45,127 nt of DNA from Acutalibacteraceae bacterium (GTDB taxonomy: Bacteria > Bacillota > Clostridia > Oscillospirales > Acutalibacteraceae). Where the stretch lies: positions 1 to 45,127 of the forward strand of contig JAZNRG010000155.1 of NCBI GenBank assembly GCA_045590575.1. Direction: 5' to 3'. Made by a program: the position numbers and the translations under genes. The notes below the pieces were generated by a model that saw nothing but the letters and a program-made list of their open reading frames with translations, was not told where the DNA came from and searched no databases. This document shows positions 1-45,127 of the stretch, piece by piece (position 1 is the first letter of the stretch; the number at the start of each line of letters is the position of its first letter).

Positions 1-408
1 CGTTTCAGAAGTACCTGTAACGTTGACTTCATATGAATCGCCTTTTTCCATCTTTGATACAACTTTCGCATCGAAGAAACGGTTGTCGTACTGAATACCG
101 GTTGTGATGGTTGATACCCACATGTCTGACTTGACATAACCGCGGTATTCAAGCCATTGACCCGCCTTAACCTTACCATCAGTAGGTGTAAGCTGGCCAT
201 CATTAACTTCGAAAACTTCTGTTGCAAAGTAAACGAAATGGTCGTTATCCTTGCAGAGATCTGCATAGGATTTAACTGTATGAACTACGGGTTGGGGATC
301 TTCTGCTGCCGAAACTTCGGGAGCAAAGACATTGCCAATGCCGGAGAACATTCCAAAAATCATTGCTACTGCAAGAAATGCGCTCAGGCAGCGTTTGAAT
401 TTTGTCAT
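1..408 (-). CDS. Secreted/surface protein, 5' part only (runs off the window edge); possible cohesin-like beta domain
   Basis: Manual translation MTKFKRCLSAFLAVAMIFGMFSGIGNVFAPEVSAAED... shows a signal peptide. AGGAGG RBS lies 11 nt upstream, and the frame is open to position 1. Absent from the ORF track because it has no stop in the window. Confidence 0.8.
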   Translation of the reverse strand, partial: MTKFKRCLSAFLAVAMIFGMFSGIGNVFAPEVSAAEDPQPVVHTVKSYADLCKDNDHFVYFATEVFEVNDGQLTPTDGKVKAGQWLEYRGYVKSDMWVSTITTGIQYDNRFFDAKVVSKMEKGDSYEVNVTGTSET

Positions 409-488
409 TAGCTCATTTTCCTCCTTTAATATTTAATATGCATTGTTTCGCATATAAAAGTTTTCATCGGATAATTTATAGAGCTTGG

Positions 489-520
489 GGTACAACCCAC
501 ACGATAGTGTGAGTTGTACC
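489..520. other. Intergenic stem-loop between two co-oriented surface-protein genes
   Basis: GGTACAACCCACAC-gata-GTGTGAGTTGTACC. No U-tract follows on the coding (-) strand. Confidence 0.65.
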
Positions 521-550
521 AAAAATATAAATTAAGCAGGATTTAAAAAA

Positions 551-3500
551 TTAATAAATAATCTGTTCACCTGTGAGCATATCATAGGGGATATTTGCCT
601 TAGCAAATGCCTTGATAAGGTCAGCGTCACCTGTGTCAACTGAATAGTCATTGTTGATGTCGCCTGCACCGATTCTGGGTGATTCATACCAATGTTCGTT
701 ATATCCACCAGCTGCAAAGCTCTTAATTTCGTCGGCATCAGCAACGTCGATTGACATGTCGTTGTTGATTTCACCTTTAACGATTACATAATATGTTTCG
801 AGAACATTGCCATCGAGGTCTACAACCTGAACTGATGTACCTGTACCGTGCATATAGGTTTCGCTATCTTCTGTAATAATAACTTCGCAGTTTTCAAGAG
901 TTGCAAATGCGGGTTCGATTTCTGATGCATCGGAAAGACCAATACCTGCAAAGAGATAAGCATCAACGGGTGTGCCGTCTTCAAGAGCAAGACCCCAAGA
1001 AGCGGGACCGTCGTAATCAAGAGTGGGAACAACTGTAGTACCCCATTCAAGGTCGAAGAAGAGAGGATCTGTTGAGAGTTCGAAATAGGGTTCGCCTGAC
1101 GATGCAAACTCAAGAGCATCTCTTGCTGCGTTGAGTTCTTCAGCAAGCTTTGCGATGAGGTTGTTGTTATCGGTTGTGTCGCCGAGATCCTTATCGAGGT
1201 TTACTGCTGCCTGATATGCTGCATAGAATACATCATATGTTTCGGGAGAGTAAACAGTCTGAGTTTCGGGATCGCCTGCTGCAATAGCTTCTGCTGAAGC
1301 ATTGATTGCACTGTTAAGAACTGAGTAGTCAGCGCCCTTTGTAAGGTGCTTCCAAGCATAAACAAGCTCTGATGTTGCCTTGTTAACCTGTGAAGGTGCA
1401 AGGTCGGGTTCACCTGTTGCGCCTGTGATGGGTGTGTTGAGAGTTCTGAGAGCAAATGCTTCTGCTCTTCTGTACTGTTCAACTGAACCTCTTGTGTAGT
1501 TAGCAGCTTCTGATTCGGGAAGCTTGCCTGCAAATTCATTATAGATAAGCTGAAGCTTTGAGGTGTCTGCCTCAATTCTGATAAGACGCTCGCCGGTGAG
1601 GTTGAGCATATGGATAGCATAGATAGCTTCGATTGAACCAACAACACCCTGGTTAGCCTTAGCTTCCTGATATGCTGCGATTGATTCGCCGTATCTTATG
1701 AGATCTTCTTCTGAAGGCTGATAGTTTTCACCGTAGATATCTGCATCGGTGAAGGGAGCCATAGCTACGATTTCCTGTGACTCAACAAGGCTGTTTGCTC
1801 TTCTGAGAGCATCCTTATATCTGTTGTAGGTGTGAGGAACGTAGTCGCGCATGCCGAAGTATACATATGCGGGATCATCATATTCGAGATCCTTTCTGTA
1901 ATCAGCATCGGGACCTGCAACGATTGAATAGTTTAAACCGCTGTATACTTTGATAACATCTGTGATGCCGGTGATACCTGAGTTCTTTTCATAAACTTCA
2001 AGTGCTTCGATTGCAAGTTCAAGAGCTTCTGCAAGTTCTTCATATCTGTTCTTATACTGATTGTTTGTTGCCTGGATATCAGCCCAGAATGAAGATGCTG
2101 CCTTGGGCTTAAGAACGAATCTTGCGACATCCTTAAGAACTGCAACATAGTTTGAATAAGCTTCGTTGTGAGAACCATCTTCTGAATAGTAGTTTGAAAG
2201 CTGGCGGTTAGATGTAACTGCTCTGTCGAATGCACCTTCAAGACCATAATCATCATAAAGGAAGAGAGCTGTGTTTATGTTCTTTTCTGTGCCTGCAGCG
2301 TTGACAACTGTTGTAAGAGTATAAGCACCGTCTTCGATACCTACTGTGTAGTCTTCGATAACGGGATCGCCGTTTTCATCAAGAATAACTTCGCCTGTTT
2401 CTTCATCAACAGCGTAGATGGGTTCTTTTCTGTTCCACTTTTCTTCGTATGTTTCGTTTGATTCTTCATCAGTAACGGTGTGTGTCTTAACTTCGAAGGG
2501 ATATACGAAGTAAACACCGCCTTCACCGGTCATATTGTGACTGATATCACCGGGTTCTGTGCTGAGCTGAACGTAATCATTCAAGCCGCTGACTGCTGTT
2601 GCGTTGAGAGCACCTGTTGAACCCTTATCTGTATCTTCAACACGGATAACATATGATTCGATATCATCGAGATCGTCGCCGCCTTCAAGGAAGATAGCGG
2701 GTGCATAGTAGAGTTCACGTTCTGAACCGAGGTCTACAAATTCTTCTCTTTCGTCGTCTGACTTATCAGTCTTACCAACGTAAGCATAAACAGTCTTGCT
2801 GAGACCGGAAGCGATAGCATCGCCAGATTCGCCGTTAACATCGTAGTTTACAACGTACTCAATAAGAGTGTTTTCTGCGAATGTACCTGTGAGAGTAACG
2901 TTAACTCTGTCACCGCCGGCGATTGTTGCGCCGCGAGCGAGGTTATCAGCAACAGCGTTGGTGTTAACGCCTGCTGAGTTGTAAGTATAAACGTTCTTTG
3001 ATACGATTTTATAAGTGTAAAGCTGATCCTGAGTGAAGTTGCCGTTTTCATCGGTGTAACCGGTGTTGATACCGCTTGAACCGTTGATTACTTCAAAGGA
3101 AACTGATGTTGAGCCTGCAGCGATTGTTTCGGGAAGATAGATTTCCATCTCTTCGAATTCCTGGTCGTCTGCAAGACCGAGAAGCATACAAGCAAGGGGA
3201 AGTGCTGTTGCTGCGATGTATCCGCCGCGGCCTTCCATTGTTGCACCGCCGGCATTAGTAAATGAGCTGTAACCGAGTGAACCGATAAGGTCATAAACCA
3301 TATCTGCAAGAAGTTCATTCTGGAGAACAGCGTCAACTGTTGCCTGAGGCTGGAATACATCGGGGAAGATGAGATCAAATACATTGTCAAGAATGTCAAC
3401 GATGATCTGAACACCGTTCATTGTTGCGAATGCACCTGATTCGTTCTTATCGAAGATAACAACAAGGTTTGTTGCATCAAGAGTATAGAGAGGCTTGAGA

Positions 3501-5614
3501 AGATGGTTGAAGATGAAATTCTTGGAAACAATCTGAGTGCCGTCACCTGCGATAACTTCTGAAATCCAGGGAGTTGCACCTTCGCCGCCCTTGATGGGGA
3601 TGATGGCGTTAATAAGAGTATCGAGATCCATCCAAACATCGTCAGCTGTGTGAGTACCGGGGTTGTCGCATCTGAAATCTACATACTTTGTGTTAAGAAG
3701 TGCGCCGTAGTTGCCGATTCCCCACTCTGCAATCTTAACAAGGTTTGTTTCATAACTGCCGTTATCACCCTGATACTGAAGAAGACCGGTGTTGGTGAGA
3801 GGATTGGTACCGTTTGCATTGGGATCCATATCGAAGCCCTGGTTAAGGTTGTAAACAGCAATATCGAAGAGGATGTCAATCATCTTATCTACAACTGCTG
3901 CGTAGTATTCTTCAGGAGTATCGAAATCAGAAAGAACGGGCTTGGTGTAAGTCATATGAGGAATATCCTGATATGCAAGCTGTTCTGTTGCTCTGTAACC
4001 AACATCAACGAGAGTATTATACGTATCTTCAACGTAAATATAGTCAACTGAGTTGTTGAGGATTTCTCTGAGGATGAGAGAAACAATTTCCTGACCGCTC
4101 ATCGCCTTGATATCAGCAGCTGAGGGAAGTTCTGCTCTGTCGCTGAAGAAGAGGTCGCCTGTTACGATAACAACATACTTACCAAAATCAACGATGTTAT
4201 CGAAGAGAGCTGCATTGCCCTGGCTGTAGTCCCATGTCCAAGTAGCTACATCATCAGTACCGGGAATAGGATAGTTATTTGTAGCAATATTAGCAACAAA
4301 ATCACCGAGAACAGTGTTGAAATGTTCAACAAAGGTCATGTTGTCGGGAACTGTTACGGTCTGAACCTTGATGTTACCTGCATGCATTTCTTCGTGCTTG
4401 AAGAGCTGTGCAATGACGGGAAGTTCTGCAGGAGCTTCACCGTGATAGTCGGGATCGTAGTCGAGGTTAGCAACTGAACCGTAAACGGGTTCGCCGTTTT
4501 CGTCAACCATAGGAGTACCGTCTTCGTTTGTGAGAGGTCTCCAGAGAGTTTTGTTGTTATACTTTTCATCAAATGTATAACCGCAAAGACCGAGAACCCA
4601 CTCAATTGTGTCTCTGTTGAGAACGGGAACAAGAAGATGGTTGTAAGCGGTTCTCATAAGGTTTTCGATGAAATCGTAACCTTTCTTTGTAGTATTGATA
4701 TTAATTGTATCATAGATAGCAGCGGGAACTGTTGTGTCAGAAGCGTCCTCTCTTACACAACCGCCGAGACCGACTGTTACCCATGACTGGGGATGAACAT
4801 AACCGTAGTAATTGTACTTATCAGTATCAAAATATGTTTCACCATACTTTTCAGTAAAGCCGTAGTTGAAGTAGTCAACGTTGCTCTGGGGATTGTTGAA
4901 TTCGTCGTCGAGGAGCTTCCACTCGCCGAGAACGAGCTCATTGAGAAGAGTCTGAAGAAGAGTTATAGCACCGTTGTTGTTATCAAGGTACTTAGCAGGG
5001 ATTGCAGCTGCGCCGTCGTCCATATAGTCGAAATCGATTGCCTTGCCTTCTTCAAGCATACCAAAAATGAGACCGATAGCGAGTTCTCTTACGTTGAACT
5101 TGTAGTCAGCAATGAAACCGTCGAGAATACCAACGGAAACAGTACCTGCAACATAGTTGTGAGCGATGTCTCTGAGGTTAGCTACGAAATCAAGAAGAGC
5201 ATAGATGATTTCGATATCCTTCTTGCTGTCTGTCTTTGCGCCTCTTGAAACACCTTCGAGAGGTTCACAGATATTGGGTAATGTTTTTGCATCACCGAGA
5301 AGAGGGATAAGAGCTGCGCCTGTGTCAAGGAAGCTGAGAACACTGGCGATTGTTGCGTCGACACTTGTAAGGTCGAGGGTAAGAAGACCGAGAAGGTCAA
5401 GAACCATCTGTTCCTTAGCAAGCATACGATCGAGTTCGTCGAGAGCCATTGAAGCATACTGGTCAAGAGTGAACTCGGGAGAGTCAACGTCATTGTAGCT
5501 GCCTGCAATAGCGGTTCCCTTATAGGCATGGTATGCACTACCCATTACGGAGAAGTTACCGATGAGCATTACAAAAGCCATAAGGATTGAGAGAATGCGG
5601 ATTGACTTTTTCAA
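551..5614 (-). CDS. Large (1687 aa) acidic secreted surface protein with FIVAR-like helical region and C-terminal dockerin-like domain
   Basis: Likely start is TTG at 5614 after GGAGG, giving signal peptide MKKSIRILSILMAFVMLIG. The C-terminus has a duplicated Ca-loop motif (GEINNDMSIDVADA / GDINNDYSVDTGDA) typical of dockerins. Confidence 0.85.
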   Translation of the reverse strand: MKKSIRILSILMAFVMLIGNFSVMGSAYHAYKGTAIAGSYNDVDSPEFTLDQYASMALDELDRMLAKEQMVLDLLGLLTLDLTSVDATIASVLSFLDTGAALIPLLGDAKTLPNICEPLEGVSRGAKTDSKKDIEIIYALLDFVANLRDIAHNYVAGTVSVGILDGFIADYKFNVRELAIGLIFGMLEEGKAIDFDYMDDGAAAIPAKYLDNNNGAITLLQTLLNELVLGEWKLLDDEFNNPQSNVDYFNYGFTEKYGETYFDTDKYNYYGYVHPQSWVTVGLGGCVREDASDTTVPAAIYDTININTTKKGYDFIENLMRTAYNHLLVPVLNRDTIEWVLGLCGYTFDEKYNNKTLWRPLTNEDGTPMVDENGEPVYGSVANLDYDPDYHGEAPAELPVIAQLFKHEEMHAGNIKVQTVTVPDNMTFVEHFNTVLGDFVANIATNNYPIPGTDDVATWTWDYSQGNAALFDNIVDFGKYVVIVTGDLFFSDRAELPSAADIKAMSGQEIVSLILREILNNSVDYIYVEDTYNTLVDVGYRATEQLAYQDIPHMTYTKPVLSDFDTPEEYYAAVVDKMIDILFDIAVYNLNQGFDMDPNANGTNPLTNTGLLQYQGDNGSYETNLVKIAEWGIGNYGALLNTKYVDFRCDNPGTHTADDVWMDLDTLINAIIPIKGGEGATPWISEVIAGDGTQIVSKNFIFNHLLKPLYTLDATNLVVIFDKNESGAFATMNGVQIIVDILDNVFDLIFPDVFQPQATVDAVLQNELLADMVYDLIGSLGYSSFTNAGGATMEGRGGYIAATALPLACMLLGLADDQEFEEMEIYLPETIAAGSTSVSFEVINGSSGINTGYTDENGNFTQDQLYTYKIVSKNVYTYNSAGVNTNAVADNLARGATIAGGDRVNVTLTGTFAENTLIEYVVNYDVNGESGDAIASGLSKTVYAYVGKTDKSDDEREEFVDLGSERELYYAPAIFLEGGDDLDDIESYVIRVEDTDKGSTGALNATAVSGLNDYVQLSTEPGDISHNMTGEGGVYFVYPFEVKTHTVTDEESNETYEEKWNRKEPIYAVDEETGEVILDENGDPVIEDYTVGIEDGAYTLTTVVNAAGTEKNINTALFLYDDYGLEGAFDRAVTSNRQLSNYYSEDGSHNEAYSNYVAVLKDVARFVLKPKAASSFWADIQATNNQYKNRYEELAEALELAIEALEVYEKNSGITGITDVIKVYSGLNYSIVAGPDADYRKDLEYDDPAYVYFGMRDYVPHTYNRYKDALRRANSLVESQEIVAMAPFTDADIYGENYQPSEEDLIRYGESIAAYQEAKANQGVVGSIEAIYAIHMLNLTGERLIRIEADTSKLQLIYNEFAGKLPESEAANYTRGSVEQYRRAEAFALRTLNTPITGATGEPDLAPSQVNKATSELVYAWKHLTKGADYSVLNSAINASAEAIAAGDPETQTVYSPETYDVFYAAYQAAVNLDKDLGDTTDNNNLIAKLAEELNAARDALEFASSGEPYFELSTDPLFFDLEWGTTVVPTLDYDGPASWGLALEDGTPVDAYLFAGIGLSDASEIEPAFATLENCEVIITEDSETYMHGTGTSVQVVDLDGNVLETYYVIVKGEINNDMSIDVADADEIKSFAAGGYNEHWYESPRIGAGDINNDYSVDTGDADLIKAFAKANIPYDMLTGEQIIY

Positions 5615-5629
5615 ATTTGTACACCTCCA

Positions 5630-5866
5630 AAAAAATTTGCAAAAAAGTATTGGACTCGGATTAATCAATTTGGCTGCAGCCTTTGAAACAAACAGCCTTT
5701 CAGCTGCAAGCCAAAAGCAACTTTTCAAAGCCGACCTCCTTGACATTCCCGGCATAACCCGGAATAACGACTTCTAAAAGAGCAAATCCGACTAATCCAG
5801 ATGGTCTTGCAAAAGCAGAACTTCGGAAAGTCGAAGTATCCGCAGATACAAAACCACTATATGGTC
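5630..5866 (-). ncRNA. Candidate structured cis-acting 5' leader RNA
   Basis: Several nested complementary segments lie between the promoter and the RBS (see findings). No family recognised. Confidence 0.5.
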
Positions 5867-5872
5867 ATATTA

Positions 5873-5901
5873 AATATACCTAAAATTTCTGCTGATGTCA
5901 A
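5873..5901 (-). promoter_or_regulatory. Sigma-A promoter for the 1687-aa surface protein
   Basis: TTGACA (5901-5896), 17 nt, TATATT (5878-5873) on the minus strand. Confidence 0.75.
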
Positions 5902-6411
5902 CGATTTTCAAGTCCGATTTCATATTTTGTTAATAATCAACAAGCCGCCTTGAACAATTTTGGACAATGTGACAATCTAATAATACCGTTATATGTGTAA
6001 AGGCGTTTGCCATTACAAACTTTGTAGTTTGTTTATGTGTAAGATTGTTCTTAAAAAATAGACAATATATAAAATGTATAATAAATCATACAAAATAATC
6101 CCTCATAGACTTGCTTTAAATTTTCTTAATTTGAATTATATCATCTCTTGTAAAGTGGATTATCTTTACAAGATTGCGTTTACATTACAGCAGCTGATGT
6201 TGAATTTTTAAACAAAAAACGCCGTGTTTTATCAAGTTTCAAAATAAAAAACACCGTTTCTGCCTGAAAGAAGCAAAAAAACGGTGTTTGTAAAACGGTT
6301 TTGCTTTACAGTCATTTACAGCGTTTTGTTTTAAGCAAAACAACCCGTTTATCATCTAACCATTCCAATTGGATGTGTTCGGACAAAAAACACACACATT
6401 TTATCTGTTTT

Positions 6412-6552
6412 TTATCTGCGGTTTAATTTTAATATCATTATTCCGCACACTATAACAGCGGCAACAGCAACGGTTTTCTTTGCAGCATCCATAACACGGA
6501 CAGTTTTATATGCCGCATTCGCAACTTTTGCTATATTAGATATTTCGTTCAT
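6412..6552 (-). CDS. Small (46 aa) putative membrane protein downstream of spoVAD
   Basis: MNEISNIAKVANAAYKTVRVMDAAKKTVAVAAVIVCGIMILKLNRR. GGAGG RBS overlaps the spoVAD 3' end, and the C-terminal segment is hydrophobic. Below the ORF-track size cutoff. Confidence 0.55.
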   Translation of the reverse strand: MNEISNIAKVANAAYKTVRVMDAAKKTVAVAAVIVCGIMILKLNRR

Positions 6553-6555
6553 TGA

Positions 6556-6954
6556 TTATCCTCCCGTCAACAGAACACCGTGAGCTACGGACGGTATACT
6601 TTCGCTCTGCAAGGAGGAAACTCCCGACATAAGGGCGCCCGTACCAACAAAAAGAACCTTTTTCAGTTCTCCGTTCTCAATTTTTGTCAGTATGTCAGAG
6701 CACAACACCGCCGCACTGCATCCGCATCCGGACCCCCCTGATCCCACATCGTTTTGCTTCACGGTATCATAAATCATCAATCCGCAATCGTTGTGTACTG
6801 CGGAAATATCTGTATTCTCCTGCTTTATCATAAGCTCGCACAGAAGCTCCGTACCTACAGCTCCCAAATCACCGGTCAGAATCAAATCATAGTCATCAGG
6901 TTTGGTGTTTGTATCGCTCAGAAAATCGCTTATGGTGCGGCATGCAGCAGGTGT
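6556..6954 (-). pseudogene. spoVAD: 3' fragment (~132 codons, intact frame) of stage V sporulation protein AD; probably half of a split gene
   Basis: Has the SpoVAD motifs PAA..TI, DYDLILTGDL, HNDCGLMIY, GGSGCGCS, TGALMS and SIPSVAHGV. The ~200 N-terminal residues of a ~340-aa SpoVAD are absent, and there is no RBS. Confidence 0.9.
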
Positions 6955-6976
6955 TGATGTCAAGGGTACACCATAA
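6930..6976. mobile_element. Putative serine-recombinase attachment site at the spoVAD breakpoint
   Basis: Perfect 8-bp inverted repeat TTATGGTG (6930-6937) / CACCATAA (6969-6976), centred on 6953, the codon where SpoVAD similarity starts. Confidence 0.6.
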
Positions 6977-7005
6977 AAAAGAAGCTGCCATTTTCAGACA
7001 GCTTC
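6975..7005 (-). terminator. Rho-independent terminator of the kinase-nucleotidyltransferase operon
   Basis: Minus strand GAAGCTGTC-tgaaaat-GGCAGCTTC-TTTTTT. Confidence 0.85.
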
Positions 7006-7010
7006 CGATT

Positions 7011-7748
7011 TCATTTATCTATTCCTTTATACTCTGTTTTAACTTTTTCATAGCTCTCGAGATTGCCGATATCATAACGGCTGCCGGGCATCTCCATTGC
7101 ATGAACTTCAGTCTGAGTGCAGAGCCAGGCAATAAAACTGCCCGGTGCATCCGTACCGCATCCGCTGTCTATCCCCTTCTGCACAAGCCTTGCATCGGAT
7201 TTTGTGTAGTAATAGAACGGCGGACAGCACCAGTTTGTTGCGGGATTCGGTGATTTCTCGGTCATATTGAGAACTTTATCATTTCCATCAATAGTTACAA
7301 CTCCGCATTTGAGGAGTTTGTTGAACTCGGGTTCAAAATATCTCATTATGCAGGAGGTCGCTTTAGCCTTTGCATATGAAACAAACTTTGTAAGGCTGAA
7401 ATCGAGAACGTTATCACCTGCGATTACAAGCATATCATCGTCAAGATTAAGCATATCGATAGCAAACTGAATGTCTTTGACCGCACCCAATCGGGTTTCG
7501 TTGGTATCCGTGCCGTCGTCAACAACGGTTACTTTCTGCGATTTTGTTGCTGCCCATTTTTCAAAATGATGAGCGAATTTATGGTTGGAAATAACAACAT
7601 ATTCGTTAACTTCACCCGATGCGTCGATATCGTCAATGAGCCAGTCGAGAATTGTTTTGTCACCCACTTCAAGAAGAGGCTTTGGGAAATTTTTAGTCAA
7701 AGGATAAAGACGGGTTGCATATCCCGCCGCTAATATAAGACACTTCAT
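7011..7748 (-). CDS. Sugar-1-phosphate nucleotidyltransferase (NTP_transferase family)
   Basis: N-terminal LILAAGYATRLYPLT..PKPLL, GDN and C-terminal DIG motifs. Confidence 0.9.
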   Translation of the reverse strand: MKCLILAAGYATRLYPLTKNFPKPLLEVGDKTILDWLIDDIDASGEVNEYVVISNHKFAHHFEKWAATKSQKVTVVDDGTDTNETRLGAVKDIQFAIDMLNLDDDMLVIAGDNVLDFSLTKFVSYAKAKATSCIMRYFEPEFNKLLKCGVVTIDGNDKVLNMTEKSPNPATNWCCPPFYYYTKSDARLVQKGIDSGCGTDAPGSFIAWLCTQTEVHAMEMPGSRYDIGNLESYEKVKTEYKGIDK

Positions 7749-7750
7749 AG

Positions 7751-8929
7751 TTACACCTCAAGATTCACACCGTCTGCACTTTCGCAGATGTGAACGGAAT
7801 ATTTGCCCTCAAGATGAGGGAATGCTTCGAGATATTCACGGGTTACGGATTCAATAATACGTTCTTCATAATCGGGATTGATAAGTGCCATACAGCATCC
7901 CTTGAAGCCTGCACCCGAGAAACGTCCGCCGTAGATTCCTTCGGTATGAGTCATAATTTCATAGAGCTTTTTTAGTTCGGGAGAACCCGTTTCCCAATTA
8001 TAAATCGAAGATTTGCCGCTTTCAAAAGAAAGTCTGCCGAATTCTTCGATATCGCCGTTTCTGAATGCTTCCGCGCCTCTCTGAACACGGTCGAATTCCG
8101 TATACCAATGCTCGGCACGTTTGCGCCAGTTTTCGGGAAGCTTATCTTTGTATTCAAGATAAACTTCATAGGGAACATCACGGAGATTTGTTTCTTCAAA
8201 CTTACCGTAATCCATACCTGCATAAGCCTTCAAAGCATAAGCGGCACTTCTGCATTCATCAACTCGCATATTGAATGCCGAGCCTGCAAGAGAACGTTCG
8301 AGACCGCTGAAAAAGATTGCTATTTTATAGGGTTTCATTGCAGGATTCTGTGGGATAAGCTCGTATGTATCGTTCTGCAAATCCATATATAAAAGGTGGT
8401 CTTTTTTGCAGTAAACTTCGCAGGATTGGTCAAGCTTTCCGCAGGAAACACCGACATAAGCATTCTCGGCTTCCTGAGAAATGGCAATAAGCTCTGCAGG
8501 TTCAAGTTCAATGCGGTTCATTGTGCAGAGAGCTGACAAAAAAGTTATGATTACCGCCGCGGATGACGAAAGACCGCCGATGGGTAATTCACCGTCAACA
8601 ACAGCGCAAAGTCCTCTGCGCAGAGGATAACGCTTGTTCAAAGCAATCGTTGCTCCTCGGAGGTGGTCTGCCCAGTCATCCTGAGGCGTTTCGGGAGTTG
8701 CCGCAACATGCCATTGAGCACGCTTGTCAAACTGCATCGATTTGATTTCAATAACACCGTTTTCCTTGGGACCGTATGCAATATGTATACCCTTATTGAT
8801 GGCAAAACCCGTGATTTTGCCGAGCTGGTGGTCGCTGTGTGCACCTATCGGGCAGATTCTGTACGGTGTGAATGCGGTATACTGAGCAGTTTTCTTGTAT
8901 GTCTGTTCAAACATTTGGGCAGCAGTCAT
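7751..8929 (-). CDS. GHMP-family sugar kinase, galactokinase/galacturonokinase-like
   Basis: PYRICPIGAHSDHQ substrate motif, PIGGLSSSAA ATP loop and GGRFSGAGFKGC. Confidence 0.9.
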   Translation of the reverse strand: MTAAQMFEQTYKKTAQYTAFTPYRICPIGAHSDHQLGKITGFAINKGIHIAYGPKENGVIEIKSMQFDKRAQWHVAATPETPQDDWADHLRGATIALNKRYPLRRGLCAVVDGELPIGGLSSSAAVIITFLSALCTMNRIELEPAELIAISQEAENAYVGVSCGKLDQSCEVYCKKDHLLYMDLQNDTYELIPQNPAMKPYKIAIFFSGLERSLAGSAFNMRVDECRSAAYALKAYAGMDYGKFEETNLRDVPYEVYLEYKDKLPENWRKRAEHWYTEFDRVQRGAEAFRNGDIEEFGRLSFESGKSSIYNWETGSPELKKLYEIMTHTEGIYGGRFSGAGFKGCCMALINPDYEERIIESVTREYLEAFPHLEGKYSVHICESADGVNLEV

Positions 8930-8964
8930 TTCGAGCTCCTCCGTTGATATCCATAATCTTTTAT

Positions 8965-9042
8965 ATTATATCGTATAATTAATTTTTCGTCAATTAAATT
9001 ATAAAAAACGCTATTGATAGCGTTTGATATGTGTGATATAAT
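8965..9042. promoter_or_regulatory. Back-to-back sigma-A promoters
   Basis: Minus: TTGACG(8993-8988)-17-TATAAT(8970-8965). Plus: TTGATA(9014-9019)-17-TATAAT(9037-9042) with extended -10 TG. Confidence 0.7.
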
Positions 9043-9073
9043 CAAACCGATTTTATATACAGGGAGCCGAAAA

Positions 9074-11020
9074 ATGAAAAGAATAATATCCTTACTTCTG
9101 ATTTTATCAATGCTGTTTATGATTCCGTTTGAGGTTTCCGCTCAGGGCGATTCTTATGACACGGGAATTGTTGATTTGCCTCAGAAATCAAACACCTCAA
9201 CCGAAACCCGTACCCGTAAAAAGGTTGACGGACTCCGTATGTACGTTGACGAAGAAAACCCGCTGTTTATGATAAGAAACTGCCCGATATGGGGCGGTCC
9301 GCAAACGGGTGAATCATTTGCGGAATATGCAATAAAAACATATTATGCACTTCCCGAGGATATAAGAAACTTTGCTGTTATTTATATTGACGAGGGCACA
9401 ACGGATATGACCCCCGCCCGTCAGCTTGAATTCTGGGACGAGCTTTTAACTGTTACAGATGCGGCAAATGTTCCGATTGTTTGTCAGAGTGAATGCTTCT
9501 GCACCAACAAAACCCGAGACCCCTTTACCCAGGAAGAGCTTTCAGCCGTATTCAAAAAGCATCCGTCACTCATCGGGTTTGTTCAGGTTGAGCTTTCAAC
9601 GAACGGTGTTACCAACGAAAAGCTCGCTTACGATGAAGTAACGGAAGATAACGGTGTTAATAAAAATATCCTTGCAAGACTCAAATCCTGCATAAAAGCC
9701 TGTGCCGAAAACGGCGGACTTTTTATCTGGCAGGATATGGAATATATTTACCGCAAAAAGCTCAATTATGTTAACCATATTCTCAGGGACAGAGAGCTCT
9801 ATGACCTGCTCAAGGCAAACACAGAAAACATTATTATAATGGATAAACACAACGGCCACGGCAGGCATTTTGCGAGCCAGTCCAACATTCTCGGTTGCTG
9901 GCTCGATGATGTTTGCGGCAACTGGGGTGTAAATCTCGAAAACTTCCTTTGGTATGAAGAAGGATTCATAGAATATGACGATATCGGAGTAAAACCGAAC
10001 GAACCCGACCCGATTACCACAGCAAAATATCCGCCCGCCCTTTTCGGCATTGATATGATTGCCGACCTTGTAGGCGGTGCAACGGTTTATGCGATTGAGG
10101 GCACATTCAGCAGAGGCGGTCTTTATCATTTCGTTGACGGTGAAGTTATTATGACTCCGACGTTCTGGGATGTTCTTTATCCCATTTATCAGATGATTCT
10201 GAACGGTGCCGTACCAAGCAAAGAACAGGTAAAAGAAAAAATCAAGGTTGCCTATAAAATGACTTCGCCTGCATTCTGGGCACTCAGCGGCAACGATGCC
10301 CATCTTCTGCAGGGACTTTACTGCGATACATTCAGCTTTATCCAGGAAAAATTTGATATTACTCCGTATTTCGACTGCTCAAAAACCTGGGTTCCGTCAA
10401 CGGGAAGATATCATATAATCCCGATTCTTCCTATTTATTCGAATCCCGAGGAAGTGCTGCCCGAGAGTGAAATTCTCAATGATTTCAGTTATTTCTTCAA
10501 TCTTCTTTTCATCAATCCCATCAAAACAAAGTTCTTTGATAAATATTACGAAGAAACCTACAAGGGCGACGGCGTTCTGTTTGACATAAATGACTATGTT
10601 TATATTTTCAACAGCAACGAAAACAAAACAATCGACAGCGAACAGACGGTAACCTACACCCTGCCCGAAAGCAAGAAAGAAATCAACGCATCCTTTGTTG
10701 CTCACACCTATGCGATAATCAATGAATCCGAAGAAAAGATTGAGATTGATTTATGCAATCTCCGTCTTGACACTGATGCCGTCTGCCACGGACTTGAAAA
10801 TGAAGACCAGTTTATGAGAGCCTATGCCGCAGGCGGAAAGATGAATAATCCCAACGATTTCAGAACCTCGGTCATCACTCTTTCGGGCTTTGAAACAGCT
10901 CCGAGCGTCAACGCATGGGGTTCAAACGGTGCAAAAGGCAGAGCCGAATGGAATGCCGAAACACAGACTCTTACTTTAACCGTTATCTGTAACGGCGAAG
11001 TGAGAATAACGGTTGAGTGA
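9074..11020 (+). CDS. Secreted glycoside hydrolase family 98-like protein
   Basis: Signal peptide MKRIISLLLILSMLF after a GGGAG RBS. GCWL..CGNWG...WYEEG, GGATVYAIE, TGRYHIIP and YIFNSNEN segments resemble GH98 catalytic and C-terminal domains. Confidence 0.65.
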   Translation: MKRIISLLLILSMLFMIPFEVSAQGDSYDTGIVDLPQKSNTSTETRTRKKVDGLRMYVDEENPLFMIRNCPIWGGPQTGESFAEYAIKTYYALPEDIRNFAVIYIDEGTTDMTPARQLEFWDELLTVTDAANVPIVCQSECFCTNKTRDPFTQEELSAVFKKHPSLIGFVQVELSTNGVTNEKLAYDEVTEDNGVNKNILARLKSCIKACAENGGLFIWQDMEYIYRKKLNYVNHILRDRELYDLLKANTENIIIMDKHNGHGRHFASQSNILGCWLDDVCGNWGVNLENFLWYEEGFIEYDDIGVKPNEPDPITTAKYPPALFGIDMIADLVGGATVYAIEGTFSRGGLYHFVDGEVIMTPTFWDVLYPIYQMILNGAVPSKEQVKEKIKVAYKMTSPAFWALSGNDAHLLQGLYCDTFSFIQEKFDITPYFDCSKTWVPSTGRYHIIPILPIYSNPEEVLPESEILNDFSYFFNLLFINPIKTKFFDKYYEETYKGDGVLFDINDYVYIFNSNENKTIDSEQTVTYTLPESKKEINASFVAHTYAIINESEEKIEIDLCNLRLDTDAVCHGLENEDQFMRAYAAGGKMNNPNDFRTSVITLSGFETAPSVNAWGSNGAKGRAEWNAETQTLTLTVICNGEVRITVE

Positions 11021-11041
11021 TTTTATCACAAAAAAACACCA

Positions 11042-11069
11042 AAACGGCGCAACACAGATTGCACCGTTT
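11042..11069. terminator. Hairpin between convergent genes
   Basis: AAACGGCGCAA-cacaga-TTGCACCGTTT. Confidence 0.5.
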
Positions 11070-11161
11070 CCGTAAAAAACAATATTCAGTTTTAATTTGC
11101 CGTAAAGCATAGAGCTGCTCTTTATCCGCACTCTCCGCTTTACGGCTTTTCTTTCGCCCTG

Positions 11162-11389
11162 TTATCCGAGCTCATCTTCAACAACATCGTCCAAATGGCA
11201 AATCTCGAGTTCAACTTCATTGCACATATCAACAAAATCAACAGCTCTCTGCCTTTCGAAGAACAAATCCGGATATGATGCCTGCGTATTTCCGAGCGAA
11301 TCTTTGGCGGAAATGCCGAAAACATCGTGGATTATCCCCTCTTCGTCTTCGAGTCCGCTTTCTTCAAGGAAATAATATATTTCATTCAT
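11162..11389 (-). CDS. Small acidic protein (DUF6514-like), 75 aa
   Basis: MNEIYYFL...FGIS...DLFFERQRAVDFVDMCNEVELEICHLDDVVED. The start overlaps the XRE stop (ATGAATGA). Confidence 0.65.
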   Translation of the reverse strand: MNEIYYFLEESGLEDEEGIIHDVFGISAKDSLGNTQASYPDLFFERQRAVDFVDMCNEVELEICHLDDVVEDELG

Positions 11390-11615
11390 CACTCTTATCT
11401 TTTTTCGGGTTGCCGATGATATCGTCAACAGAGCTTTTGAATTGCTCCGCAATGTTAACAACTGTTTGCAGGCTCGGCAAAACAACTCCGTTTTCTATAT
11501 TGCATACGGTTCTTGCGGAGGTATCGATTGTTTCCGCAAACCCCTCCTGAGACTTATGCGCAGACTTCCTTATTTCCTTGATTTTGTTTCCGATTAATTT
11601 TGCATCTAACTCCAT
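11382..11615 (-). CDS. XRE-family helix-turn-helix regulator
   Basis: IGNKIKEIRK...SQEGFAE...VCNIENG..LPSLQTV. GAGGTG RBS before the ATG at 11615. Confidence 0.9.
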   Translation of the reverse strand: MELDAKLIGNKIKEIRKSAHKSQEGFAETIDTSARTVCNIENGVVLPSLQTVVNIAEQFKSSVDDIIGNPKKDKSDE

Positions 11616-11733
11616 TAAAATCACCTCGCAGTATCTTATCATCAGACAATAATTTTTACCACGAAACACATTTCCGTTTTTTACAAATTTTGGTGTTTTT
11701 TACGGTTTACAAGCAGTAAATTGCCTGTATCCG

Positions 11734-11761
11734 TATATGAACCTTATCTGTGTTTGTTACA
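11734..11761 (-). promoter_or_regulatory. Putative ECF-sigma promoter for the XRE gene
   Basis: TGTAAC-16 nt-CATATA on the minus strand; same architecture as 12555-12582. Confidence 0.55.
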
Positions 11762-11906
11762 TCGAAAAAACATTCAAAGAGCAATCTTCTGTGTTTTGCA
11801 CAAAAATGCGGGGCGATTTCTGTGAATAATTGCCACAAATCAGAGGGTAACCTCGTTTCTCTGACGGCCAATTATCTGAAAAACAATTTATTCCGTTCAA
11901 CATTTT

Positions 11907-11935
11907 TTGACAAAATATTTCCTGGTTGCTATAAT
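11907..11935 (+). promoter_or_regulatory. Consensus sigma-A promoter for the ECF sigma gene
   Basis: TTGACA-17 nt-TATAAT with extended -10 TG. Confidence 0.8.
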
Positions 11936-11977
11936 CATCAGAGAATATAAACAACTTTGCAAAAGGTGTGATATAAG

Positions 11978-12526
11978 TTGATAACTGCTGAAAGATCGGC
12001 GGAAATTGCACGCATATACTATAACGACCTGAACAACTATATTTCAAAACGAATCAAAAACAAATATGATGCCGAGGATATTGCCCAGGATGTTTTCCTT
12101 TTGTTTCAGGAACGCTACACAGACCTTGACGATGATAATATCAGAGCGTGGCTCTATAAAGTTGCCGATAACAAAATCAAAGAGAAATACAGAGAAATTG
12201 CAAAGCAGGAGAAAATACGCCTTCTCTCGCTATTCCCGGGTTATGAAAAAAGCGCTGATGTTGTTTATGAAATGGAAGAAGATTATAAAATAACCGATGA
12301 TGAGCTTGAAGAAAAGAAGAAAACCGTTATGGAATCCCTCACCGAAAAGGAACTGAAGCTTTTCGAAATGGTTTATAACAAGCATCTGGAATATAAAGAG
12401 CTTGCAAAAGCTCTTGAAATAACCGAAAGCAACGCAAGGGTAAGAGTTTGCAGACTCAGAGCCAAAATCAGCGAAAAAACATCCTATCTGTTCATGGCAA
12501 TTCTGCTTCTTCTTATGCGAATTTAA
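11978..12526 (+). CDS. ECF-type sigma-70 factor
   Basis: Region 2 DAEDIAQDVF...RAWLYKVADN and region 4 LTEKE...EYKELAKALEITESNARVRVCRLR. Confidence 0.9.
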   Translation: MITAERSAEIARIYYNDLNNYISKRIKNKYDAEDIAQDVFLLFQERYTDLDDDNIRAWLYKVADNKIKEKYREIAKQEKIRLLSLFPGYEKSADVVYEMEEDYKITDDELEEKKKTVMESLTEKELKLFEMVYNKHLEYKELAKALEITESNARVRVCRLRAKISEKTSYLFMAILLLLMRI

Positions 12527-12554
12527 AAAAATTAAAATTTTTTCAAAAATTTTT

Positions 12555-12582
12555 TGTAACAAAACCGTATTTCCTTCATATA
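12555..12582 (+). promoter_or_regulatory. Putative ECF-sigma promoter for the anti-sigma gene
   Basis: TGTAAC-aaaaccgtatttcctt-CATATA. Confidence 0.55.
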
Positions 12583-12639
12583 TAGGTGAAGGAGGTAAAA
12601 AGTTTAACGAATCATAAATGCACGGAGGTGAAATATTCC

Positions 12640-13440
12640 ATGGAAAACAACCGCGATAAGACCGCAAAGCAGAGCCTTAAGGACAAGCTTATGGCAATAA
12701 TCCTGCTCGAATCCGAAAAGGATTACAGAGAAATGGACAGCGAGCTTATAAAAGAATGCGTTGATTTTCTTATGGAGCTTGACGGAGAAGAAGGACTGAG
12801 TAAGAAAGAAATTGAACAAAGAGTTGCCGCAATACCGTTCAAGGGCAAGGTGACCGCAATAAACTCATACGCCAAGAAGAAAATGAGGGCAAAGAGGCTT
12901 GCTGTTGTTGCCGCCGTTCTTGCATTTATTATCGCACTCTTTGGTATTCTCGCCATTGCATCGGGCAGCACCACCTCGGAATTGCTGAGGCAGGTCGGTC
13001 AGACCATCCACAGCTGGTTTGAGGGCGGCTCGGTTGATTATGGCGATATAACCGTCATAAAACCTGACGGAACCAGAACATATTCATCGCTTGAAAAACT
13101 TGAAGAAAGCGAAGAACTTAATATATTGTACCCAACGTGGTTACCTGAAAATGAAAAGATTATCAAGGTTTGGTATATTGTGGAAGATGAATCGGAAAGA
13201 TACTTGTTACAAAGCAACAATCCGCTTCACAGCATAGAAATTGATATAGATACAGATTTGTCAGAAAGCCAAAAATTAAACTGCGATAAAAAAGAAATTG
13301 CTGGACACTCTATACACTACAAAGAAACAGTTCAGTATATACAAGCTAATTTTACTTATATGAATAATCGATATGCTATACAGTCAGATACTGAAGATAA
13401 TCTTTTCAGAATAATTGAAAATCTGAAGGAGATTAACTGA
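12640..13440 (+). CDS. Putative membrane anti-sigma factor (DUF4367-like)
   Basis: Follows the ECF sigma gene; GGAGGTG RBS. One TM helix (LAVVAAVLAFIIALFGILAIA), a YPTWLPE motif and C-terminal LFRIIENLK. Confidence 0.7.
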   Translation: MENNRDKTAKQSLKDKLMAIILLESEKDYREMDSELIKECVDFLMELDGEEGLSKKEIEQRVAAIPFKGKVTAINSYAKKKMRAKRLAVVAAVLAFIIALFGILAIASGSTTSELLRQVGQTIHSWFEGGSVDYGDITVIKPDGTRTYSSLEKLEESEELNILYPTWLPENEKIIKVWYIVEDESERYLLQSNNPLHSIEIDIDTDLSESQKLNCDKKEIAGHSIHYKETVQYIQANFTYMNNRYAIQSDTEDNLFRIIENLKEIN

Positions 13441-13441
13441 T

Positions 13442-13828
13442 ATGAAAAAAATTATTGCTCTTGTTCTTGTTATAGTTTCCCTCTTTTCCGCAATGTCAAT
13501 TTCCGTTTATGCGGAAAACACAAATAAAAATACCGTTACGGTTACCGTAAACGAAACCGTTTTTATTTTTAATGCAAACACCACAGAAGAATTTAGAAGT
13601 AAAGCAATTGCTCATTATTTCAACCACGAAAATGACGGTGTCGCCTACGGTCTTACCTGTACCCTTTTCGGTCATAAGCTTGAGTCCTCGGTCATGACAA
13701 CCATAACACACAAAGCAAGTTCAACCGATCCCAGATGCCTTCGCGAAACATTTAACGTAGAAGTATGCACCAGATGTGATTATACAAATCCCATTCTGAT
13801 TGGTTCAACATACATTTCCTGCTGCTAA
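13442..13828 (+). CDS. Small secreted Cys/His-rich protein
   Basis: Signal peptide ending VYA-E; CTLFGH...C...CTRC...CC. Confidence 0.8.
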   Translation: MKKIIALVLVIVSLFSAMSISVYAENTNKNTVTVTVNETVFIFNANTTEEFRSKAIAHYFNHENDGVAYGLTCTLFGHKLESSVMTTITHKASSTDPRCLRETFNVEVCTRCDYTNPILIGSTYISCC

Positions 13829-13877
13829 GCAAATCATTTTTGCCGATGCGCTTTAACAAAAATCGGCAACAAGCATC

Positions 13878-14017
13878 GCCTCCCTCATTGAGGGAGGTGG
13901 ATTTTGCGAAGCAAAAGACGGAGGGAGTAATAGCCGGAAAGCCAGATATATCAACGGTTTTTCACGCAAAACCCCAAACTCCCTCAGGCGTACCGCCAGC
14001 TCCCTCTTGAGGGAGCC
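13878..14017. repeat. REP-like palindromic intergenic element, copy 1
   Basis: CTCCCTC/GAGGGAG hairpins at both ends. 38 bp (13890-13927) is identical to the reverse complement of 40902-40939. Confidence 0.8.
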
Positions 14018-14070
14018 GTAACGGTAAGCTCAATTTTATAACTGACAATTATATATTACAGATGAACAAA

Positions 14071-14099
14071 GGGACTGTTTTTACAGTCCCCATTTTTTT
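14071..14099 (+). terminator. Rho-independent terminator
   Basis: GGGACTGT-tttt-ACAGTCCC followed by a T7 tract. Confidence 0.75.
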
Positions 14100-14162
14100 G
14101 TGCAAAAATCCGTGCGCTGTTTTGGAAAAAGTTAAAGAAACCCGTATTTTGTAACATTTCGC

Positions 14163-14191
14163 TTGATTTTACTTTTTGATTTTGTTATAAT
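14163..14191 (+). promoter_or_regulatory. Sigma-A promoter for the GH2/RiPP-like run
   Basis: TTGATT-17 nt-TATAAT with extended -10 TG. Confidence 0.6.
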
Positions 14192-14285
14192 ATGATGTAA
14201 TTTTATTTTATAATAGGATAAATATTTTGTTTTACTATTAAAAATGATTTTTATAGGAAATATATAGACTTTGGGAGGTCTGTTT

Positions 14286-17200
14286 ATGAAGATTGCGAAA
14301 AAGGTTCTGGCTGTTGTGCTCTGCACGGTGATGATTGCCTCAACGATGATGAACGAAGGATGGTCATCGGTTCTGCAGTCAATCAGAGCATCTGCTGTAG
14401 CAGGTCAGGAGCAGAGCTATAACGACGCAAGAGTTGAACTCGATTTCAACAAGGGCTGGAAATTCGCTTTCAGCGAAGATTCGGCATCCTACCTGAAAGG
14501 CTTTGACGATTCCGGCTGGGAGGATGTTGACCTTCCCCACGATTTCAGCATCAGCCAGGGTTTCTCCGCAACCGGCACCGAAGCTGAAAGCGGAAACATT
14601 CCCGGCGGTACGGGTTGGTACAGGAAATGGTTCAATCTTTATGAATATTACACCGGCGACTGCATCACCATTGACTTCGACGGTGCGTATCAGCACGCTT
14701 ATGTTTATGTTAATGGACAGTACGTAGGCGAAAACCATTACGGTTACAACAGCTTTTCTATCGAAATTTCAGATTACCTTATCTGTTCAAACACCGCCCT
14801 CAATCTTATCGCAGTTAAAGTTGTTAACGATATCCCCTCAAGCCGTTGGTATTCGGGTTCAGGTATCAACAGAGACGTAAAACTCACAATCAAAGGACCC
14901 GTTCACGTTTCTCTCTACGGCCCGCAGGTAACAACTCCCAATATTGCAAGCGGCGACGGCACTGCGAAAGCAGAAGTTACAATGCATAACGACACATCAA
15001 TTTCCAAGAAGGTCACCGTTGAAACAACAATTCTTGATGATAACCACAATGTTGTCGGCGAAACCGTTACTTCTTCTCTCGTTACCGTGCCTGCAGAATC
15101 GGAATACACCGTCACTCTCGAACCGAAGGTTGCATCTCCCAAACTCTGGAGCATCGACACTCCCAATCTTTATAAACTCAAAACCGTTATCAAAAACGAA
15201 GCAGGCGAGATTATCGATGAATATCACACAACATTCGGCTACCGCTATATCAAATGGGACAAAGACAACGGTTTCTCCCTCAATGGCGAATTAATAAAAC
15301 TCAAGGGCGTCAGCCTTCATCATGACCAGGGTGCTCTCGGCGCAATTCAGGAATACGATGCGATTTACCGTCAGCTCTCAATTCTTAAAGATATGGGCTG
15401 TAACGCAGTCCGCACAACACATAACACCACCTCAAGAGTTCTGATTGATATCTGTAACAAGCTCGGCATTCTCGTTATGGAAGAATTCTTTGACGGCTGG
15501 GATGCTGAAAAGAACTTCAACACCAACGATTTCAGCGTTTATTTCAACGAAACATTAAAAGAAAATAATCAGCTTATCGGTGCAAAAGGTCAGAAATGGT
15601 TTGAATTCGTTGTTGAGCAGACTATTCTCCGCGACAGACACGACCCCTGCATCATTGCATGGGGTGTCGGCAACGAATTATACAATATCACCAATGACGG
15701 CGTTCTCTCCGAAACAGCCAATTATGAAAATATCGTCAAATCCATTGTCAAAATAAGAGACGAGCTCGACCCTGATATCTTTCTTGTTCAGGGCAACAAC
15801 AAATCCCATGCAGAACCCACCGTTCTGGTTGACGGTTATATGGATATTACCGGTGCCAACTACAGCCCTGCAGACTGGGCATGGCTCATTGGTGAAACCG
15901 ATGATTTCAGAGCTTCAAAACCTTTTGTTGCAACAGAGGCTGCATCCGCAAACAACAGCCGAGGCGTTTATTACACAATGTCAAAAGACGATGCCACTCA
16001 TCAGTGTACCGCTTATGATACATATGCGGTTGAGTGGGGTGAAGAAGCAGCCGAAGCCTGGTATTATGTTGCCACAAACGACTTTTTCTCGGGTGAATTC
16101 GTCTGGACGGGTTTTGACTACATCGGCGAAACCACTCCCTGGATGGAATGGGTAGGACCCAACCCGAACCTCGTTCCCAACTCATCCTACTTTGGTATTG
16201 TTGATACCGCAGGTTTTGCAAAAGACTCATACTATCTCTACAGAAGCTGGTGGAATGAAAAAGACACAACTCTCCACCTTGTTCCCGGTTCGTGGAACGA
16301 TGAAAATCTTCTTCTCAACAACGGTTATGTAAATGTTGCGGTTTACAGCAACGCAAAGAAGATTGAGCTTCTTCTCAACGGCAATGTTATCGCAACCGCA
16401 ACATCAACAGTTACAACCACTCCCGCAGGTTATACATACAGAACCTGGACCGAAAGCATAACAGACAGCTCAAAATGCTCAATCGGCAATTTCTACACAG
16501 AAGCAGGAGCAAACTTCTATTCGCAGTTCAGCGTTAAATATGAAGAAGGCACTCTCTCCGTCAAGGCATATGACGAAAACGGAGCTGAAATCGCAGACAC
16601 CGTCGGTTCATCAAAATCCGTTTCAGGCGAAGCAACACAGATTGCAGTTAACACCTGGCAGGACAGAAACACCTACGTTGCAGACGGCGGTGAATATATC
16701 TACCTTGAATTCGAAGCAAGAGATGCAGACGGCAATTTTATGAATGACTACAACGGCACTCTCAGCTTCAAGGTTGACGATCAGTCGGCAAGATACGCAA
16801 AGATCGTGGGCGTTGATAACGGCAACCCCGCAACAACCGAAAAATTCCAGCAACCTTCAGTTCTCAAGTCCGATTCTGAAGCAGAATTCAAGATGTTCAA
16901 CGGCAAAGCTCTCGTAATCCTCAAAACAACCGAAGAAGAAGGCACAATCAACTTCACAGCCATCGCATCCGATAACGGAACATCATTCTCAACAGAAGGC
17001 GTTACCGTTACATCGGTAAGTGAAACAGGCATCAGACTTACCGACGAGTTTGAAGAAGTTGTTATTCAGAACGGTGATGAATACGAAGTAACCCTTTTCG
17101 ACGAATACGAAATGGTTAAACACCATATCAACGAGCTTGAACCTCCAGTTAACACAGGCGGCGATTCAATAAGTTCGGATAAATTTGTGATTTACCAGCC

Positions 17201-20200
17201 TTCCGCAAGCGCAACCCAGTATATACCCAACGGTAATTATGCAATCAGCGCCAACAAAGTTCTTATGTCAAGCGAAGTATTTGACGGCTGGGCTGTTTCA
17301 AAAAGCACCGACATCAGCGATATTGATTGGGCAAGCGGTTCAACATATCCGTACGACAGCTTCGACACAATCGACAGCAACGTTTTCACCTTCACTCATG
17401 TGGGTAACAACAAATACTATATCCAGAACAACATCACCAAAGACTATCTTACAAGAAACACTTATATGGTGGTGCTCGGTTCAGAACCCCACGCATTCAC
17501 AGTTGATCTGAACGATGACGGATCTCTCATGATTTATTCAGAAGATCCCTACCCGAATTATTATATAGCTCAGGGTTATGATCCCTTTGAATTCAAGCCC
17601 CAAGAAAGCGACAGCGCAAAAATCTGGCTCTATTCTGCACCGAAAAAGGCTTCAGACGACACTACTGAAGAAGAGCCTGCCGTTCCCGAAAAGTACGTGC
17701 TCAAGCTCGTTGATTCAACCCTCCCCAACGGCGAATACGTTCTCAACATCAGCAACACAGTTATGTCAGACGAAGTGTATGCAACATGGGCTGTGGCTGC
17801 AGACACCGCAGTAACAGGCGTTGAATGGGCAAGCGCAGATGATCCCTACAAATATTTAAGCCTTAACACAAGCGCAGACAATATTTATGAGTTCACTAAC
17901 CGAGGCGGCAACAAATATTACATTCAGAACAAGCACACAGGCGAATATCTCTGTGTAAAAGACTATTGCTTATGGCTCGGTGAAGATCCGTTTGAATTCA
18001 CCGTTAACGTTAATAATAACGGCTCAATCGAAATTTCTTATACTGCCGCAAACGGAACCACATATCCCATTTTCCGTGAATGGGAATATTACGGTTTTGA
18101 ACAGCCCTATGAGGACTACAACACCACAATCTGGCTTTATGAGCCTCAGTATCCCGAATCGGGAGACGGCGACGATACAGGTGACAGCGGCAACGTGAGC
18201 GGAGATTATCTTGAAAGAAAAGCTCTTTATGATATTCTTCATGAAGGTATCGAATACGATTATTCCGAATACACACGAGCAAGCTATGAAGCTTTGCTTG
18301 AAAAGCTCGAAGCGGGCGTTGCGGTTTACAAAAAAGCCGACGCTACCAAGGAAGAGCTTGCAGCCGCAACCGCAGCAATCAAAGCTGCAATCCAGGGTCT
18401 TAAACTGGATGTCAAAAAAATCGACGGCACTCTTTTCAAATACGGCTATAACAACTCAACAGGCACGGCTGATTATTCAAGCGGTGGTATTCTGATGAAT
18501 GATATTGCCGTAAAACAAATGAAGACGGCTATCCTTGCAAACGAAAACATTCTGAACCAGATCAAAGAAATCATCGGTTACAACGACGCAAGCTTCGGCT
18601 GGACTGGAACCAAAGCAGACGAAGTTCTCGAAAAAGCCGTTGAACTGTACGCAGAGATTTACACCATGCAGTTCACAGGCGTGCCTTACACAGGTTCACC
18701 CGACAGAAACGGTGTTTCAAACTCAAGCTATCTGTATAAAGACACCACAATCACTCCCCTTACCGCATGGAACATCTGGACAAAAGCAAACACCCACGGC
18801 GCAACTGACCCCGTCGGCATCCACGACGGTGTTTCGCTCCAGGGTCTTGCAAGCTCAACTCTCGATGACGGTGTCATAACCTCTCATTCCGCTTATACAT
18901 CCGCCCTCTCATATGCGAACGACGGCCCCGAAGAGGGTGATTCAACCATGTATGATATCGAATATTATACATACGGCTTCGACACCGGTTCACAGTATAA
19001 AGAAGTAACTCTCGAATATCTTTCGGGCATCAGCGTTTATTTCCCCGATTTGTTCACAAAGGAAAGCCTTGATGTAAACGGCAACGCAACCGAAGCAACA
19101 TCGGGTCAGTTCTCGAAATATTATTGGGATACCGAATTCCCCATGTTCATCAGCACCGATGAATACGGCGTAAACACTTATCATTACGACAGTAAAGACA
19201 CTCAGTATCTTATCCAGGCTTCGTTCAACGATGCCGAACATAAGGTAAACATGGAACTCAACGACGTCGGTAAATGGTGGGTTAACGGCCCCAACAACGG
19301 TAACGGCTCAGGCTTCTTCCCCTTCAACTATAAGCAGGGAACAACCAATTATAATGGTGAAGACGCAGTTTATCACTACGGCTTCACATTCGAGCATAGC
19401 TTCTATATTCCCAAGGGCGGTAAACACGTTAACGGAGAAGACGTTATATTCAACTTCTCAGGCGACGACGACGTTTACGTTTACATCGACGGCGTTCTTG
19501 TTCTTGATAACGGCGGTCTTCACGGTGCCCGTGCGGCAAATATCAACTTCACGGAATGTTCAATCAATTATCAGTATGCAATGGACGTTGCTGACGGTCA
19601 GCTCAAGGGCGGAGAATATGAAACAACGTATTCTTACAACGCTTATATCGAAGACCCCGATGCAACGGGATATAACGCAGACACAATCGCCGCAATCAAC
19701 AAGCTTCACGAAGTTATTTCCGACGGCGAAGTTCATACTCTGAACTTCTTCTATCTTGAACGAGGTGCATCCGACTCCAACTGTCTGATATCGTTCAACC
19801 TTTCCGAGACATCGGAAGAAGTTAAAATCATCGACCAGAATCTTACTCTCGACTACGGTCTTCCAGTTGAATACGATATCACCGAAAACAACGTGATTTC
19901 GCAGGCCGCTCTTGATAACGGCGTTGAAATTGAGTATCTCGGTATTTGTGCAGTAAACATAGATTACACTCCGACCTACACATTTGAATTGCCAAAAATA
20001 ATTATTCCTTTTGAAGATGATGTCACTTACACCATTGACGGAATGAAATACGGCACCTGCACGATTGACAACAAGGGTAACGTTTCCTACTCCCTTGAAT
20101 CAACCAATATGAAGGAATCGGAAAACTTCTATGTTGTTGCCAAAATCACGGGTGACCCGACTTATGCGGAAGAAGTTGTTTACTATCAGGTAGAAAAAAC

Positions 20201-22376
20201 AACCTTCATTCCCGCAACAGCAATTTATTACGAGGACACCTTCGACACCATAACCTATACGGACGGTAAAGTTGCCACAAACTATGACAACACCGCAAAT
20301 GAGTACGGTTTGTGGAAAACAGACGGCAAGCAGGCAACAACCCTCAAGCAGACTGCCGACCTTACGGACAGTGAGGCAAACCCCTACAGTTACGAAACAA
20401 ACTATATGTCATTCGCCGAATACAGCGGCGGCTCGATTCACTACGTTGACGTAAGTACAAAAAACAATCCCAGCTCCAAATTCAGCGGCGGAACGGGCGG
20501 TAAATGGCCCACAGTTGAATTCGATTTCACAGGTACGGGATTTGACCTTATCAGCATCACCGACTGCACAACGGGTGCGTTCAGCGTTATGGTCAAGAAC
20601 GATAAGGGCGCAGTTGTCAGAAATCATGTTATTGATACTTTCTACGGCTATAACTACGGCAGAATCTATGCCGATGCAAACGGACAGCCTTCGCTTGACA
20701 GCACTCTCACACCTATGTACAAGTCAGAAAACGGTGCGTGTACGGTTGATGAAAGATACTATGACGAAAACGGCAAAATCACCGATGCCGCTCATTATTA
20801 CGATACCGACGGCAGTGTTACCAAAGAAGTCCGTTATTATGATGAAAACGGTGCTGTTACCGATGTTGCTCATTATTATGATGCGGACGGCAACATAACC
20901 GAAACAGAAACAGAGGCTCCAACCTACGCTTGTTCTTATGCCTTTGCTTACGGCTGGGTTCTTGCCTCCGAAGGTTCGAAAGAAACTCTTTATCAGATTC
21001 CCGTCATAAAGATAGAAAATCTTGAATACGGCAGCTACAGTGTTGTAATAACGCCCACATTCACAAGTGCATTCCGTCATTCGTCCGTTGCAGAAGATGG
21101 CACTAATTACTACAGAGTATATCTTGATGCAATCAAAATCTATTCACCCGCAGGTGTTGAAGATGATATCAAAGATGCTGACGTAAAGAAAGCATATTCA
21201 ACCGATGATGAGCTTTACCCGAGCTATCTCGAACTCAAAAATATGCTTATCGGTGCAGATTCACTCTCTGAAACCGACACTCAGGGCATTATCTTCATCG
21301 ACGGTATCGCCGCTCTCGATAACGATATTGAAACCTATAAGAGCGCAGGTCCCAACAACGAACTTTATCTTGCAAAAGACCAGGCTGTTGCATTCGAAAT
21401 CTGGGCAACCTCTGTTCCCACAGATGTTCAGCTCGGAACCAAGCTTGCCTGCGGTGAGCCTGACCTCACGGTTTCATACGCATCAAAAACAACCGATATC
21501 GATATCAAAACGGCAACCGATATTTATTATTCGCTCAACACCGTTCTGCCGAACGATGCGAAGCTCACATGGAGGCAGGTAAAAGGCAGCGACGGTAAAA
21601 ACTATTACACAACGGGAACGGTTGTTATTCAGAACACGGGCACTGCTGACAGCGTTCTTTCAATAACCAATCTTAAATGGACATTCTCTCAGAACGGCGG
21701 CAAGGGATATTTCAGAATTCCTACTCCCGTTGAAGACGAAAACGTTACCGTATCATCAACTACGGGCACTCAGCAGGTTGCATATTCGCTTATGCGAATG
21801 AGAACTGCAGCTCTTGATGTTGAACAGATCGGCGAACCTGAGGTTGTTACCGACGAAAACGGCAGCAGCACAATCACGGTCAAACTCAGAACCGAGTCGG
21901 AAGTAACTTCTCTTGAAGTCTGCGACGAAAAAGGCAGACCTGTAAATCCGAAGAATGTTGAGTATTCTTCATCTCCCGTCGAGGGCGAAGATGCAATTGA
22001 ATGGACCGTAACAATCACAACCAACGAGTACGGCACTCACACCTACACGGTTGCAGGTGCTTATATGAACGGCTACACAGACTATTCAAAGTCAATAACC
22101 GTTAGCGTAACTATCGAAGCACCTCCTGCCGATGAGCCTTCGGATGATCCAACTGATAAACCCACCGATGATCCCACTGATGATCCGACAGACGATCCTA
22201 CTGATGATCCTACCGATGATCCGACAGACGAACCCACAGATAACCCCGCAGATGATCCTGCTGACGAACCGACAGACGATAAGAGCTGTCCGTTCTTCGA
22301 ATTCATCATCTGGGTTTATAACCAACTCATGAAACTTACCAAAGCAGTTTTGTCACTGCTCGGAATAAAAATCTGA
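14286..22376 (+). CDS. Giant (2696 aa) secreted GH2 beta-galactosidase-like multidomain protein
   Basis: Signal peptide; GH2 motifs LPHDFSI, RWYSGSGINR, LKGVSLHHDQG, WGVGNE and GEFVWTGFDYIGE. These are followed by duplicated beta-rich domains, a FIVAR-like segment, a fibro-slime/PA14-like GDDDVYVYIDG..LERG, PT repeats and an amphipathic tail. Confidence 0.9.
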   Translation: MKIAKKVLAVVLCTVMIASTMMNEGWSSVLQSIRASAVAGQEQSYNDARVELDFNKGWKFAFSEDSASYLKGFDDSGWEDVDLPHDFSISQGFSATGTEAESGNIPGGTGWYRKWFNLYEYYTGDCITIDFDGAYQHAYVYVNGQYVGENHYGYNSFSIEISDYLICSNTALNLIAVKVVNDIPSSRWYSGSGINRDVKLTIKGPVHVSLYGPQVTTPNIASGDGTAKAEVTMHNDTSISKKVTVETTILDDNHNVVGETVTSSLVTVPAESEYTVTLEPKVASPKLWSIDTPNLYKLKTVIKNEAGEIIDEYHTTFGYRYIKWDKDNGFSLNGELIKLKGVSLHHDQGALGAIQEYDAIYRQLSILKDMGCNAVRTTHNTTSRVLIDICNKLGILVMEEFFDGWDAEKNFNTNDFSVYFNETLKENNQLIGAKGQKWFEFVVEQTILRDRHDPCIIAWGVGNELYNITNDGVLSETANYENIVKSIVKIRDELDPDIFLVQGNNKSHAEPTVLVDGYMDITGANYSPADWAWLIGETDDFRASKPFVATEAASANNSRGVYYTMSKDDATHQCTAYDTYAVEWGEEAAEAWYYVATNDFFSGEFVWTGFDYIGETTPWMEWVGPNPNLVPNSSYFGIVDTAGFAKDSYYLYRSWWNEKDTTLHLVPGSWNDENLLLNNGYVNVAVYSNAKKIELLLNGNVIATATSTVTTTPAGYTYRTWTESITDSSKCSIGNFYTEAGANFYSQFSVKYEEGTLSVKAYDENGAEIADTVGSSKSVSGEATQIAVNTWQDRNTYVADGGEYIYLEFEARDADGNFMNDYNGTLSFKVDDQSARYAKIVGVDNGNPATTEKFQQPSVLKSDSEAEFKMFNGKALVILKTTEEEGTINFTAIASDNGTSFSTEGVTVTSVSETGIRLTDEFEEVVIQNGDEYEVTLFDEYEMVKHHINELEPPVNTGGDSISSDKFVIYQPSASATQYIPNGNYAISANKVLMSSEVFDGWAVSKSTDISDIDWASGSTYPYDSFDTIDSNVFTFTHVGNNKYYIQNNITKDYLTRNTYMVVLGSEPHAFTVDLNDDGSLMIYSEDPYPNYYIAQGYDPFEFKPQESDSAKIWLYSAPKKASDDTTEEEPAVPEKYVLKLVDSTLPNGEYVLNISNTVMSDEVYATWAVAADTAVTGVEWASADDPYKYLSLNTSADNIYEFTNRGGNKYYIQNKHTGEYLCVKDYCLWLGEDPFEFTVNVNNNGSIEISYTAANGTTYPIFREWEYYGFEQPYEDYNTTIWLYEPQYPESGDGDDTGDSGNVSGDYLERKALYDILHEGIEYDYSEYTRASYEALLEKLEAGVAVYKKADATKEELAAATAAIKAAIQGLKLDVKKIDGTLFKYGYNNSTGTADYSSGGILMNDIAVKQMKTAILANENILNQIKEIIGYNDASFGWTGTKADEVLEKAVELYAEIYTMQFTGVPYTGSPDRNGVSNSSYLYKDTTITPLTAWNIWTKANTHGATDPVGIHDGVSLQGLASSTLDDGVITSHSAYTSALSYANDGPEEGDSTMYDIEYYTYGFDTGSQYKEVTLEYLSGISVYFPDLFTKESLDVNGNATEATSGQFSKYYWDTEFPMFISTDEYGVNTYHYDSKDTQYLIQASFNDAEHKVNMELNDVGKWWVNGPNNGNGSGFFPFNYKQGTTNYNGEDAVYHYGFTFEHSFYIPKGGKHVNGEDVIFNFSGDDDVYVYIDGVLVLDNGGLHGARAANINFTECSINYQYAMDVADGQLKGGEYETTYSYNAYIEDPDATGYNADTIAAINKLHEVISDGEVHTLNFFYLERGASDSNCLISFNLSETSEEVKIIDQNLTLDYGLPVEYDITENNVISQAALDNGVEIEYLGICAVNIDYTPTYTFELPKIIIPFEDDVTYTIDGMKYGTCTIDNKGNVSYSLESTNMKESENFYVVAKITGDPTYAEEVVYYQVEKTTFIPATAIYYEDTFDTITYTDGKVATNYDNTANEYGLWKTDGKQATTLKQTADLTDSEANPYSYETNYMSFAEYSGGSIHYVDVSTKNNPSSKFSGGTGGKWPTVEFDFTGTGFDLISITDCTTGAFSVMVKNDKGAVVRNHVIDTFYGYNYGRIYADANGQPSLDSTLTPMYKSENGACTVDERYYDENGKITDAAHYYDTDGSVTKEVRYYDENGAVTDVAHYYDADGNITETETEAPTYACSYAFAYGWVLASEGSKETLYQIPVIKIENLEYGSYSVVITPTFTSAFRHSSVAEDGTNYYRVYLDAIKIYSPAGVEDDIKDADVKKAYSTDDELYPSYLELKNMLIGADSLSETDTQGIIFIDGIAALDNDIETYKSAGPNNELYLAKDQAVAFEIWATSVPTDVQLGTKLACGEPDLTVSYASKTTDIDIKTATDIYYSLNTVLPNDAKLTWRQVKGSDGKNYYTTGTVVIQNTGTADSVLSITNLKWTFSQNGGKGYFRIPTPVEDENVTVSSTTGTQQVAYSLMRMRTAALDVEQIGEPEVVTDENGSSTITVKLRTESEVTSLEVCDEKGRPVNPKNVEYSSSPVEGEDAIEWTVTITTNEYGTHTYTVAGAYMNGYTDYSKSITVSVTIEAPPADEPSDDPTDKPTDDPTDDPTDDPTDDPTDDPTDEPTDNPADDPADEPTDDKSCPFFEFIIWVYNQLMKLTKAVLSLLGIKI
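22130..22280 (+). repeat. 12-bp-period coding tandem repeat (DDPT/PT linker)
   Basis: Encodes DEPSDDPTDKPTDDPTDDPT...; copies differ at synonymous positions. Confidence 0.9.
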
Positions 22377-22403
22377 TGCTGTAAAAGGAGGTAGCGTAAA
22401 AAT

Positions 22404-22643
22404 TTGAAAAAGCCCTATATAAAACCCGCAATCGCTTTTGAAAGCCTCGCTATTACAGCAAACGTATCTTCGGGATGCGCCCTTCTTGCTACAAACAGTG
22501 CAGAATATTCCTGCCCCGTTATCGATGAGGAATCGGGATGGACCATTTTTTCCGATTACACCCTCTGTATGATAACCCCCACTCCCGATGACACAATCTG
22601 CTACGATATTCCGCTTGCCAACAGCAGCGTTTTCACATCGTAA
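22404..22643 (+). CDS. Putative RiPP precursor peptide (79 aa)
   Basis: AAGGAGG RBS with TTG start. Leader KKPYIKP (YxxP), Cys at 25/37/55/66, C-terminal VFTS. Lies upstream of radical SAM and PqqD genes. Confidence 0.75.
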   Translation: MKKPYIKPAIAFESLAITANVSSGCALLATNSAEYSCPVIDEESGWTIFSDYTLCMITPTPDDTICYDIPLANSSVFTS

Positions 22644-22657
22644 CCAAACTCTGAAAA

Positions 22658-22691
22658 GAAACGGAGTTCTTCATACCCAGAACTCCGTTTC
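22658..22691 (+). other. 13-bp perfect stem-loop directly after the precursor gene
   Basis: GAAACGGAGTTCT-tcataccc-AGAACTCCGTTTC; no long U-tract. Confidence 0.75.
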
Positions 22692-22707
22692 ATAAAAAGG
22701 TGTTTTT

Positions 22708-23376
22708 ATGAAAAAAAGATATATCGCAATCGGAGCCGTAATCCTGATTGCAGTTGCGTTGCTTGCTGTTGCAGTTATAAAACATCATTCGGATAAAAAC
22801 CAAGCCCTGACCGTCACAACCGTCGGCAATTTTGAAAAAGCTCAGCTCGGTGTTACCGTTGACGGCTGGCTGAAAATTATCGGAATCAATGAGTATAACG
22901 GAAGGCTTGCGGTTATCGCAGAAAACGTATCAGATACCGATGTTGAATACGCACTGCTTTCAGTTAAAACAAAAAGCGACACACTTACATTCAATATTTC
23001 CGCTCTGCTGAGCGGAACAAAAGCCGCACTTCTGTGTAACGAAGAGGTCGCAAGCGACCCCTCGGAAGTTTACACCGCATGGCAGATAAATGATATAATT
23101 ATCTTTGAAGAACCGCCCTCTATGAATGACGACAAATTTGAGCTTCAGATTCTGGACGGTTCGTTATCCGTCAGAAACATCTCAGGCAAGGATATAGAAT
23201 CCGATATATATGTTTATTATAAGGACAAAGACGACGATGTGGTCAACGGCAGTATAACATATAAATTCCGTGTTGAAGGCCTCAAAGCAGGCTCACAAAC
23301 TTTTGTGAAAGCACCGGAACTCAATGAAGATAACTGCCGGATTATATTCACTGATTATGATAACAACCAATTATAA
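22708..23376 (+). CDS. Hypothetical N-terminally anchored/secreted beta-rich protein
   Basis: MKKRYIAIGAVILIAVALLAVAV anchor followed by two strand-rich acidic modules. Confidence 0.75.
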   Translation: MKKRYIAIGAVILIAVALLAVAVIKHHSDKNQALTVTTVGNFEKAQLGVTVDGWLKIIGINEYNGRLAVIAENVSDTDVEYALLSVKTKSDTLTFNISALLSGTKAALLCNEEVASDPSEVYTAWQINDIIIFEEPPSMNDDKFELQILDGSLSVRNISGKDIESDIYVYYKDKDDDVVNGSITYKFRVEGLKAGSQTFVKAPELNEDNCRIIFTDYDNNQL

Positions 23377-24217
23377 AATCGGCAACTTCACCGCAGAAGT
23401 GAAGTCACGGATTCCTTTTCATAACACCAAGCCCTATTCACTTTTTGCCTGCAACACCGGGCAGAGCGATTTCAGCGTAAGCCTTGAATTCTCGTCTGTT
23501 CTTCCGTCCGGAATCGAAAGCCCGTATTATGAGGCACATGACAGAGTTTGCATTTATGAAAACGGAATTCTGAAATGCTGCTATATATCCCGCGATAATG
23601 AAGATGATTATTATGCCTGCCGCACGGTTGACGGCAAAAACATAAGCATCATCATCGATGAAAAATACAGCAATCTTCTACGCCCCGAAGTGGTGTTTTC
23701 GCTGATCGGCATCGAAGAGCTCGTTGCCGAAAGCGGCGGATGCATTCTTCATTCCTCGTTTATCGAAAAAGACGGCTGTGCAATTCTTTTTACGGGTCCT
23801 TGCGATATCGGCAAATCAACGCAGGCAAATCTGTGGAGAAAACACGCCGATGCCGTTGTGGTCAACGGCGACAAAACATTTATTTTTGAAAAAGACGGTA
23901 TCTTTTATGCCTCGGGAATGCCTTTTTCGGGGTCTTCAAAAGATTGCCTCAACAGAGTATTGCCATTGAAAGCCATAGTCAGGCTGCAGCAGGATAAATC
24001 AAATCACCTCTGCAGTCTCGACACAACCAAGGCTTTCTACAAACTTTATAAAAACTGTTACCCCGTGCCCTATTCACGGGAACTTACGGGCAGACTGATT
24101 GATTTTATTCAGCAGATAAGTCAAAATGTGCCCGTGTATGATTATGCCTGCCTTGCAGATGAAAGTGCGGTCAGGTATCTGGAGAGAGAATTATGCCCGC
24201 TGTTACAGAGCCTTTGA
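23357..24217 (+). CDS. HPr-kinase-like P-loop protein (lasso-kinase/SynChlorMet ScmC-like)
   Basis: ILHSS...AILFTGPCDIGKST...NGDK...PFSGSS. Start uncertain (23324 or 23357). Confidence 0.75.
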   Translation: MITTNYKIGNFTAEVKSRIPFHNTKPYSLFACNTGQSDFSVSLEFSSVLPSGIESPYYEAHDRVCIYENGILKCCYISRDNEDDYYACRTVDGKNISIIIDEKYSNLLRPEVVFSLIGIEELVAESGGCILHSSFIEKDGCAILFTGPCDIGKSTQANLWRKHADAVVVNGDKTFIFEKDGIFYASGMPFSGSSKDCLNRVLPLKAIVRLQQDKSNHLCSLDTTKAFYKLYKNCYPVPYSRELTGRLIDFIQQISQNVPVYDYACLADESAVRYLERELCPLLQSL

Positions 24218-25299
24218 TGGTCAAATATCTTCACGACAAAGGCATTCGTGAAGGCATACCCGTTTCCGGCACATTTGAGCTTACTCAGAGATGTAACTTC
24301 AACTGCGAAATGTGTTATGTTCACGACTGCATCAAGAAAACGGATTCTCTATCCGCAGAGAATTGGATTGAGCTTGCCCGTCAGGCAAAAGATGCGGGCA
24401 CTGTTTTCCTGCTCCTCACGGGCGGCGAGCCTTTGCTCCGCGAAGATTTTGAAGAAATTTACCGAGTTCTTTCAAAAATGGGCTTTCTTATTTCAATCAA
24501 CACAAACGGCAGTCTTATTGAAAAATATACAGAGCTTTTCAATGAGCTCCCCCCCACCCGCATAAATATTTCTCTCTACGGTGCGGATAATTCCGTATAT
24601 AAAAGACTTTGCCGTAATGATTCATTCGATAAGGTGATAAGCTCAATCAAAAAAATGAAAGACCTCGGCATAGCCCTGCGTCTTAACACTATTTTCACCC
24701 CCGAAAACATATCCGAATATAAAAAAATTGCGGATATTTCAAAAGAGCTTTCAATTCCCCTCAAACCAACCACATATACCTATCCGTCCGTCAGACTCGG
24801 CAGCGAAAACAAGGATTCGCGTTTTTCTCCCGAGGAAGCGGCAGAATACATTGCACTTATCGACGAATACCGTTTTGATAAGGATTTCTATCTTGAAAGG
24901 ACTAAGAACATAACTCTGCTCCCTAAAGGACCAACGGAAAACAAGGTTCGCTGCAGAGCAGGCAGAGCTTCTTTCTGGATAACCGCAGACGGCACTATGC
25001 TCCCTTGCGGTATGATGCCCGAACCCGCTGCAAAGCCTCTTGAAATCGGCTTTGAAAAAGCGTGGCAGGATATCAGGGCGGCAACGGATATGATAAGGCT
25101 TCCGGAAGAATGTCTTTCCTGCAGGTATTCGGGCATATGCAATGTGTGTGCGGCTATGTGCAAGGCGGAAACGGGTGATTTTGGCAAAGTGCCTCACTAT
25201 GTCTGCCGGATGACAAAGCATCTGTTTACCCTCGCAGAAAGGAGCACAAGCGAAAATGACAATCAAAAAAGAAATGATCCTGCGCAAAGTGGGGAATGA
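24193..25299 (+). CDS. Radical SAM/SPASM domain protein
   Basis: CNFNCEMC, TGGEPL and INTNG; SPASM CRAG..DG..PC..CLSC..IC.VC...C...C. Confidence 0.95.
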   Translation: MPAVTEPLMVKYLHDKGIREGIPVSGTFELTQRCNFNCEMCYVHDCIKKTDSLSAENWIELARQAKDAGTVFLLLTGGEPLLREDFEEIYRVLSKMGFLISINTNGSLIEKYTELFNELPPTRINISLYGADNSVYKRLCRNDSFDKVISSIKKMKDLGIALRLNTIFTPENISEYKKIADISKELSIPLKPTTYTYPSVRLGSENKDSRFSPEEAAEYIALIDEYRFDKDFYLERTKNITLLPKGPTENKVRCRAGRASFWITADGTMLPCGMMPEPAAKPLEIGFEKAWQDIRAATDMIRLPEECLSCRYSGICNVCAAMCKAETGDFGKVPHYVCRMTKHLFTLAERSTSENDNQKRNDPAQSGE

Positions 25300-25522
25300 T
25301 GTTATTCTCGTTCCCGTCGGCAATGCGCTGAAGGATCATAACGGCCTGTTTATGCTCACAGAGTCTGCCTGCTTTTTGTGGGAACATCTTACCGAATGCA
25401 ATTCGGTGCAGGAACTCGCAAAAAAACTCTTTGATGAATACGACGTTACAAAAGAACAGGCTCTCGCCGACACAAAGGAATTCCTCGGCATTCTTCTTAA
25501 ACTTGATATAATAGAAATATAA
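25256..25522 (+). CDS. PqqD-family RiPP recognition element (RRE)
   Basis: 88 aa, LRKVGNDVILVP...LTESACFLWEHL...EYDVTKEQALAD...FL..L. Confidence 0.9.
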   Translation: MTIKKEMILRKVGNDVILVPVGNALKDHNGLFMLTESACFLWEHLTECNSVQELAKKLFDEYDVTKEQALADTKEFLGILLKLDIIEI

Positions 25523-25535
25523 TTGGTATAGATAA

Positions 25536-25570
25536 AAAGCGTGCAGCTCAAACGAGTTGCACGCTTTCTT
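25536..25570. terminator. Bidirectional terminator between PqqD and recombinase
   Basis: AAAGCGTGCAGCTC-aaac-GAGTTGCACGCTTT flanked by A and T tracts. Confidence 0.85.
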
Positions 25571-27243
25571 TATGCCGTTTTGACGGTATCTTTATTGAGT
25601 TCAATATATTCGGTTATCTGTTCAAACGCATCTTTGCACTTAAGTCTGATTGTGATTCTTCCGCCTTCGTGAACAAGAATTTCTTCGATAAGCTCCGTAA
25701 CAACAGGCCTCGTGAGCTTGTTTATGTTGCCGAGCTTTGTGAATTCGCTGATGAATGAATTATTCTCCATTCCGTTTTCCTGCTCTTCAATTTTTTCTTT
25801 AACAGACTTTATTTTCTCATCAATCCCCTGAATTTTCATCTGAAACTCATTCTTCAGATTCATATATTCCTCTTTCGTGATATTCCCTCTTTTCCAATCG
25901 GGATACAGTTCAAGAATCATATTATTATGGAAATCTCTGTCTTTGAGATGCTTATCCAGGGCTTTTCTCAGAAGATCCGATTTATTTTTCTTTTTTTCGC
26001 TTGAATTTATGGCTTTTATGATTTCATCGTATTCGGTTGCAACCTCAACCATTTTCTGCAGAAAAACAAGCACTGCATTCTCGATTTTATCGATTCTGAT
26101 TGTGTGATTGGTACAGGCACCCTTGCTCATTTTTCTCGCTGTTGTGCATCGGTAATAATGATATTCTCCGTAGGAATGCTTGTTTGATTTCTTGCTCATT
26201 CCTCTGCGACAATCCGCACACTTCACAATTCCCGCAAACAGCTCAACATCCTTCTTCTGTGGAGAAGTTCTTGTGTTTCGGTTAAACAAAGCCTGCGCTT
26301 TATCGAATGTTTCTCTGTCAATTATGGCTTCGTGCGTACCTTCAACAACATACCATTCTTCTTTAGGCATAGCAACACACTGCTTGATTTTATAGCTGAG
26401 TTTCTGGTTTTTACCCTGAATCATATTACCAAGATACATCTCATTTTTAAGAATACGGCGAACAGAGCTTTCGGGCCACAAGCCGTCATTTATCTTCCCC
26501 GCAGGATGCTTATAATCAAAGCCTTTAAGTTTCTTATACATTGACGGATTCGGCACTGCCATTTCGTTAAGCTCACGGGTTATACCGAGAATGCTCATCC
26601 CCGAAACATACTTTCCGAATATCATTCTGACAATCTCTGCCGCCTCCTTATCAACAATCAGCTTGTGGCGGTCTTCGGGATCTTTCTGATACCCGTAGGT
26701 TGCAAACGAGCCGATAAACTGCCCGTTTATGCGCCTCATATTAAGCGTACCTCTGACGTTTACGGATGTTGCCGCAGAAACGCTTTCGTTGATAACATTG
26801 GTAACACCGATGGTTATGCACTGCGTAACGGCATTCATATTGTCCGAAGCCGTATCAACTGAATTGTTGACCGCAATAAGTCTGACGGAGTGACGCACAA
26901 AAAAATTCTCAATATAATAACCACCGTCGGCATAGTTTCTGCCGAATCTCGAGAGATCTTTAACAATAACGCACTTAACCCTGCCCGCCTCAATATCGCA
27001 TTTCATCCGTTCAAATCCCGGTCTGTCAAAATCCGTTCCCGTGCAGCCGTCATCTATATAAAAATCATAGAATTCAAGCTCGGGATGAAGTTTCAGGTAT
27101 TCTTTAAGTATTTCTTTCTGCGACAAAACAGAATCGCTCTCATCCTTGTCGCGGTCTTCTTTTGAAAGACGGATATAAAGAGCAGTCTTGCAAGGGGCGA
27201 AATTCCCATGAAGCTGCTCTGATACCATAGTATTTTTATGCAT
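25570..27243 (-). CDS. Large serine recombinase (resolvase + recombinase + Zn-ribbon + coiled coil)
   Basis: YIRLSKED catalytic Ser, DDG..GT..DRPG, VKDLSRFGRN, YGY, THEAII and CADC..YYRC..C. GGAGG RBS. Confidence 0.95.
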   Translation of the reverse strand: MHKNTMVSEQLHGNFAPCKTALYIRLSKEDRDKDESDSVLSQKEILKEYLKLHPELEFYDFYIDDGCTGTDFDRPGFERMKCDIEAGRVKCVIVKDLSRFGRNYADGGYYIENFFVRHSVRLIAVNNSVDTASDNMNAVTQCITIGVTNVINESVSAATSVNVRGTLNMRRINGQFIGSFATYGYQKDPEDRHKLIVDKEAAEIVRMIFGKYVSGMSILGITRELNEMAVPNPSMYKKLKGFDYKHPAGKINDGLWPESSVRRILKNEMYLGNMIQGKNQKLSYKIKQCVAMPKEEWYVVEGTHEAIIDRETFDKAQALFNRNTRTSPQKKDVELFAGIVKCADCRRGMSKKSNKHSYGEYHYYRCTTARKMSKGACTNHTIRIDKIENAVLVFLQKMVEVATEYDEIIKAINSSEKKKNKSDLLRKALDKHLKDRDFHNNMILELYPDWKRGNITKEEYMNLKNEFQMKIQGIDEKIKSVKEKIEEQENGMENNSFISEFTKLGNINKLTRPVVTELIEEILVHEGGRITIRLKCKDAFEQITEYIELNKDTVKTA

Positions 27244-27291
27244 AGTCAAGCTGCCTCCGTTTTTCCGGCGGCACAGTTATCATACGGCTAT

Positions 27292-27320
27292 ATTATACTG
27301 CACCGCTTTTTGAATTTCAA
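27292..27320 (-). promoter_or_regulatory. Sigma-A-like promoter for the recombinase, overlapping the upstream gene's stop
   Basis: TTGAAA(27320-27315)-17-TATAAT(27297-27292). Confidence 0.55.
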
Positions 27321-27604
27321 CTTGTAATATATCCCGCCGAAATAACATCCGCCAGCATTTCCGAAAAATCCTTTCCGCCTCCGAATTCAACTTTAACAAC
27401 GGTACTGTCAACCCTGAAAAGATAAGGATTACCGACCTGTGCAATAAAATCGTCTGCGCGCTGTTTCTTCGCGGTATTTCGGTTAACCTCTGTTCTTTTC
27501 AGATCAACAAGTTCATCGGCGTTGCAGGTCAGAATATCGGCATTTCTGAGCATTTTAAGATCATTCACCGTCAAATCACTCCTTGTGAAGTGATTTTTGG
27601 CCAA
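27317..27604 (-). CDS. Small recombinase-associated protein (DUF6870-like)
   Basis: ELVDL...FIAQVGNPYLFRV..TVVKVEF; directly upstream of the serine recombinase. Confidence 0.75.
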   Translation of the reverse strand: MAKNHFTRSDLTVNDLKMLRNADILTCNADELVDLKRTEVNRNTAKKQRADDFIAQVGNPYLFRVDSTVVKVEFGGGKDFSEMLADVISAGYITS

Positions 27605-27681
27605 TCTTCCTCTTCTTATTCGTGATAATTATTCTGTATCAAATCCGTTAATCAATTTATCGCTCCTTTCGGTAAGTTTTC

Positions 27682-27908
27682 TTTAGTTATGACAGATTTG
27701 CCCGCAAAACAAATTAATTTTCGCGGTCCGATTATCAAATAATTTTGTGCACACATGTCCAGCCGCCAATGACTCAATTTCATCACCGAACAATAAAAAA
27801 GGCAGAGCTTATTGTACTTCCCCGGCATACCATTTTGCAGGCGGCTCTCCTGTTATTGTTTTGTTCAGCTCATCTCCATTCGCCTGTATTTGTTTTAGTT
27901 ATGACAGA
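27682..27908. repeat. Two direct copies of the 15-mer TTTAGTTATGACAGA
   Basis: Exact copies at 27682-27696 and 27894-27908; more copies at 33.5-34.3 kb. Confidence 0.8.
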
Positions 27909-28284
27909 ACAAGTCAAAAAAGTTACAGTTTTTATCAACTCCTTTCAGATTTATTGCCGTTCATATCCCGACTCGCCTTTCCTCTTGGCGCGCTGTCTTT
28001 TAAGAGTCACGGCAAGCTTCTCCGAGGTCGGTTTTATCGGGGCGGTCATTCAGTTTTCAAGGTGCGTTGCTGAGTGTGAATACAAAATATCACCTTTTCA
28101 TCTTCTTTTGTTAACTGCCAAAACCACAAAACCGATTTTGTCATAGCTTTTTTCGCTTTTTTGTTCCCTATTTTATTTTTTAGAAATTTACATATGCAAC
28201 TGCAACAAACACAACCCCTTGTTTTTTGTTGTATTGCACAAGAAGAATTCATCTTTAAATGTTGAATTAATTTTTTGACAACAA

Positions 28285-28320
28285 AAAACCTTGAAAATCA
28301 TTACTGATTTCCAAGGTTTT
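28285..28320 (-). terminator. Probable terminator
   Basis: Minus strand AAAACCTTGGAAATCA-gtaa-TGATTTTCAAGGTTTTTT. Confidence 0.65.
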
Positions 28321-28340
28321 CGGCTTTATTAAGTTGTTTA

Positions 28341-29036
28341 TCAAAGGTTTTTGCGGAAATAAAGCACTTTATTCTCCTTCAAAAACTGATTAACGGTATC
28401 AATATCAACGAACAGCATATACTTGAGAATATGCTTGTACGCTCTGATTCTGATTGTTTTTGCATCAAGATTTATTCCGTAAGATCTGAACAAGCCTTCC
28501 GCAACCAGATAGTCAATTTTGAATGTCCAGCAGATATTTTTGAGCGTTTTAAGATCGGGAACATAATCACTGCGCTTCATTATGCGGTCATATGTAGCAT
28601 CGCTCATAAGAGTTTTTATTTTAAAAGTGCTTCTTTGAATATTGTTGTTATAAAAGATTGTTTGTAAGGCTATATGAGGCATAGCCATTGAATCTTTTAT
28701 TGATTTTGTTTCACGCCTGAACTTTTCTTTAACAAAGTCCAGCATATACCTCTGAAAAATCTGATAGTTGATATTGCGGTAATCGATTTCCTTCTGAAAA
28801 ATCTCTCTGTCCGCAACAAATTCAGGCACGGGTGCAGTTATAAATCTGTTGATTCGGGTAGGATTATTGTTGAATTTCTTTTTTGCGTAAACAGGAACTC
28901 TGACTTCCGTTTTGTTCTTGATAATCCGCTTCGGCTCCTTAAGAGGAACAGGCTCCAGAATAAAGATGTCATCATCGGGAACCACATCAAATATATCAAG
29001 TTCGGGAACAAATTTTAAATCAAATTCATCGTCCAT
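28341..29036 (-). CDS. Hypothetical protein with C-terminal XRE-like HTH
   Basis: GGAGG RBS before MDDEF; TLMSDATYDRIMKRSDYVPDLKTLKNICWTF..AEGLFRSYG. Confidence 0.6.
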   Translation of the reverse strand: MDDEFDLKFVPELDIFDVVPDDDIFILEPVPLKEPKRIIKNKTEVRVPVYAKKKFNNNPTRINRFITAPVPEFVADREIFQKEIDYRNINYQIFQRYMLDFVKEKFRRETKSIKDSMAMPHIALQTIFYNNNIQRSTFKIKTLMSDATYDRIMKRSDYVPDLKTLKNICWTFKIDYLVAEGLFRSYGINLDAKTIRIRAYKHILKYMLFVDIDTVNQFLKENKVLYFRKNL

Positions 29037-29050
29037 ATTAATCCTCCGTA

Positions 29051-29515
29051 TCAACAAAACTTAGTCTCTGTTTTACCGTCAACAACATCAACGATGCAAT
29101 ATTTTCCTGCATTTGCAAGAGCACCGGGATTGATAACAAGCAGATTTCCGTCTTCTTCACAGTACTGAATATGAGTATGACCGTAGAGACAAATATCTGC
29201 CCCTTTTTCGAGTGCAGCCTTCTTGATTCTGCTCAAATCCTCTTTTACACGGTATAAATCACCGTGAGAAGCAAAGACCTTCTTGCCTGCAAAATCAAAA
29301 AGCTCATATGCGTCGGCGTTTGAATCGAAATCACAGTTACCTTTGACTTTTACGCTTTTAATTTTCGGGTCAAACATAGTGATATCTTCAAACTTTTCCA
29401 AACCGTCGCCAAGAAAAACAAACAGCTTCGCATCATTTCTGTGCTCCGCGATTATTCGCTTGAGAAAATCTTTATCGTTATGCGAATCAGACAGAACAAT
29501 CATTCTCATAGCCAT
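29051..29515 (-). CDS. YfcE/MJ0936-family metallophosphoesterase
   Basis: SDSH, LGDG, KGNCD, SHG, YGHTH and NPGA motifs. Confidence 0.92.
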   Translation of the reverse strand: MAMRMIVLSDSHNDKDFLKRIIAEHRNDAKLFVFLGDGLEKFEDITMFDPKIKSVKVKGNCDFDSNADAYELFDFAGKKVFASHGDLYRVKEDLSRIKKAALEKGADICLYGHTHIQYCEEDGNLLVINPGALANAGKYCIVDVVDGKTETKFC

Positions 29516-29719
29516 TACAACTCCTTGTGGTTGATTATAATGCAAAGTTATAAAGAGGTCATATAAGTACAACTATCTCAAACGATTAATTCGAGCTATA
29601 TTTTTTAATTCGTTCATTCAACCAATTAACTTGGCGTTTAACAATCCTTCCAGGAACACTTACCATGATAAACGTTACGCTTTCTTATCTAAAACGTTTC
29701 AATAATTTTTTCATAATCA

Positions 29720-30730
29720 TCACCGAATCTTTCTCAAAAGACTCTTAAAAAACAGATAAAATTTATTCTTATACAAAAGTTTATGAGTTTTTGTGGCCTT
29801 AACTAAAAACTCCTCGTGACCCTTAGGCCAGTACACCTTAGACCTTCTGCCTGCCTTTTCAATGGGTTGGTTAAAAATGCTCACTAAAAATTCTTCTGCA
29901 TTCTTAAATGTTTCAGAAATATAATGCTCATCATTAAATATTGGTTCATTAAGCATTTGCAAATACAGCTCATCATTATTATCAATCTCTATAACTCTTT
30001 TCACTGCATCTTCGACTGTTTCATATTTTGCAACATTTATAAATGCTTTCGGATTAAATATTCTTTCTATTTCAGGATCTCCGTAATAAATAGGAATTGT
30101 TTCAGAATAAAAAGCATCCATTATTTTTTCAGTATTAAATCCATTATTAACTGCACTTTCAACACACAATGAGAATTTACACTTCTTTTGAAATTCTGTT
30201 TTGCTGTTATCCTGAAACCTTACTTGCTCATCACAATTCCTCAAAAACTTACCGGGACTATCCACAAATTTATATTTTGACAACTCATTAAACAACCTGC
30301 TTCTGTAATTGTTTTCCGAATCATAACTTGCTATAAGATTTGCAAATTTTGTTTTGTTTTTCAACGTACTACGATCAAAACAGTTTTTCCTGTTTTCAAT
30401 TTTCACTCTTTCCCCATCATAACCAAACATACTTGCCGGAAGAAAAAAGTTTCTGTCGCTAAAAATTATAGGATAACTGCATATGCTATAGTCCACCAAA
30501 TTAAAATCAGGAATATAGTTTTCTCCGGAATACATTATTCTGATTTGATTCATTCCGCAATATTCGTACAAATCAAAACATGAACATATAACATAATCCG
30601 CATCCTGACATTCTACTATATCGAAATTGTTATCCAACGTTTTATATAGCCATGTATCTTTTAACTTAACTCCATTTATGTAGCCTTGACTTTGAAAGCC
30701 GACAAATTTAATCTTTATTGTTTTTTTCAT
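29720..30730 (-). CDS. Glycosyltransferase family 10 (alpha-1,3/4-fucosyltransferase-like)
   Basis: SGENYIPDFN, KFSLCVES...GFNTEKIMDAF...IPIYYG, FNPKAFIN. Confidence 0.9.
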   Translation of the reverse strand: MKKTIKIKFVGFQSQGYINGVKLKDTWLYKTLDNNFDIVECQDADYVICSCFDLYEYCGMNQIRIMYSGENYIPDFNLVDYSICSYPIIFSDRNFFLPASMFGYDGERVKIENRKNCFDRSTLKNKTKFANLIASYDSENNYRSRLFNELSKYKFVDSPGKFLRNCDEQVRFQDNSKTEFQKKCKFSLCVESAVNNGFNTEKIMDAFYSETIPIYYGDPEIERIFNPKAFINVAKYETVEDAVKRVIEIDNNDELYLQMLNEPIFNDEHYISETFKNAEEFLVSIFNQPIEKAGRRSKVYWPKGHEEFLVKATKTHKLLYKNKFYLFFKSLLRKIR

Positions 30731-30860
30731 TTGAAACTCCATTCTATAAAACCAGAACCTTTGAGAAAGAATTCAAGAAAATCCCTTTGATAAGTCATTT
30801 GAAATCTGTATATCAAAAGCCGTTCTGATTCGAATCCATATTCTATCCTTGCACAACCTT

Positions 30861-31784
30861 CTATTTAATTTTTAAAACAAACTTCAATTTCGATTTTAAG
30901 AATCTAAAAATATTACACAGTGCGCCAAAAACACTATTATTTAAAAATTTATACAAACCGGAATTTTTAGTTTTTAAACCAACAAGAATAGTCTGCCAAA
31001 GATACAATCCTTCTTCCAAAGCTTTTCTCGTCGAAAAATGGAGAAGTGCGCAGTCTTCAAACTTTTTGCCGTTTTTATCGGTTACATCAAGCTTTCCTTT
31101 GATTATATCAATTTTATTTATTGTGTATTTTGAAGGTAAAGCAATACATTTTGAAGTGCTCGGTTTCGCATGACAAAGAAATCCATTTATACCCATTGCA
31201 ATATTAAATATAGGGTCATCGCGAAGATCTTTTCCACATAACAAAAAAGGATATGTGCCGAGCAATGGATCCTTTCCTATATTTTGAGATATCCTGATAC
31301 AATCATCGTACATTTTATGACATTTTTGACCTTTTCTAATAAATATGTAGCCTGGATTAAAAAGCGGAACTATCGCTTCTTTAGAAAGTTCAGGAATAAG
31401 TTCAAACAAACGATTTCTTGTTTCCTCCGTTTTAAACCAAGGCTCCAATCCACCTGCATTCCATCCAAAACTCGAGCAATCAGATTCGTGGGACAACAAC
31501 TCCCAAAAGAAATCAAGATTTCTGTATATAAGGCAATCAGGTTCAATAAAGATTGATTCATCATAAGGTGATTTAATCAGCAAAGAAAATTTATCCATAT
31601 AATTACCGTTTGCTTTTTCAAGAACAACAACATCATCAAATAAATCAGTATATTGATTTTCTTTGTCACAAATAATGGCGAACTGAACACCCGGATTATG
31701 AAGTCTGAACGAAGCAAGCAAATTAGCAGCCATTTTATAATAAATCTCTTTACCGGTTGCCAAAGTAACAAATCCTCTAACCAT
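30861..31784 (-). CDS. Putative GT-A fold glycosyltransferase-like protein
   Basis: GFVTLATG...SPYDESIFIEPDCL (DxD-position variant), FNPGYIF and DDPIFN; glycan-gene context. Confidence 0.55.
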   Translation of the reverse strand: MVRGFVTLATGKEIYYKMAANLLASFRLHNPGVQFAIICDKENQYTDLFDDVVVLEKANGNYMDKFSLLIKSPYDESIFIEPDCLIYRNLDFFWELLSHESDCSSFGWNAGGLEPWFKTEETRNRLFELIPELSKEAIVPLFNPGYIFIRKGQKCHKMYDDCIRISQNIGKDPLLGTYPFLLCGKDLRDDPIFNIAMGINGFLCHAKPSTSKCIALPSKYTINKIDIIKGKLDVTDKNGKKFEDCALLHFSTRKALEEGLYLWQTILVGLKTKNSGLYKFLNNSVFGALCNIFRFLKSKLKFVLKIK

Positions 31785-31946
31785 AATATCACCATAAATC
31801 TAAATTTTTATAATATATAATAATATCATTAAGCAAAACAATTTGTCAACTGGCAACAACCCGCAATCATATTTTAACACAGTTGTATTGCATTTTGGGT
31901 TTCTTGGATATATAATATAATCATCACATTTAAAAGAGGTTGCAAC

Positions 31947-33203
31947 ATGAGAGTTTTGATTTATTATCCGCCCAACAAACTGGGAATGAGCGATTTCAGA
32001 AAAACCGATTATTCCACCCTTGCCGAAAGAGCAAAAAAAGAGTTGGATGGCAAAATTCCTAACTTTGGTAACAAGGTTTGGCTACAAGGCATTTTATCCG
32101 AAATCGATGTTAAAGAAACAACATACGAGTTTGGATATGATGAGTTATCAGAAAATTTCATCAATCACAACTACGATTGTGTTCTTTTGCCTTTAGCAAA
32201 TTGCTTCCATTTGAATTGGGCGCAATATATGGAAAAAAGAGCATCTCATATCAGCAAACTTAAAATTCCGGTTTACGTTATCGCCTGCGGAATACAAGCT
32301 AAATCGTACGATGAAATAGATACTTTAGTAGGGGCAATAAAAGAACCCTCAACCAAATTTATAAAATCAGTTTACAATACCGGCGGAGAGTTCGCTCTCA
32401 GAGGATATTTCACGGCAGAGTTTTTCAGTCGTCTCGGTTTTAAAGACGCCGTCGTAACCGGTTGCCCTTCAATTTTCCAAATGGGGCGAAACCTGACAAT
32501 TTCCAACGAAAAGGTTCCAAAAGAAGATTTCATCTCTACTATCAACGGAACATTTAAACTACCGGTTATGGAAAAATGTATCAAAACATCTGATTTTATT
32601 TGTCAAGATATATATGGAAAAATGCTTTATGATCCGGAATATTTTGTATCAAATCCAATTGATTTTCGAAGAATTCTAAAATATATAAAAAGAGGAGACT
32701 ACGATTTTGTAAGAGCGTTAGCAAATAATAAAATAAAATTATTTGCCGACACGCAACAATGGATGAGTTATTATGTTCACAACAATGTCAGTTTCTCATT
32801 TGGAAGCAGAATCCACGGAACAATAATGCCCATTCTCTCAGGTGTTCCTTCATTGTGCTATACCACAGATGCAAGAACACGTGAAATGGCAGAATTTTTT
32901 GATATACCTCATATTACTCCTTCTCAAAATCCTTCAAAAAAAGATATGTATGAATGGTATTGCGAAACTGATTACAGTACTTTTAACAATAATTTCTCCA
33001 AGAGATTTGATGACTTCGAAAAATTCTTGCAAAAATGCGGCTTGGTAAAAAAAATCAATCAAAAAAACTCTTTTATGAAAAAAACTGCAGAAAGATTCGA
33101 GTATCCGGAAATAGTTAATATTAGACATATTAATGCTTTGAAAAAAACTGTTTCTCGCAATGAATTACTATTTGCATCATTAAACTACCATTTCAAAAAA
33201 TAA
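31947..33203 (+). CDS. Polysaccharide pyruvyl transferase family protein
   Basis: NFGN, ALRGYFT, TGCPS, GSRIHG and DARTREMAEF. Confidence 0.8.
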   Translation: MRVLIYYPPNKLGMSDFRKTDYSTLAERAKKELDGKIPNFGNKVWLQGILSEIDVKETTYEFGYDELSENFINHNYDCVLLPLANCFHLNWAQYMEKRASHISKLKIPVYVIACGIQAKSYDEIDTLVGAIKEPSTKFIKSVYNTGGEFALRGYFTAEFFSRLGFKDAVVTGCPSIFQMGRNLTISNEKVPKEDFISTINGTFKLPVMEKCIKTSDFICQDIYGKMLYDPEYFVSNPIDFRRILKYIKRGDYDFVRALANNKIKLFADTQQWMSYYVHNNVSFSFGSRIHGTIMPILSGVPSLCYTTDARTREMAEFFDIPHITPSQNPSKKDMYEWYCETDYSTFNNNFSKRFDDFEKFLQKCGLVKKINQKNSFMKKTAERFEYPEIVNIRHINALKKTVSRNELLFASLNYHFKK

Positions 33204-33222
33204 TCTTTCACTATCATATCAC

Positions 33223-33254
33223 AAAACAGCCACTGTGTTGCAGTGGCTGTTTTT
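33223..33254 (+). terminator. Bidirectional-type terminator
   Basis: AAAACAGCCACTG-tgttg-CAGTGGCTGTTTTT. Confidence 0.85.
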
Positions 33255-33503
33255 ATTTGTCATATCAAAGTTTAGCAAAGAATAATAGAACAATTAACGC
33301 CTTAACTCCTTATATAACAGCCATATAATTTATTATAATTTCTGTTGATTTCTTATTATTTATCATCGCCTCAACCGCTTGACACACAAGCGGTTCGGAG
33401 ATTCAAAAATATAAATATACATATCCGCAAAAACATTTACAGTTCAAAAGAATTAACTACATTTTTCAAAAAACATCTACATTTTTGTCCTCATCTGTCA
33501 TAA

Positions 33504-33920
33504 CTAAAATCCTGCTATATTGTCGCATTTTGCGAACTTCACTATCGCTCCGTCAAAGAACGATTCCGTGCCGTTTTCGTCGTGTTCATAGGCTATAGGA
33601 AACGGCATTTTAACACACAAATCAACATCCTTTGATTCGTTAAAAAGCCAAGGGATAACAAGGAATGTGTATCTCATCAGTGTGGCTTTTATCGCCTCTG
33701 CAGCTACGTCCTCCGAGAAACAAACACCTGCTTTTTTGCGGTATAATTCAACAGAATCATCATCACTGTTGTCAACGCAATATCTGACACGTTTACCGTT
33801 ACCGTCAACGCAAAAAATCTTTTGCCAATCGGCAAAATTCATAAGTAATTGTTGGACTTCGGCTATGATTTTTTCGTTGTCATAATCTGCCCATCTTTCG
33901 ATTAATGTCATTTTCGTCAT
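33504..33920 (-). CDS. Hypothetical protein (138 aa), possibly 3'-truncated
   Basis: Open frame whose TAG stop lies inside the 18-bp repeat. Confidence 0.5.
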   Translation of the reverse strand: MTKMTLIERWADYDNEKIIAEVQQLLMNFADWQKIFCVDGNGKRVRYCVDNSDDDSVELYRKKAGVCFSEDVAAEAIKATLMRYTFLVIPWLFNESKDVDLCVKMPFPIAYEHDENGTESFFDGAIVKFAKCDNIAGF

Positions 33921-34008
33921 CCTTTCATCGTTTTGTTACCGTTTTACTATTGCATTTTTGTACCTCCATCCGTCATATTTAATTTAATTATGACAGATAC
34001 AAATTCTT

Positions 34009-34269
34009 TCAATCATCAAAAACATCAAAAGTGCACTTTGCACCTAATTTAAATCCGTTTTTGAATGATTCTTTACTTGTTTCCGAATTGACATACGTCC
34101 ACGCATCAACATACTGTTCAAACAAAACAAGATTGTCACGGTCCAGATTCTCAAGCAATTTTCTTTCTGTTTCCGAAAGCACAAAGCTTTTCTTCCTGAA
34201 CTTCTGTGACTTGTTCAGTTTAGTCTTCTGCGCATTGATATTTCCGAAATACAGATCATCAATAAACAT
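34009..34269 (-). CDS. Small hypothetical protein (DUF6809-like)
   Basis: GGAGG RBS; IDDLYFGNI...L..E..L...F..GFKLGAK pattern. Confidence 0.7.
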   Translation of the reverse strand: MFIDDLYFGNINAQKTKLNKSQKFRKKSFVLSETERKLLENLDRDNLVLFEQYVDAWTYVNSETSKESFKNGFKLGAKCTFDVFDD

Positions 34270-34371
34270 CTCACCCACCTCCTCTTCATTTAAAACTCCC
34301 TATGTCTTGATTGGTTGTTTTAGTTATGACAGATGGGTGGGTGAGATAATATGCAAAAACAACAACACAAA

Positions 34372-34423
34372 ATAAAATCCGCCCCAAATTGTACTTTACA
34401 TACAATTCGGAGCGGATTTTATT
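34372..34423 (-). terminator. Probable terminator after the MBOAT gene
   Basis: AATAAAATCCGC...AATTGTA/TACAATT...GCGGATTTTATT imperfect hairpin. Confidence 0.6.
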
Positions 34424-34438
34424 AACACAATATTTATT

Positions 34439-35878
34439 TTAAAACTGAAAATAAATAAACGGATTACTTCCTGTATAAGCAAAAATAACAAGCAAACCAA
34501 TCGCTGTTATAAAGATTATCTGATGACTCATTTTGTCGGGTTTAAGTATAGGATAGAATCCGCTTACAGTCTTCTCGTTGTTCTTTTTGGCAAATATACA
34601 AGCTATTATTGTGGCGATAACAACAGCAACAACGCTTACTACAGACCATGTATAAACCTGCAGAATACCGTCATTCCAGCAGAACATCTGCTTGTAAAGC
34701 GAAAATGCCGTAGAGAAGTCATCAGCTCTGAAAAGAACCCAACCAAAACATACTGCTATATATGTACAAAGAGTACTTAAAGCATTTGTAAACGTGTTAC
34801 CTTTTTGGCCTTTTCTGATTCTCTTGAAAATTTTGTGAACACATAACAAAACACCGTGCAGTGCACCCCAAAGAACAAAATTCCAACTTGCACCGTGCCA
34901 TAATCCGCCGAGAATCATTGTTATCAGAAGATTGGCATAAGTTCTTGCAACACCTTTCCTGTTTCCGCCAAGCGAAATATAAAGATATTGCTGAAGCCAT
35001 GAAGAAAGACTGATATGCCATCTCTTCCAGAATTCACTCGGATTCTTCGAAATATAGGGCATATTGAAATTTCTGTTAAAATCATAGCCAAGGCATTTTG
35101 CACAGCCTACCGCCATATCGGAATATCCCGAAAAGTCGAAATAAATCTGTATAGAATATGAAACAACCGCGAAAATTACCGAAAAAGAATGGAATGCTTC
35201 CGGTTTTGAAAAAACGTCGTCAACAAACACTGACAAATGATCAGCAAACACAACTTTTTTGAACAATCCGAAAACAAATATCTGGGCTCCGGTTATGACG
35301 TTTTCTTTTGTTATTCTTCGGTCTTCATATAACTGCGGAATAAAATCCGATGCCTTAACAACAGGGCCTGCCACAAGCTGAGGGAAGAACGACACATATA
35401 AAGCAACATTCAAAAAGCTTTCGCTTTTAATATCTTTCCGCATAACATCAATGGTGTAACTCATTGATTGAAAAGTATAGAACGATATTCCGACCGGAAG
35501 AATTATGCTGAGTGTTCCTAAATTTTCAATTTTAAAAGCAGTTGAAAATGATTCGAGGAAAAAGTTAAAGTATTTAAAGAAACCAAGGATTACAAGAGGA
35601 AATGCAACTCCGAGAAATTTGAAGAATCTGCTGTATTTCTCTTTACTTATGTTCCGAGCCGAAATGTACGCAATAAAAGTCAGACTCAGCATCAGGAAAC
35701 AGAACCGCCAGTCCCACCATCCGTAGAAAACATAGCTTGCAATAAGAAGAAATATATGTTTGAATCTTCTCACATAAGGTTCTGCAACTTTTCTGCCTAC
35801 AGCTTTGCTTTCAGCCACAAGCAAAACTGAAAAAACTATTGCAAAAAATATAAAGAATTCAATGCTTGAAAAAACCAT
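34439..35878 (-). CDS. MBOAT O-acyltransferase (AlgI/PatA-like)
   Basis: LPVGISFYTFQ, FFPQLVAGP, QIYFDFSGYSDMA, FWKRWHISLS and GLWHGASWNF. Confidence 0.95.
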   Translation of the reverse strand: MVFSSIEFFIFFAIVFSVLLVAESKAVGRKVAEPYVRRFKHIFLLIASYVFYGWWDWRFCFLMLSLTFIAYISARNISKEKYSRFFKFLGVAFPLVILGFFKYFNFFLESFSTAFKIENLGTLSIILPVGISFYTFQSMSYTIDVMRKDIKSESFLNVALYVSFFPQLVAGPVVKASDFIPQLYEDRRITKENVITGAQIFVFGLFKKVVFADHLSVFVDDVFSKPEAFHSFSVIFAVVSYSIQIYFDFSGYSDMAVGCAKCLGYDFNRNFNMPYISKNPSEFWKRWHISLSSWLQQYLYISLGGNRKGVARTYANLLITMILGGLWHGASWNFVLWGALHGVLLCVHKIFKRIRKGQKGNTFTNALSTLCTYIAVCFGWVLFRADDFSTAFSLYKQMFCWNDGILQVYTWSVVSVVAVVIATIIACIFAKKNNEKTVSGFYPILKPDKMSHQIIFITAIGLLVIFAYTGSNPFIYFQF

Positions 35879-35885
35879 TTTACTC

Positions 35886-36935
35886 TTATGCTCCAATCAG
35901 ATTGTTCTTTTCCAAAGCGGAAATATGCTCATACAAAACATTAGCTATAGTTTCATGACCGTATTTATTCAGATGACCAACGCCTATCGCTGTATTAGAA
36001 AAACCATGAGGAAGCTTGTTTGTTTCGCAATATTTCTTCGAAAACTCATCGCGCATATCTATAAAATCAATACCGTTTCGGTGACAAGCGGATACAAAAA
36101 TTTTCTCTTCCGAACTTGATTTATAAGAAACCACATTTCCGCCTTCGTCTATGTTCAGACTTGTATTAAGCATTATAATAAGTCTGATACCGTTTTCTTG
36201 AGCAATAATTTTCATGTTATACAGAAGCTCATTTACCGCATGTTCATAAGCGCTATTGTAATCTGTTTCATTTTCCGAAGATACATTTTCATTTTTATTA
36301 TCATTTTTCTTTACATCAAAGTCCATCTTATCGAGCTGATAATAAACACATCTGACAAACGGGATCTTCTGCAAAAAAATCAATATAGGATTGGCAGATG
36401 AATGTATCTTTTTTACTGTCCCTGCTGAAATGTTTTCTATATCATCCATTGACAAATCAACACTGTTAACCTCAATAACCACATATTTGCTCGGCTTAAA
36501 CTCATCAACCGCATTTTCAAGATTATTGAAGCATATTGCTGCCGTATGACCGGAAACACCTATGTTATAAGCTCTGAAATCATTTCCGCTTGACACAGCA
36601 AATGAATTAAGAAGAGAAACATAATTTTCTTCTTGAGAAACATTGAATCCCTCTGTGTGTGATGAGCCCATAACAAGAATTTCGGGACTTACGCTATATT
36701 CAGTTGACAGATTATTAAAACCATTTGAATCTGTTTTACCCAAAGCAAAACCTTCAGTTCCTTTGGAATAGAACTTATCCGCTTCCCAAACATAATCGGT
36801 CGAGTTTGTTTTTGATTCGGAATGAACAGGCACATTGTAGTAAAAAAAGCACACTATATTCAGAATGACAAATGCTGCAACCGCTGAGCAAGCTAATTTA
36901 ATTAAACATTTTATATTCAATCTGACATACTCCAA
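35886..36935 (-). CDS. SGNH-like acyltransferase partner (AlgJ/PatB-like)
   Basis: N-terminal TM, MGSSHTEG, YNIGVSG and GHLNKYGH; upstream of the MBOAT gene. Start uncertain. Confidence 0.65.
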   Translation of the reverse strand: MEYVRLNIKCLIKLACSAVAAFVILNIVCFFYYNVPVHSESKTNSTDYVWEADKFYSKGTEGFALGKTDSNGFNNLSTEYSVSPEILVMGSSHTEGFNVSQEENYVSLLNSFAVSSGNDFRAYNIGVSGHTAAICFNNLENAVDEFKPSKYVVIEVNSVDLSMDDIENISAGTVKKIHSSANPILIFLQKIPFVRCVYYQLDKMDFDVKKNDNKNENVSSENETDYNSAYEHAVNELLYNMKIIAQENGIRLIIMLNTSLNIDEGGNVVSYKSSSEEKIFVSACHRNGIDFIDMRDEFSKKYCETNKLPHGFSNTAIGVGHLNKYGHETIANVLYEHISALEKNNLIGA

Positions 36936-38663
36936 TCAACATTCATATTGATGTTCAACCAGCTCTCCGCATTCCGTGATCCTGTAAACCCTTGTGCAGT
37001 ACTGCAGCATACTGGGTCTGTGGGTAGTGATTATGCGGGTTCTGTTGGGATACTGTTTCATCATATTTGCAAGGACCGCTTCTTCCGTTTTTGCATCGAG
37101 GGCACTTGTTGCCTCGTCCATAACAACAATCGGAGCATCACGGAGAATAGCTCTTGCGATGGACATTCTCTGGACTTGTCCTTCAGAGAAATTGACGCCT
37201 TTTTCGCTGATTTCGGTGTTGATTCCGCGGGGTAATTCGCTGATGAAACTCCACGCATCGGCTGTTTTGAGAGCATCAATAATTTCTTCATCGGTTGCCT
37301 CGGGTTTAACAATTCTGAGGTTATCCGCAACCGTGCCCGAGAAGATTGCATTGCCCTGAGGAACATAGGAACAGAACCTTCTTGTGCACTCTGAAACAGG
37401 GATTTTTTCACCCTCTTTTGACTCCAGAATCAGCTCGCCTGAATCGGCTTCAACGAGGCCGAGAATGAGCCTGAGAAGCGTTGTTTTTCCTTCACCCGAA
37501 GGGCCTACAAAAGCAATTGTTTCGCCTGCTTCGGCTCTGAAAGAAACGTTTGCCACAACGGGTTTATCGCCGTCGGGATAAGTATATTTAAGGTCATTGC
37601 ATATAATTGTAACTCCGCTTTCATCGGCGGATTTTTCCATTTTTTCAGCTGTTTTTGTATCCTTGTGTTCTTCAAGAGGAAGGTCGGTGATTTCCATTAT
37701 TCTGCCCGCCGATGTGGCAATCGAAATCGCTCCGGGAATAAGCGAAACAAGGGATGAAAACGAACCTGTAAGCTGACCCGAAATCTGCAGAAACAGGGTC
37801 ATTGTGCCGTAAGAAATCGCACCCTGCCAGAGTCTGTAAACGCCCCACCCGTAGCAGGTGTAAGCAACAATCAGACCGATAAGCGACATACAAAGGCTCA
37901 TAATGATTGTGAATCTGTCGTGGTCGAGCTTGATTTTTCGGTGAAGCTGAAGATTTATTTTCATCTGATCGACGTATCTTTTTGTTATGTCAAAAGCCTT
38001 GATTGTCTGCAGATTCTGAATTGATTCGGAATAAAACGAAAGGATTTTTCCGTTCATTTCGCGGCTTTCTTTGTTATATTTACGCACCATTTTTGTTGTG
38101 ATTTTAGAAGAAAAAACGAGGAACGGCGCACTCATAAACGCAAAAATCGCCATCGTCGGGTCATAATAAAGAACTACCGCAAGGCATCCGATGAACTGCG
38201 CGGAAATGGTGAAAACATTGGGAATATAAGAGATTATGCTGGTTGAAACAGCATTAACATCTCCCTCTATTCTGTTGAGAAGTTCGCCTGAATGATACCT
38301 GCGGATATCCTCCCATTTTGAATAGGTGACGTGCTCATAAACTCCGCTTCTTATCTCCATGCTTATCTTGCTTCCCACAACGCCTGCAATTCTCGAAACC
38401 GCCGCTCCTACAAGAATCTGAGTTACCGCAAACGTGACGGCAACAACGGCACTTTTGATAATCGTTTCCGTGTTGTGCGTAACAACGGAGTCTATCAGAT
38501 ATTTTGATGCAACGCTTGCACCGAGACCCATTGCAGTGCTCAGAAGTCCGATAACAACATAGAAAAATATCTGCAATTTATACTTTGAAACATATTTCAG
38601 AAGCCATTTCCATTCCTTGCCGAGCGAACGAAAAAGCTCGATATATTCACCGGGTTTTTTCAT
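36936..38663 (-). CDS. ABC exporter, fused permease/ATPase (no C39 peptidase domain)
   Basis: TM domain, GPSGEGKTT, FSEGQVQR, MDEATSALD and TTHR. Confidence 0.93.
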   Translation of the reverse strand: MKKPGEYIELFRSLGKEWKWLLKYVSKYKLQIFFYVVIGLLSTAMGLGASVASKYLIDSVVTHNTETIIKSAVVAVTFAVTQILVGAAVSRIAGVVGSKISMEIRSGVYEHVTYSKWEDIRRYHSGELLNRIEGDVNAVSTSIISYIPNVFTISAQFIGCLAVVLYYDPTMAIFAFMSAPFLVFSSKITTKMVRKYNKESREMNGKILSFYSESIQNLQTIKAFDITKRYVDQMKINLQLHRKIKLDHDRFTIIMSLCMSLIGLIVAYTCYGWGVYRLWQGAISYGTMTLFLQISGQLTGSFSSLVSLIPGAISIATSAGRIMEITDLPLEEHKDTKTAEKMEKSADESGVTIICNDLKYTYPDGDKPVVANVSFRAEAGETIAFVGPSGEGKTTLLRLILGLVEADSGELILESKEGEKIPVSECTRRFCSYVPQGNAIFSGTVADNLRIVKPEATDEEIIDALKTADAWSFISELPRGINTEISEKGVNFSEGQVQRMSIARAILRDAPIVVMDEATSALDAKTEEAVLANMMKQYPNRTRIITTHRPSMLQYCTRVYRITECGELVEHQYEC

Positions 38664-38865
38664 AAAATCCCCCTTGAGATTAATTTGCATAAGATACCCC
38701 ATTTTAGTTGATTATAACATAAATCACAATATAATTACAAGATATTTTATATAAAAATAAATATAATATTATATTGACTTTTCAGAAAATATATAATATA
38801 ATTTTTTTAATTATAATGGAGTAATGTGGACGATTATCTTTTTTGATTTTCGGCTGCGTTTGGCT

Positions 38866-39720
38866 ATGAAGAAATTTTATTCTATCTGCAAAAAACTGAT
38901 TTGCATTGAGGCGGACTTCTTCCCCGGTGATAATCCTCAGTGGGCGCAGTTTGAATCCGAAGCCGGCGAACCCGATATAAACATCAGCTGCGAAGTGTGT
39001 GAACCTTTCCCCGAAATGCAAGGTGAGGTCAGAGGCACCGCAAACGAGTTTACCGTTTCGGTTGACGGCGATTCTGTTTACCGCGCTCGGCCGATGGGCA
39101 ATGTTGACGGCGTTCTCGTCCGTTATATTAACGGAAGTTCTGACTGCGAGGCTTATTTTACTTCGCAGAGCTTTCCGGTTATGATGGACAGCCGCTATAT
39201 GTGGAGTTCGGTTTCGCTCGCTCAGATGCTTCTGCCGCAAAACGCATTTTTCCTGCATTCGTCGTTTATCTCGGTGGGCGGAAAAGCGGTTTTGTTTTCC
39301 GCTCCATGCGGAACGGGCAAGAGCACTCAGGCAGCATTATGGGAGAAACATCGCAATGCCGAAATCATCAACGGTGATAAGGCGGGTCTTGTAGTTGAAA
39401 ACGGTGTTTACGCCTGCGGAGTTCCTTTCTGCGGAACAAGCAGAATTTGCAAAAACCGTGTTCTTCCTCTCGGTGCAATCATTTTGCTCGGTCAGTCAAC
39501 AGAAAACAAAATCAGCCGCTTAACGGGAATCAGAGCATTGCAGGGTATTCTGCAGAATGTTTATCTTGATTTCCTTGCTCCGAACGAACAGCTGAGGATT
39601 TTCGATTTACTCATAAAGCTTCTCGAAACTATTCCCGTCTATTCGTTTGAATGCACTCCTGATAAAACCGCTGTTGATACTCTTGCAAACGCTTTGATTG
39701 ACGGAGGTGTGATTGAATGA
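38866..39720 (+). CDS. HPr-kinase-like P-loop protein, paralog 2
   Basis: FLHSS...AVLFSAPCGTGKSTQA.LW...NGDK...PFCGTS..C.NRVLPL. Start uncertain. Confidence 0.75.
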   Translation: MKKFYSICKKLICIEADFFPGDNPQWAQFESEAGEPDINISCEVCEPFPEMQGEVRGTANEFTVSVDGDSVYRARPMGNVDGVLVRYINGSSDCEAYFTSQSFPVMMDSRYMWSSVSLAQMLLPQNAFFLHSSFISVGGKAVLFSAPCGTGKSTQAALWEKHRNAEIINGDKAGLVVENGVYACGVPFCGTSRICKNRVLPLGAIILLGQSTENKISRLTGIRALQGILQNVYLDFLAPNEQLRIFDLLIKLLETIPVYSFECTPDKTAVDTLANALIDGGVIE

Positions 39721-40793
39721 GTTTACCGTTTGAACTTTTCATGGCAGACCTTATGTCAAAAGCGGATAAAAATTCGATTCCTCTTTCGGGTGCATTTGAA
39801 CTGACATCCCGTTGCCCTCTCGATTGCAAAATGTGCTATGTTCACCGCAAAGAAAACGATTGCGAAGCCATAAAGCAGGAAAAGAGCACGGAATGGTGGC
39901 TGAATCTCACCGAGGAAGCGAAAAACGCAGGTATGCTTATGCTGCTGTTAACAGGCGGCGAACCTCTGCTGAGAAAAGACTTCGAAGAAATTTATCTTAA
40001 CGCCAAAAAATCGGGCTTGCTCGTTTCGGTTAATACCAACGGTTTGCTGATTGATGATGAAAAGATAAAGTTCTTTGCGGCGAATCCTCCGCAGAAGCTC
40101 AACATCACTCTTTACGGTGCTTCGGAAGAAACCTACCGTAATCTGTGTGGCAACGGCAAGGCATACAAAAAGGTAATCGAAGCAATAACCAAGCTCAAAG
40201 CGGCAGGCGTCAGCCTGAAACTCAACTACACCGTAACGCAATATAACCGCCACGATGCGGCGAAGATTTATGAGTTTGCAAATGAGCTCGGGCTCCCCGT
40301 TCAGACGGTAACTTATATGTTCCCGCCCGTCAGGGCAGGCGGCGAGGCAGAGCGAATGTCGCCCGAAGAAACGGCAAACGCAATGTTTGACTGCCATATG
40401 CTCGACTGGGGATGCGAAAAATTCAGAACCCACCTTGAAGCAAAACCCAATATCGTCAGAGACCCCGAAGCGGGCAACAAAATCCCCTGCCGTGCAGGAA
40501 GCAGCACCTTCTGGGTAACGTGGGACGGCAAAATGACCCCCTGCGGAATGATGACGAAGCCGATGTTTGAAATCGGCAATTTCAACGATGCATGGGGATG
40601 CATCAAAAAATCGAGAGAGAAAATTTTCCTTCCGTCCGAATGTATAACCTGCGAGCTGAGAAACTGGTGCGATATGTGCGCGGCAATTCCTCTTGCAGAG
40701 TCGGGCGAATTCGGAGTTGTGCCCGAATACGTCTGCAAAAAAGCGGCGGAATACAAAAAACTGTGTGACGGATTTATACAAAATCCGCAATAA
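39717..40793 (+). CDS. Radical SAM/SPASM domain protein, paralog 2
   Basis: CPLDCKMC and TGGEPL; CRAG..DG..PC..CITC..WCDMC...VC. ATGA overlap with the kinase gene. Confidence 0.95.
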   Translation: MSLPFELFMADLMSKADKNSIPLSGAFELTSRCPLDCKMCYVHRKENDCEAIKQEKSTEWWLNLTEEAKNAGMLMLLLTGGEPLLRKDFEEIYLNAKKSGLLVSVNTNGLLIDDEKIKFFAANPPQKLNITLYGASEETYRNLCGNGKAYKKVIEAITKLKAAGVSLKLNYTVTQYNRHDAAKIYEFANELGLPVQTVTYMFPPVRAGGEAERMSPEETANAMFDCHMLDWGCEKFRTHLEAKPNIVRDPEAGNKIPCRAGSSTFWVTWDGKMTPCGMMTKPMFEIGNFNDAWGCIKKSREKIFLPSECITCELRNWCDMCAAIPLAESGEFGVVPEYVCKKAAEYKKLCDGFIQNPQ

Positions 40794-40809
40794 ACGATTT
40801 TGCCTTCAC

Positions 40810-40953
40810 GGCTTCCTCTGATGAGTAAGCTGTCGCATAGCGACTGAAGGAGAGATAGATTTTGCGTAAAACAATAAAACGCAAACGCTTCTGCTTATTC
40901 TCTCCCTCCGTCTTTTGCTTCGCAAAATCCACCTCCCTCGTCAGAGGGAGGCT
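40810..40953. repeat. REP-like palindromic intergenic element, copy 2
   Basis: Contains the reverse complement of 13890-13927 plus CCTCCCTC/GAGGGAGG and GTCGC/GCGAC hairpins. Confidence 0.8.
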
Positions 40954-41044
40954 TCACCAACTAAGCAACCCCAAAAATCATTGTCCAAGAAACAATTTGG
41001 ATTTAATATAGATTTTTCACAGCAAATTTTATGGAGGTAATTTT

Positions 41045-44000
41045 ATGAAAAAATTTGTCAAGCCACTGATTGTCGTGCTGCTTGTAGCTGCAATGCTTGT
41101 TCCGACAATCGCGATGATTATGTCATCGGCAGCAGCCGGCACCTACCCCGTTGAGCTCGGCTTCAACAACCTCTTCATTTTTGAAGAGTGGGCAAGCAAC
41201 GAAAACTCAACCTCAGTTGTATTCGGCGGCGCAAAAGACGTCGGTACATTAACAACAGATATTTCCAACGGCAGCTTCAGGCTCACTAAAACCAACACAA
41301 GCGTGCCTCAGGTTTACAACGGCCACGGTGAGGACAAAGCAAACTCAATCAACAATACGGACTATTACTCAATGGATGTTGAGCCCAACACAACCTATAT
41401 GTTTTCTTATGATGTCTCGGGTAATGTTTTCAGCACTGCAGATTCAGGTGTCACTCCTTATCTGTTTATGTTTGACAGCGATTTCCTTTGTAAGGTAACA
41501 TATGAGGCTCCGGGAGCAAGTCAGGGTGCTAACAGCTTTATGTTTATTACTCCTTCCGATGTTGCTCATATCCAGTTCAGATTCACCCTCACATCAGGTG
41601 CAAAACCTTATGCCGATATCAGCAATATTTCGGTTACCAGATGTGATGTTACCCTTGATTCAACAACCAATCTTTTCAACCTTGACTCATGGAGAAACAG
41701 TTCAAACAATGCCGTGTCCGCTTTCTATGGTGCAGGTACTGTTGCTGCAGACAGCGAAGGCATTAATATGACTACAAACAACAGTGGAGACAGCCTTTTC
41801 ACCGCCTTTGACCTTGAAAACAACGCCGGCTATTACAACATTCCTGTTGCTGCCAACACCTCCTATGTGCTCAAGTATAACCTTGTCAATAACGCAACCG
41901 CTGACTTTATGGATTTTTCTCCCTACATTGTCAGAAGCACAAGCAGCGGTGCTGTTAATTATGACTATGTCAGCGGTGTCGGTGCTTCGGGTTACGGAGC
42001 AAACTCTGCTATATTCACCACAAAAGGCGATACAGCCTATATTTCGATTGTATTTACCATCAATAACAACAAGAATGTCTGGGGCTGCAGAATCAAAGAC
42101 ATTGAGCTTTGGCAGGTAACGGAACTTGATAACAACAAGATGTCACCCAACCGTCTTGTTAAAACCTACGGTGAAGATGCAACCTACGGCACACTTCCTA
42201 CCCCCACAGCTCCCGAAAACCATGTTTTTGCAGGCTGGAACACAAAGGAAGACGGCACGGGTATGCGCATTGCCGCCGATACACCCGTTCAGCCCCGCAG
42301 CTATACCGTTTATCCCAAATTCGAGCCTGCTGTTGACAGTCTTACCGTTAAAACACAGCCTGCCAGAACAACTTACACCATTGGCGAAAAGCTTGACACA
42401 ACAGGTCTTGTTCTTCAGGCAATCATCACCTCCGAAGACGGAGAAACAAATACCTTTGATGTTGCTTCGGGATATTACTGCACTCCCGAGGTGCTTAACA
42501 CCGTCGGAACTCAGACCGTTACCGCCTCCTACGGCGGAAAAACCGCAACCTTCACCGTTACGGTTACTGACGGCGACCCCGGTACTGTTACTGTCAACGG
42601 TGTTTCAACTGATGTTGCAATAGCAAACAAGGAATATACCTTCAACTACAGCACCTCAGCATTCAACCGCTATGAGGTAACCTATAAATCCGATTCCTAT
42701 GTAGGCGCTGTTGCTACCTTCAACGACGGCAAAACAGAGGAATTCTTCCTTGAGCCATCCGAAAACGGAACCTTCGGTTCTTATGTTGACAATCTCTTCG
42801 GCGGCAACACCTACACTCAGGTTGCTAAAATCAAATTTACCACTCTTGACAAAGAAAACGGCAATTTTGAACTGTTTTCGCTCAAAACAGTTAATAACGG
42901 AACGCCTGATGAAATCATATCCTTCTCAAACAACAGAACCTATGAGATGGGCATTTCGCTCAAAAACGGCGGCGTTGTTTCAGAACTTTATGACCTTGGC
43001 AACGACGTTGTTGCCCGTACCTATAGAACCACCTACAACGGCTCAAGCATAGAGCAAACCCGTGTTGATACAAAAGAAATGTTCAATGCCGGTATATACA
43101 ACAGTGAAGGCACTTACACCGGCACACAGAGCGAAAAAGTCAATCTTATCAATACATATGACGCAGGTCGATATCTTCAGCAGTCGTATTACGGCACAGA
43201 TGATAAGCCCTACATTCAGAGCAAATATAACAACGCAGACTGGCCCTACAACCCTGTTCAGGGCGGTAATGCTGTTAAAGAAGCCAGTAAGATTATTGAT
43301 TACAAAGTAACCAATGATTATGTTTATATCAAGGCACGTCCCCTTGACTGGGCAAAATGGTCGGATGATTATGCCGAAAACGCCAACAGAACCGGTTACG
43401 AAGCCATCTGGGGTGATGATTATATCACCGATACCTATGTTGAAGCTTGGTATTATTTCCAGGACGACATAATCAAGGTAACCAACAGAAAGGTCGACTA
43501 TTCCGGCCTTCCCGAGGCATCCCATTCTCAGGAATACCCCGCACTCTACCTCATTGAGCCTCTTAACCACTTTGTTTATAACAATGTTTCCGCAGCAAAC
43601 GCCTGGGCAAATGATTCCTGCGAGGCTCAGAAAAACGTGGACTATGTACTTCCTACCACCGGCACTTCAACATATTGGAACATTAAAAGCCAGATTCAAG
43701 ACAATAAACTTATGAATATCGAAGAACCCGAATATTGGGGTCTTGTTCAGATGTATAAAGATAAATTCGGAATAACCAACTATGAGCCCTGGGTTGATGC
43801 CAACGAAAACTGGGCTGCATTCACCGCCAGCGAAAATCCGGACAGCTACGGCGTAGGTCTTTATACAGATACTACAACCAAGTTCTATTACGGCATACAG
43901 CCTGAAGTGTACCAGCAGAAAGCGGGTGACTACGAAGGCTCGGTTGGTGAAGTTACCGACAACCCGGCATACAGACATGCAAAAACCATCACCCCCACAA

Positions 44001-45127
44001 GTGAGCTTGCCACCTCATATATCGCACCCACCGACACTGCAGTCTTCAGAAGCTTCGAGCCCACAGAATTTACATATTATCTCGCAACCGGTACCGCATC
44101 TGAAATCCGAGAAGATTTCAGAGATATCAGTAAGGCTTCCGATGAGAGAGCAAAGCCCAAAATTGCTGTTCCCGAAACTGTTTACCTTAATCCTGCAAAC
44201 AACCAAGACGGTCAGTATTACGCAACTAACGTACTGAACCCGAACAACTACTACAGTGTTGAAACCAAGACAGAATATACAGATATGTACCTTGGTGTAT
44301 ATGCTCCGGGCGGTACAAATATCAGTGTCAGCATTTCAAATGTTACCAATCCCGACGAAAACGTCGATGTTCGTGCCGCAGACGGTTCTGCATCCTATGA
44401 CGGTATTATTTTCGGATTTAATGAAGACACCGATCCGAATGAAGGCACGTTTATTTTCCCTGCAGGCCTGGATATGGACTTTGTATCAGGAGGTCTGGAG
44501 CCCGGTGAGAAAGCTACCGTAAGGTGGGATATAGTTGTTTATTACGGCGATCCCAATAATTCTTCTACCGTAAAAGAAACCTTCGTAGCCTACACCGTTA
44601 TGTATGCACCCCACCGCACCGTCGGTGCTGTTGCTGAAGCCCGTCAGGTTGCCAATTCAATGCACGAAGTTTCGTCATGGATTACCGGTGCCAACGGTGT
44701 TGACCACTCGCAGAGAGCTCCTCTGGGTACCTTCAAAGGCGACTACCGTAACTCCGGTTACTTCAGAGAAGATCCTTTGGTATATACCAACCCGCCCACA
44801 GGCGGTTCAGGTCAGACCGCATATGACTATATTTTAGGCTACGGCACACAAAACGGAAGCAACGACGACTATCAGGATGACTGCTACGTTATGCAGACAG
44901 CAACCAACGACCATGACTCTTCAAGAGCACGAAGCTACCTCGGCTTGCTGACAATTGATAAATCACGTTATACAAACACAAACCAGATTCCCAACCTCAG
45001 AATCGGTTATGACGTTCTCAGAATCGGCAGCTATGTAAAGAACTCGCTCGGTAAGTACAACACCTATTACACACTCGGCACAGATTCATCTTACACCGCA
45101 ACTTCTCTTTCAGAAGCTCCCAGCGGC
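41045..45127 (+). CDS. Giant secreted multidomain protein (>1360 aa, truncated by window) with InlB B-repeat-like and bacterial Ig-like modules
   Basis: GGAGG RBS; signal peptide MKKFVKPLIVVLLVAAMLV. YGTLPTP...FAGWNTKEDGTG (B-repeat) and LTVKTQPARTTYTIGEKLDTTGL (Big_3-like). Absent from the ORF track because it has no stop in the window. Confidence 0.85.
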   Translation, partial: MKKFVKPLIVVLLVAAMLVPTIAMIMSSAAAGTYPVELGFNNLFIFEEWASNENSTSVVFGGAKDVGTLTTDISNGSFRLTKTNTSVPQVYNGHGEDKANSINNTDYYSMDVEPNTTYMFSYDVSGNVFSTADSGVTPYLFMFDSDFLCKVTYEAPGASQGANSFMFITPSDVAHIQFRFTLTSGAKPYADISNISVTRCDVTLDSTTNLFNLDSWRNSSNNAVSAFYGAGTVAADSEGINMTTNNSGDSLFTAFDLENNAGYYNIPVAANTSYVLKYNLVNNATADFMDFSPYIVRSTSSGAVNYDYVSGVGASGYGANSAIFTTKGDTAYISIVFTINNNKNVWGCRIKDIELWQVTELDNNKMSPNRLVKTYGEDATYGTLPTPTAPENHVFAGWNTKEDGTGMRIAADTPVQPRSYTVYPKFEPAVDSLTVKTQPARTTYTIGEKLDTTGLVLQAIITSEDGETNTFDVASGYYCTPEVLNTVGTQTVTASYGGKTATFTVTVTDGDPGTVTVNGVSTDVAIANKEYTFNYSTSAFNRYEVTYKSDSYVGAVATFNDGKTEEFFLEPSENGTFGSYVDNLFGGNTYTQVAKIKFTTLDKENGNFELFSLKTVNNGTPDEIISFSNNRTYEMGISLKNGGVVSELYDLGNDVVARTYRTTYNGSSIEQTRVDTKEMFNAGIYNSEGTYTGTQSEKVNLINTYDAGRYLQQSYYGTDDKPYIQSKYNNADWPYNPVQGGNAVKEASKIIDYKVTNDYVYIKARPLDWAKWSDDYAENANRTGYEAIWGDDYITDTYVEAWYYFQDDIIKVTNRKVDYSGLPEASHSQEYPALYLIEPLNHFVYNNVSAANAWANDSCEAQKNVDYVLPTTGTSTYWNIKSQIQDNKLMNIEEPEYWGLVQMYKDKFGITNYEPWVDANENWAAFTASENPDSYGVGLYTDTTTKFYYGIQPEVYQQKAGDYEGSVGEVTDNPAYRHAKTITPTSELATSYIAPTDTAVFRSFEPTEFTYYLATGTASEIREDFRDISKASDERAKPKIAVPETVYLNPANNQDGQYYATNVLNPNNYYSVETKTEYTDMYLGVYAPGGTNISVSISNVTNPDENVDVRAADGSASYDGIIFGFNEDTDPNEGTFIFPAGLDMDFVSGGLEPGEKATVRWDIVVYYGDPNNSSTVKETFVAYTVMYAPHRTVGAVAEARQVANSMHEVSSWITGANGVDHSQRAPLGTFKGDYRNSGYFREDPLVYTNPPTGGSGQTAYDYILGYGTQNGSNDDYQDDCYVMQTATNDHDSSRARSYLGLLTIDKSRYTNTNQIPNLRIGYDVLRIGSYVKNSLGKYNTYYTLGTDSSYTATSLSEAPSG

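Follow-up and report, generated by a model that had tools for sequence, protein, structure and literature searches.

The window, by which we mean the whole 45,127-nucleotide stretch analysed here, contains the 3' end of spoVAD next to the right end of an element that encodes a large serine recombinase.

spoVAD is split by an inserted element

The features of the split gene are as follows.

6556..6951, minus strand: spoVAD 3' half, 131 codons from the crossover proline plus the stop, reading frame open
Contig C34, 7940-8562: spoVAD 5' half, 207 codons
6930..6975, minus strand: attR-like junction, with host arm 6930-6949, core 6950-6953 and element arm to 6975
6975..7005, minus strand: intrinsic terminator-like hairpin with a T-run, right end of the element

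The initial annotation had reported only the last ~132 codons of spoVAD, undamaged, and this is what we found: positions 6951-6556 form an open frame that aligns with positions 203-328 of the Pfam SpoVAD family. It had also called for a 5' half with a matching half-site past position 45127; the contig stops at that position, and the predicted half lies instead on contig C34. Joining it to the 3' half of the window at the split point, the Pro codon of the spoVAD MAPAA motif, gives an open in-frame gene of 338 aa, in line with the ~340-aa frame anticipated. The same operation yielded an open frame of 333-347 aa in all 36 genomes from which both halves were extracted, with no stop or frameshift in either half. 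An intact spoVAD elsewhere had been named as the case against a split gene; none was found in a search of the genome (assembly 83% complete), which returned two matches, both of them the halves. Misassembly and a private decayed fragment were both rejected because the junction recurs across dozens of genomes and is spanned by contigs from other sequencing runs. The low dN/dS values of the split halves (0.137 and 0.124, vs 0.144 and 0.161 for intact alleles) are weak evidence, since the insertions may be recent.

The junctions have the layout of serine recombinase attachment sites

Sites of large serine recombinases have a short core flanked by inverted arms, with an outer motif that lies 5 bp nearer the core in attB than in attP. 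Here a 4-bp core (6950-6953) is common to the 3' and 5' junctions, and the outer motif occupies +13..19 in the two host arms, against +18..24 in the two element arms, as the 5-bp spacing rule requires. This difference in motif position explains why the 8-bp inverted repeat (arms 6930-6937 and 6969-6976), which had been described as centred on 6953, is present and yet off-centre; crossover probably takes place at the CC of the Pro codon, 6950-6951. The same junction is present in all 42 of the 3'-junction sequences examined. The strong terminator noted beside the fragment was borne out as a hairpin at 6981-7005 that folds at about -16 kcal/mol, and a hairpin of -8 kcal/mol or lower precedes the junction in 25 of the 42 sequences.

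Where both junctions lie on one contig they are direct (12/12, inserts of 5.5-101 kb), which is the geometry of excision and rules out that of inversion. Neither the excised chromosome nor the circle was seen in six runs, all of them assembled contigs. In one run, X2, a contig stops at precisely position 6953, where an attB/attR branch is expected; this end is uninformative because the left junction is unbroken in that run and branching at this base is also expected of a variant right arm.

One cognate recombinase and a candidate DUF6870 partner

25570..27243, minus strand: large serine recombinase, 557 aa, intact, with Resolvase, Recombinase and Zn-ribbon domains
27317..27568, minus strand: DUF6870 protein, 83 aa, candidate recombination directionality factor

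The recombinase matches Pfam PF00239, PF07508 and PF13408, has the catalytic serine motif YIRLS, and has the DUF6870 gene directly upstream, as the initial annotation had recognised. The start of the DUF6870 gene, previously set at 27604, is most likely the GTG at 27568, which gives 83 aa and agrees with the public gene call. The earlier, tentative assignment of this recombinase to this site is now backed by co-occurrence: each of 12 complete inserts holds one homologue, and the enzyme is found in 27/31 junction-bearing congeners, in none of 45 with intact spoVAD alone and in none of 25 without spoVAD (0/70 others).

DUF6870, which tblastn detected in 11 of the 12 complete inserts, is a candidate directionality factor on the grounds of its size, position and promoter. 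Known directionality factors do not share a common fold (PMC12286644). Its structure model (pLDDT 83; the single-sequence model was poor) gave no clear fold match, and a sequence search found no related solved structure. Complex prediction with the C-terminal half of the recombinase scored 0.69, and a control reached 0.74.

The element is widespread and moves between hosts

Of 101 sampled congeners, 31 carry the junction. It is also found in 15 further genera and 4 further families, and the element appears to be common in gut Clostridia. In 21 genomes gyrB distances correlate with those of spoVAD (rho 0.77; 0/2000 permutations as high) and are uncorrelated with those of the recombinase (rho -0.02). 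Because the recombinase tree departs from the host tree we consider the element mobile, and from these sequence comparisons its horizontal spread between hosts is taken as established; a vertically inherited, domesticated element was rejected on the same conflict. The spoVAD tree mixes intact with split alleles, some of them as sister pairs that have good support.

A rival reading is a selfish element that uses a conserved site in spoVAD. Its excision would be rare or linked to its own spread, its hosts would form poor heat-resistant spores or none, and an RNA switch would serve only integration into a new host. The element crosses species, spoVAD is absent from 25 of the 101 congeners (several of them at least 96% complete), spoVT and two SASP genes look truncated in the genome studied here, and integrative and mobilizable elements (IMEs) with site-specific serine recombinases are known to disrupt dispensable genes (PMC5704250). 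We nevertheless think it unlikely, given that both spoVAD halves are free of stops and frameshifts in every genome where they were extracted, that forespore-type signals precede both spoVAD and DUF6870, and that sigG, spoVAC/AE and dpaA are all present.

Cargo and extent of the element

7011..25522, no strand assigned: cargo right of the recombinase, with nucleotidyltransferase, galactokinase, GH98, HTH and sigma-70-type genes, a 2701-aa GH2 protein and a radical SAM/PqqD cluster
27622..45127 (contig end), no strand assigned: cargo left of the recombinase, with glycosyltransferases, MBOAT, an ABC transporter, radical SAM and a large surface protein

The element runs beyond the contig, to judge by synteny with four relatives probably via C97 to C34. 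The galactokinase, nucleotidyltransferase and GH98 genes recur in 7-8 of 11 elements compared. No phage structural gene was found among 31 proteins of the window and 32 of relatives scanned with Pfam, or among 10 scanned with PHROGs, a scan that covered a minority of the 518 listed ORFs. No relaxase, an expected part of a Tn4451-like IME, was recognised in the proteins scanned, which include the majority of ORFs in the 5.5- and 8.4-kb elements, and the small elements showed no recognisable replication gene.

Some elements have taken in host-type genes that are possibly essential, in genomes G073 and G034. The G073 element contains the sole gatB found in that genome, together with a second aspS that is fused to gatC. 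No asnS was found in this genome, which at 92% completeness may reflect an assembly gap; given the state of gatB and asnS, loss of the element may be lethal. The idea that the sole aspS of G073 is inside the element proved wrong, as another lies elsewhere, and the argument for essentiality rests on asnS and gatB.

These genes bear on a variant in which the element does excise in the forespore and outgrowth often brings loss of the circle, or the circle is kept extrachromosomally, the element being regained horizontally. The interspersed alleles and the conflict between recombinase and host trees would suit such losses. A promoter and trigger predicted to exist only in the circle (see below) favour re-integration, however, and possibly essential cargo and small elements that have no recognised replication gene also tell against it, so that we hold this variant to be rather improbable.

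Forespore-type promoter candidates precede spoVAD and DUF6870

27592..27621, minus strand: candidate promoter of forespore type (sigma-F/G-like) for DUF6870 and the recombinase, 99th percentile of the genome background

In C. difficile, spoVAC-AD-AE is under sigma-G control (PMC3789822). With a matrix trained on intact alleles, 29 of 32 stand-alone split spoVAD alleles have a preceding site that scores higher than the 95th percentile of background. Before DUF6870 a relaxed forespore pattern, loosened after the sites had been seen, occurs in 29/32 (background 2.1%), the strict pattern in just 4/32, and a matrix score above the 95th percentile in 6/32. As a control the pattern was sought before sigG, sigF and one SASP gene and found before none of them, so it is not very sensitive. 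Sigma-E and sigma-K patterns were found before DUF6870 in 0/32.

This last result, and the fact that SpoVA is made in the forespore, count against a skin-like excision in the mother cell or before septation, for which the precedent is that the sporulation cases in the work cited are mother-cell events (PMC4191935, PMC5025042). The two halves might also act as separate proteins, with no recombination, by way of an in-frame TTG in the right arm ahead of the 3' half; that TTG belongs to the invariant arm containing the -35 box and recombinase site, and a terminator stands directly before the 3' half, as it does in 25 of 42 sequences. We regard both possibilities as highly improbable.

A predicted circle promoter and a predicted transcript complementary to the recombinase leader

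6958..6963, minus strand: TTGACA of the element arm, predicted to act as the -35 box of a sigma-A promoter only once the ends are joined
C34, 8569-8577, left arm: extended -10 of the predicted circle promoter
27244..27286, minus strand: recombinase mRNA leader, with exposed 5' end 27286-27277, anti-SD stem and Shine-Dalgarno (SD) sequence 27251-27258
27292..27320, minus strand: sigma-A-type recombinase promoter, TTGAAA-17-TATAAT, with complementarity between its spacer and the anti-SD stem

The joined ends of the element are predicted to form an active sigma-A promoter: TTGACA is present in 42/42 right arms and TGn-TAnnnT in 44/44 left arms, with a 17-bp spacer, and the extended -10 varies at its free positions alone. 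A sigma-A-type promoter is also found in 31 of 32 DUF6870-recombinase spacers. The leader that follows it is complementary to C34 8609-8627, just within the left junction, and its Shine-Dalgarno sequence is predicted to be sequestered in a hairpin. All results on this RNA switch are predictions, and the related genomes compared are not independent of one another.

The duplex between the circle transcript (the trigger) and its cognate leader has z scores of -2.3 to -8.9 in 26 of 27 cases, the sole miss being a window that was too short; a fresh test in another family gave -8.5, and G550 gave -1.3, which is not significant. Pairing co-varies across unrelated sequence types: the sequence is wholly different between element types while the pairing is retained, each of the divergent types G087, G303, G307 and G211 pairs best with its own partner, and trigger positions 1-14 are paired in 18-21 of 21, with G-C to A-U changes. 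Complementarity starts at the predicted +1 and tolerates G-U pairs. The spacer helix alternates A-U/G-U and C-G/U-G, which is an RNA signature. The predicted median cost of opening the SD is 8.9 kcal/mol for the short mRNA, 2.4 for the long mRNA (5.8 with shuffled upstream sequence) and 2.3 with the trigger (6.1 shuffled). Trigger binding in the genome studied here is weak in the model, about -3 kcal/mol, and the spacer of G021 is no better than shuffles at opening the SD. In G040, where the DUF6870-recombinase operon lies ~135 bp behind the left junction, the leader and the sigma-A promoter are absent and no trigger motif was seen. Rfam gave no match in L001 or L033, and we found no description in the literature of an RNA switch at such an element.

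The complementary stretch might instead be a DNA operator or a repressing antisense RNA, the rest of the cycle being as proposed below. Inverted copies of one motif would also suit a protein-binding site, and the duplex could attract RNase III. Pairing that begins at the predicted +1, tolerates G-U and survives a change of sequence between types speaks for an activating RNA, as does the absence of the module in G040, where the operon is directly behind the junction; the operator or antisense role therefore seems to us very unlikely.

A proposed excision and re-integration cycle

Starting from the split gene, its in-frame join, the attachment-site arms, the single cognate recombinase and the horizontal spread, all observed, we propose that a mobile element splits spoVAD, likely excises in the forespore and likely re-integrates by means of the predicted RNA switch, a reading to which we assign a probability of about 0.6. 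In the growing cell, with the element integrated, the mRNA from the sigma-A promoter would encode the recombinase alone and keep its ribosome site shut in the hairpin, and the element would therefore stay put. In the forespore, the sigma-F/G-type promoter would give a longer DUF6870-recombinase mRNA in which base pairing between the anti-SD strand and the sigma-A promoter spacer releases the ribosome site. Read-through over the left junction from the spoVAD promoter may contribute to this state. Recombinase and DUF6870 would then excise the element, and the rebuilt spoVAD would be transcribed from its own forespore promoter.

Since the spore does not divide, the circle would persist until outgrowth. 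Joining of its ends would create the sigma-A promoter, and the short transcript would pair with the leader from its first base and open the hairpin, so that recombinase made without DUF6870 could re-insert the circle, an event that would destroy the circle promoter. The initial annotation had raised the need for re-integration, and the sequence now offers a candidate mechanism for it. We give even odds to the broader proposal of a programmed excision in the germ line, in which the element would leave spoVAD in the forespore, lie dormant as a circle and re-enter by a toehold-type RNA switch, with essential genes kept inside it in some species and other forespore genes perhaps treated likewise.

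Comparison with known systems

As in sporulation intervening elements, the split gene rejoins in frame (36/36) and its own recombinase is inside (12/12); at the sequence level neither the target nor its control is of the mother-cell kind found in those elements. In skinCd of Clostridioides difficile, which also splits a sporulation gene, sigK, the recombinase is CD1231 and the directionality factor CD1234 (PMC5025042). There sigma-A drives the recombinase, which suffices for integration, and excision also requires a small compartment-specific partner, as proposed here. The skinCd target is a mother-cell gene, control is by sigma-E and SpoIIID, and the event is one-way, whereas in the spoVAD element both target and partner promoter are of forespore type, and RNA is predicted to gate recombinase translation. 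Further elements are gin in gerE (Bacillus cereus), SPbeta in spsM, skin in sigK, vfbin and vrin (PMC5595907, PMC4191935). Like the spoVAD element they carry serine recombinases and their spore genes rejoin precisely in frame; unlike it, all are in mother-cell genes. gin has no phage genes (none was recognised here among the proteins scanned), and has three recombinases where the spoVAD element has one.

Tn4451 has a TnpX circle promoter. State-dependent integrase promoters are described for ICEKp1 and ICEclc (PMC13023037). The leader of the ICEKp1 integrase has inhibitory stem-loops, as predicted here. In all three elements, as in our prediction, a promoter favouring integration arises, or is delivered, when the ends are joined. 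Their promoters read straight into the adjacent integrase gene, whereas distances of up to 74 kb, which a trans-acting RNA would bridge, separate the spoVAD recombinase from the junction. A promoter at the circle junction and a transcript complementary to the recombinase leader are the predicted features that are new here.

Reversible active lysogeny is described for Listeria phi10403S in comK and SpyCIM1 at mutL, in a review that classes the sporulation cases as irreversible (PMC13492144). The proposed cycle resembles it in that a host gene is switched on by excision and the element re-integrates later; active lysogeny involves phages or phage remnants in growing cells, and the spoVAD element would act in sporulation.

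Significance

The element provides a recombinase with both attachment sites defined and a candidate function for DUF6870, and explains why spoVAD is called broken in many metagenome bins. The predicted RNA control could be tested in E. coli or B. subtilis, with no need to culture the host, and its three predicted states would explain how the element could escape loss. The sporulation rearrangements in the work cited are one-way events in the disposable mother cell (PMC5025042, PMC4191935). If the proposed cycle is true, a reversible rearrangement in the cell that carries the genome onward would be a new class.

Organization of the split spoVAD gene

The window is the entire contig C155 of a source genome that is 83% complete in 193 contigs. 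The positions of the spoVAD fragment, inverted repeat, terminator, recombinase and DUF6870 gene agree with those in the initial annotation. A genome-wide Pfam search gave two spoVAD matches, the window fragment and a match to positions 1-207 on another contig, C34; joined, the halves encode 338 amino acids. The two junctions share a 4-bp core whose last two bases are the CC of the MAPAA motif's Pro codon.

6556-6951, minus strand: 3' half of spoVAD
C34:7940-8562: 5' half of spoVAD
25570-27243, minus strand: recombinase
27317-27568, minus strand: DUF6870, candidate directionality factor
27244-27286: leader, the 5' part of the recombinase mRNA
C34:8609-8627: trigger, a predicted RNA from just inside the left junction

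The tail of C34 and the window give an insert of at least 44.5 kb, and the insert probably exceeds 61 kb, since contig C97 shows synteny to the central part of the element in four relatives. Downstream of spoVAD lies a 46-aa ORF (6415-6552, minus strand) that matches nothing in NCBIfam; a similar start follows split spoVAD alleles in 12 of 27 cases and intact ones in 4 of 27.

Distribution of the junction

spoVAD was present in 76 of 101 congeneric genomes: 45 carry nothing but intact alleles, and 31 carry a half that bears the junction. G004, which belongs to the 31, has an intact spoVAD as well; its junction stretch looks like that of G098, and mis-binning of this stretch is possible. The family sample gave matches in 228 of 251 genomes, and the 23 with partial scores were examined further; 18 of these, from 15 other genera, carry the junction. 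Ten partial-score genomes from a class sample of 400 were likewise examined: four share these arms, and in a fifth the 3' half lies close to a recombinase of 61% identity; the five represent four other families. Both halves lie on one contig in 12 genomes, always on the same strand and 5.5 to 101 kb apart. In 36 genomes the two halves could both be extracted, and joining gave an open frame every time.

A second element type (L148, L149, L151-L153) occupies the same spoVAD codon, with a 51-52% identical recombinase close behind the junction, a different left arm and a perfect extended -10. In another family, spoVAD (L273/L267, G356:C1:31792-33015) is an open frame of 427 aa enlarged at position 175 by about 80 in-frame codons, which may encode an intein or an additional domain.

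Recombinase and attachment arms

All 12 complete inserts carry a single recombinase homologue each, in the orientation of spoVAD. At E < 1e-100 the recombinase was detected in 27 of the 101 congeners, and each of the 27 is one of the 31 junction carriers. Of the four carriers lacking it, G007 (96% complete) has variant arms; the other three have completeness of 64-83% and a single half each. The closest recombinases are from relatives labelled Acutalibacteraceae or Clostridia. Large serine recombinase sites follow a 5-bp offset rule for their arms, and by this rule the arm layout is that expected of the class. Split alleles retain the host-arm motif at synonymous positions in 27/27 cases, against 10/27 for intact alleles, kin not being independent. 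About ten elements (L049:14449-15420 and nine other relatives) have, upstream of DUF6870, a 324-aa ORF with weak tyrosine-recombinase similarity, for which tblastn found no match in the source genome.

Putative forespore-type control

In C. difficile, spoVAC-AD-AE is sigma-G-controlled, with promoters mapped in the supplement of PMC3789822. We trained a promoter matrix on 18 stand-alone intact spoVAD alleles. Stand-alone split alleles scored above the 95th percentile of 1715 background regions in 29 of 32 cases, the source genome at 99.9, and the same pattern occurs at its spoVT and one spoVAC/AE gene. A site at fixed distance upstream of DUF6870 matches a relaxed forespore pattern in 29/32 and the strict pattern in 4/32, while sigma-E and sigma-K patterns were found there in 0/32. 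Because the relaxed pattern was defined after the sites had been seen, the evidence for this putative promoter is moderate. Excision in the forespore is likely (probability about 0.75).

The frame of spoVT (C91:13564-13761, L252) departs from its family after about residue 35 and then stops, and its C-terminal domain was not found in the 83% complete source genome; it may be another interrupted forespore gene. Two SASP genes, C62:4137-4235 (L251) and C127:1-111 (L250), break mid-gene into unrelated sequence, and a third (C145) reaches its normal end.

Predicted circle promoter and RNA switch

A circle promoter is known for TnpX. Joining the element ends here places TTGACA (42/42 right arms) 17 bp upstream of an extended -10 (44/44 left arms), a predicted promoter. 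The mirror position in the left arm is TTAACA in 84%, so the arm asymmetry is kept. The recombinase mRNA begins with bases complementary to a stretch just inside the left junction; a separate sigma-A promoter is predicted for this mRNA (31/32), and a hairpin is predicted to cover its ribosome site. Predicted trigger-leader pairing is better than shuffles in 26 of 27 genomes; partners are interchangeable within the main clade, and divergent types pair best with their own. Of two fresh cases, G571, from another family, gave z -8.5, and G550 was not significant (z -1.3).

Complementarity to the anti-SD strand, showing A-U/G-U alternation, also exists in the spacer of the sigma-A promoter, so an extended RNA started at the DUF6870 promoter would expose the ribosome site in cis. 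Predicted opening energy lies below the shuffled mean for the long transcript in 28/29 genomes and for the trigger in 25/25, two genomes with long leaders being left out. In G040 the operon adjoins the junction, and leader and sigma-A promoter are absent. The whole circuit of circle promoter, trigger, leader hairpin and spacer helix is a prediction. After the trigger there is a conserved Shine-Dalgarno-like GGAGG (L001:2175-2190, on C34) that no conserved ORF follows; it often lies within a hairpin with covarying arms.

Mobility, cargo and the possible need for re-integration

Split and intact alleles are interspersed in the spoVAD tree (28 intact alleles, of 31 loci tried). Against gyrB distances in 21 genomes, spoVAD gave rho 0.77 and the recombinase rho -0.02, and 1 of 14 supported recombinase splits was also found for spoVAD. 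By these comparisons the element is mobile, not domesticated. dN/dS of the spoVAD halves is about as low as for intact alleles, a test weakened if insertion was recent.

Cargo is chiefly polysaccharide, surface and sugar genes, with gene order shuffled between elements, and several blocks outside the element in the source genome are inside it in relatives. Inside the left junction strain contigs agree over roughly 107 bp, and inside the right one over roughly 25 bp, before they diverge. No transfer genes were recognised among 63 proteins scanned against Pfam. Two radical SAM clusters (22404-25522 and 38824-40793) adjoin surface proteins of very large size and are also seen in the elements of relatives; one of the two includes PqqD and a 79-aa peptide rich in Cys. 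A 9-bp motif (core TGTCATAAC) has six copies in the window (27686, 27898, 28139, 33496, 34323, 18872), three just upstream of DUF6870, where it recurs in many relatives, and 54 genome-wide.

In G073 (92% complete) the only detected gatB and an aspS-gatC fusion lie within the element, and asnS had no match. In G034 (82% complete), too, asnS had no match, and the aspS seen in G073 lies just inside the left junction. In three congeners the operon is outside the element, and asnS is present in all three; all five genomes have glnS. This gene content bears on the need for re-integration and, because the two genomes are 92% and 82% complete, is only suggestive.

Relation to known systems

Comparison drew on PMC4191935 (which also covers vfbin), PMC5595907, PMC13492144, PMC5704250, PMC5025042, PMC12286644, PMC3158075 and PMC13023037. 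The element resembles skinCd in its enzymes but, judged from sequence, lacks the mother-cell target and control; it is like reversible active lysogeny in logic, but no phage structural gene was recognised among the 63 proteins scanned against Pfam or 10 against PHROGs. Full-text searches, with most subscription papers outside their scope, listed no description of an interrupted spoVAD, forespore excision or DUF6870 and 0 matches for spoVAD, recombinase and attB together; neither SpoVAD nor DUF6870 was found in eight supplements of PMC10083194.

We regard the split gene, the element and the element's recombinase as secure. We somewhat favor the full cycle, in which excision in the forespore would yield a circle whose return would be triggered by RNA.
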